From NCBI GenBank assembly GCA_963752475.1, contig CAVVYR010000019.1, positions 64,001-128,000 of the forward strand: a stretch of DNA of 64,000 nucleotides, in the 5' to 3' direction. The position numbers and the translations under genes were made by a program. Shown here piece by piece: positions 1 through 64,000 of this stretch (within the stretch, counting starts at the first letter, position 1; each line of letters begins with the position of its first letter). This stretch comes from an uncultured Chloroflexia bacterium (lineage in GTDB: Bacteria; Chloroflexota; Limnocylindria; Limnocylindrales; CSP1-4). The notes under the pieces are model-generated. The model made no database searches and had not been told where the DNA came from. It was given only the letters and a program-made list of their open reading frames with translations.

Positions 1-1
1 C

Positions 2-709
2 AAGGACGGCGACTCGCTCAAGCAGCTCTCGCCCATGCGCAAGGCCATCGCCACGCACATGGAGCGCTTCCTCGACGTCCCCGCCGCCTATATCACCATC
101 GAGGTCGACATGACCCCGGTCGTGCAGACGCGCAACGCCGTCAACGCCGACTACAAGTCGCGTGAAGGCATGAACCTCAGCTACGTGGCCTACATGACCA
201 AGGCCTGCGTCGAAGCCCTGCGCAGGTTCCCTGACTTCAACGCCCACTGGACCGATGAGGGCCACTGGCGCCGCAAGGCTGTCAACGTCGGCATCGCCGT
301 AGCGGTCGATGACGGCCTCGTGGTCCCCGTCATCCACAACGCTGAGAGCCTCAGCCTCCACGGCCTCAACGCCGCCATCAACGACCTCGCCTCGCGCGCT
401 CGGGCCAGCAAGCTCACCCCGCAGGACATCCAGGGCGGCACCTTCACCGTCGACAACACCGGCTGGACCGGCAGCATCCTGACGCTGCCGATCATCAACG
501 TGCCCGAAGTGGCCATCATCACGATGGAGAAGATCGTGAAGCGGCCGGTCGTGCTCGAGGACCAGGGTGACGCCATCGCCGTGCGTTCGATGATGAACAT
601 GTGCATCGCCATCGACCACCGCGCCAACGACGGCGCCCAGGCCGGCGCCTTCCTCCAGGAAGTCCAGGGCTGGCTCGAGTCGGTCACCCCCGAAACCCCC
701 ATCTGGTAG
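2..709 (+). CDS. 2-oxo-acid dehydrogenase E2 dihydrolipoamide acyltransferase, C-terminal catalytic domain (5' partial)
   Basis: Frame open from the window edge; GGTFTVDN, PIINVPEVAI and catalytic DHRANDG motifs. Confidence 0.93.
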   Translation, partial: KDGDSLKQLSPMRKAIATHMERFLDVPAAYITIEVDMTPVVQTRNAVNADYKSREGMNLSYVAYMTKACVEALRRFPDFNAHWTDEGHWRRKAVNVGIAVAVDDGLVVPVIHNAESLSLHGLNAAINDLASRARASKLTPQDIQGGTFTVDNTGWTGSILTLPIINVPEVAIITMEKIVKRPVVLEDQGDAIAVRSMMNMCIAIDHRANDGAQAGAFLQEVQGWLESVTPETPIW

Positions 710-712
710 GAC

Positions 713-1783
713 ATGGCCAAGCAACTCCCCATGCTCGACGCCACCGCCGCAGCCGGCGGTGGCTGTCACTCACACGGTTCGCCCGAGCTCTCTCAGCCGC
801 TGAGCATCGCCATGGGCGGATCGATCGATGCCACCGCCGCTCGCACCGGTCCCGACCGCCAGCGACATCCCGATTGGATCAAGGCCAAGCTGCCCACCGG
901 CGCCAACTACACCGAGCTCAAGAGCCTCGTGAAGGGCCAGACCCTCAACACCGTCTGTGAGGAGGCCATGTGCCCCAACATCGGTGAGTGCTGGGAGGAG
1001 CGCACGGCCACGGTCATGATCCTCGGCGACACCTGCACCCGCGCCTGCGGCTTCTGCGCCGTCAAGACCGGCCGACCCGAGTGGTTCGATGACGACGAGC
1101 CGCGCCGCGTGGCAGAAGCCGTGGCGGTCATGGGCCTCGAGCACTGCGTCGTCACCAGTGTCTGCCGCGACGATCTGCCCGACGGCGGCGCCAGCGTCTT
1201 CGCCGACACCATCCGCGAGATGCGCATCCACGCTCCCGGCATGGGCGTCGAGGTCCTCATCCCCGACTACCTCGACAGCGACTTGCGCACGGTCATGGAA
1301 GCTGCGCCGGACATCCTCAACCACAACGTGGAGACCGTTGAGCGACTCCAGAAACCGGTCCGCAAGCGTGCCAAGTACGACCGCTCGCTGCAGGTCCTGG
1401 CCGATGCGAAGGCCATGGCTCGCGACATCGCCGCACGCCCCGGGACCGTGCACACCAAGTCGAGCATCATGGTCGGCCTGGGTGAGACACGCGAGGAGCT
1501 GAGCCAGACGTTCCGCGACCTGCGCGACGTCGACTGCGACATCCTCACGCTGGGCCAGTACCTGCGACCGTCGGCCAAGCACCTGCCGGTGGAGCGCTAC
1601 GTCCACCCTGACGAGTTCGAGGAGATGAAGCGGGAGGGCCTCGAGCTCGGCTTCAAGCACGTCGAGTCAGGCCCGCTGGTCCGCTCCAGCTACCACGCTC
1701 GCGACCAGGTGCCCGAGGCGGCCAAGCGGGCCCGAACCTCCCGCGCCGCCGCTCTCGTCGCCAACGGCCTGACCGCCAACTAG
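713..1783 (+). CDS. lipA: Lipoyl synthase
   Basis: [12 protein letters not shown], radical [11 protein letters not shown] and C-terminal RSSY motifs; follows the E2 gene. Confidence 0.97.
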
Positions 1784-1795
1784 CCGGCAAGCCCG

Positions 1796-2314
1796 ATGCG
1801 CGAGACGGCCGAGGACCTGGCCCGACTGCAGGCGCTCCTCGATCGCAGCTATGAGGCAGCCGGCCCTCATCTGCGCGAGGTCATCACGCCCGAGCGACGC
1901 CTGACGGCCGAGCAGCTGGTGGGGCGCCTCGACGGCATGTGCCTGCTCGCGCTGGCCACGGTCACGTCCGACGGCCGGCCCATCAACGGCCCCGTCGACG
2001 GCTTCTTCTACCGCGGCACGTGGTACTTCGGCAGCAGCCACGAGTCGCTGCGCTTCCGGCACATCCGACAGCGGCCGCAGGTCAGCGCGACCTACCTGCC
2101 GGGCGAGGAGATCAGCGTCACCACCCACGGCCGCGCCATCGAGATCGAGGCGCGCACGCACGATGACGGTGGCTTCGCCGAGGTCGTCGTCGGCTACTAC
2201 GGCGCGCGTTTCGACGGGGCCGAGGCCATGCTCGAGAGCGCAGCCTATGCCCGCATCGAAGCCGAGCGCATGTTCACCTTCCACCTGGACCCAGCCGAGG
2301 CAGCCGAGATCTAG
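1796..2314 (+). CDS. Pyridoxamine 5'-phosphate oxidase-like FMN/F420-binding split-barrel protein
   Basis: LATVTSDGRP and RFRHIRQRPQVS patterns typical of the PNPOx-like family. Confidence 0.75.
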   Translation: MRETAEDLARLQALLDRSYEAAGPHLREVITPERRLTAEQLVGRLDGMCLLALATVTSDGRPINGPVDGFFYRGTWYFGSSHESLRFRHIRQRPQVSATYLPGEEISVTTHGRAIEIEARTHDDGGFAEVVVGYYGARFDGAEAMLESAAYARIEAERMFTFHLDPAEAAEI

Positions 2315-2427
2315 GCCCTGCGCTTCCGGCCGACAGGCAGCTCCTGCGACCCATGAGGCGGCTGCGGAAGGTCAAGTTTCCCGAGCGTTCGTGACACCCA
2401 GCCACGCGTCGTCTAAGGTCCCGGGTC

Positions 2428-3267
2428 ATGCGTACCGAACGACCGGCGGCGCTCAGCGCCTCGAGCGCCCCCGATGATCGCTTGTGGCTTCGTGCCGTCG
2501 TGGCCGCGGTGGTCCTGCTCCTCGCTGTGTCGGCGGGCCCGGCAGCCGGCGCCTCGCGCGAGGACGACTCCATGCTCGGTGACGGCTCGAGGCCGCACGG
2601 TCGACAGGCGGCCAAGCCTTTCAAGATCAACCTGTTCCAGAAGGGTCACTTCGTAAGCCAGAAGACGACGTTCTGGTGCATCCCGGCCTCCACGCAGATG
2701 ATGATGAACATGATGGACGGCGGTCGACCCGACCGGACACGAGCCCTGCAGGCGCGCCTCTACCGCATCGGTGACCGACTCGAGGAGGACGGCACGGTCA
2801 GCCCTGACCCCGAGCCGGACCGCTGGCGTGGGATGGGCATCTCCGAATGGGCGGGGTTGCTCAACCGACACGACTACGGGCCCTACGAGCTCGTCGGCGC
2901 CAAGTCCTACCAGAAGGCGCTCAAGAAGGCCGCACGCATGATGCGCAAGACCGGCAAGCCGGTTGGCCTGGTGGTGTGGCGTGGTGCCCACGCGTGGGTG
3001 ATGTCCGGCTTCGCTGCTACCGCCGACCCCGCGCTCACGAACGACTTCAACGTCACCGAGGTCTGGGTGCAGGACCCCTGGTACCCGCGCACCAGCTCTG
3101 TCTGGGGCCGATCGCGCGGGCCCAACGCGAAGCTCACCCCGAAGGTCCTGCGCCAGGACTTCAAGCGCTATGGCCGGCCGGGCCGCCGGAACCCCGAGCG
3201 TGACGGCCGCTTCATGCTCGTCCTGCCCAGGCCGGACCGAGCATCGGACGCCGCGGCCCAGCTGTAG
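2428..3267 (+). CDS. Secreted protein, putative C39-like (papain-fold) cysteine peptidase
   Basis: Signal-like hydrophobic N-terminus; Q...WCIPAS, GAHAWVMSG and VQDPW resemble a Cys-His-Asp arrangement. Confidence 0.55.
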   Translation: MRTERPAALSASSAPDDRLWLRAVVAAVVLLLAVSAGPAAGASREDDSMLGDGSRPHGRQAAKPFKINLFQKGHFVSQKTTFWCIPASTQMMMNMMDGGRPDRTRALQARLYRIGDRLEEDGTVSPDPEPDRWRGMGISEWAGLLNRHDYGPYELVGAKSYQKALKKAARMMRKTGKPVGLVVWRGAHAWVMSGFAATADPALTNDFNVTEVWVQDPWYPRTSSVWGRSRGPNAKLTPKVLRQDFKRYGRPGRRNPERDGRFMLVLPRPDRASDAAAQL

Positions 3268-3277
3268 CTCACCGAGC

Positions 3278-4255
3278 TCAGCTCTGTCTCTGCCTCCCGA
3301 TCCCCAGCTCTTTGAGCGCAGTCCCTGACGCCGGCTCTCCTCGATGCCACCGGATCGCGAGCGCCGTGGCGCCGGCTTCGCCACTCGCCGCCTCGGCGAA
3401 CCTCGTCGCCGGCCAGTGAGCCTTCAGTCGTGAGCGCACACGGTCATCGATGGACGGCGCGTTGAGGAGCACCGAACCACCGAGCACCACCACCGGCGGT
3501 GGCGTGGGACCCGCCGCGGCGATCGCCGTCCCGACGAGATGGCCAGCCGCGGCCTCGACCACCGCACGTGCGACCGCATCGCCCGATTCTGCGCAGCCGA
3601 CGACCAGTGGTGCCAGTCGGCCCAGCGCAGCGGGAGCACCTCCGTAGACCGCGTCGGTCACGGCCGTGGCGACGTCCAGCGTCTCGGCCCCGTCGATGCC
3701 CAGCGCACGGGGAACCTCGTCGAGCAGGGTCGTCGCGGGACCACGCGCATCGATGGCGAGTAGTGCCGCGCGTACGCCCTCGATCCCCAGCCACACGGCC
3801 GAGCCCTCGTCGCCCACGAGCCAGCCTCGCCCACCCGCTCGTCGGACCAGCTCGCCGTCATCCACCAGGGCTGCCACCGCGCCCGTGCCGGCAGCCAGGA
3901 CGAGGCCACACGGTGCGGCCGTGCCCGCCGCGTAGGCTGCGACCACGTCGAGGATGATCCGCGGCTCGACCGGGATCCCGAGATCGTGCCACGCTCGGAT
4001 CACGGCGGCTGCCTGCTCGGGCACGCTCGACACGCCCCCCGCGACGGCGATGACGGCTCCGGCTACCGACGCCGGGTCGCGCGAGCCCAGCGCTTCTGCA
4101 GCAGCCGACGAGATGGCCTGCGCCGGAGACGTCCCGCTCGACCAGACATTGGCGCCGGCGGCCTGACCCCGACCAACGACCTCGCCCGAGGCCGTGGCCA
4201 GGAGTGCACGCGTTCTCGTCCCGCCCGCGTCCAGGCCCATGAAAACCGTTGACAT
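3278..4255 (-). CDS. BadF/BadG/BcrA/BcrD-type N-acetylglucosamine/N-acetylmuramic acid kinase
   Basis: GLDAGGTRT, AGTGA and GGRGWLVGDEGSAVWLG motifs; divergent from murR-murQ; start set at ATG 4255. Confidence 0.85.
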   Translation of the reverse strand: MSTVFMGLDAGGTRTRALLATASGEVVGRGQAAGANVWSSGTSPAQAISSAAAEALGSRDPASVAGAVIAVAGGVSSVPEQAAAVIRAWHDLGIPVEPRIILDVVAAYAAGTAAPCGLVLAAGTGAVAALVDDGELVRRAGGRGWLVGDEGSAVWLGIEGVRAALLAIDARGPATTLLDEVPRALGIDGAETLDVATAVTDAVYGGAPAALGRLAPLVVGCAESGDAVARAVVEAAAGHLVGTAIAAAGPTPPPVVVLGGSVLLNAPSIDDRVRSRLKAHWPATRFAEAASGEAGATALAIRWHRGEPASGTALKELGIGRQRQS

Positions 4256-4368
4256 CTTGGAAGCCAAGCCTGTAAGTTCCTTTCGTCGATGCCTGATCGT
4301 AGCAGCGGGCTCGCTACCGGGACCGCGAACGTACACGCTGCCGATACACCGCGACGAGGGGACTTGCG

Positions 4369-5280
4369 GTGACGGCGACCCCGCGCCCCGCCGAGCATAT
4401 CGAGCTAGGCGCCAACCCGATGACTGCGCTGCGCTCGATCCTGCCCTCGCTGCCGCCGGCCGAGAAGCGCGTGGCGGAGGGCATCCTGGCCCAGCCTGAG
4501 GACATCGTCTTCCTCAGCATCGGCGACCTGGCCGTGCGCGCCTCCACCTCCGAGGCCACGGTCGTGCGTCTGTGCCAGCGCGCGGGTTTCGCGGGCTATC
4601 CGGAGCTGCGCCTGGCACTGGCCACGCAGGTCGGCCGCAGCGCCGCCACCCGTCCGGCGCGCATCGTGGGCACGGATATCGCTGCCGATGACCCGCTCGC
4701 CGACATCGTGGCCAAGGTCGGCGTGGCCGACGGTGCGGCTATCCATGACACCGTCGAGCAGCTCGACGTCGATGTGCTGGCCCGGGTCACGCAGGGTATC
4801 GCCGATGCCCGTCGGATCGAGATCTTCGGCATCGGCGCCTCCGGCCTCGTGGCCCTCGACCTCGAGCACAAGCTGCGCCGCATCGGGCTGCCGGCAGCGG
4901 CCTCGGTCGACGGTCACCTTGCCCTGACCACCGCGGCCGTGCTCACCGCCGATGACCTCGCCATCGGTATCAGCCACAGCGGCAAGACGCTCGACGTGAT
5001 CGACCCGATCAGCGTGGCTCGTGCGCGCGGTGCCACCACGGTGGCCATCACCAACTTCGCCCGCTCGTCGTTGGCCAGGGCCGCCGACCTGCTGCTCACG
5101 ACCGCGGCTCACGAGTCGCTCTTCCGCGCTGGCGCCATGGCCAGTCGCACCGCCCAGCTGACGGTCATCGACTGCATCTACCTGGCCGTCGCCCAGCGCG
5201 ACTACGAGGAGACCGTACTCGCGCTCGACCGTACCTCCTCGGCCCTGCAGAGCCGCCGCTCCGGGGGAGCCGCTCGATGA
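4369..5280 (+). CDS. MurR/RpiR-family transcriptional regulator (HTH-SIS)
   Basis: SEATVVRLCQRAGFAGY HTH; FGIGASG and ISHSG SIS motifs; upstream of murQ. Confidence 0.92.
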   Translation: MTATPRPAEHIELGANPMTALRSILPSLPPAEKRVAEGILAQPEDIVFLSIGDLAVRASTSEATVVRLCQRAGFAGYPELRLALATQVGRSAATRPARIVGTDIAADDPLADIVAKVGVADGAAIHDTVEQLDVDVLARVTQGIADARRIEIFGIGASGLVALDLEHKLRRIGLPAAASVDGHLALTTAAVLTADDLAIGISHSGKTLDVIDPISVARARGATTVAITNFARSSLARAADLLLTTAAHESLFRAGAMASRTAQLTVIDCIYLAVAQRDYEETVLALDRTSSALQSRRSGGAAR

Positions 5281-6239
5281 CGCGAGCCCGGGACGCAGTC
5301 CGCGTCATCAGCCCCACGGAGGGCCGCAACCCCCGCACGCTGGAGATCGACACGCTACCGACCCTCGAGGTCCTGCGGCTGCTCAACGGCGAGGACGCCC
5401 GCGTGGCACCGGCCGTGCGTAAGGCCCTGCCGCAGCTGGCGGTCGCGATCGACGCTGCCGTGGAGCGATACCGGGCCGGCGGCACGATCCACTACTTCGG
5501 TGCTGGGACGTCCGGCCGGCTGGCCACGCTCGATGTCTCCGAGCTGCCACCCACCTTCTCGGCCGATCGGGACCGCACCGTGGCCCACCAGGCCGGTGGC
5601 CCGTATGCGCTGCGGTACTCGGTGGAGGGTGTCGAGGACGACTTCGATGCCGGGAAGCAGGAGGCTGCCGTGGTGACCGCGGCGGACGTGGCCGTGGGTG
5701 TGGCCGCCAGCGGGCGCACGCCGTGGGTGCTGGGAGCCCTGAGCGCGGCGCACGACGCCGGTGCCTACACCATGATGATCAGCTCGGCGCCACGGGGTCC
5801 TGTCACGGACTTCGTCGACGCATACATCCACGTCGACACCGGCCCGGAGGCCATCGCCGGCTCCACGCGCATGAAGGCCGGCACGGCCCAGAAGCTCGTG
5901 CTCAACGGTCTCTCGACGGCCCTGATGATCCGCCTCGGCAAGACCTACTCGAACCTCATGGTCGACGTGGCGCCCAGCAACGCCAAGCTCCGCGGCCGCG
6001 TGTTGGTGATCCTCGAGGAGGCCACCGGCGCCAGCGAGGCGGAGTGCCAGCGAGCGCTCGACGCGGCCGCCGGTGAGACCAAGACCGCCATGGTGTCCCT
6101 TCTCGCGGACACCGACCCATCCACGGCCCGGGCCGCGCTCGGGGCTTCAAACCACCGGGTGCGAGAGGCTCTCGCCGCCCTCGGTGGTTCACCCGACGTA
6201 TCCGTCGCCCCGATCGATGAGGTGCCTATGGAGGGTTGA
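5277..6239 (+). CDS. murQ: N-acetylmuramic acid 6-phosphate etherase
   Basis: TEGRNP, GAGTSGRL, GPEAIAGSTRMKAGTAQKLVLN and NLMVDV...NAKL motifs. Confidence 0.96.
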   Translation: MTRARDAVRVISPTEGRNPRTLEIDTLPTLEVLRLLNGEDARVAPAVRKALPQLAVAIDAAVERYRAGGTIHYFGAGTSGRLATLDVSELPPTFSADRDRTVAHQAGGPYALRYSVEGVEDDFDAGKQEAAVVTAADVAVGVAASGRTPWVLGALSAAHDAGAYTMMISSAPRGPVTDFVDAYIHVDTGPEAIAGSTRMKAGTAQKLVLNGLSTALMIRLGKTYSNLMVDVAPSNAKLRGRVLVILEEATGASEAECQRALDAAAGETKTAMVSLLADTDPSTARAALGASNHRVREALAALGGSPDVSVAPIDEVPMEG

Positions 6240-6310
6240 CCGGCACGATCTGCTAGAGCCTGGGACACCAGCACCCACAAGCCCGACCCCCCAAGTATCC
6301 GAGGAGGAAC

Positions 6311-7588
6311 ATGAGCAAGCTCCCGAAGCGAACGATCGCCTCACTGCTGGCCACGATGCTGGCCGTGCCGATGGTGGCGCCCGTTGCGATCGCGCAGGAC
6401 GAGACGACCGCTGACGACGTCACGTTGACCCTGTGGTCCTGGCGCCCAGAGGACGAAGACGCCTACAACACCATCTTCGACGTCTACGAAGAGGCCAACC
6501 CGGGCGTCACGGTCGAGTTCGTGCCGTTCGTCAATACCGACTACAACAACATCCTCAGTACCGGCCTGACCGGCGACGGCGGTCCCGATGTCGCTCAGCT
6601 CCGTGCCTACGGCGGCCTCCAGCCATTGGTGGAGGCCGGCCAGCTGCTGCCGCTCGACGGCGAGGTCGACCTCAGCAACTTCACCGACAACGCGCTCAAG
6701 GCCGCGACCGGCCTCTCCGACGGTCAGGTCTATGGCGTGCCCTTCGCCTACCAGGCCTTCACTGCCTTCTACAACAAGGGCATCTTCGATGAGCTCGGCC
6801 TGTCCGAGCCCGAGACGTGGGACGAGTTCGTGACCGTGCTTGACACGCTCAAGGAGAACGAGATCATCCCCATCTCCACGCCCGGCAAGGACAACTGGAT
6901 GATGGCCATCGTGATGGACGCCATCGGTGCCCCGCGCTACGGCGGCCAGGAGTTCGAGGCCGAGATCCTTAGCGGTGCTACCGACTTCAACGACCCGGAC
7001 TACGTCGCGGCCATCGAGCTGATGCAGTGGCTCCAGGACTACATCCCCGAGGACGTCATCGGCGTCAGCTACGACGATTCCAGGACGCTCTTCCTGACCG
7101 AGCTCGCAGGTGTCTTCATCGGCGGCTCGTTCGAGATCGGCTTCTGGCGTGACAACGGCCCCGACCTCGACCTCGGTGTCTTCCAGGTCCCGGCTCCGCC
7201 CGACTCGCTCGCTCCGGCCAGCGTCGTCGGCTGGATGGACGGCTCCTACGGCGTCAACGCCAACTCGGACAACCCCGAAGAGGCCAAGGCGCTCGTGGAG
7301 TGGATGGGCACGCAGGAGTTCGGCCAGCTCTTCACCGAGAACATCAAGCAGCTCTCGCCGATTCCGGGCACCACACCCGACGACGAGCTGCTGGCCGAGT
7401 TCGGCGAGCTCTTCGCGGCGTCGCCCGTCTCGTACCTGCACCTCGTGAACTTCCGCTACGAGCAGCCTAACGGCGACGCCTTGCTGCGTGACGGCATCGC
7501 CGCCATGTGGCTGGGAGAGATGGAGCCGGCCGAGGTCGCTGCCGACGTGCAGATGGGCCTCGAGCAGTGGTTCACTCCGGGGGAATAG
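6311..7588 (+). CDS. Carbohydrate ABC transporter substrate-binding protein
   Basis: Signal peptide, GAGGAGG RBS, YGVP..FYNK motif; followed by two permeases. Confidence 0.92.
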   Translation: MSKLPKRTIASLLATMLAVPMVAPVAIAQDETTADDVTLTLWSWRPEDEDAYNTIFDVYEEANPGVTVEFVPFVNTDYNNILSTGLTGDGGPDVAQLRAYGGLQPLVEAGQLLPLDGEVDLSNFTDNALKAATGLSDGQVYGVPFAYQAFTAFYNKGIFDELGLSEPETWDEFVTVLDTLKENEIIPISTPGKDNWMMAIVMDAIGAPRYGGQEFEAEILSGATDFNDPDYVAAIELMQWLQDYIPEDVIGVSYDDSRTLFLTELAGVFIGGSFEIGFWRDNGPDLDLGVFQVPAPPDSLAPASVVGWMDGSYGVNANSDNPEEAKALVEWMGTQEFGQLFTENIKQLSPIPGTTPDDELLAEFGELFAASPVSYLHLVNFRYEQPNGDALLRDGIAAMWLGEMEPAEVAADVQMGLEQWFTPGE

Positions 7589-7595
7589 CGAGTAG

Positions 7596-8564
7596 ATGAC
7601 CGCGGGCTCATCTCCCAGGTCCGCCAGGCGCACTCGCCCCACGTCGAACAACGGCGTGGGGCGGGCGGCGCCCCCGTGGCGGACCCGTCTGGTCTTCCTG
7701 GCGCCCGCGTTCCTGCTCTACACCGTCTTCCTCATCTGGCCGCTGATCCAGGCGCTCTTCTTCAGCTTCTTCGAGTGGAAGGGCACGGCCCGCGGCGGCT
7801 TCGCCGGCTTCGACAACTTCGTCGAGCTCTTCACTCGCTTCCCGCTCAACGAGCAGCTTCCGCGGGCCTTCCTGCACAACATCGTCTTCTACGTCGCGAC
7901 GATGGCCATCACCGTCGCCGTGGCGCTGCTCTTCGCGGTCCTGCTCCAGAAGGCGCGTCGGGGGCGGGGGTTCCTGCGCGTGATCTACGTGCTGCCCTAC
8001 ATGATCAGCCCGCTCGTAGTGGGCTACATCTGGTCGCTCATCCTCAACCCCACCTTCGGGCCCGTGAACTCGGTGCTCAAGGATCTGGGGCTCGACGACC
8101 TGGCGCTGCCCTGGCTGGGTGATCCGGCCACCGCCTTCCCCGTGGTCATCATGGTCAACGCCTGGTACTACCTGGGCTTCCCGATGTTGCTGTTCGCGGC
8201 CGGCCTCGCGGCCATCCCCGACGACTACGCCGAGGCGGCCGAGGTCGACGGGGCCAGCTCGTGGCAGACCTTCCGTCACGTCACCTTTCCGCTGCTGACG
8301 CCGGTCTTCGGGACCGTGGCCGTGCTCGTCTTCATCTACTCCTTCAACGTCTTCGGCCTGGTCTGGGCCATGGGCGGCGTGAGTGGCGGTCCCATCGGCT
8401 CGACCGACGTCCTGGGACTGCTCTTCTATCGCACCGCCTTCGACGGAGGCGTCAACGCCTTCGGTACGGCGTCCGCGCTGGCGGTGGTGATGTTCATCGC
8501 CATCTTCGGCGTGTCCATGACCGCGCGCTGGTGGTTCGGCCGGCTCGAGGAGGGACTGGCGTGA
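7596..8564 (+). CDS. Carbohydrate ABC permease (MalF/UgpA-like)
   Basis: Multiple TM helices; EAAEVDGAS EAA loop. Confidence 0.93.
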   Translation: MTAGSSPRSARRTRPTSNNGVGRAAPPWRTRLVFLAPAFLLYTVFLIWPLIQALFFSFFEWKGTARGGFAGFDNFVELFTRFPLNEQLPRAFLHNIVFYVATMAITVAVALLFAVLLQKARRGRGFLRVIYVLPYMISPLVVGYIWSLILNPTFGPVNSVLKDLGLDDLALPWLGDPATAFPVVIMVNAWYYLGFPMLLFAAGLAAIPDDYAEAAEVDGASSWQTFRHVTFPLLTPVFGTVAVLVFIYSFNVFGLVWAMGGVSGGPIGSTDVLGLLFYRTAFDGGVNAFGTASALAVVMFIAIFGVSMTARWWFGRLEEGLA

Positions 8565-9436
8565 CGAGCGCGACCCGGGCCGGCGGTTCGGGTGGCGGCG
8601 GGCCCCGGCGGCGGCGCGTCAACCCCACGGGCGCAGCCATCTCCATCCTGTTGTGGGGCTACGTCTTCATCGTGCTGGCGCCGATGCTGCTCATCCTGCT
8701 CAACTCGATGCGGCCCACGCGGCAGATCTTCCGCGAGCCCATCGGGTTGCCGGAGTCGATCAACCTCGACAGCTACGTGCGGGCCTGGGGCGAGGCCAAC
8801 TTCAGCGAGTACTTCGTCAACTCGGTCGTCATCGTGGTGGCCTCGGTCACGCTCGCCACCGCGGTCTCCGCGCTCGCGGCCTACATCCTGGGCCGCCATA
8901 GCTTCCGCGGCAGCACGGTGCTGGCCATCTTCTTCCTCTCGGGCCTGCTGCTGCCGTTCCGGCTTGCGATCATGCCGCTGTTCCTTCTGCTGCAGGACCT
9001 GGGTCTCGTCGACACGCGCCTGGGCCTGATCCTCGTCTACGCCGCCACCGGCATCCCCTTCAGCGTCTTCATCCTCAGTGCCTACTTCCGGCAGCTGCCC
9101 GTCGACCTGGCCGAGGCGGCCAAGATGGACGGGGCAGGGGAGTACACGATCTTCGGGCGCATCATGCTGCCGCTGGTGCGACCGGCATTGGCGACCGTGG
9201 CGGTGTTCCAGTTCGTTCCGCTGTGGAACGACTTCTTCTTTCCGCTGGTGCTGCTGCGCTCGTCGGAGAAGTGGACGCTGCCGGTGGGCATGACGCGCTT
9301 CTTTGGCGAGTTCCAGACCGACTGGTCGACGCTCTTCGCGGGCATCACCATCACGACGCTGCCCTTGATCGTCGTCTTCCTTCTGGCCACGCGCCAGATC
9401 ATCGCCGGCCTCACCGCCGGCATCGGCAAGCTCTAG
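8561..9436 (+). CDS. Carbohydrate ABC permease (MalG/UgpE-like)
   Basis: EAAKMDGA and WNDFFFPL motifs; GTG start overlaps the upstream stop. Confidence 0.92.
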
Positions 9437-10014
9437 CTCGAGCCGCCCTCCGCGGCCGGGTTCTCGATGGGCGCGCCGATGATCGAGCCCCACTCGGTCC
9501 AGGACCCGTCGTAGTTGCGCACCCGCTCGTAGCCCAGGAGCTCGTGCAGTACGAACCAGCTGTGGCTGGAGCGCTCGCCGATACGGCAGTAGGCCACGAC
9601 GTCCTTCTCGGCCGTGGCGCCCTTGGCCTCGTATTGCGCCCGCAGCTCGTGGGCCAGCCAGTAGGCCCGTCCGCCGTTGATGAGGCTGACCCTGGTGAGT
9701 CCGTGCAGGCCCAGCTGCCAGTAGGCTCAGGCCGCGAACCAGTTGCTGTTGTCGCCGTAGAGCACGATGTGCGTGTCCGGCCCGATGCCCGAGGTGGACA
9801 GCAGCACCGACAGCTCCTCGCGGCTGACGATGTCTCGGCGGATGCCGTCCGATAGCTGCGTTTCCCAGTTCCAGCCGACCGCTCCGGGGATGTGGCCTTG
9901 CGAGTAGGCCTCGGTGTCGACGTCGACCTCCACGAAGCGCACGCCCCGATCGTCGAGGTGCTCCCGCGCCGACTCGGCGCCGACGAGGGCGTTGGGATTG
10001 GCGTAGTCGGACAT
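9433..10014 (-). pseudogene. Thiosulfate sulfurtransferase (tandem rhodanese, CysA/SseA-like), disrupted
   Basis: GHIPGAV N-terminus; in-frame TGA at 9727-9729 (WFAA*AYW); same frame continues to YCRIGERSS and [10 protein letters not shown]; only 193 codons, so a large internal segment appears deleted. Confidence 0.85.
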
Positions 10015-10034
10015 GACTGGCTCCTGGGAGAGAG

Positions 10035-10795
10035 GTTGGTCGGGGCCCGAGCGTAGATCCGAAGCTCGCTGCCGAGACGGTCCCGCACGGCTCGGACCGA
10101 CGTGTTCGAGCCGGTGTCGAGCGTCTGCAGCTTCGACACCCTCGCCATCACGTCCAGCAGATGATCGCTCTTGCCGCAGGAATGCAGCCGTATCGGTCCG
10201 AGCTCCTCGGCCAGCCTGTTCACGAAGGGCACGACGAACCGCTCGTACTCTCGTCGTACATCTTGAGGAACATCTCCTCGCTGTAGAGCTTCATCGAGGT
10301 CGTGACGAAGCCGTGGATGCTGGCGCGACCCGAGCTGTCCCAGAAGAACGGAGGGATGACGGTCAGGTCGGGGTGGGTGCGCCGCGATTCCTCGATCTGC
10401 TCATCGAACGTGCGCACGAAGGGATGGTCCAGCAGCGTGTCGGGATGGGGCAACTCGCTGGGGGAGTCGATGCCTGCCAGCGGCGCCACGTCCGCGAGGT
10501 CGATGTCCTGCGAGTCGTACCACGCCATCTGCGCGCCCAGCGCCACTCCCAGGATGAGATTGGGCTGGATGCCACCGACGAGGACCTGGTCCGGACGCCA
10601 GTGGGCGAGCTGTGCCAGGTTCGACTCGAGGTTGTAGAGCGCGTGCCGCGGGAAGCGCTGGCGCAGGAAGTCGTCGATGGCCATGTCCTGCTCTCGCCGG
10701 AACAGCGGATCCATGTAGTAGCGCTCGGGGAAGGTGAACCCGGCTTCCTCGTTGAGCCAGCCCTTGGAGACGCTAGTGACGATGGCGACAGTCAT
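10035..10795 (-). pseudogene. UroD/MtaA-fold protein, internally deleted and frameshifted
   Basis: N-terminal ORF 10220-10795 plus an out-of-frame C-terminal piece (FVVPFVNRL...RLHSCG...LDTG) with the HxCG motif; 3' boundary approximate. Confidence 0.6.
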
Positions 10796-10811
10796 GGCGC
10801 GGACTCCTCTT

Positions 10812-11861
10812 CTAGCGCTTCAACAGGATTCGACGAGCGTTGTCGGCGTACACGCGTCGCAGCACTTCGTCCGGCAGCCCGACGCCGTGGATCTGCCATC
10901 GACCCTGGAGCGGGTAGTCGCCGAGGTCGTAGTCGAAGGACTCATCGAACGTCTCGAGGAAGCGGTAGAAGATGCGGTACATCTCCGGGTCGTAGCCGAA
11001 ATCGGTGCCGAACAGGATGCGGTCGCTGTACTTCAGGAAGAACTCACGCGCGGTGTACGGCTGGCGACCGAGCTCGCTGATGCGGGCGGAGATGTCGACG
11101 TAGAGGTTGGGATTGCGGTCGAGCATGCCGGAGACCAGCGCCAGGTCCTCCGAGGCACAGCCGACGTGCGCTCCGATGAAGGTCGTATCGGGGTGGCGGG
11201 CGACCACGCGCTCGAAAGCCGCGATGATCTCGTCGAACATCGGGAAGCCTGCCTCGTCGGCCTCCGAACGAGGCGGCCAGAAGTGCCAGTCCGGATGAGC
11301 GTTCAACTCTTCCCAGCGCTCGTTGTACTCGTCGAGGCGATCGAAGAAGGCGATCGGATCTGCGACGTGCACGATGACCACCGCGCCGGTTCGGGCAGCG
11401 ACGGCCCACACCGGATCGAGGCGAGGGTCGTCGACCGGCACCAGTCGCCCCTGGGGGTCACGAGCGCGCAGCCCCAGCGGCTTCCAGGCCTTGATGCCCA
11501 CGGCTCCACGCTCGACGGAGTCCTCGAAGCGTTCGGCCTCCATCTGTCCGAAGTCGGGCCGCTCTGCCCACTCGTCGTAGGCCATCTGTGCCACGTGTGC
11601 GAAGCGTGACGGGTGGGCGCCAGCGTATTTGGCGTGGCGCTCGCTCAGCGCCTCACCCTGTCCACCATCGAGATCGACGATGGTCTCCACCGCCGCCTCA
11701 TCGAGAGCCGCAAGAAGCTCGGACACCGGCCGCCTGGACCAGCCGTAGCTGAAGACGTCGCCGAGGTGATTGTGGGCGTCGACGACGCCGAAGCGCGGCT
11801 TCTCGATACGGTGCTCGGGCAAGCGCAGCTTGTTCACGGGTCGGTAATCGTTCAGACGCAT
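10812..11861 (-). CDS. Amidohydrolase_2 family metal-dependent hydrolase
   Basis: DAHNH, HVADP, GAH and RILFGTD motifs. Confidence 0.9.
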   Translation of the reverse strand: MRLNDYRPVNKLRLPEHRIEKPRFGVVDAHNHLGDVFSYGWSRRPVSELLAALDEAAVETIVDLDGGQGEALSERHAKYAGAHPSRFAHVAQMAYDEWAERPDFGQMEAERFEDSVERGAVGIKAWKPLGLRARDPQGRLVPVDDPRLDPVWAVAARTGAVVIVHVADPIAFFDRLDEYNERWEELNAHPDWHFWPPRSEADEAGFPMFDEIIAAFERVVARHPDTTFIGAHVGCASEDLALVSGMLDRNPNLYVDISARISELGRQPYTAREFFLKYSDRILFGTDFGYDPEMYRIFYRFLETFDESFDYDLGDYPLQGRWQIHGVGLPDEVLRRVYADNARRILLKR

Positions 11862-11877
11862 GGTTCCCCCGCCGGGC

Positions 11878-11985
11878 TACTTGATGCTGCCGGCGGCGAG
11901 ACCGCCGACGAGCCATTACTCGATGATGATGAAGAGGATGACCACCGGCACGATGGCCACGAGCGACGAGGCACTGCCAGTCCCA
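11878..11985 (-). pseudogene. Orphan 3' remnant of a MalG-type ABC permease
   Basis: Hand translation ...SASSLVAIVPVVILFIIIE*WLVGGLAAGSIK* resembles the C-termini of the intact permeases at 9436 and 13314; internal TAA. Confidence 0.7.
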
Positions 11986-12125
11986 CCTGTGTCAACAGTG
12001 AGCGTTCAAGATCGCTGGGCTCGACAGCCCTGACGTGGCCGGGCGGTGCTCCCGACGGGTGGATACGTGCGGTGTGTTCTGCAACACTGAACCCACGTCA
12101 CCTACGGCAGTCGTAAGGAGCAGGC

Positions 12126-13313
12126 ATGAACGGACGCGAACGGATGGCTCTTGCGATGAGCGGCGGGGAGGCCGATCGCGTCCCGGTGATGTGCCAGTTG
12201 GCCATCGGCCACTACATGCTCAACACGGACATCGATCCCGTCGATATCTGGTTCACGAGCGATGGCTTCGCACGCGCCCTCGTGCAACTCCAGCGTCGCT
12301 ACCGCTTCGATGGCATCCTCGTGAACCTGCCCGGTCGGCCGGACGGGGTGCTCGACCGGGTCGTTTCTCGACGACGGACACCTGACGGCCAGGTCCTCGA
12401 GTTCGACACCGGCGAGCGGGTCGAGGTCCCTGATGATGACAACGCCCAGATGAAGCTCGGGTCATCCGGCCGGGAAGATCGCTTCGACTTCCTCAGCCAC
12501 ACTGTCGCCGACCTCGATGACCTGGACCAATTCGCCGGCTACCTGTGGGGTACCTACCACATCCCCTGGCTGCCCGAAAAGGCCGACCCCGGTCCGCTCA
12601 GCGAGGTGCCCGAGTACTTCTACCGCACGATCGACCAGGTCCGCGAGCTGACCGACGGCGAGGTCGCGGTCCACGGCGAGGTGTTCTCGCCCTTCACCCA
12701 CTTCATGGAGCTCGTGGGCTACGAGTCGGCCCTGACGAACCTCGTCATGGACCCCGACAAGGCGCACGCCATCCTCGAGCGGTTGACGGCCGCATCGATG
12801 GCCTGGGCGGCGGGACAGGCTCAGCGTGGCGTCGACGCCGTCCTCATCTCGTCCGCATTCGCCGGCGGCCCGCTGCTCTCGCCCGAGTACTACAGGGACT
12901 TCGTGATGCCCTACGAAGCCCGTGTCGTCGAGGCCACGAAGCGTGAGGGTGTCCCGGTCTATACGCACACCTGTGGTGCCATCGGGGACCGGCTCGATCT
13001 GATGGTGGCGACCGGGACAGAGGGCGTCGACACGCTCGATCCGCCGCCCCTTGGGAGCGTCGAACTGGCCGAGGCCAAGGCGCAGATCGGCGATCGGGTG
13101 TTCCTCAAGGGCAACATGAACTCGGTCGAGCTGCTCCGCATGCAGACGGCCGACGAGGTGCGGGCCCATGCCCGCGACCGCATCGTCAAGGGCTCACCCG
13201 GCGGTGGCTACATCCTGTCGACGGCCTGCTCCGTGGCACCCGGCGTGGAGCCCTGGAAGCTGGAGATGCTTGCGCCTCTCGCCGAAGAGATCGGTGCGTA
13301 CGCCAAGCCCTGA
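12126..13313 (+). CDS. Uroporphyrinogen decarboxylase/MtaA-family protein
   Basis: N-terminal ER...DRVPV; SPF, HTCG, KGN and GGYILSTAC motifs; AAGGAG RBS. Confidence 0.88.
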   Translation: MNGRERMALAMSGGEADRVPVMCQLAIGHYMLNTDIDPVDIWFTSDGFARALVQLQRRYRFDGILVNLPGRPDGVLDRVVSRRRTPDGQVLEFDTGERVEVPDDDNAQMKLGSSGREDRFDFLSHTVADLDDLDQFAGYLWGTYHIPWLPEKADPGPLSEVPEYFYRTIDQVRELTDGEVAVHGEVFSPFTHFMELVGYESALTNLVMDPDKAHAILERLTAASMAWAAGQAQRGVDAVLISSAFAGGPLLSPEYYRDFVMPYEARVVEATKREGVPVYTHTCGAIGDRLDLMVATGTEGVDTLDPPPLGSVELAEAKAQIGDRVFLKGNMNSVELLRMQTADEVRAHARDRIVKGSPGGGYILSTACSVAPGVEPWKLEMLAPLAEEIGAYAKP

Positions 13314-14141
13314 TCAGCCCTTGACGGCACCGGAGGTGAGGCCCCGGATGAACTGCTTCGACATGAGCAGGTAGAGCACGAGGATCGGCAGGGCGGATAG
13401 CGAAAGCGCGCTGAGGATGCGGTTCCAGTCGGTCTGGTACTGACCGAACAACGCCGTGACTCCAAGCATCACCGTGTTGTGCGAGTCGTTGCTGATGAGG
13501 ATCAGCGGGAACCAGATGTCGTTCCAGATGGGGATCAGGCTGAAGATGGCCACCGTCGCGAGCGCCGGCCGGATGAGCGGCAGGGTGATCTTGTAGTACA
13601 TCTGCCACTCCGACGCCCCGTCGACCCGGCCAGCCTCCCCCAGCTCATGGGGCAACCCCCTGATGAAGGCCGTCAACACGAAGATGCCGATGGGCAGGCT
13701 CATCGCGACGTAGATGGGGATCAGTCCGTACATCGTGTCGATGAGCCCGAGCGACTTCACGATCTGGATGAGGTTGATGGTGCCCAGGCGGATGGGCACC
13801 ATCATGCCCGCGATGAAGGCCAGGTAGACCAGCGTCGACGTCCGCGATCGCCAGTTGGCGAGGGCATAGGCAGCGAGGGAGCCGATGAACATCACGAGCA
13901 CGATGGCGGTGATGGTCACGAAGAGGCTGTTGCGGAAGTAGAGCGCGAAGTCCCCATCGGTCCAGGCCCGGATGTAGCCGTCGAAGGTGATCGTGTCCGG
14001 GATCCCGTAGGGGTTGCGGAAGATGTCGCGCTTGGGCTTGAGCGAGTTCGAGAGCATCGTCCACAGCGGGAACAGGACGATGAGCGCCCATGCGCCGAGG
14101 ATGAGGTGGGTGGCGAGCTTGGAGCTGCGGGACTGCTTCAT
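13314..14141 (-). CDS. Carbohydrate ABC permease (MalG-like)
   Basis: EAGRVDGAS, WNDIWFPL and GLTSGAVKG motifs. Confidence 0.93.
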   Translation of the reverse strand: MKQSRSSKLATHLILGAWALIVLFPLWTMLSNSLKPKRDIFRNPYGIPDTITFDGYIRAWTDGDFALYFRNSLFVTITAIVLVMFIGSLAAYALANWRSRTSTLVYLAFIAGMMVPIRLGTINLIQIVKSLGLIDTMYGLIPIYVAMSLPIGIFVLTAFIRGLPHELGEAGRVDGASEWQMYYKITLPLIRPALATVAIFSLIPIWNDIWFPLILISNDSHNTVMLGVTALFGQYQTDWNRILSALSLSALPILVLYLLMSKQFIRGLTSGAVKG

Positions 14142-14144
14142 CGA

Positions 14145-15116
14145 CTAGGCCCTGTCATCGCCACGACGGGAATAGACGAGCCACATCGAGACGCCGGCGA
14201 AGAGGATGAGGAAGGTGAGCGTAGCGACGGCCGCGCCGATGCCCATCTCGGGCCGCGCGACCGGGTGCTCGCCCGCGATCGCGGTGCGGTAGAAGAACGT
14301 GCCCAGCAAGTCCGCCTGGTAGTCGGGTTCACCTCTCACGCCGGCCATCGCGAAGACCACGTCGAAGGCGTTGAAGTTGCCCACGAAGGTGAGCACGGTG
14401 ACGATGCCGATGACGGGCTTGAGCAGCGGGAGCTGGATGCTCCGGAACGTACGCCACGCGCCGGCCCCGTCGATGGCGGCAGCTTCGAGCAGGTCGTCCG
14501 AGATGCTCAGGAGCCCAGCCAGGAAGAGCATGGTCGGGAGCCCGACCCACTGCCACGAGGAGACCAGCGAGATCGCCGGGAGCACAAGGTCCGGGTCGCC
14601 GAGCCAGGGCCGAGCCAGCGCTTCGAGGCCCACGTTCTCGAGCAATGCGTTGAGGGCGCCCCAGCGTGGATTGAGGATGAGCGTCCACAGGAAGCCGGTG
14701 ACCAGCACCGACAACGTCGCGGGCACGAAGATGATCGTGCGGTAGAAGTTCCGGCCCCTGAAGGGCTTCGAGAGCAGGAGCGCGAAGAGCAGGCCCAGCG
14801 TGTTCTGGACCAGGATGTGGATGAAGAAGAAGATGAAGGTGTTGCCGAGGGCGTTGAGGAACCGGTCTCGGTACCACGGGTTGCTGAAGAGTTCGACGTA
14901 GTTGTCGAGGCCCACGAACCGCTCGGGCGTGAGGCCCGTGCCCGTGTAGAGGCTGAGCCCCATGGAGTTGATGAGGGGCAGCGCCATGAACCCGACGTAG
15001 ATGACGACCGCCGGGATGAGGAAGATGATCCACCAACGGCGTCGGGTGCGTTCCAGGCTCCGGAGCGACGACCCGCCGGTAGTGTCGGCGACCTTCCGGC
15101 TCGTCCCTGCTGTCAT
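14145..15116 (-). CDS. Carbohydrate ABC permease (MalF-like)
   Basis: FVGLDNY and EAAAIDGA motifs. Confidence 0.93.
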   Translation of the reverse strand: MTAGTSRKVADTTGGSSLRSLERTRRRWWIIFLIPAVVIYVGFMALPLINSMGLSLYTGTGLTPERFVGLDNYVELFSNPWYRDRFLNALGNTFIFFFIHILVQNTLGLLFALLLSKPFRGRNFYRTIIFVPATLSVLVTGFLWTLILNPRWGALNALLENVGLEALARPWLGDPDLVLPAISLVSSWQWVGLPTMLFLAGLLSISDDLLEAAAIDGAGAWRTFRSIQLPLLKPVIGIVTVLTFVGNFNAFDVVFAMAGVRGEPDYQADLLGTFFYRTAIAGEHPVARPEMGIGAAVATLTFLILFAGVSMWLVYSRRGDDRA

Positions 15117-15217
15117 CGCGAGTCCTCGGTCATGTCAGCGACGGAGGCGGAGCCTCTCGACCCCTACCTCCGTCGATGGTCACTCGATGCTAGTGATCGC
15201 TACCGATCGGCAGTGCG

Positions 15218-16498
15218 CTACGCACCGCAGCCCTGCGCCGGCTCGTACCACTCGGCCAGCCCTGCCTGCAGGGCATCCGCAGCCTCCTGCGGCGTGGTCG
15301 TGCCGTTGGAGATGCCGACCGCACCCGCCTGCATCAGCGTGTAGCCGTCGGGGCTGCCGTCGAGCAGCACCGGCCAGGCCCAGCGGACGTCGAGCCCGGC
15401 TGCCGTCTCGTTGAAGCCGAGGAACGTCGCGGCGTGCTCGTTCTCGACCACCGGGATCTCCTCATGCGCCGGGAAGAAGCCCGGAAGCTCGGCTGCGAGC
15501 AGCTCGGCGAGCTGCGGGCCGGAGAGCCAGTCGAGGAAGACCTTGGCGGCTTCCTGGTTCTCTGACGCGGCGTTCAGGCCCATGCCGGCGTCGAGATGGA
15601 AGGTCACGTGCTGGTCCTTGCCCTCCGGCGCGGGGATCGGGAAGATGCTCCACTCGAAGTCGGGCGCCTCGGACTCGAAGAACGGGATGTCCCACGAGCC
15701 GCCGAACCACATCGCCGCCTCGCCCAGAAGGAACAGCTGCTGGCTGTCGTAGTACGCCAGTGCCTCGTGCCCCTCGGGCAGGTAGGGCGTGATGTCCGCG
15801 ACCGCCTGGAACGCGGAGACCGCGTTCTCATCGTTGAAGCAGCGCTCGCCGCTGAGGTACGCCTGGCGGCCCTCGACGCCACCGATGAACGTCGGTGCCA
15901 GGTTCATGAAGACGATCTCGGCCATGGTCCACTCGTCGCCGGCCGCGTTGGCGAACGCGTCGTAGCCTGCGTCCTGGACCGCTTGGGCGGTAGCGATGAG
16001 CTCGTCCCAAGAGGTCGGGACCGAGAGCCCGAGCTCGTCCAGGAGGTCGGCGTTGTAGTAGATGCCGTGCGAGACGGCCACGAACGGAATGCCGTAGGGC
16101 ACGCCGTCGTCGGTGGCCCATGGCGCGCGCGCGCCTTCGGTGAAGTTCTCCATCAGCTGCGGGACGTCACTCAGCTCCGAGAGGAAGCCCTCGTCGTAGA
16201 GCTGACGCGACGTGGAGAACGACCGCAGGTACATCAGGTCGGGACCGGTCCCGGCCTCGAGCTGCGAGCGCAGCGTGGCGTTGTAGTCCGGTGGGTTCGT
16301 GGGGTCGAAGCTCACCATGATGTCCGGATGCTCGGCGTGGAACGCGTCAAGGATGGTGTTCATCTGGTCGACGTCATCGACGCGCCAGGAACCCATCACG
16401 AGCTCCGTCTGGTCCTGCGCTGCGGTTGGCGCCGCACCCGCGACGGCGAGGACGCCTGCAGCTCCCATGGCCACGAGCCCGGTGAATCGCTTGGACAT
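15218..16498 (-). CDS. Carbohydrate ABC substrate-binding protein
   Basis: Signal peptide from MSKRF (ATG 16498, GGAGGAGG RBS); YGIP..IYYN motif. Confidence 0.92.
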   Translation of the reverse strand: MSKRFTGLVAMGAAGVLAVAGAAPTAAQDQTELVMGSWRVDDVDQMNTILDAFHAEHPDIMVSFDPTNPPDYNATLRSQLEAGTGPDLMYLRSFSTSRQLYDEGFLSELSDVPQLMENFTEGARAPWATDDGVPYGIPFVAVSHGIYYNADLLDELGLSVPTSWDELIATAQAVQDAGYDAFANAAGDEWTMAEIVFMNLAPTFIGGVEGRQAYLSGERCFNDENAVSAFQAVADITPYLPEGHEALAYYDSQQLFLLGEAAMWFGGSWDIPFFESEAPDFEWSIFPIPAPEGKDQHVTFHLDAGMGLNAASENQEAAKVFLDWLSGPQLAELLAAELPGFFPAHEEIPVVENEHAATFLGFNETAAGLDVRWAWPVLLDGSPDGYTLMQAGAVGISNGTTTPQEAADALQAGLAEWYEPAQGCGA

Positions 16499-16696
16499 GT
16501 GTGTTCTGTCCCTCCTCCGTGCGTCTCGTCCGCCAGCGACGTGACCCTGCGACATCCGGTCAGCCAGGTCCCGCCGATGCCAAGCCGGGAGACACTCCAC
16601 GGCTTTGTAAACGGACTGGACAAAGTTGCCGTCTCAAGTCTAGCGCCGCCCGCAACAGGCGTCACGTCGACTGCGTCGAGCGACTAGCATCCGGCC

Positions 16697-17753
16697 ATGC
16701 CTTCCGTACTCTCCCGAAAGATCCCCCTCGCCGAGCTGCACTGCCATCTCGGCGGAGCGGTGAACCCAGCCATCATGTGGGGCATCGCCCACGCCCAGGG
16801 CATCCGCCTGCCGAGCAAGGACTTCTGGGAGTTCCGGGACATGATCACCGTGTCCAAGCGGCGTGGTCGGTCGTTCGACGGCTACCTCCAGCTCTTCCAC
16901 TGGACCGAACTCATCCAGTCCTCGCCGCTGGCCGTGGAGCGCTCGACCTACGAGGTCATCGGCGGCGCCTACCGCAAGAACCACGTGACCACCATGGAAC
17001 TCCGCTTCAACCCCATGAAGCGAAACCGGGGAGGGGAGCAGGACCTCGACCACATCATCAGCGCGGCCATCCGCGGCATGGATCGGGCCACGCTCGAGTA
17101 CCCCGTCAAGCCGGGCCTGATCCTGTGTCTCGACCGGGCCTTTCCACAGCATCTCAACGAGATCATCGTGGAGAAGGCCATCGCCTATCGCGCGGCGTGG
17201 CGTCGTTGGCATCGACATCGCCGGCCCCGAGTCCTCTACCTTCGACCCGGCCGACTACAAGGGCGCCTTCGAGCGCGCCCACAAGAAAGGGCTGGGCATC
17301 ACCGTCCACACCGGCGAGTCGGGTCCGGTCGAGGAGGTCGCGGAGGTCATCGAGCAACTGCAGCCCGACCGCCTCGGCCACGGCGTGAAGTCGGCCTACG
17401 ACGAGCGCACGATGGGCATGCTGCGCGAGCGCGGCATCACCCTCGAGCTCTGCCCCACCAGCAACCTCAACTCGCGGGTCGTGTCGGGCTGGGACGAGTT
17501 CGCCTGGATCTTCGACACGTTCCACAAGAACGGCGTCCGCTACACCATCAACACCGACGGTCCCGAGATGCTCAAGACCTACATCCGCGACGAGATGGCC
17601 TCGCTGGCGCGGAAGGGCATCCTCTCGGTCGAACAGCAGGAGCAGGCTGCTGCCTGGGCCCGCGAAGCGTCGTTCGTCGAGGGGGCCGATGACGTGTCCC
17701 TGCCCAAGCGCACCCCGGCCACGCGGCGCCAGATCGAGCGCGAGGAGGCGTAG
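16697..17753 (+). CDS. add: Adenosine deaminase family protein with one frameshift near 17192
   Basis: ELHCHLGG in the first frame; GVVGIDIAGPE, TVHTGE, RLGHG, CPTSN and INTD in the second frame. Confidence 0.85.
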
Positions 17754-18117
17754 CGGCGTGTGAGCGGTCGCCCGATCTTGCCCATCTATCACTCCCGGTG
17801 GTCGTAGGTGCATGGATGACCCAAGCTGGCTGTGACCGGACACTGCCAGAGTGCGCGGCAAGCGTGGAAGTGGCCGAAGACGGCCACCAGTTGCCGGCGA
17901 TGCGATCCTGGCCTGCGCCTAGTACCACCCCGGTTGGCAGGTGACCCAGAGGCGGCACCATAGAGCCGCAAACGGTCCGACGTGAGTTCGTCAGGGCTCC
18001 TCGGACGCGAGCTCGAGACGGCCCTCATCGAGCCCTCTCACGAATGCCTCAGCGTGTCTCCTCCCCGCGTCGTCCTTGGCCAGGTCTTCCTCGATCACTT
18101 CGAGCCAGGCGATCTCC

Positions 18118-19083
18118 CTAGAGCAGCCCCTCGGCCTCCTCGAGCGTGGCCTGGCCGTCGACGCCACCGATGGCGCGCACCGACAGCGAGCCACAGGCCA
18201 CGCCCAGGGCCAGGCACTCGGCCAGTGGCCGACCCTCGATGAAGCCGTAGAGGAAGCCGGCGTTGAAGCCGTCGCCGGCACCGGTCGAATCGACGACCTC
18301 GACCCTGTCAGCCGGCACCCGCAGGGCCTCGTCGCCACGAACGGCGAGGGCCCCATCGGCTCCGAGCTTCACGACCACGGTCAGCGGTCCCGCTGCCGGG
18401 TCGCGACCCGCTTCGTCCGCTCGCGTCACCAGCGCCTGGGCCGCCTCGAGCGGATCCATGATCCCGCTGATGAGTGCGGCTTCGCGCTCGTTGGGCAGGA
18501 ACACGTCGGTCGCTGCGAGCATGGCGTCGATGCCCTCCCACTTGCGCTCGGGGTCCCAGTTGGTGTCGAAGGAGGAGGTCGCGCCGGCAGCGCGGGCCTC
18601 TCGATAGAGGGCCGGCAGGCCGGGCCGCAGCTTGGGCTGGATGCCGGTCGACCCCGCATGGATGTGGCGGACGTGCGGCAGGATCTCGCGCGGCACGTCC
18701 TCCGCCCGCAGGCGGTCGATGGTGCCGGTGGCCGTGAGCATGGCACGGTCCTCGCCCGTCCCCAGGTGCACGGTCGCGCCGGTCGGGATGGCGGGGTCCA
18801 CGGTCACGGTCGAGGTGTCGACCCCGCGCTCGCGCAGGCCCTCGAGGATGGCGTGGCCCAGGATGTCATCGCCCACGATGCCACCGTGCGCCACGCGCAG
18901 ACCGAGTCGTGCCAGTCCACAAGCGGTGATGGCCGAGGAGCCGCCGACGGTCAGGCGGATCGTGCCGACGTACTTCTCGACCTGTCCGAACTCGGGCACG
19001 ACATCGCTGCCGATGACGAGGATGTCGGGATTGACATCGCCGATGACGTAGACATCGGTCTCGGGCACCGGCGCGTCACTCAT
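18118..19083 (-). CDS. PfkB-family carbohydrate kinase
   Basis: GGSS, PNERE, VVKLGADG and DSTGAGDGF motifs. Confidence 0.93.
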   Translation of the reverse strand: MSDAPVPETDVYVIGDVNPDILVIGSDVVPEFGQVEKYVGTIRLTVGGSSAITACGLARLGLRVAHGGIVGDDILGHAILEGLRERGVDTSTVTVDPAIPTGATVHLGTGEDRAMLTATGTIDRLRAEDVPREILPHVRHIHAGSTGIQPKLRPGLPALYREARAAGATSSFDTNWDPERKWEGIDAMLAATDVFLPNEREAALISGIMDPLEAAQALVTRADEAGRDPAAGPLTVVVKLGADGALAVRGDEALRVPADRVEVVDSTGAGDGFNAGFLYGFIEGRPLAECLALGVACGSLSVRAIGGVDGQATLEEAEGLL

Positions 19084-20069
19084 CCTGGGTTGCCCGGGTA
19101 GCCGGCAGCCCAGCCCTCGGTGGGTTCGGGCCCCTTGGACAGCGGCGACCGCTCGCGCCAGGGCACGGCTTCGGCCTCCACGATGTCGACCAGCCGCTGC
19201 ATTCGGGCAGCGCCGGTCTCGGCCAGCCAGGTGTCGCGCTCGGGCAGCTCCATATGGGCAGCTTCCTTCCACACCGAGCGGCCCACGAGCACGCCGGAGG
19301 CACCGGCCCGACAGGCAGCCAGCGTCTGAGCCTCGAAGGTGGCATCGTCGACGCCGGCCGAGAGGATGACCCAGGGGATGGCGCTGGCTTCTTCCATCTC
19401 AGCACAGGCCTCGGCCCAGCGCGTCTGGTCGGTGACGCCGGCGTCGTATGGGAACTCGCACTTGTAGACGTCGCCGCCGAGCGCGGTCAGGCGTCGGGCC
19501 GAGCGGACGACCGCATCACGTCGGACCTCGTCGGTGAGCTTGGCGACGCCATCCTCGATGGGATAGGTGAGCACTTCGAGGAACAGTGGGATGTCGTTAT
19601 CGACGCAGCACTCGGCGACCTCGATGAGGAGCCGCTCCTGCTCCTCGGCATTGGCCGCGTCCGGGTGGTAGTAGATGAGCAGCTTCACCGCGTCCGCGCC
19701 CATGCGCTTGATCTGGCTCACGCTCCAGCCCTCGATCAGCCGGCTCGTACGCTCGGTCGGAGGGCCGTCGTAGCCGCTCTCCTCGACGGCCACCATGAGG
19801 CCGCAGCCCGAGGGCAGGGAGCCATCGTGCACGGCGGGGCCGGCGCCGAGCTCCGGGTCGAGGAGGATGCCGTCGGCGACCGGGGCCACGGCGCGCACGA
19901 TCGAGCGCTTGATAGCCACGAGCTGCTCGTAGCTGATGGAGCCGGGATCGTCGGGCGCAAGCGCACGGCGAAGGTTGTTTCGATGATCGAGGGCGAGGAC
20001 GGAGAAGGTGCCCTTGTCCGAGGCACAGGCGTCCAGGCCGCGTAGTGTGCCGAGCCTCACGCTGAGCAT
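19080..20069 (-). CDS. lacD: Tagatose-1,6-bisphosphate aldolase (class I, LacD/YihT family)
   Basis: ALDHR, ILLDPELG, DAVKLLIYY, PWVILSAGV and GVLVGRSVW motifs. Confidence 0.85.
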   Translation of the reverse strand: MLSVRLGTLRGLDACASDKGTFSVLALDHRNNLRRALAPDDPGSISYEQLVAIKRSIVRAVAPVADGILLDPELGAGPAVHDGSLPSGCGLMVAVEESGYDGPPTERTSRLIEGWSVSQIKRMGADAVKLLIYYHPDAANAEEQERLLIEVAECCVDNDIPLFLEVLTYPIEDGVAKLTDEVRRDAVVRSARRLTALGGDVYKCEFPYDAGVTDQTRWAEACAEMEEASAIPWVILSAGVDDATFEAQTLAACRAGASGVLVGRSVWKEAAHMELPERDTWLAETGAARMQRLVDIVEAEAVPWRERSPLSKGPEPTEGWAAGYPGNPG

Positions 20070-20145
20070 CCTCCCACTGCGACGAACGGCTCCCTCCATG
20101 GCGGGAGCCGCGTAGACCTGATGCTACCATCGCCTTCTTGTGACA

Positions 20146-20203
20146 TACGGACGTCCGTACCACTCTTGACACCGATGGCACGATGAGGACCGGACGTCCG
20201 TAC
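20146..20203. promoter_or_regulatory. Pair of palindromic operator sites, likely for the adjacent GntR
   Basis: Perfect TACGGACGTCCGTA at 20146-20159 and ACCGGACGTCCGTAC at 20189-20203, flanking TTGACA at 20166-20171 in the divergent intergenic region. Confidence 0.75.
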
Positions 20204-20256
20204 ATCTCAAGTCGAGCATCTGACACGCCGACGCGTGCCGGCCAGGAGGAGCAAGC

Positions 20257-20985
20257 GTGACGGTCGAGGCAGGCGGCGCGCCCCTATATCGACAGATCCA
20301 GTCCGACCTTCGCGAGCGCGTCTCGAGCGGTGAGCTCGAGCCGGGCGCCCAGATCGAGACCGAGCAGGAGCTGATCGCCCGCTATGGCGTCAGCCGGGCG
20401 ACCGTTCGCCAGGCGCTCTCGGGCCTCGTCGCCGAAGGGCTTCTGGAGATCCGTCGCGGTCGCGGCACGTTCGTCCACGGCGCCGCTCTCGAGCACCGCC
20501 TGGGCGGCTTCTACACCTTCAGCCGTGAGATCGAGCGTCATGGCATGCGTCCTGGCACGCGCGTTCGAGGCATCGGCCTGGAGCCTGCCGGCGACGATGT
20601 GGCGGAGGGCCTGGGTCTGGCGTCTGGTACCTCGGTCGTGGCGCTGTCGCGCGTGCGGCTGGCGGACGATCAGCCCATCGTGAGCGAGACCAGCTACCTG
20701 CCCGCGGCCCGCTTCAAGGACCTCGAGGAGGTCGACTTCACCGATACCAGCCTGTACGAGACGCTTCACAACGCCTATGGCGTGCGCCCGATGCGGGCGC
20801 GGGAGACGTTCGTACCGGTGCTGATGAGTCCCGACGATGCGGAGGTCCTCGGTGGTGCTACCGGCGACCCCGTGTTGAGCGTCGAACGAACCACTTACGA
20901 CGCCGACGGCGTGATCATCGAGTACTGCCGATCCATCCTTCGCGCTGACCGCTACCGCTACTCGGTCGAGCTGCGCGACGTCTGA
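20257..20985 (+). CDS. GntR/HutC-family regulator with UTRA domain
   Basis: PLYRQI...YGVSRATVRQA...GRGTFV wHTH; UTRA C-terminus. Confidence 0.95.
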   Translation: MTVEAGGAPLYRQIQSDLRERVSSGELEPGAQIETEQELIARYGVSRATVRQALSGLVAEGLLEIRRGRGTFVHGAALEHRLGGFYTFSREIERHGMRPGTRVRGIGLEPAGDDVAEGLGLASGTSVVALSRVRLADDQPIVSETSYLPAARFKDLEEVDFTDTSLYETLHNAYGVRPMRARETFVPVLMSPDDAEVLGGATGDPVLSVERTTYDADGVIIEYCRSILRADRYRYSVELRDV

Positions 20986-21011
20986 CCCGCATCGACCGAA
21001 CAGGAGCCGAC

Positions 21012-22061
21012 ATGTCCACGCCCATGAACCCCGCCGAGATCCAGCAGCGGGTCGAGTCCTCACTGCCCTGGCGTGAGGCCAGTGCCGCCGCCGCCGCCAT
21101 CGAGGCCGCGCATGCGGTGGCCCGCAGCGCTTCGCAAGACGTGGTCGATCGGCTCGATGGCGCCACACGCATCGTCATCTCCGGTGCCGGCTCGTCGCTC
21201 TACATCGCGCAGGTCGCGGCCTTTGCCTGGCGCGAGGAGGCCAACCTGCCGGCCGAGGCTCAGCCGCTGTCGGAGGTGCTGCTGCGCCCCGGTCCCGTCT
21301 TCGCCGGCCAGCCCATCGCCGACCAGCCGCTGGTCGTCGTCTCGCGCTCTGGTACCACCACGGAGGCACTCGAGGTGCTGCGCGCGGCACATGAGCGAGG
21401 GCAGTACACGGTGGCGGTCACCTGTCGCCCGGATGCACCGATGGCCGAGCTGGCCGACGTGACCCTCGCCATCCCAGAAGGAGACGATGAGGCCATCGTC
21501 ATGACGCGCTCCTTCGTCTCACAGGCCAGCCTGCTCATGCGTCTTGGCGCGCGCCTCGCTGACTCGGACTTCGCGACCGACCTCGATGCCATGCCCGGAC
21601 GTTGGAGCGAGACCGCGCCGTTCGTGGAGCGGGCGTTCGAGCTCGCCGCTTCCGCTCCGTCTCGATTGGTCGTGCTGGGTGCGGGCGCCGCCTTCGGCAT
21701 CGCCAACGAAGCCGTGCTCAAGACCACCGAGACCGGCCAGGTGCCGGCCTCGGCCTTCCATCCGCTCGAGTTCCGGCACGGACCGATCTCGGTCTGCGAG
21801 CCGGGCATGATCGTGGCCGGCGTGCTCGGTGGCCCGACCGCGGCTGACGAACGGCGGGTGGTCGACGAAGCGGCCGCGCTGGGCGCCACGCCCTTCGTCC
21901 TCGGGCCGGACGGGCCTGGTGCCGACTTGCACCCCACGGCGCGACTGCCGTTGGCCATGTACGCGCTGCAGGCGCTGGCCTTCGGTGCGGCAGTCGGCCG
22001 CGGACTCGATCTCGAGGCGCCACGGCATCTCGAGCGGGTGGTGGTCATCGAGGAGCAGTAG
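21012..22061 (+). CDS. SIS-domain sugar-phosphate isomerase/deaminase (AgaS/GlmS-like)
   Basis: GAGSS, SRSGTTTE, VMTRSF and EFRHGP motifs. Confidence 0.88.
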   Translation: MSTPMNPAEIQQRVESSLPWREASAAAAAIEAAHAVARSASQDVVDRLDGATRIVISGAGSSLYIAQVAAFAWREEANLPAEAQPLSEVLLRPGPVFAGQPIADQPLVVVSRSGTTTEALEVLRAAHERGQYTVAVTCRPDAPMAELADVTLAIPEGDDEAIVMTRSFVSQASLLMRLGARLADSDFATDLDAMPGRWSETAPFVERAFELAASAPSRLVVLGAGAAFGIANEAVLKTTETGQVPASAFHPLEFRHGPISVCEPGMIVAGVLGGPTAADERRVVDEAAALGATPFVLGPDGPGADLHPTARLPLAMYALQALAFGAAVGRGLDLEAPRHLERVVVIEEQ

Positions 22062-22071
22062 GCTCGGGCCC

Positions 22072-22476
22072 ATGCTTCGTTTCGACCTCTCGACGTCCCG
22101 GCGTACGCAGGCGGTGGACGTCACTGATCTCTTCACCTCGCGCGAGTGGCCCGACGGGCTGCTCCTCGTCAGCGTCGAGCACACGACCGCGGCCATCTTC
22201 CTGGGCGAGTCAGGCTCGGAGATGTTCGAGGACTACGAGCGCGTGGCGGCCGACCTCATCGAGGGGTACGGCCCCTGGCAGCACGAGCAGTGGAACCCGG
22301 GCAATGCCCAGTCCCACGTGCTCTCCAGCTTCATCGGTGGCCAGCTGCTGCTGCCCATCACGAACGGCCGGCTCGACGTGGGCACCTGGCAACGCGTCAT
22401 CTTCCTCGAGCTCGACGGCCCCCGCCAGCGCCGGATCGCCGTCGCCAGCCTCGCCACCCAGCCGCTCGATCGGTAG
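22072..22476 (+). CDS. yjbQ: YjbQ/UPF0047 family protein
   Basis: HTTA, NAQSH and GTWQRVIFLELDGPR motifs. Confidence 0.9.
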   Translation: MLRFDLSTSRRTQAVDVTDLFTSREWPDGLLLVSVEHTTAAIFLGESGSEMFEDYERVAADLIEGYGPWQHEQWNPGNAQSHVLSSFIGGQLLLPITNGRLDVGTWQRVIFLELDGPRQRRIAVASLATQPLDR

Positions 22477-22485
22477 CGACCGGCG

Positions 22486-22929
22486 TCAGGCCCCGATGAG
22501 GTCGAGCCCGAGCAGGATCGAGAGCGTGACGATCACGGCGTAGGCCGAGACGCTGATGGTCGAGGCGATGAGGAACGGACGCGTCGACATGCCCAGGCCC
22601 TTGGCCGCGAGCGCCATCGTCCACACGCCCAGCAGGGGAGTGGCCACGAACACGGCGACGACACCCCAGCGGTCGAGGATGCGCTCGACCCGCGCGCGCC
22701 GGAGCTTCGAGAGGTAGCGATCGACGCGCTCGATCCGTCGTAGCCGCTCGTAGCCCAGATCGACGAGGTACAGCGGCACGATATTCCCGAACGCCGACCA
22801 GAACGTCGTCGACACCGGGTCGAGCCCCGCAGCCAGACCGACCGGGATGGCGACGTAGATCTCGAAGAGCGGCAGGAACCCGACGAGCCAGGCCAGCGCG
22901 GCCGCGGCGACGTATTCGGCTGCGCTCAA
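22486..22929 (-). CDS. Small multidrug export-type membrane protein
   Basis: Four hydrophobic segments; PLFE..AIPVG and TPLLGVW patterns. Confidence 0.65.
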   Translation of the reverse strand: MSAAEYVAAAALAWLVGFLPLFEIYVAIPVGLAAGLDPVSTTFWSAFGNIVPLYLVDLGYERLRRIERVDRYLSKLRRARVERILDRWGVVAVFVATPLLGVWTMALAAKGLGMSTRPFLIASTISVSAYAVIVTLSILLGLDLIGA

Positions 22930-22954
22930 ACGCGCGGCTCATCGGGCAGGCGCA

Positions 22955-23305
22955 CTAGCGAGTGATGCCGCCGAGCTTGGTGAAATGCAGCAGGTTCATA
23001 CCGTCGAGCTCCGCGTAGAGCTCGTCGCTCTGGTCGCCGACCACGTCGATGCGCACGATGTCACCGGCCGCGAGCAGCGCCGGCACCAGCGGCGCGCAGT
23101 GCTGGTTGTGCGCCACGAAGCCGGCCGCGCCCTCGAAGACCTCGACGTTGATGTTGCGCGTCTCGTCGTCGGAGATGAAGTAGTCGTAGCGCAGCGTGGC
23201 CGGCTCGGACTGGGTTCGTTCGAACAGCGCCTGCGCGGCGGCCTTGAAGTCGTCCACCTTGCCGGGCTTGATGTTGATGTCGACGATCAGCATGGTCTCT
23301 GCCAT
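22955..23305 (-). CDS. Antibiotic biosynthesis monooxygenase (ABM) domain protein
   Basis: IKPGK..F, EPATLRY and E.F....F..H patterns. Confidence 0.8.
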   Translation of the reverse strand: MAETMLIVDINIKPGKVDDFKAAAQALFERTQSEPATLRYDYFISDDETRNINVEVFEGAAGFVAHNQHCAPLVPALLAAGDIVRIDVVGDQSDELYAELDGMNLLHFTKLGGITR

Positions 23306-23326
23306 GGGTCTCCCTCCCAGTCGTTC

Positions 23327-24142
23327 CTACGCTTCGGCGGCACGGCGCTGACGGCGTGCCTCATAGAAGAGTACGGCGGCGCTGGCCGAGACATTGAGGC
23401 TGTCCGCGAGTCCCAGCATGGGGATGGCAACCGGCGTCACGCCCTGGCCCGACCAGGCCTCCGAGAGCCCGGCGGTCTCGGCGCCGACGACGAGCGCCAC
23501 CGGCCCGGTCATGTCGACCGCGGCGTAGTCGGTCGCGCCCTCGACGCGCGCGGCCAGGATCTCGACCTCGAGGTCGCGCAGGAAGGCCAGCGCTGAATGG
23601 GACGTGCAGGCGGCCACCGGCAGGCTGAAGATCGTGCCCAGGCTGGCGCGGATGGCGTTGGGATTCCAGATGTCGCTCACCGGGTCGGCAGCGATGACCG
23701 CATCCACGCCCGCGCCATCGGCCGAGCGCAGCAGCGCCCCCAGGTTGCCTGGCTTCTCGACCTGCTCCATGACCGCGATGAGCGGCCGTTCGGGGAGGGC
23801 GGTAGCCATCGTTTCGAGGTCCGCGGGAGGCGTCTCGAAGACGGCCACGACCCCCTCGTCTCGATCGCCGTAGGCCAGCCGCGAGAGCAGCTCGGGCGTG
23901 GTCTCGACGGTCGGTGCCGCGCTCGCGACACGCGGCACCAGGGCCCGAGCCTCGTCGGTACGCACGCGTTCGGTGGCCATCCACGTCTCCCGCAGCACGA
24001 CCCCGGCGTCGAGCGCGCGGCCGATCTCACGAGCGCCGTCGACGATGATCAGGCCTTGCTTGCGTCGCTCCTTCGCATCTCGTAGGGCGAGCGCGGCCTT
24101 GAAGCGCGGGTTCTGACGACTGCTGACGTCCGGCTCGCGCAC
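23327..24142 (-). CDS. TrmH/SpoU-family RNA methyltransferase
   Basis: EKPGNLGALLRSA, GAETAGL and IPM...SLNVS motifs; GTG start 24142. Confidence 0.93.
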   Translation of the reverse strand: MREPDVSSRQNPRFKAALALRDAKERRKQGLIIVDGAREIGRALDAGVVLRETWMATERVRTDEARALVPRVASAAPTVETTPELLSRLAYGDRDEGVVAVFETPPADLETMATALPERPLIAVMEQVEKPGNLGALLRSADGAGVDAVIAADPVSDIWNPNAIRASLGTIFSLPVAACTSHSALAFLRDLEVEILAARVEGATDYAAVDMTGPVALVVGAETAGLSEAWSGQGVTPVAIPMLGLADSLNVSASAAVLFYEARRQRRAAEA

Positions 24143-24609
24143 TAGGGGTGCTTGCCGGCCTCGGAGGCCTCTTCGAGCGCCTGCGTCAGCTCCTTCGCCA
24201 GCTCCTCGGACCAGTCGGACCCGAAGATGCGGTAGAGCGGGATGTCCATCCGCGTGATGACCGCATCCGGATGGTTCTCCTCGTAGATCGCCTGGCAGCC
24301 ATCGACCTCTTCGAGCGAGCGGTCCCACCACTTCTCGCGGTAGGTATGGACGAAGACGTCGCGGTACTCCTCATCGCCCGGCAGGCGCGCGGTGAAGTAG
24401 AGCGTGTTGCCCACGAGGTCGTCGTCGGCACAGGCGGTCTCGCCGGGGAACGGACCCTCGACCTCGATGCCGCGCAGCATCACGGTCTGGAGGATGTCGC
24501 GGCTGTCGCCGGGGTGGAACGAGGGCTCGGTCGTGCCGTAACAGCCGGCGAGCACGAAGCTGCCGGCGAGGGCCAGGGCCAGGAGTCGCCGCGAGGTCAT
24601 CTGCATCAC
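24142..24609 (-). CDS. Hypothetical lipoprotein
   Basis: Signal peptide with LAGC lipobox. Confidence 0.7.
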   Translation of the reverse strand: MMQMTSRRLLALALAGSFVLAGCYGTTEPSFHPGDSRDILQTVMLRGIEVEGPFPGETACADDDLVGNTLYFTARLPGDEEYRDVFVHTYREKWWDRSLEEVDGCQAIYEENHPDAVITRMDIPLYRIFGSDWSEELAKELTQALEEASEAGKHP

Positions 24610-24694
24610 GACGCCAAGCGTAGCGCCGCTCGCGTCACTCGGCGCCCGATGGCCCGCGAGCGCCGGATTCGCTGTTGGTCGTTACCATTCGACC

Positions 24695-25999
24695 GTGCCC
24701 AACCTCCGACCCTTCCGTGCGCTGCGCTACGACGTGGGCGCCGCTGACCTCTCGGCGGTGCTTGCGCCGCCCTACGACATCATCAGCCCCGACGAGCGTC
24801 AGGAGCTGCTCGCGCGCGACCCCCACAACATCGTGCGCATCGAGCTGCCGGCCGATCTGGGTGCCGCCGGCCCCGACGACTACGCCGCCGCCGCCGCTGC
24901 CGCAGCCGAGTGGCGCGAGAGCGGGATCCTGGTCAAGGACGCCGAGCCGACCGTGACCGTGCACCAGATGCGTTGGGTCGACGGCGAGGGTCGCGAGGGT
25001 TCAGCGACGGGCCTGCTCTGCCGGCTGGGCCTCGAGGAGTACGGTCCGGGCGGCGGCGTGCTGCCGCACGAGAAGACCCATGGCGGCCCCAAGGCCGACC
25101 GCTACGCCCTGCTCGAAGCCACGCAGCTCAACACCAGTCCGCTGGTCTTCCTCGCCGGCTCCGAACCAGCGGCCACCTCTGCTGCGCTGCTGGCGCTGAC
25201 CGAGCGTGAGCCCGATGCCACCGGCGCTACCGCTGACGGGGTAAACCATCGCGTCTGGGTCGTCGATGCCACGGCCGCCGAGCCGGTCCTGGAGCTGATG
25301 CGCGCGCAGCCTGTCACCATCGCCGACGGCCACCATCGCTACGAGACCGCGCTGACCTATCGACGTGATCACGAGAGCGAGCGCCCGGCCGACGGTGAGC
25401 CTGCCTGGGACTACCTGCTGGCGCTGATCTACCCGCTGGACCAGTCCCCGCCGGCCCTGCCCACGCACCGCGTCGTCCGCGGTCAGCCGTGCGGCGAAGA
25501 TCTGCTGGAGCGCCTCGCTCCGTACGCCCGAGTCGAGCGACTGCCGGATCTCGGGACGCTGCTGGCGCGCATGGCCGAGCCTGCAAGCTTCGCTCCTGGC
25601 GTTACCGGCACCGGTCGCATCGGCGTCTACACCGGACGTGATCCGGTCGCAGCGATCCTGACCGTCGACCGAAGCGCCACGGACGCACTCCTCGACGCGA
25701 GCCTGTCGGAGGGCTCGAAGGGGCTGGATGTCAATGCGCTCAGCGTGATCATCGACAAGGCCTACGGCGCCGACGCCACCGAACTGGCCGCGAAAGGTCA
25801 GCTCTGGTATGTCAAGGACGCAGGTGCGGCCACAGCACAGGTCGACTCCGAGGAGGCATCCGCCGCCTTCCTGCTCGACGAGATGCCACCGTCGGCCATC
25901 TCGCTCGTGGCCGAGGCCGGCGAGGTCATGCCCCAGAAGTCGACCTACTTCAACCCCAAGGCGCCCACCGGCTTGCTGCTCAGCCCGCTGGAGTGGTAG
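24695..25999 (+). CDS. DUF1015 family protein
   Basis: PFRALRY, PPYDII, PHEKT, IADGHHRYETA and MPQKSTYF motifs. Confidence 0.92.
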   Translation: MPNLRPFRALRYDVGAADLSAVLAPPYDIISPDERQELLARDPHNIVRIELPADLGAAGPDDYAAAAAAAAEWRESGILVKDAEPTVTVHQMRWVDGEGREGSATGLLCRLGLEEYGPGGGVLPHEKTHGGPKADRYALLEATQLNTSPLVFLAGSEPAATSAALLALTEREPDATGATADGVNHRVWVVDATAAEPVLELMRAQPVTIADGHHRYETALTYRRDHESERPADGEPAWDYLLALIYPLDQSPPALPTHRVVRGQPCGEDLLERLAPYARVERLPDLGTLLARMAEPASFAPGVTGTGRIGVYTGRDPVAAILTVDRSATDALLDASLSEGSKGLDVNALSVIIDKAYGADATELAAKGQLWYVKDAGAATAQVDSEEASAAFLLDEMPPSAISLVAEAGEVMPQKSTYFNPKAPTGLLLSPLEW

Positions 26000-26037
26000 C
26001 CGGCAGGGGACGGGACGAGAGGAGAGACGGCAGAAGG

Positions 26038-26937
26038 ATGGATCCAGACCTCCCCAAGGGGGCCGCTGCGGTCGCCGGCAACGGGCGCAGCAGCAAGACG
26101 CGTGAACTGACGGGCCGCCCTGCCGGCAAGCCCGTACGCAAGGACGAGATCGTGCTCGAGGACCGCGGCCTGTACGTCGAGTCGTGGCTGCCGGAGCGGC
26201 GTTCGCGCCGCCGCCCGCTCTACTACCTGCACGGCGAGCTCGGCGGCTCGTGGCTGTGGGAGCGCTATCTGCGGTACTTCGCCCAGCGCGGCTGGGAAGG
26301 CCACGCGCTCAACCTGCGTGCGCACTTCTGGTCCCAGACGGCCGATATCGAGGAGCTCAGCTTCGATACCTATCTCGAGGACGCGATCGCCGGCTTCGAG
26401 GCACTCGAACGTCCCGCCGTGGTGGTCGGCCATGGCATGGGCGGCCTGTTGGCCATGAAGGTGGCCCAAGGCCGCGAGATCGACGCGCTCATCCTGGTCA
26501 GCCCCGCCATCCCCGCGCCGGTTCGCCCCGTGCCGCCCGCGCACGTCGTGCGCCTCGTGCCGGCCACCTACCAGGCGGAGCTCATCGACTGGGCCGGCAG
26601 CCATGAGCACGTCCAGCGCCAGAATCAGGACCTCTCGCTGGCCGACGTGCGTCGCATCCAGCACCTCCTGGGGGCCGAGAGCGGTGCCGCTCGTCGCCAG
26701 ATGCTCGCCGGCGTCTTCGTCGATCGCGACAAGCTGCCCGATGTGCCCATGCTCGTCATCGGTGCCGGCCTCGACCGTCAGTTCGCGGAGGCGGATAGCG
26801 CCCGTCTGGCCGAGTGGCTCGGTGCGGAGTACCAGCCATTCGGCGCGCACTCGCACTATGGCGCGGTCCTCAGCGAGCAGGCCTTCGACCAGGTCGCGGA
26901 TACCATCCGCTCATTCCTGGAGCACCACCGCCTGTAG
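26038..26937 (+). CDS. Alpha/beta hydrolase fold protein
   Basis: LHG and GHGMGG (Gly in place of the nucleophile Ser); C-terminal His (SHY). Confidence 0.75.
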   Translation: MDPDLPKGAAAVAGNGRSSKTRELTGRPAGKPVRKDEIVLEDRGLYVESWLPERRSRRRPLYYLHGELGGSWLWERYLRYFAQRGWEGHALNLRAHFWSQTADIEELSFDTYLEDAIAGFEALERPAVVVGHGMGGLLAMKVAQGREIDALILVSPAIPAPVRPVPPAHVVRLVPATYQAELIDWAGSHEHVQRQNQDLSLADVRRIQHLLGAESGAARRQMLAGVFVDRDKLPDVPMLVIGAGLDRQFAEADSARLAEWLGAEYQPFGAHSHYGAVLSEQAFDQVADTIRSFLEHHRL

Positions 26938-27022
26938 CAGGCATCGACACGAGTCCTCCTTGAGAGGAAGGGGCGGTCTGGACAACTTCGCGAAAGGATT
27001 GCTACCATCCTCTCTACAACCA

Positions 27023-27099
27023 GCCGCATTCGTCTAGAGGCCTAGGACACCGCCCTCTCAAGGCGGAGATCACCGGTTCGAATCCGGTATGCGGTACCA
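27023..27099 (+). tRNA. tRNA-Glu (anticodon CTC)
   Basis: Acceptor GCCGCAT/ATGCGGT, anticodon arm CCGCC-CTCTCAA-GGCGG, T-loop GTTCGAATC, encoded CCA. Confidence 0.96.
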
Positions 27100-27109
27100 G
27101 ATTTTCCCC

Positions 27110-27143
27110 ACGCCCCCGGACCGCGCCCCGGGGGCGTCTTTCT
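27110..27143 (+). terminator. Intrinsic terminator after the tRNA
   Basis: ACGCCCCCGG...CCGGGGGCGT stem followed by CTTTCT. Confidence 0.7.
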
Positions 27144-27170
27144 GTTCCCGACGCCTGAAAGGACCGCCTC

Positions 27171-28247
27171 GTGGACTTCGAAAACCGCCGTCGCTACGTC
27201 ATCCTGGCCGAAGGCCAGTTCGGTGAGCCCGGCTCCAAGACCGCCATGGGCGTCATCCGGTACGGAGCGGATCCGGTCGTGGCGGTGCTCGACTCCACTC
27301 GCGCCGGGCGCGACGTCAGCGAATGGCTGGGCGAGGAGCACGCGGCCCCTGTGGTGGCCACCCTGGCGGAGGCCCTTCGACATGAGCCCACGGCGCTGCT
27401 CATCGGTACCGCTCCGCAGGGTGGCAAGATCCCGCCGGAGTGGCGCTCGATCATCAGCGACGCCATCGTCCACGGGCTCGATATCGTCAGCGGCCTCCAC
27501 GAGTTCGTCTCGGACGACCCGGACTTCGCCTCGCTCGCGGCGACCCATGGCGTCGAGCTCGTCGATCACCGTCGGCCGCCGGAGCGCCATGAGGTCGCCG
27601 TCGGCCGGCAGCACGCCCCGGGCAAGCACGTGATCCTGCTCGTCGGCACCGACTGCGCCATCGGCAAGATGACCGTGGCCCTGGAGTTGCGCCGCGCCGC
27701 ACACGAGGCCGGACTCTCGACCGCCTTCGTGCCCACCGGCCAGACGGGCATCATGATCGAGGGCTGGGGGGTCTCGGTCGACCGCGTCATCAGCGACTTC
27801 ATCAACGGCACCGCCGAATGGCTCGTGCAGCAGGCGGAGGAGATGGGCGACTGGATCTTCGTCGAGGGCCAGGGCTCGCTCGATCACCCGGCCTACTCGG
27901 CGGTCACGCTGGGGCTCGTCCACGGCACCACGCCGCACGCCATGGTGCTGGTGCACCAGCCCGGCCGCAGCGGCCACTTCGGCTGGGAGCAGGCCACCGG
28001 CAGCGACGCGCCGACGCTCTCGCTCGCTGACAACATCCGCCTCTACGAGCACGTGGCCAACGCCGTCGCGCCCAGCCGGGTGGCGGCCATCGCGCTCAAC
28101 ACCTCGCTGCTCTCCGAAGAGGAGGCACGGGCCGAGATCGAGCGCGTTGCGGCCGAGACCGGCTTGCCCACCGGCGATCCCTATCGCTTCGGGCCGACCG
28201 AGTTGTTCGCGGGCCTGCGCGCCAGCCTGGAAGGAGACGACCGATGA
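27171..28247 (+). CDS. DUF1611 / DgcN-like P-loop N-acetyltransferase
   Basis: KTAMGVIRY, SGLHEF, GTDCAIGKM, TGQTG and EGQGSL motifs. Confidence 0.92.
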   Translation: MDFENRRRYVILAEGQFGEPGSKTAMGVIRYGADPVVAVLDSTRAGRDVSEWLGEEHAAPVVATLAEALRHEPTALLIGTAPQGGKIPPEWRSIISDAIVHGLDIVSGLHEFVSDDPDFASLAATHGVELVDHRRPPERHEVAVGRQHAPGKHVILLVGTDCAIGKMTVALELRRAAHEAGLSTAFVPTGQTGIMIEGWGVSVDRVISDFINGTAEWLVQQAEEMGDWIFVEGQGSLDHPAYSAVTLGLVHGTTPHAMVLVHQPGRSGHFGWEQATGSDAPTLSLADNIRLYEHVANAVAPSRVAAIALNTSLLSEEEARAEIERVAAETGLPTGDPYRFGPTELFAGLRASLEGDDR

Positions 28248-29296
28248 CGTTCACGCTCGAGACCGAGGTCCTGCACCTCCCGTTCCGCGACCCCTTCAAG
28301 ATCGCTCGTACGGAGGACTCCGAAGCCAGCCAGACGGTGCTCACGTTCCTTGAGCGCGACGGAGGCCGGGGCTTGGGCGAGTGCTTCCCGGTGCCGTACT
28401 ACGGCGAGACCGTGGAGACGACCGAAGCCGTCCTGCCGCGCCTCGTCGGGGCGCTCGACGAGCTGGGCCCGCTGCCCTCCGATCGCGCTGAGGCCCTGGT
28501 CTGGCTGGAGCGATCCACGGCCCTGATGACCGACGCGCTGGGCAACCACGGCGGGGCCAAGATGGGCCTCGACACCGCCCTCCACGACATGGCTGCCAAG
28601 GCGCAGGGGGTGCCCATCTGGCAGCTCATCGGCACGTCCGACCAGCTGCCGCCGACCGACTACTCGCTGGGCATCGACGACCCTGCCACCGTGGCCGAGC
28701 GGGCCCGGCGCGTGGCCCACTTCCCGGCGCTCAAGATCAAGGTCGGTGGGCCCTCGGATATCGAGACGCTCGAGGCCGTGCGTGCGGTCTTCGGCGGCCC
28801 GCTTCGCGTCGATGCCAACACCGGCTGGCAGCCCGAGCAGGCTGCCGCCCTCATCCCAGAGCTCGATCGTCTCGGGGTGGAGTTGGTGGAACAGCCCTTC
28901 AAGGCGCGCATGCTGCCGGAGCTACGTTGGCTGCGTGAGCGCTCGAGCCTGCCCATCATGGCCGACGAATCGGCCGTCTTCGTAGAGGACCTGCCCATGC
29001 TCGAGGGTGTCGTCGACGGGGTCGTGGTCAAGTTGGCCAAGGTCGGGGGCATCGGTCCCGCACTGCGCCAGATCCGCCTCGCCCGCAAGCTGGGACTGAA
29101 GGTGATGCTCGGTTGCATGGTCGAATCGAGCGTCGGCGTGGCCGCTGCGGCCATGGTCGCGAGCGAGGTCGATTGGCTCGACCTCGACGGTAACCTGCTG
29201 CTCGCCGACGATCCGTTCGAGGGTCTGGTCCTGAGCGACGACTGCCGCTGGCAGCTGGCCGAAGAGCCTGGTCTGGGGGTCCGCCGCAAGGCCTGA
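28244..29296 (+). CDS. Dipeptide epimerase (L-Ala-D/L-Glu epimerase / DgcA-like, enolase superfamily)
   Basis: KIK, RVDAN, EQP, ADES, KLAK, GCMVES and DLDG motifs. Confidence 0.93.
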   Translation: MTFTLETEVLHLPFRDPFKIARTEDSEASQTVLTFLERDGGRGLGECFPVPYYGETVETTEAVLPRLVGALDELGPLPSDRAEALVWLERSTALMTDALGNHGGAKMGLDTALHDMAAKAQGVPIWQLIGTSDQLPPTDYSLGIDDPATVAERARRVAHFPALKIKVGGPSDIETLEAVRAVFGGPLRVDANTGWQPEQAAALIPELDRLGVELVEQPFKARMLPELRWLRERSSLPIMADESAVFVEDLPMLEGVVDGVVVKLAKVGGIGPALRQIRLARKLGLKVMLGCMVESSVGVAAAAMVASEVDWLDLDGNLLLADDPFEGLVLSDDCRWQLAEEPGLGVRRKA

Positions 29297-29328
29297 AGGT
29301 CGCGATCCGGTTGCATGCAACGGGAACC

Positions 29329-29361
29329 TGTGGACAAGGTCGTGGACAACTTCGTGGATGA
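29329..29361. promoter_or_regulatory. Three co-oriented DnaA-box-like 9-mers at 12-bp spacing
   Basis: TGTGGACAA (29329), CGTGGACAA (29341) and CGTGGATGA (29353) vs the DnaA box TGTGGA(T/C)AA. Confidence 0.55.
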
Positions 29362-29627
29362 GCCGCTAGCGCCGCTCCGAGGCCCCGAAGTATCATCACC
29401 CGAGTCGTCCGGAGAGTCTCCGGACGGCGCATGAGAGGGAACACTCAAGGGGTCGGCGGACACCCCTCACGAGTGAAGCGCGTCGTCGCGCGAAGGTCTC
29501 TGCGCAGCGGCGTGGATCTACAACTGTTTGATCGCGGGTTCCGTTTCGACGTGCCTGCAGAAAGTGGGAGAGGGTGTCGAGAGAGCGGCCGGGCAACGTG
29601 CTGTCCGAAACGATTGAAGAACGCCAG

Positions 29628-29927
29628 GTGAACGAAGGGACAGCCCCGACCGTGAGGGTCGAGACGCCGGGGGACGGAGCCGATCCCGACGCCGAAGCCG
29701 AGGCTTTCGTCCGTTTCTGCTACCGGCGCCGGGCGGTCCAGTGGCCCGAGCTCTACGACGAGATGTGTGCCGTCGCCGCGCGTGGTGATTACCGCGGCAT
29801 GGAGTACGAGGAGCTGTCGCGCCTGGGTATCGGCTTCGCCCTCTCGTCATTGCCACGCCTGGCCGAGTTGGCCGCTCGCGTCATCGCCCAGGAGCGCAGC
29901 CCGCAGCCCATCGCTGCCGTCGCCTGA
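29628..29927 (+). CDS. Small hypothetical protein
   Basis: Typical codon usage; FVRFCYRRR..WPELYDEMC; start uncertain. Confidence 0.55.
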   Translation: MNEGTAPTVRVETPGDGADPDAEAEAFVRFCYRRRAVQWPELYDEMCAVAARGDYRGMEYEELSRLGIGFALSSLPRLAELAARVIAQERSPQPIAAVA

Positions 29928-30020
29928 GAGGCGCCCGGCACGAGTTGGAGGCGCCTGGCACGTGCTGGAGGCGCCCCGCGCCAGCTGGAGGTGCCCGGCG
30001 CGAGCTGGAGGCGCCTCGGC
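29928..30020. repeat. Degenerate 20-bp tandem repeat, about 4.5 copies (GAGGCGCCYGGCRCGAGCTG)
   Basis: Units start at 29928, 29948, 29968, 29988 and 30008. Confidence 0.85.
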
Positions 30021-30054
30021 CACGTTGCCAAGCCTGATGGCCACCCGTCGTCAC

Positions 30055-30267
30055 GGTCGACCGTAGTCATGCTCGTAGTCACTCGATCACGACTCTGCCT
30101 GACCGTTCGGTTGCGCTCCAGGCACGACCGGGCATATCCGCGATGTCGCGATATCCCTCGAAGCGGTCGGGCCCTGCGGTTGCGGGACTACGGTCGACCC
30201 CGGCGACGAGTGACTACAGCGAAACGCCGATCTGGCCCATAGCGTCGACACCGGCGACGAGTGACTA
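30055..30267. repeat. Interleaved inverted and direct repeats
   Basis: 14-bp IR 30055-30068/30186-30199; 11-bp IR 30075-30085/30207-30217; 24-bp DR 30193-30216/30244-30267 with one mismatch. Confidence 0.75.
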
Positions 30268-30563
30268 GGAGTCAGGGTTCCATGCCCGCAGCGCTCCCGG
30301 CCGTCGCCTGAGACGCATCCGTGTCCTGTGCTTGGCGGGGCTGATGTTCACTGAGAGGGCCACTCGTGCAGGGAACGGTTCGCCGTGCGTCGGATCGCTC
30401 GCTCAGCGGCCCATTCGCACCCTCCGGGCGTCATTCGAGCCGCTGAGCGAGCAGATCGGTGATCGAGCTCGGCTCTGGGCGGGTGTCACTGCCCAAGTGG
30501 GCCGCTGAGTAGACAGCGCGGGGCCGCGCTGTCGTTCTATCGCAGAGATCGAGTCGGCTAGCT

Positions 30564-31205
30564 CTACCGACCAGGGGTCTCCGAGTCGGGCGCTGGTGGG
30601 ACCGGCTGTTCCATCGAGATCATCGCGCCGAAGCCCACCCAGCGCTCCTTGTAGCGGAACGACTGCACCTTCGTGACCCGGTATCCGAGGCGCTCGTAGA
30701 GGGCCTGTGCGCGTGGGTTTCGGTCGATGACATCGAGACGCACGAAGCGCTTGCCATTGGCACGGGCGATCTCGGTCGTCGCATCCAGCAGGCGGGTGCC
30801 GTTGCCCAGGCCGCGGAACGCCGGTGCGACGGCGATGCCGTCGACGTAGATCTCGTCGGCCTTCGGACGGTGGTCGGCCATGCGTGTACCCCACACGGCC
30901 CACATCGCGCCCACCCATCCGAGCACGTCGCGGTACGGACGGACATCCCACGACGAACCCATGAGGCCACCGGCGTGTGGCGCGCCCTTGCTGCTCAGCC
31001 CGGCCATGCCCAGGAGCTCGTCACCGCGACGAGCGATGAGGCAGTTCTGGGCGACGATCGAGCGGCGCATGAACTCCCTGCGCTTGTCCGCGTCACGCAC
31101 GACCGTGCGCATCTTCTCGCCGAACGCTTCTTCGAAGACCTCGACCGCCTGGCCGCGCAACTCATCGGGCAGCCCGTGCTCGATGGTCACGCCGGCATCG
31201 CTCAT
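30564..31205 (-). CDS. GNAT acetyltransferase
   Basis: IAVAPAFRGLGNGTRLL and LDVIDRNPRAQALYERLGY motifs. Confidence 0.9.
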   Translation of the reverse strand: MSDAGVTIEHGLPDELRGQAVEVFEEAFGEKMRTVVRDADKRREFMRRSIVAQNCLIARRGDELLGMAGLSSKGAPHAGGLMGSSWDVRPYRDVLGWVGAMWAVWGTRMADHRPKADEIYVDGIAVAPAFRGLGNGTRLLDATTEIARANGKRFVRLDVIDRNPRAQALYERLGYRVTKVQSFRYKERWVGFGAMISMEQPVPPAPDSETPGR

Positions 31206-31289
31206 GCGATGAGGGTAGCGGCGACTCAGTACCGGCGATGCGACGGATGGCACTGGCGGCGAACCGGAAGCTGGTGCCATCGTCAGCGC

Positions 31290-31886
31290 ATGAAGACCGC
31301 TCGTTCCACCCAGAAGCTTCCCGCGCCGCGCACCGAGAGCACGATGTCGCTCGAGGCCACGCTCGCCGCGCGCCACACGGTGCGCGAGTTCCAGCCGCAC
31401 GCGCTTACGATCGATGAGATCGGCCAGCTGCTGTGGGCCGCTCAGGGCGTGACCCATGCCGAGACCAAGCGCACCGCTCCGTCGGCCAGCGGGCTCAACG
31501 CACTCGAGACCTACGTCATCACCGCCGAGGGCATCTGGCGCTACGTGCCGGCCGAGCATGCGCTCGAACCCCTCCACGACGGCGACACCTTCGCCCGGTT
31601 GCAGGAGGCCACCGGTGGTCAGCCTTGCGTGGGTTCTGCCCCGCTGGTCATCGCCTTCTCCATCATCCCCGGGCGCATCTCCGGGCGGCACGGCGAAGAA
31701 CGCGCTATCCGCTACTCGGACTTCGAGGCCGGCCACGCCGGACAGAACCTTCTGCTGCAGGCGGTCGCGCTCGACCTCGGTGGCGTGCCCATCGGCTCGT
31801 TCGACGACAGCGCCGTATGCCGGCTGCTCGAGCTGCCCGAGGGTGAGAAGCCGCGCTACCTGTTCGCGCTTGGTCGTCCCGCCTGA
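31290..31886 (+). CDS. SagB/ThcOx-like nitroreductase-family protein
   Basis: R.TVREF, LLWAAQG, RTAPSASG and EAGHAGQNLLLQA motifs. Confidence 0.88.
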   Translation: MKTARSTQKLPAPRTESTMSLEATLAARHTVREFQPHALTIDEIGQLLWAAQGVTHAETKRTAPSASGLNALETYVITAEGIWRYVPAEHALEPLHDGDTFARLQEATGGQPCVGSAPLVIAFSIIPGRISGRHGEERAIRYSDFEAGHAGQNLLLQAVALDLGGVPIGSFDDSAVCRLLELPEGEKPRYLFALGRPA

Positions 31887-32512
31887 TCCTCGGCTCGCGC
31901 CGCAGGGCGCTCCATGCTGTAGGCGGCGCCGAATCCGGTGATGTGGCGCAGCAGCCCGAGTCGCTCCTCGCGGATCACCCTGTAGCCCTCGCGCTCGTAG
32001 AGCGCCTTTGCACGTGGGTTGGTGTCGACCACATCGAGCCTGACGTACTCGAAGCCGGCTTTCTGGGCCGTACGCCGGACTTCCTCCAGGAGCGTGCTGC
32101 CCAATCCGCGGCCGCGCGCCATCGCGGACACCGCGATGAAGTCGATGTAGACCTCATCGGGCTTGGCCTCATGGCTGTAGAGGAGCCCCAGCAGGATGGC
32201 CGCTCGGATGGCACCGAATGAGCCCAGCAGCGAGCGCCACTCGCCGATGCCCAGTGAGTCCGTGTCGAGGATCTCGCCCTCGAACTCGCCGCGTGAGGCG
32301 TTGAGGCAGGCCAAGCCCAGCAACTCGTCGCCTGCTCGTGCGACGAGGCAGTTGTCCGAACGCAGGGTACGGGCGAGAAACGCCAGCCGGCGGTCGCGAG
32401 CCGGGATCACGGGCTCGAGCTTCTCCGCGAAGGCCTCATCGAGGATCTCCGCGGCCCGTGGTCGCAGGTGCTCGGGAAGGCCGCGTTCGATGGTGGGTGC
32501 CGGTCCGGCCAC
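31856..32512 (-). CDS. GNAT acetyltransferase (paralog of 30564-31205)
   Basis: IAVSAMARGRGLGSTLL and LDVVDTNPRAKALYEREGY motifs. Confidence 0.9.
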   Translation of the reverse strand: MAGPAPTIERGLPEHLRPRAAEILDEAFAEKLEPVIPARDRRLAFLARTLRSDNCLVARAGDELLGLACLNASRGEFEGEILDTDSLGIGEWRSLLGSFGAIRAAILLGLLYSHEAKPDEVYIDFIAVSAMARGRGLGSTLLEEVRRTAQKAGFEYVRLDVVDTNPRAKALYEREGYRVIREERLGLLRHITGFGAAYSMERPAARAEDQAGRPSANR

Positions 32513-32523
32513 GGGAAGGAGCG

Positions 32524-32754
32524 TTAGGCGCGGATCTGGCGGCGAGCCAGCTCAGCCTCCATCGCGCGCTCAGCCTCGACGTACTGGTCGATCTGCATGC
32601 GCAGCTCGTTAGCCTCCGGCCGATAGAGGTGGACCTGGTTCTGGAGGATGTAGCTCAGTCGGCGCGACGTCATGCGCACGTGGTCGAGGTTCTTCATCAG
32701 GACCAGCGGGTCCATGGAGGCGAGGTCGTCGGGGTGGTACATCGGCTGCTGCAT
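32524..32754 (-). CDS. Small helical hypothetical protein (76 aa)
   Basis: Good codon usage from MQQPMYHPDDL. Confidence 0.6.
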   Translation of the reverse strand: MQQPMYHPDDLASMDPLVLMKNLDHVRMTSRRLSYILQNQVHLYRPEANELRMQIDQYVEAERAMEAELARRQIRA

Positions 32755-33028
32755 CGGGCCCGAGTATAGCGACGCGACCGGGAGCCTAGCGGGCAGGGCA
32801 GCACTCGCATGGCGGAGGGTTCGGCCGCGTAGACGAAGGATGGGGGCTCCGTAGGGAAGAGCGGTAGGGTCCGGAGCCGTACCTGTCTCCGGCACGACCG
32901 TACGTTCGGGCGAGGGGCGGTCACAAGGTCCGTGGCCGAGCATGTGACGTGCGACCCGGGAACGGTCCAGAGCCGATCCGGCGCCGCGTCATCATCCCAT
33001 CCATCGAGACCATCCGGAGACCGCAACC

Positions 33029-34285
33029 ATGACCGCACTGCTGACTCCCGCTCCACCCGACCTCGTGCCCGTCCCCGATCCCGACGAGGAGGTCGAGATG
33101 TGGTCGGTCGTCCACTCGCCGGCCGAGGAGGACGAAGCGAACGCCGTCAAGGTGATGCTCGTCGAGGAGCTCGATCAGGTGGCCGAGCGCGTTGCCAACC
33201 TGCTCGCTCCGGACAAGCGGGTCCGGCTGGTGCAGACGGTCGCCGGTGGCCGGGCGGCGGTGATGCGCGTCACGGCCGAGCCCCCGGACGTGCTCATCGT
33301 GGACGCTCTGCTGCAGGGGCAGCTGTCGGGCCTCGACGTCGCCCGCGCGGTGCGGTCCGTTGGTCTCGACATCCCCATCGTCTTCCTGACGGTGCCCGAC
33401 CAGCCGGTGAAGGTGCCCGATGACCTGGGGTTGGCCACGGTCCTCTCGATGCCCATCGATGGTCACGCTCTGTTGACGACGATCCTCGGTGGCGCAGCCC
33501 GACACCGCGAGGCGCAGCCCAAGCCGCCGGCCGGCACGATGGCGGTCTTCTCGGCCAAGGGTGGCGTCGGCCGCACGGCCATCGCACACAACCTGGCCGT
33601 GGCCATGGGCCAGTCGGCTGGAACACGGGTGGCGCTCGTCGACGGCGACCAGGCCCACGGCGACCTGCGCCTGCACCTCGAAGCACCCGACGAGGCACCC
33701 TCGTTGGTGCAGCTGCCCACAGGACACGTGACCGAAGCCGACCTGTCATCGCTGATGTGGCAGGACGCCTCTGGCCTCGACGTGCTGCTCGCGCCACCGC
33801 GCATGGAGGAGGCGGACCTCGTCATGAACGCCGACGTGCAGCGGGCACACCATCTGCTGACGCAGCTGTACGACCTCGTCATCATCGACGTGCCCGCTGT
33901 CATGGACGACCGCACGCTCGCGATGCTCGATGACGCCGATGTCGTCCTCGATGTGACTACGCCCCGCCACGGGGCCGTGCGCAAGACCCAGCGCTGCCAT
34001 GCGGTGCTGACCGCCGCCGGCTTCCCGATGGAGAAGGTACTGACGGTCGTGAACCACGCTGACCCCAGCTACGACGCCGACGACTTCGCGGCCGTACTGG
34101 GCTGGCAGCCCGATGCCGTGCTGATGCACGACGACCGCCTGGCTGAGGGCACGCTGGCGCCCGGCTCGTCGATCGTCACCGAGTACCCTGACGCATTGTT
34201 CAGCCGCGGCTTCCGCGATCTGGCCGCCATCCTGACCAAGCGTTTGGCGGCGACACCCGCGGGAGCGATCGCCGCGGCCGCCTGA
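33029..34285 (+). CDS. CpaE/TadZ-like protein (receiver domain + MinD/ParA-type ATPase)
   Basis: Degenerate REC domain; KGGVGRT deviant Walker A; LVIIDVP. Confidence 0.8.
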   Translation: MTALLTPAPPDLVPVPDPDEEVEMWSVVHSPAEEDEANAVKVMLVEELDQVAERVANLLAPDKRVRLVQTVAGGRAAVMRVTAEPPDVLIVDALLQGQLSGLDVARAVRSVGLDIPIVFLTVPDQPVKVPDDLGLATVLSMPIDGHALLTTILGGAARHREAQPKPPAGTMAVFSAKGGVGRTAIAHNLAVAMGQSAGTRVALVDGDQAHGDLRLHLEAPDEAPSLVQLPTGHVTEADLSSLMWQDASGLDVLLAPPRMEEADLVMNADVQRAHHLLTQLYDLVIIDVPAVMDDRTLAMLDDADVVLDVTTPRHGAVRKTQRCHAVLTAAGFPMEKVLTVVNHADPSYDADDFAAVLGWQPDAVLMHDDRLAEGTLAPGSSIVTEYPDALFSRGFRDLAAILTKRLAATPAGAIAAAA

Positions 34286-34352
34286 CCCTCGATCCCGACT
34301 CGCGCCTCGGGCACAATGGAGCCCCACATCAGGGGGTCGGCAGGAGGGAACC

Positions 34353-34775
34353 ATGAAGATCGCCATCATCTACGACACGCACACAGGCACCACCGCTGGT
34401 GCCGCCGAGAAGATGGCCGAGGTCGTGCGCGCGGCCGGCCATGAGTGCAGCGTGGCCAACATCGCTCACGCGGAGGGGGCGCTCAACGGCGCGAAGGCGG
34501 TCGTGCTGGGTGCGTGGACGGAGGGCTGGTTCATCATCCGCCAGCACCCGTCCAAGCCGATGATGAAGTGGCTGGAGGACGCGTCCTTGACCGGCAAGCC
34601 CGTGGCCGTCTTCACGACCTACAAGCTGGCCATCGGGTCAACGCTCCGACAGCTGTCCAACGGGGCCGAGTCCGCCGGTGGCAAGGTCACCGGCATGTTC
34701 CAGGTCAAGGGACCGAAGGTGCCCGATGGCTTCGAAAGCTGGGTCAAGTCGCTCGACAGCGACGCTGCGATCTAG
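34353..34775 (+). CDS. Flavodoxin-like protein
   Basis: IIYDTHTGTT FMN-binding loop; GKPVAVF. Confidence 0.8.
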   Translation: MKIAIIYDTHTGTTAGAAEKMAEVVRAAGHECSVANIAHAEGALNGAKAVVLGAWTEGWFIIRQHPSKPMMKWLEDASLTGKPVAVFTTYKLAIGSTLRQLSNGAESAGGKVTGMFQVKGPKVPDGFESWVKSLDSDAAI

Positions 34776-34777
34776 CC

Positions 34778-35767
34778 ATGACCCCGGGGCGGATCGGCGT
34801 CCAGGTCGCCGCGACCACGCCGCCAGCCCGCCTGCCGCAGACCGTCGCCGAGGTCGAGCGCCTGGGATACCCCGAGCTCTGGCTGGCCGAGGACTACTTC
34901 GAGCTGGGCGGTATCGCCGCCGCCTCGGCTGCCCTGGCCGCGACCGAGTCGATCACCGTGGGCCTGGGGGTGCTCTCTGCTCGGGTTCGGCATCCGGCGG
35001 TCACGGCCATGGAGCTGGCCACCATGAGTGCCATGTATCCAGGTCGTTTCATCGCTGGGGTCGGCCACGGCGTGCCCCATTGGACCGGGCAGATGGGGTT
35101 GCGCCCCGCGTCGTACATCCGCTCGTTGCGTGAGAGCGCGAGTGGCATCAGACGTCTGCTCGACGGCGAGGAGCTGACCGAGACCGGCGAGTACTACGCC
35201 TTCGACGAGGTCTCGCTGCTGCACCCGCCGGCCGAGCACGTGCCGCTGTACTTCGGCGTCCACGGGCCGCGCTCGCTGCGCCTGTCCGGCGAGTTGGCCG
35301 AGGGCACGCTGCTGGGCTGGTTCAGCTCGCCCGACTACGTGCGCTGGGCCCGGGAGCGCATCGATGAGGGACGAGCCGCGGCCGGCCGGGACGACGAGCA
35401 CGCGATGGTGGCGCTGCTGGTGTGCTCGATCGACGACGACGATCCCGACGCTGCGCGGGCCGAGATGCGCGCGTGGGCGTCCGACATGCTCGTGGGTCAG
35501 GCGGACCAACCGGCGATGAGGGCGACCGCATCCGGGCAACTCCTGCAGGCGGCTCTGGAGGCGCGTGACGCCGGGGACGAGCTGCTCCCTGACGCTGTCA
35601 TCGGGGAGTTCATGGCTGCCGGCTCACTGGCCGATTGCAGGGACTACGTGGAGCGCCTGATGGATGCCGGTGCCGAACGGGTCGTGCTCGTGCCCAACCC
35701 GTCTGGCCAGCGATCGCTCGACGGGATGGAGGAACAGGTCCGCCGAGGGGCGTCCCTGCTCGTCTGA
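34778..35767 (+). CDS. LLM-class (luciferase-like) flavin/F420-dependent oxidoreductase
   Basis: LGY..LWLAED, RHPAVTAME, GRFIAGVGHG and GPRSLRLSGELAEG motifs. Confidence 0.9.
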   Translation: MTPGRIGVQVAATTPPARLPQTVAEVERLGYPELWLAEDYFELGGIAAASAALAATESITVGLGVLSARVRHPAVTAMELATMSAMYPGRFIAGVGHGVPHWTGQMGLRPASYIRSLRESASGIRRLLDGEELTETGEYYAFDEVSLLHPPAEHVPLYFGVHGPRSLRLSGELAEGTLLGWFSSPDYVRWARERIDEGRAAAGRDDEHAMVALLVCSIDDDDPDAARAEMRAWASDMLVGQADQPAMRATASGQLLQAALEARDAGDELLPDAVIGEFMAAGSLADCRDYVERLMDAGAERVVLVPNPSGQRSLDGMEEQVRRGASLLV

Positions 35768-35771
35768 TGCG

Positions 35772-35890
35772 TTACTGCGCCCGGTAGAGCGAGTGGATCC
35801 TGGTCGGCGCTTCGCTCGGGAGCTCCGGCCACTCGCCTTCGAAGACGATGCCCTGGCACTGAAGGACCGACCATACGTGGTCCTCTATCG
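35772..35890 (-). pseudogene. Orphan C-terminal remnant of an ECF-partner beta-barrel protein
   Basis: Hand translation LQCQGIVFEGEWPELPSEAPTRIHSLYRAQ* aligns with LQVSGVVFDGGLPPMPDPAPTDIESANA* of the adjacent gene. Confidence 0.65.
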
Positions 35891-36002
35891 GTACGACGGT
35901 CGAGGCAGCGCTCCGCTTTCCGATCTCATCCGATGGCGGCACACGTGGAACCGGCGAGAGATTTGCTTCCCTCGCCGGTCGCTGATGTAGCTCGGAGAGT
36001 GA

Positions 36003-36812
36003 TCAGGCGTTCGCTGACTCGATGTCTGTCGGGGCGGGGTCCGGCATGGGCGGGAGTCCACCGTCGAACACGACCCCGGAGACCTGGAGCGTCGGCGTCA
36101 CAGACTCCTGGTCCAGAGAGAGGATGGCGGTCAATCCGTCGTAGGCACCCTGCCCGTCGAGTACCAGGCGGTGATGCCAGCCGCCGGCGCCGAGGCCGCT
36201 CCAGGCATGACCGGAGCCCACCCAGCTGCCTCCGTCGTTCTCGAGATAGTAGGAGCCCGACTTCGGCCCGCCGACGAACGCGATGTGGTGACCGTTGAAG
36301 CGTGCTCGCCCGTACCCGTCGAGTCGATCGTCGTCGAGATCGTACTGGCCGGTCCAGAGCTGATCGGTGATGATCGTGCCCCAGTCATGGTTCTCGGCTA
36401 CGCCATGTTCATCTTCGGACAGGAGCAGGAGCGTCCCTTCGACCTGAGCGATCTCGGTGGGACCTGAAGGCGCCGCGGCCGAGAAGGGCGTCGCCTCGTG
36501 ACTCGGAGGCGTCGCCACCATCAGAGCGCCCACAAGAGCGATGACGGCGGAGATGCCGACTAACTTCGCAGGAGAGAACATCGGTCTGGTCCTTTCGTAG
36601 CGTGGTGGGTCGGTATCGGCCGACGTGATCGGCGCTGTCCGTTCGTCAGCCCCCGCGGTGGGCTTCGGACCGGGCAGGAACCAGAGCCAGCGTCGGCGTT
36701 GTCGGGTGTGTCGGGTCTGGGCGAGCGTGCGTTCCGGCAGCTCGGACGGCATCGGCGGTGTGTCGTCCAGCCAGGTGCGGAAGTCGGGCCCCAGATCGCG
36801 CTGGGCGTTCAT
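36003..36812 (-). CDS. Putative single-pass anti-sigma/partner protein 1 (extracellular beta-barrel-like domain)
   Basis: ATGA overlap with the ECF stop; TRQRRRW; one TM; D.R..G, ENDGGSW and GQGAYDGL motifs. Confidence 0.7.
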   Translation of the reverse strand: MNAQRDLGPDFRTWLDDTPPMPSELPERTLAQTRHTRQRRRWLWFLPGPKPTAGADERTAPITSADTDPPRYERTRPMFSPAKLVGISAVIALVGALMVATPPSHEATPFSAAAPSGPTEIAQVEGTLLLLSEDEHGVAENHDWGTIITDQLWTGQYDLDDDRLDGYGRARFNGHHIAFVGGPKSGSYYLENDGGSWVGSGHAWSGLGAGGWHHRLVLDGQGAYDGLTAILSLDQESVTPTLQVSGVVFDGGLPPMPDPAPTDIESANA

Positions 36813-37366
36813 CGGACGGCCTCCAGTCGCCGCCCGACCGGCGGGCGGTCATCGGCCTCCAGCAGCGCCCGCAGGGCTTCGGTCGCGCGATGGAGCCGGG
36901 ACTTGTAGGTGCCGACCGGGATGTCGAGCACATCGGCGGCCTGATCGGAAGGCATGTCCATGAAGTAGTGGGTCACCAGCACCGCGCGCTGGTCCAGCGT
37001 CAGGCGGGCGAAGCCACGTTCGATCTGGTCCCGGTCGAGGACCGCATGCAGACCGTCGGGCGAGCTCACCGAGCGGGGTGGCTCGATGTTCAACTCGAAC
37101 TTGCGCCAGCGAGCACGCCGTCCTTCGACGAAGCAGGAGTTCAGAAGGATGCGGTAGGCCCAGGCCTCGAAGCGATCGGGGTCGCGCAGGCGTGGCAGGT
37201 CGCGCCAGATGGCCACCATCGCCGACTGCGCCGCATCCTCGGCCAGCCCGGGGTCTCGCAGCATGGCGCAGGCGATCCCGTGGAAGCGCCTCGCGATCGA
37301 GGCCACGATCTCGGCGAATGCACCGTGATCACCCGAGCGGGCTCGGATGACGGTTTCGGTGTCCAC
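36809..37366 (-). CDS. ECF (sigma-70 group 4) sigma factor 1
   Basis: AEDAAQ, FEAWAYRIL (region 2); PVGTYKSRLHRA (region 4). Confidence 0.93.
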   Translation of the reverse strand: MDTETVIRARSGDHGAFAEIVASIARRFHGIACAMLRDPGLAEDAAQSAMVAIWRDLPRLRDPDRFEAWAYRILLNSCFVEGRRARWRKFELNIEPPRSVSSPDGLHAVLDRDQIERGFARLTLDQRAVLVTHYFMDMPSDQAADVLDIPVGTYKSRLHRATEALRALLEADDRPPVGRRLEAVR

Positions 37367-37450
37367 TTGTCCTTCCCCCACGGCCGGCGTGTCCGGCCCT
37401 TCAAGGGTATCGGTGCGTGGAAGCGCTCCAGGGTTCCATCTTGGGCAACG

Positions 37451-37479
37451 AAAGAGGCCCCTCCGCTGCCGGAGGGGCC
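37451..37479 (-). terminator. Intrinsic terminator hairpin, copy A
   Basis: GGCCCCTCCG-CTGC-CGGAGGGGCC with a U-rich tail on the minus strand. Confidence 0.8.
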
Positions 37480-37500
37480 CGACACGTGTCCGATCGATCG

Positions 37501-38283
37501 CTAGTCGGCTGTTTCCCCCAGCAGACCTAGCGCCACGGTGGGCGGGATCTCACCCTGGTACAGGAGGCCCTTCACCTCGAGCCCGAGAAGGCGCCCGGTG
37601 TAGTTGGCGACGTAGCTCCAGCCTTCGTAGTCGCCCGTGCCGCTGGCCCAGGCCATGGCATTCTGGGCGCCGGGCGTCCCGTAGTCATCGTCGTCGCCAG
37701 GCGATTCGTAGAAGCCGACCCACTCGCCCTCCCAGCTGCCGCCGTCGTTGGCGAGCGTGTACTGTCCCCAGTTCACGCCGGTGAGGTCCTCATCTCCGAT
37801 CAGGTATCTGTTGATGAGGTTGGCATGGCCGCTGACCCGGGGGTCGCTCATGCTGTCGTCGCCCGCGGGACTGGGCCCGGCGGACATCGTGCTGGTGCCG
37901 GTGACGACGATGAAGTCGGTCCGCTCGAGCTCTGCGCCCGGAATCGGACCGACCGGATCCGTGGTGAAGACGCCCGAGACGACCAGAGTGGCGGTGACCG
38001 CCAGGACGGCGGAGCCCGCGATGAGCTTGGTGGCGCTGAACATCATCCTTGTCCTTCCTGTGGGTGCGGGTGCGTACTCGCCGGTCTCGTCAGTCGTCCC
38101 CGACGCCGATCGTCCGAGGACGTCGGTGCGGAGGCGTTCCACCAGCGACGCGTTCCACCAGCGACGCGGCTGTCGGGCCTGCGCCTGTCGGCGGATCGAG
38201 GCTGCGTCTATCGGTCGCGGCGCGCCGGCACGATGCTCGAGCTCGGCCGCAAGGCGCTCTTCGAACGCGGTCTTCTCAGTCAT
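37501..38283 (-). CDS. Putative anti-sigma/partner protein 2 (beta-barrel-like domain)
   Basis: Overlaps the ECF stop (ATGACTGA); ARQPRRW; one TM; SDPRVSG, ANDGGSWEG and GTGDYEG motifs. Confidence 0.7.
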   Translation of the reverse strand: MTEKTAFEERLAAELEHRAGAPRPIDAASIRRQAQARQPRRWWNASLVERLRTDVLGRSASGTTDETGEYAPAPTGRTRMMFSATKLIAGSAVLAVTATLVVSGVFTTDPVGPIPGAELERTDFIVVTGTSTMSAGPSPAGDDSMSDPRVSGHANLINRYLIGDEDLTGVNWGQYTLANDGGSWEGEWVGFYESPGDDDDYGTPGAQNAMAWASGTGDYEGWSYVANYTGRLLGLEVKGLLYQGEIPPTVALGLLGETAD

Positions 38284-38815
38284 CGCCCAGCTCCCTGCGG
38301 AGACGCGCCAGCAGGCGCTCGAGTCGGTTGCGCGTTCCGGACGGGCTCAGCCCGATGGCCGCGGCCAGTTCGGTGGAATCGAAGCCAGCGACGTAGCGCA
38401 TGGCCAGGAGGGCACGATCCTCCGGTTCGAGTTCGGCCAAGGCACGCCGCAGATCGAGCCCACTCGCGTTCAGGGCGGGATCGGGCCCGCCTGCGACCAT
38501 CGATGCATCGGTCGCGAGCTCTACGCGCGAGCGGCGACCTCGTCGACGCAGCAACTGCTTGGCCTCATTGACCGCCACCGACACGAGCCATGGGCGCAGA
38601 CGCCGATGGTCCTCGAGGGTGTCGAGCCTGCGCCAGACGATGGCCCAGGCCGCTTGCACGGCCTCCTCCGCGATCTCGTCGTCGTGGCACATGACCACGC
38701 ACACGCGGCGCATGTCCTCGTGGTGCGCGGAGACGATGCGCTCGAAGGCGAGGTCATCCCCGGCGACCGCCGAGGCGACGGTGCCGCTGAGCTCGGTCTC
38801 GACCGTTCTGGCCAT
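38276..38815 (-). CDS. ECF sigma factor 2
   Basis: AEEAVQ, LRPWLVSVAVN and GLSPSGTRNRL motifs. Confidence 0.9.
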   Translation of the reverse strand: MARTVETELSGTVASAVAGDDLAFERIVSAHHEDMRRVCVVMCHDDEIAEEAVQAAWAIVWRRLDTLEDHRRLRPWLVSVAVNEAKQLLRRRGRRSRVELATDASMVAGGPDPALNASGLDLRRALAELEPEDRALLAMRYVAGFDSTELAAAIGLSPSGTRNRLERLLARLRRELGDD

Positions 38816-38884
38816 GCCCCCCATACCCCACAGATGCCGTGGAGGGCTCAAGTGTCCCGCCAGATCGGCAGAAATCAAGGCATG

Positions 38885-38913
38885 AAGAAGGCCCCTCCGT
38901 TGCCGGAGGGGCC
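38885..38913 (-). terminator. Intrinsic terminator hairpin, copy B (23/24 identical to copy A)
   Basis: GGCCCCTCCG-TTGC-CGGAGGGGCC followed by UUCUUC on the minus strand. Confidence 0.8.
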
Positions 38914-38934
38914 TGGTCCGTGCGGGTGTGGAGG

Positions 38935-40578
38935 CTAGAAGTCGACGTCTCCGGTGAAGTGGACCTTCACGCCGAGGGCGTCGAACATGGCAGCCTTGGC
39001 GGCGAGCGCCTTCCTGCCGGTCTCCATGTCCGGCGCGTACACGACCTGGATGTGGTTCGACTTGTGGCGTGCCATGAACTGGTCGCGGTTCATGCCCGGC
39101 GTGACCAGGTGCATGATCGGCCACTGTGGCGTGGTCGCCTGCCAGCGTCGCTCGGTCTCCTCGTCGGGCAGCTCGATGGCCTCGCCGAGGCCCATGTCGA
39201 CGTGCAGCTCGTCGTCCATCAGGAACACGCGGCTGTAGACGACCGGGCCGGGCTTGCTCACGCCCTTGATGGTGCCGCCGCCGAGGCGGAAGTACATCGC
39301 CGGCTGGCGCTGGCTGGTAACGCCTTCGTAGCCGCCCACGAGGTGGCTCGGCGGGACCGAACCCGAGATGAGCATGACCCACACGAAGTCGTCGCCGAAC
39401 TGCTCGCCCCAGCGCACGTCGTGCAGTGAGGTGGAGGGGTTGAGGCCCATGGCCGTCCAGACGCGGTTGGTGATGAGAGCGTCGACTCCGCAGCCCCAGT
39501 CGACCTCGTTGAAGTGAGGCAGGGGCGCGCCCGGGTAGAGCTCACGGCCATCCTCGCTGTAGGCGGGTGGACGGTCGATCTCATTGAGCAGGCCCTCGGC
39601 CAGGTCCGATGCGGGCACCAGGTCCTTGAGACCCTGCTGGTACTGGATGCCGATGCCGGCGCAGCCGAAATCGTCGGCGATGCGCAGGGCAGCGATGTAC
39701 ATCTTGCACTGCTCGAGGACCTGCTCCTCGGTAAGGTCCTCTTCCCAGTTGGGCCCATAGTCGAATGTGACGCCGCGGTCGAGGAGCCACTGGTAGACCG
39801 CTCGGGCCTCCTCGTCCTTGACCGTGGTCATGCGGTAGTAGAGCGCGGACTGACTGAGGCGCTCCTTGAAGATGCCGAGGGGGTTGATGTACTCGTCATC
39901 GAAGATGGCGTTGTACATGCCCATGCAGCCTTCGTCGAAGATGCCCATGACGGCACCGTTGCGCTGCAGCTCGGCGGCGAGGGTCTTGCCCAGGGCCGCT
40001 TCATCGGCCGGGAGGGCGACCGAGTCGAAGGCCTTGACATGGCTCGTGTCGTGAGTGGTGATGGCCCCGGTCTGGGCCCACTCCTGGACGGCCTTGCGCG
40101 CCCACTCGTCGCTGAAATCGACGCTCCAGATCGTGGAGTACTCCATGTTCGCCTTGGTCATCGAGGCGTTGATGTTGAGGAGGCCGACGAGGCCGGGCCA
40201 GGTGCCACTCCAGTTGGCGGCGGTGAGGATGGGGCCGCGCTGCGTCTTGAGGCCACTGAGGATGTGGTGGCTGTACTCCCACACGGCCTCGGCGATGATG
40301 ATCGGCGTATCAGGGTGGATGCCGGCGAAGACATCCATGCCCATGCGCTGGTTCCAGATGAACCCGTGACCTACCTCGGGGTCGTATTCGTGGCCGCGCC
40401 GCACGGTGTAGCCGACCTCGGCGAGCACGTCGGCGATCTGCTGCTCGAGCACCTGCTGCTCCGCCCAGGCCATGACGTTGGCGGTGTGGCGCAGGTCGCC
40501 GCTGGTCACAAGGACGACCTCGTTCGGCTTGGGGGGCGCCGGCTCTGCGAGGGTCGGGACCTTGTATTCGGTAGCCAT
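38935..40578 (-). CDS. L-fucose/L-arabinose isomerase-like protein
   Basis: 547 aa; WPGLVG, GCMGM, NEVD, HDVR and C-terminal SNHIQVVY resemble the FucI/AraA superfamily; near a sugar ABC operon. Confidence 0.75.
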   Translation of the reverse strand: MATEYKVPTLAEPAPPKPNEVVLVTSGDLRHTANVMAWAEQQVLEQQIADVLAEVGYTVRRGHEYDPEVGHGFIWNQRMGMDVFAGIHPDTPIIIAEAVWEYSHHILSGLKTQRGPILTAANWSGTWPGLVGLLNINASMTKANMEYSTIWSVDFSDEWARKAVQEWAQTGAITTHDTSHVKAFDSVALPADEAALGKTLAAELQRNGAVMGIFDEGCMGMYNAIFDDEYINPLGIFKERLSQSALYYRMTTVKDEEARAVYQWLLDRGVTFDYGPNWEEDLTEEQVLEQCKMYIAALRIADDFGCAGIGIQYQQGLKDLVPASDLAEGLLNEIDRPPAYSEDGRELYPGAPLPHFNEVDWGCGVDALITNRVWTAMGLNPSTSLHDVRWGEQFGDDFVWVMLISGSVPPSHLVGGYEGVTSQRQPAMYFRLGGGTIKGVSKPGPVVYSRVFLMDDELHVDMGLGEAIELPDEETERRWQATTPQWPIMHLVTPGMNRDQFMARHKSNHIQVVYAPDMETGRKALAAKAAMFDALGVKVHFTGDVDF

Positions 40579-40629
40579 TTGCTTTCGTCTCCCTTCGAAT
40601 CAGGCTCGTCAGACCATTGTGCACCCTTG

Positions 40630-40643
40630 TGTGAACGTTAGCA
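40630..40643. promoter_or_regulatory. LacI-type operator-like imperfect palindrome
   Basis: TGTGAACGTTAGCA upstream of the isomerase; similar TGTGAGCGTTACCG at 42374-42387 upstream of the SBP gene. Confidence 0.5.
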
Positions 40644-40707
40644 GTGCCGAATTGCCGGGTTCCGTGGGTTCCACATGGACCAGGCTCATCCGTCCTATCG
40701 TTGGGGC

Positions 40708-41242
40708 ATGGTTTGGCAGGTCCGACGAGCGCGTGCGGCCGACATGGAGCGCGGTCGCGGAGATCATCAACGGGCACATCGCCACCGGCTGGGCACACTT
40801 CGGCGATCGACCCCTGACCGCTTCAGAATGGGTGGCCGATTGGGAGGCGTATCAGGAGCGCTATCCCTGGCTCGTGGCCGAGCAGGACGGCGAGATTGCC
40901 GGGCTCGCCTACGGCAAGACGTTCAACCCGCGCGCAGCCTACGACTGGACGGCGGAGGTCTCGATCTACCTGCGTGACGGATTACAGGGGCAGGGAATCG
41001 GGTCGCTGCTGTACGGAGCCCTGATTCCGGCGCTCGACGCACAGGGGTACCGATGTCTGATTGCGGGCATCACGACACCCAACGATGCCTCGGTCCGGCT
41101 TCACGAGCGGTTCGGGTTCGAACACCTCGGGACACTCGAGCGGGTCGGCTACAAGATGGGAGCCTGGCGGAACGTCGGCTCGTGGCAGCGGCTCGTGGGC
41201 CTGATGGATGACCGAGCCGGCACCCATCCGGCCCGTCAGTGA
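40708..41242 (+). CDS. GNAT phosphinothricin/methionine-sulfoximine acetyltransferase-like (Pat/YncA), frameshift near 40750
   Basis: MVWQVRRARAADME in one frame, then AVAEIIN...RAAYDWTAEVSIY...GQGIG...PNDASVRLHERFGF...GYK in another. Confidence 0.8.
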
Positions 41243-41341
41243 GGTTTGGGAGGGCGGCTGAGGCGGAGGCAGCGACCGACCGCGCACGAAGTCGCCCCCA
41301 TCCCCGTCGAGGCGGGAATGGGGGCGCGGTATCGAGTCGGG

Positions 41342-42346
41342 CTACTCGGCGAAATCGCGCGACCAGAGGCTCTCCATCGAGCCCACGTTCTCCTGGGTCG
41401 CGACACGGCCGGCCACCAGGCAGCCGTCCTCGCCGCAACCGGGGTCCTCACCACTCAGGATCGCGGTCAGGACGCGCACGGCCTCCTGTGCATGGGCGAA
41501 GGCGTCGTACGTCGTGGTGACGTCGACATAGCCGTTCTCCATGGCTTCGAGGGCCTCCGGATAGAGGTCCTGTGTCGCCAGCCAGATGTGGTTCTCGTCA
41601 CCCGTCGGAGCCCACTTGCCGGCACTCTCGAGCGCGCTCTCCACGCTGTTGATGGCGAAGTCGGAGGCCACGAAGATGCAGTTCGCATCGGGATTGGCCT
41701 GCAGCGCGTTGGCCGTGCCGGAGAGGAACACCGTCGCGTCCCACTCGGTCGGGACCTGGACGATGGTCTCGTAGGCATCGGTCTCCGCGTCGACCGCGTT
41801 CCAGGCGTCGGAGCGGTTGACCGCGTTGACGTCGGTCAGCGAGCCTTGCAGCTCGATGCACTTGCCGTCCACGCCGGCCTCCGTGAGCATCTCGGCGAAG
41901 GCCTCGGCCGTGGAGATGCCCTGCGCGTAGCTGTCGCCACCGACGTGAGCTGCTGGCTGCGCCGTCGTGGCCGCTCGGTCGAACGTAACGAACGGGATAC
42001 CGGCGTCATCCGCTGCTCGGATCGAGGCGCCCATGGCGGCCGCGTCCTCTGCGCGCGCGATGATGATGTCTACGTCCTGGTTGATGAGGTCTTCGATGTT
42101 GGCCGCCTGACGCGCGGGATCACGGCCCGCAGCGTTGATGATCCACTCGAAGTCCAGGCCCGCTTCGGCGCCCTGGATCTCCGACTGCTCCTGCATGTAC
42201 GTCTCCCAGGCATAGACCAGGGACACGTCGTAGTCGTTCCACGAGAGACCGACCTTCACCGGTTGCGCATCATCCTGCGCTACCGCCGCGCCGGCAAAGA
42301 CGAGGCTGAGCGGAAGGGCCAGACCAAGTGCAAGGGTTCGCTTCAT
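41342..42346 (-). CDS. Ribose/xylose-type sugar ABC substrate-binding protein
   Basis: Signal peptide; Q...IEDLI and AGIPFVTFDR motifs. Confidence 0.9.
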   Translation of the reverse strand: MKRTLALGLALPLSLVFAGAAVAQDDAQPVKVGLSWNDYDVSLVYAWETYMQEQSEIQGAEAGLDFEWIINAAGRDPARQAANIEDLINQDVDIIIARAEDAAAMGASIRAADDAGIPFVTFDRAATTAQPAAHVGGDSYAQGISTAEAFAEMLTEAGVDGKCIELQGSLTDVNAVNRSDAWNAVDAETDAYETIVQVPTEWDATVFLSGTANALQANPDANCIFVASDFAINSVESALESAGKWAPTGDENHIWLATQDLYPEALEAMENGYVDVTTTYDAFAHAQEAVRVLTAILSGEDPGCGEDGCLVAGRVATQENVGSMESLWSRDFAE

Positions 42347-42397
42347 TGCTGATCTCCACTGCTATTGCGGGTGTGTGAGCGTTACCGTGAGCGACGT

Positions 42398-43507
42398 CTA
42401 CTGGTCGCCGGGCGTACGGGGTGGTGGCCGACTCTCCTCCTTTCCTCCTTGGGCACGGGCGTGCTCATCTTCGGGGGATCCCTTGTTGGTCGGGGCATCC
42501 TCGTCGTCGGTGTCGTAGACCTTCACCCACGTCGGGAGCCGTTGCCGTAGTGAGTCGGCGTACATGGCGATGAAGATGATGGCGCCGTTGACGAAGCGGT
42601 AGGCGTATGGGTCGACCGCGAGGTGGTTCAGGCCGTTGCGGATCATCTCGAGGATGAGCACGCCTCGCAGGACCCCGGGCAAGATGCTGCCGTCACCGCC
42701 GAAGAGGCTGATGCCACCGATGATGACCACGGACATGGCCGTGAACTCGTAGCCGCTGCCGATGCTCCGCGAGACGGCGCCGACCTGGAGCACCGTGAGG
42801 ATGCCGCCGATGGTCGCGAGGAAGGCCGAGAGGACGAAGGCCAGGAACGTCACGCGGTCCACACGCACTCCCAGTCGCGAAGCTGTTTCTGGGTCGTTGC
42901 CGATGGCCATGATCTGCCGCCCGAACTGCGTTCGAGTGATGAGCACGTGCACGAGCAGCATCAGACCCAGCGCGATGAGGATGTCGACGAAGACCGGTCC
43001 GATCTGGGTGTTGCCCAGGCGGCGCAGATCCTCGGGCAGGGCCACGTTGGTCGACTGGGTCAACTCCAGGGCCACGCCGCGGAGGGCGATCATCATGGCC
43101 ATCGTGGTGATCAACGGGTTCACCCGTAGCACGGTGATGATGAATCCGTTCAGGGCGCCGATCCCGATGCCGACCATGAGCATCACAGCCAGGGCGATCA
43201 CCGGGTGGACGTCCTCGCGCGTGATGAGCAGGGCGCCGATGGACGCCGTCAGGAAGGCGACTGAGCCGACCGAGATGTCGAGCTTGCCGGTCATCACCAC
43301 CACAGCCAGGCCGGACGCGATGACCATCATCGGGGCTGCCGCGTGCAGCAAGGCCACGAGGTTGGTCACGGCCAGGAAGCGTGGCGCTGTCAGCGAGAAG
43401 AAGACGAAGACCGCGACGAGGATGATGTTGAAGCCGTAGCGCAGCGTGAAGTCGCGCGCCCTCGCGGTCATGGGCATCGAGGACTGAGCGGCTGACATCT
43501 CAGTCAT
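42398..43507 (-). CDS. RbsC-type ABC permease
   Basis: LDISVGS, FGRQIMAIG and IIGGISLFGG motifs; start approximate. Confidence 0.92.
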   Translation of the reverse strand: MTEMSAAQSSMPMTARARDFTLRYGFNIILVAVFVFFSLTAPRFLAVTNLVALLHAAAPMMVIASGLAVVVMTGKLDISVGSVAFLTASIGALLITREDVHPVIALAVMLMVGIGIGALNGFIITVLRVNPLITTMAMMIALRGVALELTQSTNVALPEDLRRLGNTQIGPVFVDILIALGLMLLVHVLITRTQFGRQIMAIGNDPETASRLGVRVDRVTFLAFVLSAFLATIGGILTVLQVGAVSRSIGSGYEFTAMSVVIIGGISLFGGDGSILPGVLRGVLILEMIRNGLNHLAVDPYAYRFVNGAIIFIAMYADSLRQRLPTWVKVYDTDDEDAPTNKGSPEDEHARAQGGKEESRPPPRTPGDQ

Positions 43508-45035
43508 CGGCCGCAACCTCTGAACCTGTGGCCATCTCGACGCCGGCCGCCGCCGCCATCAGCTCTTCCTTGGTCGCGTCGCCACCCATCTCCTCGACGA
43601 TCCGCCCCCGGTTCATGACCAGGTAGCGATGGCACACGGCCATGATCTCTTCGATCTCGGAGAGGATGACCAGGACGCCGGCACCGGACTCGGCGAGCTC
43701 GAGGATGATCCTGCGGATCTCGGCCTTGGCGCCCACGTCGAGGCCGCGTGTGGGCTCGTCCATGATGAAGATGCGCGGGTTCACCTCGAGCCAGCGACCG
43801 ACGACGACCTTCTGCTGGTTGCCACCGCTGAGCGTCTCGACGGCTTGTCCGAGCCCGGATATCTTGATGGCCAGCCGGTCCACCAGCGCGTTGGCTTTGC
43901 GGGCCTCCTCCGCACGGTCGACGAAGCCGACGCGGCCACCGAGAGCACGCAAGTTCGCAAGCGACATGTTGCTTGCCACTGACAGCGGCTGCAGCAGGCC
44001 CTCGTTCCGTCGATCCTCGGTGAGCATGCCGATCCAGCGCTGTGCCTCGAGACCGCGGACCTCACGCAGGCCATCCCCGTAGTCGACCTTGACGGTGCCC
44101 TCCTCACGGGAGTCGAGTCCCACGATGGCGCGGGCGACCTCGGTACGTCCCGAGCCAAGCAGCCCCCAGAGTCCGAGGACCTCGCCCTGGTGCAGAGTCA
44201 GGTCGATGCCGTGGATGACCCCTACGCGGCCCATCTTCTGCACCTGCAGGAGCGGCCTGTCCGTGACGCTCTCGGGCTTCTGCCCCTCGTTGATGCGGAC
44301 GTCACCGATGATCAACCGCACGATCTCGTCCGTCGTCAGCTCGCCCATCGAGCCGCCGCCCACGGTCTGACCTCCGCGCAGCACGGTCGCGCGGTCGCAA
44401 ATCTGGAAGACCTCGTCGAGGAAGTGCGTGATGTAGATGATCGTCACCCCTTCCGCCTTGAGGCTGTGGATGACGTCGAACAGGCGCGCCTTCTCGCGGC
44501 TTGTCAGAGACGAGGTGGGTTCATCGAAGATCACGATGCCTGGGTCGCTCAGCAGTGCTCGCGCGATCTCGACCATCTGGCGGTCGCCTGTGCTGAGATA
44601 CTGGACGCGCGTGTCCGGTGTGAACTTGCAGCCGAGTCGCCGAAGGTTCTTGTCCGTCTGCTCGCGAACGACTCGGGCATCGATGAGGCCGGCCCGGGAG
44701 GGGAAGTCCCCGATGTGCATGTTCTCGGCGACCGTCAGCGTTGGCAGCATCGCCATCTCCTGATGGACGAAGGCGATGCCCTGCGCGGTGGCGTCCAACG
44801 GGGAGTGGATGTCAACCGCCTGGCTGTCGATGTGAATCGATCCGGAGTCGGGCCGGATGACGCCGCCGAGCACGTTCATCAGGGTGGACTTCCCAGCGCC
44901 GTTCGCGCCGACCAGGGCGTGCACTTCCCCGGCCCAGGCGTCGAAGGAGACACCGTCGAGTGCGACCACGCCCGGGAAAACCTTGCCGATGTCGATCATC
45001 CGCAGGTACGGAGCCGTGCCGCTCGTGTTCGTCAT
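43500..45035 (-). CDS. RbsA/MglA-type double-domain sugar ABC ATPase
   Basis: GANGAGKST, DEPT and LSGGNQQKVV motifs. Confidence 0.95.
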   Translation of the reverse strand: MTNTSGTAPYLRMIDIGKVFPGVVALDGVSFDAWAGEVHALVGANGAGKSTLMNVLGGVIRPDSGSIHIDSQAVDIHSPLDATAQGIAFVHQEMAMLPTLTVAENMHIGDFPSRAGLIDARVVREQTDKNLRRLGCKFTPDTRVQYLSTGDRQMVEIARALLSDPGIVIFDEPTSSLTSREKARLFDVIHSLKAEGVTIIYITHFLDEVFQICDRATVLRGGQTVGGGSMGELTTDEIVRLIIGDVRINEGQKPESVTDRPLLQVQKMGRVGVIHGIDLTLHQGEVLGLWGLLGSGRTEVARAIVGLDSREEGTVKVDYGDGLREVRGLEAQRWIGMLTEDRRNEGLLQPLSVASNMSLANLRALGGRVGFVDRAEEARKANALVDRLAIKISGLGQAVETLSGGNQQKVVVGRWLEVNPRIFIMDEPTRGLDVGAKAEIRRIILELAESGAGVLVILSEIEEIMAVCHRYLVMNRGRIVEEMGGDATKEELMAAAAGVEMATGSEVAADD

Positions 45036-45043
45036 GCTCCCTC

Positions 45044-46039
45044 CTACTTCCGCCTGCGCAGGGAGTCGATGGCCACGAAGCCGACGATGACGAAGCCCTT
45101 CACGATGAGGCTCGTGAAGTACGACACCTGCATCATGTTCATGCTGTTCGAGATGACCGTGATGAAGATGGCACCGAAGACCGCACCCAGCGGGCCGCCA
45201 ACGCCGCCGTAGATGCTCACGCCGCCGACCACGGCGGAGGCGACGACGTCGAGCACGATGGCGTCCGTGCCCATGTTTGCCGAGGCCGATCCCAGCCGGG
45301 CCGTGAGCACGATGGCCGTCAGTCCGGCGAGGAAGCCAGAGACGACGTAGGCGCTGAAGATGACGCGCGACGTGGGCACGCCCGACACCCGAGCCGTCTT
45401 GGCGTTGATGCCAACCGCGTAGACCCAACGCCCGTAGATGTGCCGGCGCATGATGACGGTGGCGATGAGCGTGACGACGCCGGCGAGGATGACCGCGTGC
45501 TGGATGCCGAAGGCGCGGTCGAGGATCAGGTCGTAGAAGGCCTCGTTGGTGACAGGGATGCTCACTGAGTTGGTGATGGCCACCGCCGCTCCGGTGGCGA
45601 TGGTCATCATCGCCAGCGTCACGACGAATGGGATCATCCGCAGGTACGCGACCGAGAACCCGTTCACCGAACCGAGCCCTGCGCCGACGAGCAGCATGAC
45701 CAGCCCAGCGAGCGGGATGGAGCCGGTGTCACGCAAGACCATCGCGCCCAGGATGGCGGAGACGCTCATCACTGCCGGGATCGAGAGGTCGATGCCACCG
45801 GTGATCATGACGATGGCCATGCCGATGGCCATCAGCGCCAGGGGCGCCGCCTGCACCAGAACGTTACCGATGTTGCGCGAGGTGAAGAAGTTCGGCACGA
45901 ATGCCGCGAGCAGGATCAGGACCACGACCAGGATGATCGGCGCGAGGTTGTCCAGGACCAACTTGCCAACGGAGAGGTGCGTGCCGGATTGCGCTTCGGA
46001 TGGAGAAGGGCCCGATGGGACGGAGGGCGTGGGCGTCAC
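45044..46039 (-). CDS. RbsC-type ABC permease
   Basis: GGIDLS, YGRWVYAVG and VVGGVSIYGG motifs. Confidence 0.92.
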   Translation of the reverse strand: MTPTPSVPSGPSPSEAQSGTHLSVGKLVLDNLAPIILVVVLILLAAFVPNFFTSRNIGNVLVQAAPLALMAIGMAIVMITGGIDLSIPAVMSVSAILGAMVLRDTGSIPLAGLVMLLVGAGLGSVNGFSVAYLRMIPFVVTLAMMTIATGAAVAITNSVSIPVTNEAFYDLILDRAFGIQHAVILAGVVTLIATVIMRRHIYGRWVYAVGINAKTARVSGVPTSRVIFSAYVVSGFLAGLTAIVLTARLGSASANMGTDAIVLDVVASAVVGGVSIYGGVGGPLGAVFGAIFITVISNSMNMMQVSYFTSLIVKGFVIVGFVAIDSLRRRK

Positions 46040-46868
46040 TGCGCTAGCCCGCTCGGTCCCCGGTGTTCTTCACGGTCGCGACGCATGTCCGTCTTCATCA
46101 GATGATCGGCGTGCCGATGGCAGCTGCCCGCTTGCGCACGTTGTCCGGAAGCTGCGAGTCCACGATCAGCGCATCGAAGTCCTCGAGGCCAAAGACCTTC
46201 CCTACCGCAGTACGACCGAACGAGGTCGAATCCCGCCACGGCGTAGCTGTGGGTGCAGACCTCAAGGAGCTGCCGGCTGATGGCCACTTCCTCTAGCTCC
46301 GGGTGCGTCCAGCCTGCCTGGACATCGACAGCCATGGCTCCGAAGAAGCCCTTGTCTACACGCAAATCCGAGATGAACTTGACCGCGTTCGCACCAGCGA
46401 ACACCTGGGTCGGCCGGAGGAGCATCCCGCCGGGCATCATCAGCACCAACTCGGCAACACTCTCGACGGCCACGCCGACGTTGAGGCACAGGGGCGCCAC
46501 GGTGAGTGCCGAGAGATGCTCGGCTCGGAGACGATCAACCACCAACTCCACGGTCGAGCCCGCGCTAAGCCCACGATGTCAACGACTTCGATGAGTGCAG
46601 CAGCCTTCTGGGCGATCTCGTTCTTCGCCTGCAGATTGGTCAACCGCTTCGTCGCGAGGTCGCGGTTCGAGGAGACGGGGCGCGCCTGCTCGCCCAAGAC
46701 CGCCCCACCGTGGACCAGTCGGATCCCACCCCGGTCGGCGCAGACACGAAGACCGTGCCGGATGGTGATCGGGTTGACCGCGAGCTGCTCCGCGAGCCAC
46801 GTGGTCCGGACGCTTCCGCGCGCGGTGACCAGCTCAAGGATGTGGGCACGTCGATCTGTCGGCAGCAT
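46036..46868 (-). pseudogene. DeoR/GlpR-family regulator with multiple frameshifts
   Basis: MLPTDRRAHIL...VNPITIR...VHGGA HTH and AKNEIAQKAA, then the sensor domain in other frames (GST, PGG.L, DKGFFG). Confidence 0.75.
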
Positions 46869-47090
46869 CTGGCCACCTGTGGTGAGCAGTCGCGTGGAAC
46901 CCTGACTCGACATATTCGGTCGACTCCAGCCTGTCGGAGGCGCGGACGGTCAACAACTTACTTCGAGAGTGAACGTCGTGCAGCTCGATTGTGCAATCTC
47001 GCTCACGCTCGGGATGTCACTCACGAACGTGAGACGGTGCTCATTGCGCTCGTCAGGACGATGAGCCGCTCGGCGGTGACAGGTGAGCGC

Positions 47091-47140
47091 GCATGGCGCA
47101 ACGTCGGTTCGTGGCAGCGGCTGGTGGTCCCATGGATGAC
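47091..47140 (+). repeat. Degenerate ~50-bp direct repeat of the 3' end of the GNAT gene (41162-41212)
   Basis: Both copies encode AWRNVGSWQRLV. Confidence 0.8.
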
Positions 47141-47228
47141 TCGGGGTCAGCGGCGGTATCGCCTGTCGGCGAGGTGTCGTCGGGCGACCGAGGCGTTGCA
47201 GAGGCCGCGGTGCGGTATGGTGGCGCGC

Positions 47229-47774
47229 ATGCCCGACTACACCATCCGCATGGCCGAGCAGGCCGACCTCGAACAGTTCGCCGAGATCGTCAACCACTAC
47301 ATCGAGACGAGCTCGATCAACTTCCACGATCGCCCTCAGTCGGAAGAGGACTGGGAGGCGACCTGGGAGGTGCTCCACGAACGCTACCCGTTCGTCGTGG
47401 CCGAGAGCGAGGGCGTCATCGGCGGTATCGCCTACGCCACACCCTGGAAGCTCCGCGGGGCCTACAACTGGACTTGCGAGGTGACCGTCTATATCCGAGC
47501 CGGGCACGAGCGGCAGGGCTTGGGCAAGGCGCTCTCGCAGCGGATGCTGGACATCCTCGAGGCGCAGGGTTACCGGGCCATCGTGGCCGTCATCGCGCTT
47601 CCCAACGAGGCCTCGGTGGCGCTCCACAAGGCGCTCGGCTACCAGCACAAGGGCACGCTGGAGAACCTCGGGTACAAGCAGGGCCATTGGCGCGACGTGA
47701 GCTTCTGGGAGCTGCAGATCGGTGAGGTCGGCATCACGCCCACGGACATCAAGCCCGTCAGCGAGATCGCCTAG
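47229..47774 (+). CDS. GNAT Pat/YncA-like acetyltransferase
   Basis: RGAYNWTCEVTVY, RQGLGKAL and PNEASVALHKALGY motifs. Confidence 0.9.
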   Translation: MPDYTIRMAEQADLEQFAEIVNHYIETSSINFHDRPQSEEDWEATWEVLHERYPFVVAESEGVIGGIAYATPWKLRGAYNWTCEVTVYIRAGHERQGLGKALSQRMLDILEAQGYRAIVAVIALPNEASVALHKALGYQHKGTLENLGYKQGHWRDVSFWELQIGEVGITPTDIKPVSEIA

Positions 47775-47843
47775 TCGCAGCGGGCCAGGCTCGGTCCTGG
47801 CCGACCGCCACTGGCCACGCAAGAACGTCGAACCGGCGAGCGG

Positions 47844-49277
47844 CTACTCCTCCTGCGCGCCGTCCTCGCAGATCTCGTTGGAGTCGTCGATCTCAGGCGT
47901 CGCGTCTTCCGCGACCCAGAGGTTCTCTCCGTTCTCGCAGGACACGTTGCCGGTCAGCACGGGAGAGGCCTCGCCACTGATCGCGATACCTCGTTCGCCG
48001 GCGCCGGTGACCTCGTTGCCGTCGAGCACCATCGAACCGCTCGCGACGAGGATGCCGGCCCGTCCACCGCTGACGGTGTTGCCGCTGACCGTGTCCGCAC
48101 CGCCTCTGAGGCTGAGTCCCAGCGGGTTGTCGACCAGGGTGTTGTCCTCGATCGTGCCCGAGACCCCACCCCAGGAGATGCCGACCCCGTTGCCGCTGAG
48201 CGTGTTGCTCACGATCCGTGGCGCTCCACCCTCCGTGACGGAGATGCCTGATGTGCTGGCACCCTCGATGGTGTTGTTCCTGACCGTTGGCTCGAAGCCC
48301 TCCGCGCCGGTGTTCCGCCCGATCCGGATGCCGAGCGAGCCGGGGTCCGAGATGCGGTTGCCCTCGATGAGGATGGGTCCCGGGCCGGAGATAGCGATGG
48401 CTCGGCTGAGAGTGCCGCTGATGTCGTTGTCGCGCACGACGGTGTCAGGGCCTGGCTCCCTCAGGAAGATATGCGGCCCATCCACCAGGCGGTTGCCCTC
48501 GATGGTCGGGCTTGCCTCGCCGAACACGGAGAACTCGCCACCCGCACGGATCTCGTTGTCCAGGACGGACGCGGTCGAACCATGCGTCACGGCGACCGAA
48601 GTGCCAGACAAGCTGGACCCGTCGAACGGCAAGCCGATCGAAGCGATGATGTTGCCTCGGATGGTGGGTGAGCCACCGCTCGCGATGATGGCTGATCCAT
48701 CGCCCTGGACGGTCAGACCAGCGATGGTGGCTGCGGTGTCCGTCAGCAGGAACGCATACGGCTCGTCCCCGTAGATCGTGCTCGTGGTGAACGTGGGGCC
48801 GTCCATCGGCGCCGTGATGACGATCTCGGTGGTCGGCCCGTCGCCACGGACGATGATGTCCTTGTCGATCTCGATGGCCTCGGTGTACGTGCCGGGCCTG
48901 ACCAGGATGGTGTCGCCATCGTCCGCTGCCTCGACAGCTTCGGTGATGGTCTCGAAGGTGCCTGATCCATCCTGGGCGACGATGATCTCGCCATCGGAGG
49001 CGAGCAGTCGTTGACCGGCAACGCCAGCCACGGCCAGGGCCACGGCCAACAGGAGGGTAGTGGCAAGGATGGCGGCCACTCGGGCGGTCGGTGATCCGAC
49101 CGCGACGCGGGAATCGGTGTGCATGGTGGGCTCCTTGATGAGCGCGAGCCAACGCGGGTATTGCCGGGTGCGGCGCGCATTGAACTCGAACGTGTGAAGC
49201 AGGTGGTTCGGCGGGGACATCGGAGCGCCGTCGTCGAGCGCTTCGCGGATGTCGTGCTCGAGACGCTGGACGTTCAT
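47844..49277 (-). CDS. Putative anti-sigma/partner protein 3 with a right-handed parallel beta-helix ectodomain
   Basis: ATGA overlap with the ECF stop; TRQYPRW; one TM; VAQDGSGTF.TI..A, GDTILVRPGTY and repeated PTI.GN.I units. Confidence 0.75.
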   Translation of the reverse strand: MNVQRLEHDIREALDDGAPMSPPNHLLHTFEFNARRTRQYPRWLALIKEPTMHTDSRVAVGSPTARVAAILATTLLLAVALAVAGVAGQRLLASDGEIIVAQDGSGTFETITEAVEAADDGDTILVRPGTYTEAIEIDKDIIVRGDGPTTEIVITAPMDGPTFTTSTIYGDEPYAFLLTDTAATIAGLTVQGDGSAIIASGGSPTIRGNIIASIGLPFDGSSLSGTSVAVTHGSTASVLDNEIRAGGEFSVFGEASPTIEGNRLVDGPHIFLREPGPDTVVRDNDISGTLSRAIAISGPGPILIEGNRISDPGSLGIRIGRNTGAEGFEPTVRNNTIEGASTSGISVTEGGAPRIVSNTLSGNGVGISWGGVSGTIEDNTLVDNPLGLSLRGGADTVSGNTVSGGRAGILVASGSMVLDGNEVTGAGERGIAISGEASPVLTGNVSCENGENLWVAEDATPEIDDSNEICEDGAQEE

Positions 49278-49837
49278 CGCGCGCCCTCCCCAGCCTGCGT
49301 GGGAGTGGCCACGGACTCGTCGCGGACGGTGCGACGGAGTGCCACGAGGCCATGGTGGAGCCGGGACTTGGCAGTTCCGACGGGAATGTCGAGGATCTCC
49401 GCCGCCTTGGTCAGCGGGAGGTCGAGGTAGTAGTGGACGACCATCACGGCTCGTTGGTCGAGCGGGAGCTGGCCGATGGCGTCGAAGAGTTGTTGGCGGT
49501 CACCGACCCACTCGGAGGGATCGGGCTCGCCTGGCGTCAGTGCGTCGGGCACCTCGCGGACCTCGACGGTGACGCGGCGCTTCTCCTTCTTCGCGCTGCG
49601 ATAGCAGGCGCGAACGGTGATGCGGTGGAGCCAGGCCTCGAAGGCTTCGGGGTCGCGCAGGGCCTCGATGTGCTGCCAGGCGTGGAGGAGGGATTCCTGG
49701 ACGGCATCCTCGGCTCGGTGAGGATCGCGCAGGATGAGGGTGGCGACGGCATACAGCCGGGTAAGAGAGCCTCGCGCCAAGTCGGAGAACGCCTCGAGGT
49801 CACCCGACCTCGCTCGCTCCACGAGCTCTCGCTGCAT
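49274..49837 (-). CDS. ECF sigma factor 3
   Basis: AEDAVQE, FEAWLHRI and IPVGTAKSRLH motifs. Confidence 0.94.
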   Translation of the reverse strand: MQRELVERARSGDLEAFSDLARGSLTRLYAVATLILRDPHRAEDAVQESLLHAWQHIEALRDPEAFEAWLHRITVRACYRSAKKEKRRVTVEVREVPDALTPGEPDPSEWVGDRQQLFDAIGQLPLDQRAVMVVHYYLDLPLTKAAEILDIPVGTAKSRLHHGLVALRRTVRDESVATPTQAGEGAR

Positions 49838-50054
49838 GACGCCACCTGTGTCGCGCGGCCCATCTGACCGCTCTCACCAACTATGAGTCACGAAGTACAC
49901 GAAAGGGTTCTGCGCATCTCGGATGAAGACCCCGGAGCCCGCGGTAGCCGGCCCCGGGGGTGGAGGAAGAGATGCTACGGGGCGGCGCCGAGGCTCTCCC
50001 GGCGCATTCAACCAGTAGGGAACTGCTCGATCACGTTCTTATCCCGAGACACCA

Positions 50055-50086
50055 AGAAACCCGGGCCGGCGGTGGGCCGACCCGGG
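50055..50086 (-). terminator. Intrinsic terminator
   Basis: CCCGGG.CGGC...GCCG.CCCGGG hairpin with UUUCUU on the minus strand. Confidence 0.6.
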
Positions 50087-50107
50087 TGTGAAGCTGTATG
50101 ACGAGCG

Positions 50108-50335
50108 CTACTCGGTGGCGGCGCCCGCGCACATGTCATTGCTTGGGTCGAGGGTAAGGCCGGATCCCTCGGGCACCGCAAGGTCCTGTTCGTTGTCGCA
50201 GAAGCGATCGTCCTCGATGATCGCGCCTGGCTCCGCGCCGTTGACGCAGATCCCGACGTTCAGCCCTTCCAGCTGGTTCCCGGTGATCGTCGGCGCAGAG
50301 TCCTCGGGCACGATGATGCTGGTGACGCCACTCGC
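50108..50335 (-). pseudogene. Orphan C-terminal remnant of a beta-helix ECF-partner paralog
   Basis: SAPTITGN...FCDNEQDLAVPEGSGLTLDPSNDMC resembles SPVLTGNVSCENGENLWVAEDATPEIDDSNEIC at the end of 47844-49277. Confidence 0.65.
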
Positions 50336-50376
50336 TGGAACTGGACATGACCATCTACTTAGGCTAGTTTCTAGTC

Positions 50377-50631
50377 ATGATTCGGCTCAACATCCACGAG
50401 GCCAAGACGCACCTGTCGCGCTACCTGCCCCTGCTCGAGCAAGGCGAGACGATCATCCTGTGCAAGCGCAACGTGCCGATCGCTGAGATCAAGCCCATCG
50501 AGAAGCGACGGACAGAGCCTCGGAAGCTCGGCCTCGCGAAAGGCGAGTTCGAAGTGACCGACGCGTTCTTCGAGCCTCTCCCAGATGAGTTGCTGGCTGC
50601 ATTCGAGGGCCGGGAGCCCGGTGAGGAGTGA
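50377..50631 (+). CDS. Phd/YefM-family antitoxin
   Basis: NIHEAKTHLSR...GETIIL...P.AE; coupled to the PIN toxin gene. Confidence 0.92.
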   Translation: MIRLNIHEAKTHLSRYLPLLEQGETIILCKRNVPIAEIKPIEKRRTEPRKLGLAKGEFEVTDAFFEPLPDELLAAFEGREPGEE

Positions 50632-51014
50632 AGTTCCTCCTTGACACTGCGACCTTCCTCTTCGCGGCCACATCCGACCGCCGCCTGAGCCCAACGGTAC
50701 GGGACCTCATCGAGAGCCCTTATGACCCGGTCTATCTGAGCGCGATCTCGGCCTGGGAGATCGCCGTCAAGAACGGGCGCGGGAAGCTGCCGCTACCTGA
50801 GCCCCCAGATCGATATGTACCGCGTCTTCGTGAGGAGATGGGCGTCGAGGAGTTGCCGCTGCGGGAGGAGACCATCCTGCGTGTCGGCAGACTGCCGAGC
50901 ATCCACGCCGATCCCTTCGATCGTGCACTCGTCTCGCAGGCCATCGCCATGGGCATGACCATCCTCACGCCCGATGAGGCAGTCCGCCAGTACCCGGTGC
51001 CGACCATCTGGTAG
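50628..51014 (+). CDS. vapC: PIN-domain toxin
   Basis: LLDT, SAISAWEIAVK, HADPFDR and LTPD motifs. Confidence 0.93.
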   Translation: MKFLLDTATFLFAATSDRRLSPTVRDLIESPYDPVYLSAISAWEIAVKNGRGKLPLPEPPDRYVPRLREEMGVEELPLREETILRVGRLPSIHADPFDRALVSQAIAMGMTILTPDEAVRQYPVPTIW

Positions 51015-51081
51015 GCCGCTGCTGGTAGCGTCTATCTGTCCTGGATCGAGCCGATCCATCTGACCGACGCCGAATTGGGGG

Positions 51082-52261
51082 ATGGGCATGGCCTACACCT
51101 ACGCAGTCCTGGGAGGCGGACGACAGGGCACCGCTGCGGCCTACGACATGGCCAAGTGGGGCGACGCCGAGCGTGTGCTCATCGCCGACAGAAGCGCTGA
51201 CGTCGCCGAGGCCTCCGCGGTGCGGGTCGATGACCTCATCGGGCGCCCGATCGCCGAGCCCGTGCAGCTCGACGTCACCGACCATGCCGCGCTCGTCGAG
51301 TTCCTGACGCCGGTCGAATTCCTTCCTCAGCGCCGTGCCCTACTGGAACAATCCCGCCATCACCGAGGCTGCCATCGAGGCCAGGGCCTGCATGACCGAC
51401 CTGGGCGGCAAGACCGACCTGGTCCTCGAGCAGATGAAGCGCACCGACGAAGCCAAGGCTGCCGGCATCGCCATCATCCCTGACTGCGGCCAGGTCCCCG
51501 GCATGGGCACCAGCCTCAGCGTCTATGCCATGAGCCTGCTCGACGAGACCGACGAGATCCTGATGTGGGACGGCGGCAACCCGCTGCACCCCGAGCCGCC
51601 GTTCAACTACATCCTCACCTTCAACATCGCCGGCCTGACGAACGAGTACTACGGCGTGGCCAATTTCATCCGTGGCAGCGAGCGCGTCAAGGTCCCGACG
51701 TTCCTGCCCGAGGACTACGAGACCGTCGACTTCGGTGGCGACATCGGTGAGATGGAAGCTTTCGTCGCGGGCGGCGGCACGTCGACCATGCCCTGGACGT
51801 TCGAGGGGGTGCTCAAGACGCTCTGGAACAAGACGCTACGTTGGCCCGGGCACTTCGACGAGTGGCGCGCCTACACCATCGCGGGCCTGCTCGATGAGGA
51901 GCCCATCGACGTCAACGGCCAGCAGGTCGTGCCGCGTGACGTCCTCCATGCGCTGCTCGATCCCAAGATCAGGGCGGAGGTCGGCGAGCCCGATCTCGTC
52001 ATCGTGCGGGTGCTGGCCAAGGGACGCAAGGGTGGGGTCGATGCTGAGGTCCGCGTCGAACTCATCGACCGCTTCGACGAGACCACCGGCTTCACGGCCA
52101 TGGAGCGGACGACCGGCTGGGACGGCGCGCTCAAGGCCCAGATGAACGCTCACGGCCGGACCCCTCGTGGCGTCAATCCGGCCGAGCTCGCTGTCTCCGG
52201 CCCCGACTACGCCGTCGAGCTGCGCAAGCGCGGCTTCAGCCTGACCGTGGAGTATCTCTAG
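51082..52261 (+). CDS. Saccharopine/lysine 6-dehydrogenase family protein, frameshift near 51317
   Basis: VLGGGRQG Rossmann motif; DLGG, PDCGQVPG, KTLRWPGH and TAMERTTG in the second frame. Confidence 0.82.
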
Positions 52262-52382
52262 CTACTCGACAGAAGGCCCTGGCGGTGCCGGCATCGGCGC
52301 GAGCGGGGCTCGAAGACCTAGCTCGCGAGCTCACCCAGGACGGTCGGGAGCGGGAGCCGCCGGAAGCCGCTTCGTCTGACCT

Positions 52383-52505
52383 GCGATCCTCGGCGGCAAC
52401 AGCACGCTGGCATACGGCACCGCGCTGGGTCTCGCGGTCGCGGTCATCGTCGGCTGCATCATCATCGCCACGGTCGTCTTCGGGCGACGCGACGTGACCT
52501 CCTAG
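52383..52505 (+). pseudogene. Orphan 3' remnant of an ABC-2-type permease
   Basis: Hand translation AILGGNSTLAYGTALGLAVAVIVGCIIIATVVFGRRDVTS*; terminal F.RRD motif. Confidence 0.55.
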
Positions 52506-52584
52506 GCCGCTTCCTGCAGCCCCGACGGTCCACCCTCGGCCGTCGGGGCATCGTCATGTCCACGGTTCTCTAGACTGAGACGGC

Positions 52585-53556
52585 ATGAAGGCCATCGTTC
52601 GAGAGTGCTACGGCGGACCCGAGGTACTCGAGCTGCGTGAGGTGCCGACCCCTGGACCGGGGCCCGGCGAGGTACTCGTCCGTGTGCGCGCCTCGTCGGT
52701 CAACATGGCCGACGTCGACTACATCACGGGCAAGCCGTGGGCGACGCGGTTCGGGACCGGACTGCGCGCGCCCAAGGCGCCCATCCCCGGCATCGACATG
52801 GCCGGCGAGGTCGTGGAGGTCGGCACCGGCACCACACGCTTCTCGCCTGGCGACCGGGTCATGGCCGATCTCTTCGAAGAGGGATCGGGCGCCTGGGCCG
52901 AGTACGTCGCGGTCTCCGAGGCGGCACTCACGCCGATCGCTGATGGTGTTCCGTTGGAGATCGCGGGCGTGACCCCCTCGGCCGGGGTCTTCGGCCTCCA
53001 GGGCATCCGCGACAAGCGTCCGGTCCAGCCCGGTGATCATGTGCTGGTGAACGGCGCGTCAGGCAACATCGGACCGTTCGCGGTACAGATCGCCAAGTCG
53101 TTCGGCGCGGAGGTCACTGGTGTCTGCCGCACCGAGAAGATGCACGTCGTTCGTGAGCTTGGCGCCGACCACGTCATCGATCACACCGCGGAGGACTACC
53201 GCGCCAGCGGCGAGCGCTACGACCTCATCCTCGATATCGCGGGACGAGGCGGAGTCATCGGCCTGCGCGGCTCGATCGAACGCGGTGGCGGCTACGTCGT
53301 CATCGGCGCCAACGGGCGTGGCTACGTCGAGAGCATCCTGCTCGCGCCCTTCATCGGCCTTGCGACCGGCCGCAAGATGGGCCTGCTCATGTGGCGCGTC
53401 AACGACACGAAGGACATGGCCGACCTCGCGGCCATGCTGGCCGACGGGCGCGTCTATCCCCACATCGACTCGAGCTACCCGCTCGAGGGCGTGCCGGAGG
53501 CTCTGGCGCGCGTGCAGGCGGGCGACTTCATCGGCAAGATCGCGATCTCGATCTAG
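52585..53556 (+). CDS. NAD(P)-dependent MDR (quinone reductase-like) oxidoreductase
   Basis: YGGPEVL, PGIDMAG, NGASGNIG and LGADHVID motifs. Confidence 0.92.
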   Translation: MKAIVRECYGGPEVLELREVPTPGPGPGEVLVRVRASSVNMADVDYITGKPWATRFGTGLRAPKAPIPGIDMAGEVVEVGTGTTRFSPGDRVMADLFEEGSGAWAEYVAVSEAALTPIADGVPLEIAGVTPSAGVFGLQGIRDKRPVQPGDHVLVNGASGNIGPFAVQIAKSFGAEVTGVCRTEKMHVVRELGADHVIDHTAEDYRASGERYDLILDIAGRGGVIGLRGSIERGGGYVVIGANGRGYVESILLAPFIGLATGRKMGLLMWRVNDTKDMADLAAMLADGRVYPHIDSSYPLEGVPEALARVQAGDFIGKIAISI

Positions 53557-53597
53557 GACCACCCCAGCTCCTTGCAGGCCGGCGCCGCACGCACAGC

Positions 53598-53647
53598 GCT
53601 ACGAGGTCGGCAGCCCGGCGATGCTACGAGGTCGGTAGCCCGGCGAT
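53598..53647. repeat. 25-bp tandem duplication covering the kinase stop codon
   Basis: GCTACGAGGTCGG(C/T)AGCCCGGCGAT twice. Confidence 0.85.
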
Positions 53648-54971
53648 CGGAAGCGCGGCACGGACCATCGTCGGGCCACCGGGCGGGCTGACGACCTGGA
53701 TCGTGCCGTCGATGGTGGCCACGCGGTCACGCAGGCCGGACAGCCCCCCACCATCCCTGAGCGAGGCGCCGCCCTGCCCGTTGTCCCAGACTTCCACGAA
53801 GAGGCGAGTGGTGTCGCGCCAGAAGATGACGTCTGCGCGGGTCGCGTGGCTGTGCTTGGCCACATTGGCCAGTGCCTCCGTGGCCACGAAGTAGCCAGCA
53901 CGCTCGACGGCCGGGCTGAAGCGGGCGTCACCGACGCGTGCAGCATCGATATTGGTGGGCAGCTGGCTCTTCTGGACGATCGATGCGACCGCCGCCACCA
54001 CCCCACGATCGATGAGGATCGACGGGGCCGTGCCACGCACCAGGTCGCGCAACTCGGAAAGGGCCAGCCGCGATTGCTCGCGGGCATCGGCTACGAGCTT
54101 CTTCGCCGTCTCGGGATCGGTGTCGATCTTCTCCTCCGCCCGACCCAGGTCCATAGCCAGCATCACCAGCCGTTGCTGGGCGCCGTCATGGAGGTCGCGT
54201 TCGATGCGCCGCAGCTCCGAGGCCTCCAGCTCCACGGCAGCCGAACGAGACTCGCGTAGCCGCTCGACGTCCTGGCGAAGGGTCTCGGTGGGGTCGACGC
54301 ACAGCAGGAGCTGCGCGACGGCGCGCTGCACGGTCATCAGGCCCCGCGTGACGAAGGCCGCTACCGGGATGAGCGCCAGGCACATCACGCCGGTCACGAT
54401 CGGCGCGACCACCGGGACCGGCTCACCCTCGAAGCCGCCCGCGCCCAGTGCCGATCACGAGTACGACGGTGGCCATGAAGAGGCCGAACACGATGGCCCA
54501 GACCGCGAACATGAGCGCGAACTCGAGGACCGCGAGGGGGAAGCCGATGAGGACGTAGACGACGTCGCGCCAGCGGCTGAAGTCGAGGAACTGACCCTCG
54601 GCGTACTGCCGTAGCCAATCGCCGTAGGGAGCCGATGGCTGGAACTCGATCGAGCGGTACCGATGTGCGATCACCGGCCGACCGTCGACGAACTCCAGGC
54701 GCCAGCGCTCCGCCCGAGCGACGTAGCGTGCGAGCTCGATGCCGGCGCCGATGATGGGGATGCCCACCAGGATGACGATGAGGCTGCCGCCGATGGACCA
54801 GATGATGAAGAGGCCGTTGAAGCCGACTCCGAGGACGGCCAGGCCGATGAGGATGGCGAGCGCAGCACGCCAGGTGGCAAGGTCGAACGGGGAGAGCAGG
54901 AACGAGCGCAGAGAGAGCGTGGGGGCCGGGTTCGGAGCGGCCTCCGGCGCGCCCCCGCTGACGTTCATCAT
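53624..54971 (-). CDS. NarX/DesK-type (HisKA_3) membrane sensor kinase, frameshift near 54450
   Basis: RIERDLHDGAQQRL, EALANVAKHS, DNGQGG and GLSGLRDRV; hydrophobic N-terminal sensor in another frame. Confidence 0.85.
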
Positions 54972-55007
54972 CTCGACGGTACCACCTGCTGCTTCGCGGA
55001 CTTCTGA

Positions 55008-55769
55008 CTAGGCCGCTGTCGGGATCGCGGTCTGCGGCACGGTCGCGGACGGCATGACCGGCACCACCCCGCGGTCGGCTACGAGCCCGTCGCGCATGTG
55101 CACGACACGGTCGCAGGCGTTGCCCACCTCGGGATCGTGGGTCACGAGCACGATGGTCTGATCGTGCTCGCGGTTGAACCAGCGCATGAGGTCGAGGATC
55201 TCCTTGGCGCGTGCCGAGTCGAGGTTGCCCGTGGGCTCGTCGGCCAGGATGAGCGAGGGCTGGTTGACCAGCGCCCGCGCGGTGGCGATGCGCTGCTGCT
55301 CGCCACCGGAGAGCTCGGCCGGTCGGTGGTCGCCACGGTCGGCCAGGCCGACCAGACGCAGCACGTGCTCGGCGGCGGCTTGCGCCGTGGTGCCCTTGAT
55401 GCCCGCGTAGTCACAGGCCAGCATCACGTTCTCGAGTGCCGTCAGCGTGGGCACGAGGTTGAAGGACTGGAACACGAAGCCCATGCGCGAGGCGCGGATC
55501 TTCGTGCGCTCCGACTCGCTCAGGCGGGTCACGTCCTGGCCTTCGAAGTACAGCTCGGGCTTGGGGCCATCGTCCTTCTCGGGTGCGTGGAGCAGTCCCA
55601 GGATGTGCATGAGCGTGGACTTGCCGGAGCCGGACGGGCCCATGATGGCGACCATCTCGCCCTGGGCGATGCTGACGTCCACCCCGCGCAGGGCGGGGAC
55701 GGCGGCTCGCTTGCCGAGCTGGTAGGTCTTGCGCAGGTCACGTCCTTCGACGATGGCGTTGGTGATCAT
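55008..55769 (-). CDS. LolD/MacB-type ABC ATPase
   Basis: [17 protein letters not shown] and ADEPTGNLD motifs; AAAGGA RBS before ATG 55769. Confidence 0.94.
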
Positions 55770-55828
55770 GTCGAGGTCCTTTCGGGTGTCGAACTGGGTG
55801 CGTGGGTCGTAGAGCAGGCGGGGGTCGG

Positions 55829-56995
55829 TCATTCGTAGCGGAGGGCGGTGACGGGGTCGAGGCGCGCCGCGTGCAGGGCGGGGACGAGGCCGGCGAGGGC
55901 GCCGAGGACCGTCGAGAAGCCGATGGCGGTGACGGCGGTCATGGGCGTCAACAGGAAGAGCAGCAGCCCGGAGTCACGGCCCAGCTCGTTGCCCAGCCAG
56001 GCCACACCGGCGCCGAGGGTCAGGCCGATGACGCCGCCGAGGAAGCCGATGAGCGCGGACTCGGTGACGAATTCCCGGACGATGCGCGTGCGGCTGCCGC
56101 CGATGGCGCGCTTGATGCCGATCTCACGGGTGCGCTCGGCCACGGACATGGCCATGGTGTTGATGACCGAGAGGCCGCCGACGACGAGGCTGATGAGCGC
56201 GATGCCCACGAGGATGGCGTTGAAGATGGCCGTAGCCGACCCGATCTGTTCGTCGAAATCGGCCCCGGTCATGACCTCCAGGGAGGCGTCAGCGGTGCGG
56301 ATGGTCTCAGCCAGGGACTCGAGGTCCACGTCCGCCTGGGGATAGACGGTGAGGCCCGCGACCAACTCGCTAGCCTCGACGTTGCCGACGAGCATCGGCG
56401 GCATGGTCTCGATGAACAGCTCCTGCGCCGCTGCGAGCGGCACCATGGCGGAGGTGTCGGGCATCGTGAGGGTGGGCTCGAGGACCCCGACCACCTCGAA
56501 TGGCGTTCCGCGAAGATCGATGCTGTCGCCAACGGTGAGGTCCAGGCGTCGGGAGAGGTCGGAACCGACCACGGTCACCTGGGAGCCTTCGTCGTCGATC
56601 GTGAGGTCGCGCCCGTTGGCGAGGTTGAGCTCGAAGGCCTCGAAGCCGTCGGCAGCACCGGCGGGCTGGCCCACGACGTAGTCCATGTTCATGGACAGGC
56701 CGGCCTCTTCATCGGCCAAGGGCATCGTGATGTCAGGCACCACCGCGGCCACGCCGGGAAGCTCCGCGACCATGTCGGCCGTCTCGACGCTCATCGGCTG
56801 GCCGAAGCCAAGGCCGGTGCCGCCGGCGGCCACGGTGATCTTGTCGGCGTAGTAGTCGCTGCCGCCATCGACGAGCGCGTTGATCTTGTTGGCCATCGAC
56901 CCGAAGACCACCAGGGCCCAGATGCCGATGGTGATGCCGAGGATGGTCAGTGTGGTGCGGAGCTTCCGGCGCCCCAGGTCGCGTAGCAGCGTCAT
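55829..56995 (-). CDS. MacB/FtsX-type ABC permease
   Basis: RTTLTILGITIG, ERTREIGIKRAIG and PALHAARLDPVTALRYE motifs. Confidence 0.93.
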   Translation of the reverse strand: MTLLRDLGRRKLRTTLTILGITIGIWALVVFGSMANKINALVDGGSDYYADKITVAAGGTGLGFGQPMSVETADMVAELPGVAAVVPDITMPLADEEAGLSMNMDYVVGQPAGAADGFEAFELNLANGRDLTIDDEGSQVTVVGSDLSRRLDLTVGDSIDLRGTPFEVVGVLEPTLTMPDTSAMVPLAAAQELFIETMPPMLVGNVEASELVAGLTVYPQADVDLESLAETIRTADASLEVMTGADFDEQIGSATAIFNAILVGIALISLVVGGLSVINTMAMSVAERTREIGIKRAIGGSRTRIVREFVTESALIGFLGGVIGLTLGAGVAWLGNELGRDSGLLLFLLTPMTAVTAIGFSTVLGALAGLVPALHAARLDPVTALRYE

Positions 56996-57144
56996 CGTTT
57001 CCCTCTTGTCCGTGCTGTGGTGTGGGTGCCCCGGCGGGGGAGTGCCGAGGCGGGTGTTCGGGCAAGTACGACGCTACGGTCGAAGGCGTCGCGAACCAAT
57101 CCGGACAGCGGGCGTCTTTGACCGCGGCGGGCTGGCGTTCTCGA

Positions 57145-57162
57145 GGTGGGGCTAGCCCCACC
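57145..57162. promoter_or_regulatory. Perfect 18-bp palindrome, candidate response-regulator operator
   Basis: GGTGGGGCTAGCCCCACC between the divergent ABC operon and response regulator. Confidence 0.6.
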
Positions 57163-57429
57163 ATCGGCGGGACGAGCGTCGGCTTGGCCTTCCTGACGCG
57201 GCGTGTCTGGTGCCGGAGCCGCCCATCCCGCCGAGGCTGAACTCGACCAGTCAGGCACTTGCGCTGCGGGATCCCAGCCTCCACGAGACTGGGAGTGACG
57301 CTCTCAGCCTCGGTGACGATGAGAACCGGCACTTCGGCTGTGAGATGGTCGAGTTCAACCTCCGTGGGATGGTCAGGCCGTGTGCCGAGCGAGCCCGCGT
57401 GCCGGCGACGCGTGGGGCATCATCGGGGC

Positions 57430-58095
57430 ATGGAACAGCCGCAGCTCCGGGTCGCCATCGCCGAGGATTCGGTGCTCCTGCGTGAAGGGCTCGTCCGTCT
57501 CATCGAGGATGGTGTGGGCACGGTCGTGGCCGCCGTCGGCGACGGACCATCGTTCGTGGCTGCCGTGGTCGAGCACCGGCCTGACGTCTCGGTCGTCGAC
57601 GTGCGCATGCCGCCCACGCAGCGTGACGAAGGGTTGCGTGCGGCCATCGAGGCGCGTCGTCTGGTGCCGCGCTCGCCGATGCTGGTGCTGAGCCAGTACG
57701 TCGAGGCACAGTACGCCTCGGAGCTGCTGGCCGATGGTGCCGGTGGCGTGGGCTACCTGCTCAAGGACCGGGTGGCCGACGTGCGCGAGTTCGACGATGC
57801 GTTACGGCGTGTAGCCGGTGGTGGCACCGCGCTCGACCCTGAGGTGGTCGCGCAGCTGATGGTCCAACGACGGCGCGACGACCGGCTCTCCGAGCTGACG
57901 CCGCGGGAGCGCGAGGTGCTCGCGGCCATGGCGGAAGGGCGCACGAACGCCGGCATCGCCAAGCTGCTCTCGATCACGGAGGGCGCCGCGGAGAAGCACA
58001 TCAGCAACATCTTCGGGAAGCTCGATCTGCCCGGCACCGTCGAGGGGCACCGGCGAGTGCTGGCGGTGTTGGCCTACCTCGACAGCGGCGGATAG
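57430..58095 (+). CDS. NarL/LuxR-family response regulator
   Basis: AEDSVLLREGL, DVRMPP and LTPREREVL...GRTN motifs. Confidence 0.95.
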   Translation: MEQPQLRVAIAEDSVLLREGLVRLIEDGVGTVVAAVGDGPSFVAAVVEHRPDVSVVDVRMPPTQRDEGLRAAIEARRLVPRSPMLVLSQYVEAQYASELLADGAGGVGYLLKDRVADVREFDDALRRVAGGGTALDPEVVAQLMVQRRRDDRLSELTPREREVLAAMAEGRTNAGIAKLLSITEGAAEKHISNIFGKLDLPGTVEGHRRVLAVLAYLDSGG

Positions 58096-58172
58096 GACGC
58101 GCCGAAGCGGCCCCGGCCCGCTCGACCGGGGCCTTGTCCGGCCCGGCCGGCGTGAAGCTTAACGCTTGCCGA

Positions 58173-58961
58173 TCACTCGACCGGCGCCTCGCTCTCGTCC
58201 TCGACCGCGCTCGGTTCGACGGGCGGCGGGTAGTCCGGCGGTGCGCCCGGGAGGATCACACCCTCATATGTCTCGTCCTCTCCGCGCCAAAGCATGAGGG
58301 CCGTCAGACCGTCGTAGGCTCCCTCGCCGTCGAGGCGGTACCACTCACGCGGGTACGTCTCATTGGCGAAGCCGTCGAACTCACCGACCCAGGCACCCTC
58401 GTCGTTCTCGATGCGGAGGGCAGCTGACCAGACCATGGCCCAGGTGTCGGCAGCCAGGTCGACGGGGAAGCTCCGCATGTTGAGGGTCTGGGTGAACCGG
58501 CCAGAGATGCGTGGGTCGGTCGCTTCGAACATGGCGATGCCGCTGTTGTCGAGCAATTCGGCGTACTCGTCGAAGGACCACTCGAAATCCTCGACGCTGG
58601 TGAAGTCGATCTCTTCTGTCCAGGCCCCTGTGAAGCGACTGGCGTCTGGCGTGGTGCCGACGCCCTCCTCTTCGGCGGCGAACAGCTGCGCGCCCGCGAA
58701 ACCTGCGCCGGCGACACTCAGGGTGATGAGCAGCGTAGCCAGCAGGACGGCGGCGACGCGAGCCGTCGGCGAGCCGACGGCGAGGGTGGATGAGATACGC
58801 ATCGGTGGCTCCTTGATGATGGCCAGCCAGCGCGGACGCTGATGGGTCTGCGCGGCCTGGAAGGTGATGCTCTCGAGAGCGGACTCCGACGCCTGCGCGG
58901 CGTCCCGCGCCCGATCGAACTGGTCGGCCACGAAGCGCTCGAAGGCGTTGCTGTCGTTCAT
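58173..58961 (-). CDS. Putative anti-sigma/partner protein 4 (beta-barrel-like domain)
   Basis: ATGA overlap with the ECF stop; THQRPRW; one TM; TDPRISG, ENDEGAW and GEGAYDGL motifs. Confidence 0.72.
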   Translation of the reverse strand: MNDSNAFERFVADQFDRARDAAQASESALESITFQAAQTHQRPRWLAIIKEPPMRISSTLAVGSPTARVAAVLLATLLITLSVAGAGFAGAQLFAAEEEGVGTTPDASRFTGAWTEEIDFTSVEDFEWSFDEYAELLDNSGIAMFEATDPRISGRFTQTLNMRSFPVDLAADTWAMVWSAALRIENDEGAWVGEFDGFANETYPREWYRLDGEGAYDGLTALMLWRGEDETYEGVILPGAPPDYPPPVEPSAVEDESEAPVE

Positions 58962-59521
58962 CGCGATCGCTCCGTGACCAGGTCTCGGTCGACCTCGACA
59001 ACCGGGCGCATCGACGCGCGCAGGGCTTCGAGGCCACGGTGGAGGCGGGACGCTGCGGTCCCGTAGGGGATGTCGAGGATCTCGGCCACCTGCGCGACGG
59101 GAAGGTCGAGGTAGTAGTGCAGGGCCATCACCGCTCGCTGGTCGAGATCGAGGCGACCCAGCTCGCGTCCGAGCCAGTCGCGGTCGACCACGTCGCTCTC
59201 GATGTCCCTGTCGTCAGCCGATCGAAGGGCGGGCGTCACGTGCAGCTCGACCATCGTTCGGCGTCGCTCCTTGCGAGCGACCTTGTAGCAAGCTCGCACC
59301 GTGAGTCGGTGGAGCCAGGCATCCCACGCGTCCGGGTCCCGCAGTGCGCGCAGATCCCGCCAGGCCATGATGCATGCATCCTGGACGGCATCCTGAGCGA
59401 GTTCGGAGTCGCGAAGGATGAGGTTGGCGATACCCGTGAGGCGACGGAGCGACACCTTCAGCAGCTGCGTGAAGGCTTCGAGATCCCCGTTCCTCGCCTG
59501 TTCGACGAGCTCCCGTTGCAT
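58958..59521 (-). CDS. ECF sigma factor 4 (close paralog of ECF 3)
   Basis: MQRELVEQARNGD, AQDAVQD, WDAWLHRL and IPYGTAASRLHRG motifs. Confidence 0.94.
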   Translation of the reverse strand: MQRELVEQARNGDLEAFTQLLKVSLRRLTGIANLILRDSELAQDAVQDACIMAWRDLRALRDPDAWDAWLHRLTVRACYKVARKERRRTMVELHVTPALRSADDRDIESDVVDRDWLGRELGRLDLDQRAVMALHYYLDLPVAQVAEILDIPYGTAASRLHRGLEALRASMRPVVEVDRDLVTERSR

Positions 59522-59638
59522 GGTCGCCACCCGTTCGGCGCAGCACACGTTGCTGCGCTCTCACACACTACGGGCCATGGGAAGGCGAGTTCCTATCCCG
59601 GAGTCCGCCAAGGCCGCCGGTGGCCGGCGAGTCGGGCG

Positions 59639-60085
59639 TCAGTCGCGGGCGGCGTAGTCCAGGCGCTCGAACGGCCACTCGTCCGCGAGCCACGTCGAGA
59701 GCGAACGCCACACGACCGGATCCATCTCCGCTCGGCTGGCCCGGACCCAGGAGCGGACGCGCGCGTCGTGGTCCGTATCGGGTGAGCGGTAGATGTAGAC
59801 GCAGCCGATGACCTCGTCACCATCGAGGATGGAGTAGGTGAAACCTTCTCGGTCGCGGAACTCCTGGGCGTGCTGCTCGAGGTCCTTGAGGTCGTCCTCG
59901 AGGCTCATCGGGGTGGGCCAGCCCCCGCCCGCCATGTCCGGGGTCATCTGGATGTGGTCGATGCTCGACATCCAGGCCTCGTGATCCCGCTCGTTGTGCT
60001 CCGGCCCGAGGGGCTCGAGGTGGAAGCCGTCACCTTCGAAGTAGGTCGGCGCGGCGAACGCGTCCGGGACGAAGTCGGCGACCAT
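59639..60085 (-). CDS. GNAT/RimJ-like N-acetyltransferase fold protein
   Basis: LEPLGPEHNERD, FTYSIL..VIGCVYI and VRSWVR patterns. Confidence 0.7.
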   Translation of the reverse strand: MVADFVPDAFAAPTYFEGDGFHLEPLGPEHNERDHEAWMSSIDHIQMTPDMAGGGWPTPMSLEDDLKDLEQHAQEFRDREGFTYSILDGDEVIGCVYIYRSPDTDHDARVRSWVRASRAEMDPVVWRSLSTWLADEWPFERLDYAARD

Positions 60086-60126
60086 GCCGGGACCCTAACA
60101 GCGAGCCCCGATGCTGAGCGGATCGG

Positions 60127-60363
60127 CTAGGCGACGTGCGGCTCGGGGCAGACCGGGCAGTAGAAGATGTCAGCCTTGGCGCGGGCTTCGAAGACCTCGC
60201 CCAGGTCGCCGTGGCTCGCGCTCAGGCGCTTGCCGACGGACGCCAGCCCGACCTTGCGCAGGTCCTGGCAGGGGATCGTCTCGCTCGTGGCCGGCTCGCT
60301 CGTGGCCTGTGCGCTGGAGCTGGCCATGAAGTTGGTTGTCGTGGGTGCGAACTGGATGATCAT
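60127..60363 (-). CDS. Small hypothetical protein with C-terminal CPVC
   Basis: GGGGAG RBS before the ATG; 78 aa. Confidence 0.4.
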   Translation of the reverse strand: MIIQFAPTTTNFMASSSAQATSEPATSETIPCQDLRKVGLASVGKRLSASHGDLGEVFEARAKADIFYCPVCPEPHVA

Positions 60364-60493
60364 CGGGATGACTCCCCGGTTAGTAATATGATGGGGAGAC
60401 TATCGTCCTCAGGGCGGTTCACCGGTAGCGGCGCGATAGTCAGGCGCTGACTAGTCCCACCCTGCGCACGGGACCGCACCCCACCACACTGCG

Positions 60494-60925
60494 TCAGGCC
60501 TCGGGCCACCCGAGGGCGACCTGCGTCGCGAGGATCACCACGTCGAACCCCACGGCGAGGAAGACATGTAGCGCGCGCAGTCGGGCCTCACCGCCGGGCC
60601 ATCTGCCCGCGTAGAGTGCGACACCGCCGATGGAGATGAGCGCGCCGGCGACGAGGAGCGCAGACCAGGGCAGGTCGGTCAGGAAGAGGCCAGCCATGGC
60701 CGGCGCGGCGACCGCGAAGCAGAGGGTCGCGGGCACGAAGAAGACGAGGCCCAACGCTGCCGAGGCGGACGCAGGTCGGTCCCCAAGGATGGGCGTGCGC
60801 GCCTCGGGCACTCCGGGCTTGGGCACGCCGGCGAGCTGCCGACCCAGGTTCACGCTGGCGACGAGATGCGCCAGGCCATGGCCCAGCACGGCGATGGTGA
60901 AGACGATCTTCAGGATGTCGTCCAT
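60494..60925 (-). CDS. Hypothetical membrane protein
   Basis: About four hydrophobic helices; HGLAH; AGGGGG RBS. Confidence 0.65.
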   Translation of the reverse strand: MDDILKIVFTIAVLGHGLAHLVASVNLGRQLAGVPKPGVPEARTPILGDRPASASAALGLVFFVPATLCFAVAAPAMAGLFLTDLPWSALLVAGALISIGGVALYAGRWPGGEARLRALHVFLAVGFDVVILATQVALGWPEA

Positions 60926-61020
60926 GGTCCCCCTTTCGATGCGCTGCCGATGCTACCCACACAGAGAGGCCCGGGTCGGCCGTGATGGCGACCCGAGCTT
61001 CGGTCTGAGGGCGGTGGGGA

Positions 61021-61912
61021 CTACGAGTGATCGGCGAGGAAGTCGACGATCGACTGCGCGAACAGCGGGTCGAGGGTGGCCCCGAGGTGGTCGAGGTTCG
61101 GGTCGCCGGTGGGGCCGGCAGGGATGTGGACCATCGTGAAGTCGGGCACCACGCCGTCCATGCGCTCGATCCAGGCGAGCTCCGGGTCGTTCTCGCTGGC
61201 GATGCCCAGGACGGGTACCTCGATGGCGGCGACATCCTCCTCCGCCAGCGGGATGATCTCGATCATCGAGCGAGCGACCGAGGCCAGGGGCGCGGTGTCG
61301 GGGCTGTCGACCTCGATGCCGTGCGCATCCATGGCGTCGAGGAAGAAGGCGATCTGCTCCTCGGGCACCTCCGGCGGCATCATGTCGCGCAGCATGTCTC
61401 CGTATGACGGCGCCTCGTCGAGGCCCATGGCCGCGTACGCAGTAGACCTCATAGGCCTCGGCCGGGGACCAGCCGGAGCCACCGGCGACGAGCGAGCGGA
61501 CGCGCTCGGGGTACTCGGTCGCGACCTTAAGGGCGATCTCGGCGCCCATGGAGTAGCCGGCGACGTGGGCGTCGTCGATCTCGAGGTGGTCCATCAGGCG
61601 GACGACGTCCTCGGCCATCTCGACCCCGTAGGCCGCGGGGTCCTCGGGCTTGCCGCTTTCGCCGTGGCCGCGCACGTCGAGGGCGATGAAGCGGAAGTCG
61701 TCGGACGGCTCGAAGCCGGCCTTGGTCCACATGTCGGAGGTGCTGGTGAAGCTGTGCACGAGCACGACCGGCTCGCCGTCGCCGCCCATGTCCAGGTAGT
61801 GGATGGGCACGCCGGCGGAGTCGAACGAGTCCTCCTGGCTGGCCGACACGGGCGCGAACACCAGGAGCACGAGCGAAAGGGTGAGCAGCAGGATCGAACG
61901 GCTGCGAGACAT
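61021..61912 (-). CDS. Secreted alpha/beta hydrolase, frameshift near 61440
   Basis: Signal peptide; DVRGHGES, GYSMG, PVLGIASEND and DH motifs. Confidence 0.82.
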
Positions 61913-61937
61913 CGGGCTCTCCTTCGAGCTGGGGAAG

Positions 61938-61980
61938 TACTTACACCGTAAACATACAATGTAAGTATCGGGTCTGTCAA
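61938..61980 (-). promoter_or_regulatory. Sigma-70 promoter overlapped by a TetR-like inverted repeat
   Basis: TTGACA (61980-61975), 18 bp, then TATGTT on the minus strand; IR TACTTACA-N14-TGTAAGTA at 61938-61967. Confidence 0.65.
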
Positions 61981-62252
61981 GGCTGGCCGCTCGGCCATGG
62001 TCTTGAGGCCCCGTATGCGGACGACGAGGGCAATCCCGTGTCCGCACCCGGCGTCTTCGCTATCGACTGACCTCCTCGTCCACGGGCGGTGCTCTCTGCC
62101 GCCCACGAACGGCGACGGTCCTCCGGGCGGGCTCCGGAGGACCGTCGTCTACCCGCCTCGACGCGAGCGACCTTGACTTCCGTGGACACCGCGTCAGAGT
62201 GGGATCCGACGGTTGCCCGGTCGGTGGTAGGGGCGCTGGCGAGGGGGTTGCG

Positions 62253-63931
62253 ATGCAGCGGACCACACGAGTCATGACCATGATCGCGGTGCTCGTGTTG
62301 GCCATCACGATCCCAACCGGAGCCCAGGAGGCTGCACCGGAGGCCGAGGTGGCGTCCAGCGACGCAGTGCCGGTACTCGTGGCTGATGCCGAGTTCTTCG
62401 GGATCGACCTCGCGCTCGACGCCGAAGGCCATCGACACCTCGCGGCCAGTCAGGTATTCCAGGACGACCGCGACACGAAGAACGTGTACGAGGGGCTGAG
62501 GCGCGATCTCTGGTATGGCACCGACCGCGATGGCTCCTGGGTGATGCAGCGGCTCCTCGAGGGTGATGTCGAAGCCGGGCTGGGCTGGACCGACCCCTCC
62601 ATCGCGGTGGATGCCGATGGCAGCGTCCACATCGCCGTGGTTCATGACCACGTCGGCAGCACACCCGGGCACACCGAGGGCATCTTCTACCTGAGCGACA
62701 AGGACCGTGTGCCGGGTGACTTCGGTGAACCGGTGAGGCTGGCTCGTCCCGGCATGAACGAGCCGTCTCTCGCCGTCGTGGATGGCACTCGCTACCTCGC
62801 CTACAGCAAGCTCGGGCGCCTCGGAGAGCCGCCCCCACCGGCCCCCGTCTTCGTCAAGACCGACCGCTCCGGTGAGTGGATGACGCATCGAATCGCCGAC
62901 TTCGGTCATTCACCTGTCCTGCGAGTCGACCCCATCGGTCGCGCGCACATCATCTACCAGGGCGCCACTCGGGATGGCCAGCAGGTGTTCCTGCGTTACG
63001 TTCGGGTCGACCCTGAGACCGGCGAGCCCACGAAGCCGAGACGCATCCCGGCGACCGGCGACGTTTGGTACGGCATCGATCTCGCGCTCGATCCACATGG
63101 TCGACCGCACGTCACCTGGGAGACGGAGAAGGACATCCTCTGGGCCGTAGCGCACTTCCGACGGCTGGAGCCGTCCCGAGGGCCTGGGGGTGCGTCGCTA
63201 CGACTGGCAGTCACTCGCGGTCGACGAGCTCGGTCAACCCCATGTCCTTTTCAGCGGGCGCGGCGGTGGCGATGCAGGTCGCGGCATCATCCACGCTCAA
63301 CGAGGTGCAGGGACATGGCCGCAGTCGGCCATCGTCGATGCCGTCGGGTGGACGCAAGTGGCCAGCGCGGTCATCGGCCAGGACGTGACGATCGCATGGG
63401 CTCCCACCGGCAAGGGCAAGGGTCTCTGGGTCTACGGGCCGATCCCGAGTGCGGGTACGGAGGCGACGGAGGCACACGCAGCGCTCGAAGACCTGTCCGA
63501 CCTCATCCCGTACGTCGGGTGCACGCCCTTCACCGAGCAGGGTGCCAACGATCCCTTCAGCTACGGCGCCCTTGCGGCTCATCCATTGCGCTACCCCGGC
63601 GCGGGATGTGCGACAGGCGGCACTGTTCCGCTTCCCCGCGGTCGGTCCCATGACCGATTACTGGCGCTGGCGTGTGCGGCAGATCGACCCGAAGCCGCCG
63701 ACCCGAGACGGTGCCTGCGGCGACGGCCGGAAGGGACTGACGAGCTGGGAGCACGGCGAGCTCGTCTGCTACGTTGCGAAGCCGTCGAGGGCGGCGAAGC
63801 TGCGCTGGACGGACGAGCGCACCAGCACCTACGGGGTCCTCGACGGGAGCGATCGCGACATCGAGCGTCTCCACGCCGTGTGGAAGGCGCTGGTCGCCGA
63901 GGGGGATAGAGGAGACGCTCCAGCCGGGTGA
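62253..63931 (+). CDS. Secreted beta-propeller-like repeat protein plus Cys/Trp C-terminal domain; frameshifts near 63150 and 63590
   Basis: Signal peptide; repeated (S/D)LA(V/L)D..G..H(V/I) units across frames; C-terminal GELVCY...LRWTDE...L..VW. Confidence 0.6.
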
Positions 63932-64000
63932 GCCTGTGGGCCATGTGGCCGCCGGACCGTGGGGCTGCCGCAGCTCGTTATCGGGCGTCCGGCTCCCAGA

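Follow-up and report, generated by a model that had tools for sequence, protein, structure and literature searches.

Anti-sigma factor genes of a Chloroflexota family carry a conserved internal Shine-Dalgarno sequence and start codon and probably specify two products each

The window analyzed here, a stretch of 64,000 nucleotides from an uncultured Chloroflexia bacterium, contains four pairs of an ECF sigma factor gene and a partner gene, all four partner ORFs lying on the minus strand and overlapping the end of the sigma gene upstream. A sequence-only reading of the window had taken the upstream genes for ECF sigma factors, and Pfam detected Sigma70_r2 and Sigma70_r4_2 in all four; the coordinates it had given for the partner ORFs were all correct on recheck. 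The first sigma gene (36809..37381, minus strand, 190 aa; Sigma70_r2 1.7e-12, Sigma70_r4_2 1.7e-11) is followed by partner 1 (36003..36812, minus strand, 269 aa in translation), the third (49274..49837, minus strand, 187 aa; r2 2.4e-15, r4_2 5e-12) by partner 3 (47844..49277, minus strand, 477 aa) and the fourth (58958..59548, minus strand, 196 aa; r4_2 5e-13, r2 7.2e-10) by partner 4 (58173..58961, minus strand, 262 aa); in each of these pairs the sigma stop codon and the partner ATG overlap as ATGA. The start of the second sigma gene (38276..38878, minus strand) is uncertain, the ORF being open up to 39382 with a candidate TTG start that has a Shine-Dalgarno sequence (SD), and both sigma domains fall in the C-terminal 150 aa of this 368-aa ORF. 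Its partner 2 (37501..38283, minus strand, 260 aa) begins at an ATG 8 nt inside the end of the sigma gene (offset -5). The stop-codon overlap proposed for every pair was thus seen in three of the four, whereas partner 2 overlaps the last codons plus the stop.

All four partners also contain, as had been noted from the sequence, an internal SD and an in-frame ATG (spacing 5-8 nt) ahead of their sole hydrophobic helix, which starts 0-11 residues after the internal Met. For partner 1, the SD AAAGGA (36590..36595, minus strand; codons GAA AGG A(CC), E-R-T) lies 8 nt before the ATG at 36581 (M78; MFSPAK(L)), and the predicted short form of 192 aa (36003..36581, minus strand) comprises the helix and the ectodomain; the aligned Met column is M in 26 of 27 orthologues. 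Partner 2 has the SD AGGAAGGA (38052..38059, minus strand; codons (AC)A GGA AGG A(CA), T-G-R-T), with AAGGA at 38056-38052 standing 5 or 8 nt before the ATGs at 38046 and 38043, either of which could begin the predicted short form (M80/M81, MMFSATKL...; 37501..38046, minus strand). In partner 3 the SD AAGGAG (49131..49136, minus strand; codons AAG GAG, K-E) is found 6 nt before the ATG at 49124, giving a predicted short form (47844..49124, minus strand) from M52 (MHTDSRVAVGSPTARV followed by the helix). The same SD, AAGGAG (58809..58814, minus strand), precedes the ATG at 58802 by 6 nt in partner 4, where the predicted short form (58173..58802, minus strand) starts at M54.

All four genes are members of one lineage-specific family of Chloroflexota anti-sigma factors that span the membrane once. 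The family occurs in soil Chloroflexota, and records of relatives are labeled 'Candidatus Limnocylindrales' or 'uncultured Chloroflexia'. Members share a conserved order of modules: an N-terminal domain of ~45 aa, a variable linker, the SD with its in-frame ATG (rarely GTG), and a transmembrane helix with a hydrophobic core of about 18-23 residues, which looks like a signal anchor. Joined to this module are unrelated ectodomains, including beta-helix, beta-propeller, small beta-barrel and other folds. Partner 1 is laid out accordingly, with a putative sigma-binding domain at about residues 1-50, a variable linker, the helix and a beta-barrel ectodomain. The ectodomain of partner 3 is a right-handed, NosD-like beta-helix (Pfam Beta_helix 5.7e-26, NosD 6e-20; NCBIfam para_beta_helix), and that of partner 4 was modelled as an 8-stranded beta-barrel (AlphaFold2, pLDDT 87.5) with weak Foldseek matches to AbyU, DUF3224 and AOC barrels.

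Long open frames are common in this genome (68% GC), and the database gene call for the gene at 36003-36812 (P0033) is the 192-aa short form. Both facts would suit a mis-annotated start, by which only the short form is real and the upstream stretch is an untranslated leader kept open by GC-richness. This explanation is nevertheless very unlikely. Conservation and a coding pattern both extend over the N-terminal ~45 aa: their GC1/2/3 of 0.73/0.56/0.79 resembles the remainder of the gene, invariant and near-invariant residues run through the 27 orthologues of partner 1, and the [TA][RH]QxxRW motif reported earlier was found in all four window partners. Genome-wide, a partner ORF starts at -1 (ATGA or GTGA overlap) at 30 of 41 sigma genes, and a separate SD accompanies the upstream start in 64% of 22 genes. 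The N-domain further matches 3,793 representative clusters, beginning at residue 1 in nearly all of the best 150. The sequence-only reading had argued that the upstream 50-80 aa are also translated and had named an unconserved or untranslated extension as an outcome that would speak against two products; the coding GC pattern and the conserved columns support translation of the upstream 45-80 aa.

The N-domain had no Pfam or NCBIfam family and no PDB chain with a detectable sequence relation. Modelling of a partner with its cognate sigma factor, one of the checks proposed earlier, gave a confident interface for partner 1 and sigma factor 1, with an ipSAE of 0.83 in three of three runs against 0.00 for the best of three controls, contact agreement of at least 88% and a partner pLDDT of at least 73. 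Of 80 solved complexes, 58 attain the ipSAE mark applied, as do 2 of 110 mismatched pairs; these counts are only roughly valid because our own alignments were used. The modelled contacts involve sigma residues 17-64 and 115-171, such that in the model the N-domain clamps sigma regions 2 and 4, a placement that also speaks against an untranslated leader. The complex may pass partly through the likeness of the sigma factor to solved ECF/anti-sigma complexes. With its N-domain modelled across both regions of the cognate sigma factor, the long form is therefore plausibly the membrane-tethered anti-sigma factor that the sequence-only reading had supposed.

The organism uses SD sequences for initiation: its 16S tail is canonical (CCTCCTT), and a strong SD precedes 24.7% of first ATG/GTG codons genome-wide compared with 5.1% of internal ATGs. 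The 2,272 confident ORFs contain 13,236 internal in-frame ATGs, of which only 5% form an anti-SD duplex at least as strong as -7.0 kcal/mol. A site was scored where an ATG or GTG with a duplex of <= -7.0 kcal/mol lay in the interval -15..+3 residues relative to the helix. It was present in 19 of the 30 sigma-coupled, helix-bearing partners of this genome, while 4 of the 30 had no ATG or GTG in that interval at all; when the anti-SD tail was lengthened, 15 of 30 reached the 5th percentile of the null (binomial P = 2e-12). Relatives have the site as well, at 20 of 25 loci from the same genus and at 16 of 28 loci at class level, spread over two families within the class, and several HMM-positive family members were without it.

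The earlier proposal to set conservation of SD and Met against a synonymous-codon null led to rejection of chance, both by resampling and by the codons of an orthogroup. Of 22 genes chosen beforehand for a duplex <= -5.5, 14 had P < 0.05 on resampling (Fisher 8e-16); pooled P values are overstated in this study because paralogues and orthologues are non-independent. In the window, partner 1 (P = 0.04) and partner 2 (P = 0.026) were significant; genes of the KEP type, including two of the four window genes, give the test no power, as in partner 3 (P = 0.84), where AAG and GAG are the preferred codons. The SD is built from the rare codons AGG, GGG and GGA; genome-wide, 4.5% of Arg codons are AGG and 13.8% of Gly codons are GGG. 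In an orthogroup of 24 sequences with a mean identity of 49%, GGG encodes the SD Gly in all 20 cases, and the SD Arg, scored in 23, is encoded by AGG in 22 and by AGA in one.

The constraint could instead lie on the protein, where a juxtamembrane motif in which Met follows basic or Gly residues would serve topology or protease recognition; the resemblance to an SD would then arise incidentally from the codons for Arg, Gly and Trp. Basic residues precede membrane helices by the positive-inside rule, which those before this helix match, and MFSA.K is conserved in one large subfamily. However, chance is rejected in the synonymous test with the peptide held fixed, three other conserved Arg columns of the orthogroup are CGN in 62 of 64 cases as against AGG/AGA throughout at the SD, and the SD coincides with at least 40 different tetrapeptides, the peptides over it including GRT, ERT, RGF, KGF, PGG, WRY, WRF, WGF, KEP and RRT. 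We consider such a constraint extremely improbable as the explanation.

The surroundings of the site are consistent with initiation. The 60-nt minimum free energy is -14.6 at the internal start compared with -20.4 in 445 control windows taken from these genes (P = 4e-7), putative true starts have a value of -16.4, GC1 drops to 0.435 around the site, and rare A/T-rich codons (AGT, CCA) follow the ATG; weak local mRNA structure and such codons are typical of initiation regions. RNA runs turned up by a search consisted of sparse contigs only. The sequence comparisons show nucleotide-level selection on the internal SD and putative start, as 'one gene, two products' predicts.

An alternative raised in the sequence-only reading sees the SD and ATG as the decaying starts of secreted-protein genes that became joined, time and again, to the anti-sigma domain. 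The ectodomains are diverse, and the beta-barrel also occurs in this genome in at least 6 secreted paralogues that stand alone. We reject this alternative as highly improbable. Members whose ectodomains are unrelated share a homologous Met and helix segment, which therefore travels with the N-domain, not with the cargo, and the stand-alone paralogues carry distinct, classical cleavable signal peptides (MR..., AxA-Q). Decay is also at odds with rare SD codons that stay near-invariant in proteins of 49% identity, whose other synonymous sites vary, and with the presence of the feature in two families of the class.

A further possibility is that the internal SD pauses elongating ribosomes and is no start, so that only the long protein is made; a pause after the sigma-binding domain has emerged and with the helix still unmade could favor co-translational capture of the new sigma factor or membrane targeting. 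SD-programmed pausing has been proposed for membrane-protein mRNAs, and SD-induced pausing is itself disputed. The SD does lie precisely at the domain boundary, and it is retained in some members that have lost the ATG (ATC, ACG, AAG or CTG in L137, L114, L123, L122, L136 and L103). Recent loss or long-read error might account for these cases, which also fit an SD function independent of initiation. What pausing leaves unexplained is the start codon: among 97 non-redundant members, picked solely by the residues following the start column, a strong SD is present in 81 and the column is ATG in 82, GTG in 3, CTG in 3 and other codons in 9, with 4-9 nt (mode 6) between purine run and start. Likewise, 130 of the 137 helix-bearing sequences among the best 150 of 3,793 metagenome representatives have a Met within -15..+3 of the helix (background 1.2%), despite following residues that vary by subfamily (MFSALK, MLTATR, MNTYAKL, MADKVLQ, MRISSTL). 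Nor would pausing account for the A/T-rich rare codons after the ATG and the open mRNA structure, and we regard it as unlikely.

Dual initiation, yielding a long anti-sigma factor and a short membrane-anchored isoform without the anti-sigma domain (ASD), is the reading that we consider probable from these sequence patterns. Since a second ribosome-binding site and start are kept before the helix, each gene of the family probably makes a sensor that holds the sigma factor and a shorter copy unable to do so. Initiation at the upstream start, with its sigma-stop overlap and own SD, would produce the long form in step with the sigma factor, while independent ribosome loading at the internal SD and ATG would produce a short form beginning at the helix. 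The latter would keep just some 5-15 residues on the cytoplasmic side, insert with the same N-in/C-out topology and not bind sigma. We favor a role in which the short form makes up the bulk of the surface protein, with the long form as a sigma-tethered 'sentinel' copy of it, such that degradation, occupation or depletion of the ectodomain pool would also free sigma and re-induce the operon. A short form acting as decoy or titrator, setting the threshold for regulated proteolysis, appears about equally possible.

The family shares its N-in/C-out topology, with a cytoplasmic sigma-binding part, one helix and an extracytoplasmic part, with RsiW, RsiV, RsiP and RseA, whose genes are likewise coupled to a sigma gene and for which we know of no second start. 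These proteins have class I ASDs and undergo regulated proteolysis; class I ASDs average about 100 aa in the available text of PMC7406223, compared with ~45 aa for the N-domain here. Closer in size are the class II (CnrY/NepR-type) factors, which likewise have a short ASD (< about 50 residues), are co-oriented beside an ECF sigma gene and continue into a membrane anchor. The same text describes two CnrY helices contacting sigma region 2 and region 4 (PMC7406223), which the contacts modelled for the window N-domain would match. Unlike class II, the Chloroflexota family has no detectable relation to Pfam, NCBIfam or PDB chains, and it has large, diverse ectodomains and a conserved internal SD and start.

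Internal initiation also gives N-terminal proteoforms of IF2 and ClpB. In our literature search no anti-sigma factor was found described with a conserved internal SD and start, and neither 'anti-sigma' nor 'sigma factor' occurs in the accessible text of a review on N-terminal proteoforms (PMC13515050). That text describes in-frame internal initiation for CheA-L/CheA-S and for the short forms of SpaO, SsaQ and YscQ, which lose the N-terminal domain and have a distinct role (PMC13515050). As in those genes, an SD and an in-frame start lie within the ORF, the short form being predicted in our case. In contrast to them, the predicted short form would lose exactly the sigma-binding domain and keep the membrane anchor and sensor, and the arrangement is kept not in a single gene but across a paralogous family, with about 20 copies in one genome.

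Four sigma-70 region-2 matches were found in the window (68% GC), and Pfam Sigma70_r2 and Sigma70_r4_2 both scored above cut-off in all four corresponding genes. Three of these ORFs encode 187-196 aa, the start of the fourth being uncertain, and proteins of some 190 aa that have regions 2 and 4 but lack regions 1.1 and 3 show the make-up of ECF (group 4) sigma-70 factors. Each sigma gene adjoins a coupled partner ORF in the same orientation, the gene layout of anti-sigma factors; the partner ATG overlaps the sigma stop codon as ATGA in three pairs, and in the fourth the two genes overlap by 8 nt at the sigma end. All four partners (36003-36812, 37501-38283, 47844-49277 and 58173-58961, minus strand) carry an in-frame ATG 0-11 residues ahead of their only hydrophobic helix. 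It is preceded by a Shine-Dalgarno (SD) sequence: AAAGGA at 8 nt from ATG 36581, AAGGA at 5 or 8 nt from ATG 38046/38043, and AAGGAG at 6 nt from ATG 49124 and from ATG 58802, respectively. These are exactly the positions proposed in the sequence-only reading, and the 16S rRNA tail is canonical (CCTCCTT). The first two pairs (36003-39382, minus strand) represent a tandem duplication, with a GC-rich hairpin resembling a terminator (GGCCCCTCCGG...CCGGAGGGGCC plus a T-run) ahead of each copy; the sigma ORF at 38276-39382 is open over 368 aa, with sigma domains only in the last ~150 aa.

Across the genome (G000) region 2 was matched 41 times, and in 30 of these cases a partner ORF of at least 60 aa started at -1 (ATGA/GTGA overlap). 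From 35 coupled partners we set aside five with the helix absent or at the very N-terminus and scored 30. In 19 of them the interval from -15 to +3 residues relative to the helix contains an ATG or GTG whose upstream sequence pairs with the anti-SD at -7.0 kcal/mol or lower, and in 20 at a threshold of -6.2; in four the interval contains neither codon. The null comprised 13,236 in-frame internal ATGs from 2,272 confident ORFs of the genome, with a rate of 5% at -7.0; an SD matched exactly over 5 nt or more occurred in 4.3%, and over 6 nt or more in 1.3%. With a longer anti-SD tail, half of the partners (15/30) lay at the 5th percentile of this null (binomial P = 2e-12). Elsewhere in the N-terminal coding parts of the coupled partner genes, in-frame ATGs lack an SD, and two members bear a valine at the Met position, encoded by GTG. 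Two decayed copies were also observed: at C36:44300-46300 (minus strand) sigma region 4 is fused straight to the juxtamembrane part of a partner (...AMRYVAAVVRSVATKSPMWRFWSMFTATK...), and at C8:270158-270805 (plus strand) the Met is kept, the SD is absent and a frameshift lies between the member and its ectodomain.

Several paralogous sigma genes outside the window share a leader about 60-90 nt ahead of their start, consisting of a TACC(C/A)T(A/G)TAGAGG box followed by a GGACCG...CGGTCC hairpin (C14:27700-27830, C6:586360-586490, C8:274290-274420, C5:70280-70400, C29:236860-236980, C25 and C6:810400-810520). The leader box is absent from other sigma genes, among them the four of the window; these are preceded instead by an ECF promoter-like motif, GGAAC-N16-17-CGT. 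A search of three sigma leaders against Rfam returned no leader family and only one unrelated tRNA.

To follow the arrangement in related organisms, a profile was built from the first 100 aa of 20 paralogues. It matched ten of 12 genomes of the same genus and, at class level, 46 of 201 genomes (22/60 in family f1, 23/66 in family f4, and G000 itself), a tally that counts the unpublished G138 and G172, whose sequences were left out of the analysis. In a sister family with reduced genomes (eight genomes) only two marginal matches were obtained, both with stops inside. At phylum level ten of 301 genomes were matched, G000 and nine others in f1 (4/15) and f4 (5/15), with zero matches in all other sampled families. 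The relatives are labelled 'uncultured Chloroflexia', 'Chloroflexota' or 'Candidatus Limnocylindrales', and the few bins labelled proteobacteria probably reflect mis-binning. An internal start with a strong SD was found in 20 of 25 loci at genus level and 16 of 28 at class level (29 retrieved; the unpublished L065 left out), and in the gene at 36003-36812 the Met is kept in 26 of 27 orthologues.

For a census, 145 HMM-positive entries were aligned and reduced to 97 non-redundant members, picked by five post-Met residues fitting the helix-start pattern, with the Met column itself ignored. The codon in that column was ATG in 82, GTG in three, CTG in three, ATC in two, CGC in two, and ACG, AGG, GTC, AAG and GCT in one each, and the SD duplex reached -7.0 or lower in 81 of the 97. 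The internal site is absent in a minority of the family. Six members retain the SD without a start codon, which would also fit a role in pausing elongation, one that we regard as improbable. A further profile, restricted to the N-terminal ~45 aa (N-domain), was run against 1.84 billion proteins and matched 3,793 representative clusters (50% identity) with E <= 0.001, of which 426 reached E <= 1e-10, a sizeable family. Among the best 150 of these 3,793 clusters, 137 have the helix, and 130 of the 137 have a Met at -15 to +3 of it, set against a Met frequency of 1.2% outside that interval in the same proteins.

The nucleotides of the internal SD, rather than the peptide they encode, appear to be what is maintained. 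A constraint on a protein motif, which would preserve the SD as a by-product of the residues, is disfavoured: the peptides over the SD include GRT, ERT, RGF, KGF, PGG, WRY, WRF, WGF, RRT and KEP, and 40 distinct tetrapeptides encode it among the 97 census members. The codons used are rare in the genome (AGG 4.5% and AGA 1.0% of Arg; GGA 6.4% and GGG 13.8% of Gly). When synonymous codons were resampled with the peptide fixed, 14 of the 22 genes gave P < 0.05 (Fisher 8e-16), the 22 having been pre-selected at a duplex of -5.5 or lower and, as paralogues, being non-independent; for three genes of the KEP type the resampling was without power (P ~0.84), because AAG and GAG are preferred codons. 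Codon choice was also checked in 24 non-redundant sequences of a single orthogroup, which share 49% identity on average. Here the SD glycine is GGG in 20/20 and the SD arginine AGG in 22/23 and AGA in 1/23; CGN stands in 62/64 at three other conserved Arg columns and GGC in 22/22 at another conserved Gly. The two codons that follow the start region lean to rare A/T-rich forms (AGT 12/23, CCA 16/24). The purine run lies 4-9 nt from the start codon (mode 6), GC1 falls from 0.73 to 0.435 near the internal site, and the 60-nt fold energy is -14.6 kcal/mol there against -20.4 in 445 control windows drawn from these same genes (Mann-Whitney P = 4e-7), with -16.4 kcal/mol at putative true starts. Programmed frameshifting at the SD was considered and dropped, as no slippery sequence lies beside it. 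Conservation of SD and Met above the chance level was borne out by the census and the resampling, and together with the functional spacing of the in-frame start it gives the sequence signature expected of internal initiation.

If the internal site were simply the true start, the upstream stretch would be an annotation error, and one database entry is in keeping with this: P0033, the entry for the gene at 36003-36812, is a 192-aa protein starting at the internal Met. The calls for its orthologues run to full length (262-291 aa), so that automatic gene callers differ in start choice within the partner family. Mis-annotation is disfavoured by the N-domain itself, as the claim that the upstream stretch is also translated agrees with its codon-position GC content, which is that of coding DNA (GC1/2/3 0.73/0.56/0.79, and 0.68/0.52/0.83 downstream), with a pattern of near-invariant residues (M..D....L..WL......PD..L..VL.....TRQR..WW), and with an SD at its own, upstream start in 64% of 22 genes. 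Ordinary start ambiguity does fit an ABC-transporter ATPase ORF in the window (55008-55832, minus strand), for which the sequence-only reading had suggested it over 55769-55832. The first ATG, overlapping an upstream stop as ATGA, lacks an SD (duplex +1.5); ATG 55769 (M22), with AAAGGA (duplex -5.6), stands ahead of the conserved ATPase start.

The N-domain had no Pfam match at E <= 0.1, no NCBIfam match at E <= 0.01 and no PDB sequence family, and a PDB profile search with the alignment of N-domain and helix gave only two membrane matches at chance level (E > 4); orthologues named by their source are all 'hypothetical protein'. Modelling the sigma factor at 36812-37381 in complex with the first 50 residues of its partner gave an ipSAE of 0.83 in three runs, the best of three controls reaching 0.00. 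Of 80 solved complexes 58 attained this mark, as did two of 110 mismatched pairs; because the model was built on our own alignments, these counts apply only roughly. At least 88% of the contacts were common to the runs, with a partner pLDDT of at least 73, and the N-domain is placed across sigma region 2 (residues 17-64) and region 4 (residues 115-171), contacting them through partner residues 6-42, including TRQRRRW. The model lends in silico support to a putative binding of the N-domain to its cognate sigma. A role of the RQxxRWW motif as an arrest peptide was dropped, because these residues sit in the modelled sigma interface.

The ectodomains are diverse: beta-helix/NosD-like in P0003, a family protein, and in loci L003 and L014, an NHL propeller in L017, propeller-like repeats in L007 and L016, and no known Pfam or NCBIfam family in the remainder. 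Three window genes share an ectodomain modelled as an 8-stranded antiparallel beta-barrel (pLDDT 87.5), the fold of which is only weakly similar to those of AbyU/Cyc15 Diels-Alderases, DUF3224 and allene oxide cyclase (E ~2e-3, TM 0.4-0.5), and the P0004 ectodomain scored at best 0.77 in the ESM Atlas, to an unnamed Chloroflexota cluster. At least six stand-alone barrel proteins of the genome, which lack the N-domain, have classical cleavable signal peptides. Among these secreted paralogues (C4:254836-255399, C8:586387-586746, C4:174346-174663, C4:66380-69687 and C29:236105-236545) the motifs DPR.SG ... NDGGSW.G ... G.G.Y.GL are shared, and one has two tandem barrels; neither Pfam nor NCBIfam has a model for this small beta-barrel family.

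These secreted paralogues bear on the alternative that anti-sigma domains captured genes for secreted proteins, leaving the SDs as relics. Their signal peptides differ from the Met and helix of the ECF partners, which are homologous across members with different ectodomains, so that N-domain, SD, Met and helix were inherited as a unit; the relic explanation, raised in the sequence-only reading, is disfavoured on these grounds. Because the hydrophobic core of the helix is ~18-23 residues long and, in the MFSALK type, leads into a Pro/Thr-rich linker that lacks an AxA site, we infer that this helix is a signal anchor and not a cleaved signal. In the KEP type, AxA-like sites leave the choice between anchor and cleaved signal ambiguous.

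Short forms encoded on their own were sought among the relatives and rejected, as loci that appeared to have only the helix mostly carry a second N-domain type (M.DMTAFERQ...) missed by the single query, and no clear case of a natural split or stand-alone version was found among the loci retrieved with that single protein. Two loci (L115 and L109) have an in-frame stop just upstream, with the N-domain in another frame. The frame changes at the G-run within the SD, probably through a homopolymer error, as these are long-read MAGs; a genuine shift would amount to a natural split, with the membrane protein expressible from the internal start alone. RNA was available from four runs of one sediment study (10-14% of words), which over 40001-60000 gave short, low-depth contigs of 95-99% identity without ends or strand and with possible DNA carry-over.

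We consider it fairly probable, judging from sequence, that each partner ORF has two initiation sites and yields two predicted forms. The long form, its translation coupled to that of the sigma factor, would hold sigma at the membrane; the short form, initiated independently, would share helix and ectodomain and be unable to hold sigma. The short form might then be a surface protein made in bulk, with the long form as its tagged sentinel, or alternatively a decoy, setting the threshold at which the long form is removed. A more speculative extension, to which we give rather little credence, is a circuit in which sensor and output are one polypeptide and the cell monitors its own surface proteins. 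The internal start would supply the surface protein in bulk and the sigma-coupled start a stoichiometric copy carrying the sigma-binding tag; loss, cleavage or ligand occupancy of the pool would also strike the tagged copy, freeing sigma and replenishing the pool. Such a circuit, if true, would explain why about 20 paralogous modules carry unrelated enzyme-like or binding ectodomains and not dedicated sensor domains.

Among the modes of signal transduction in bacteria, ECF signalling ranks as the third major one. Use of both starts, if true, would be a family-wide conserved case of a signalling gene encoding its own regulator-free isoform, an extra layer of control that we did not find in the ECF classifications consulted. 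As gene callers may pick either start, as in the 192-aa call, the sigma-binding domain can drop out of annotations, and ECF sigmas of these soil Chloroflexota would then look 'orphan'. In the accessible full-text literature, a search on Limnocylindria sigma factors gave nothing relevant, and searches on internal or alternative starts of anti-sigma factors turned up no anti-sigma gene with an internal start.

In-frame internal initiation giving N-terminal proteoforms is described for CheA and for T3SS sorting-platform proteins in a review (PMC13515050) that does not mention sigma or anti-sigma factors. With ~45 aa and no profile match, the N-domain differs from the class I anti-sigma domain (ASDI; zf-HC2/RskA-type), a four-helix fold of ~100 aa. 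Its modelled mode resembles that of the short class II domain described for CnrY (PMC7406223), a likeness that concerns how it may work rather than the class to which it belongs; both the length and the modelled contacts of the N-domain agree with the class II domains (CnrY/NepR-like), two-helix structures of <50 aa that wrap around sigma regions 4 and 2.
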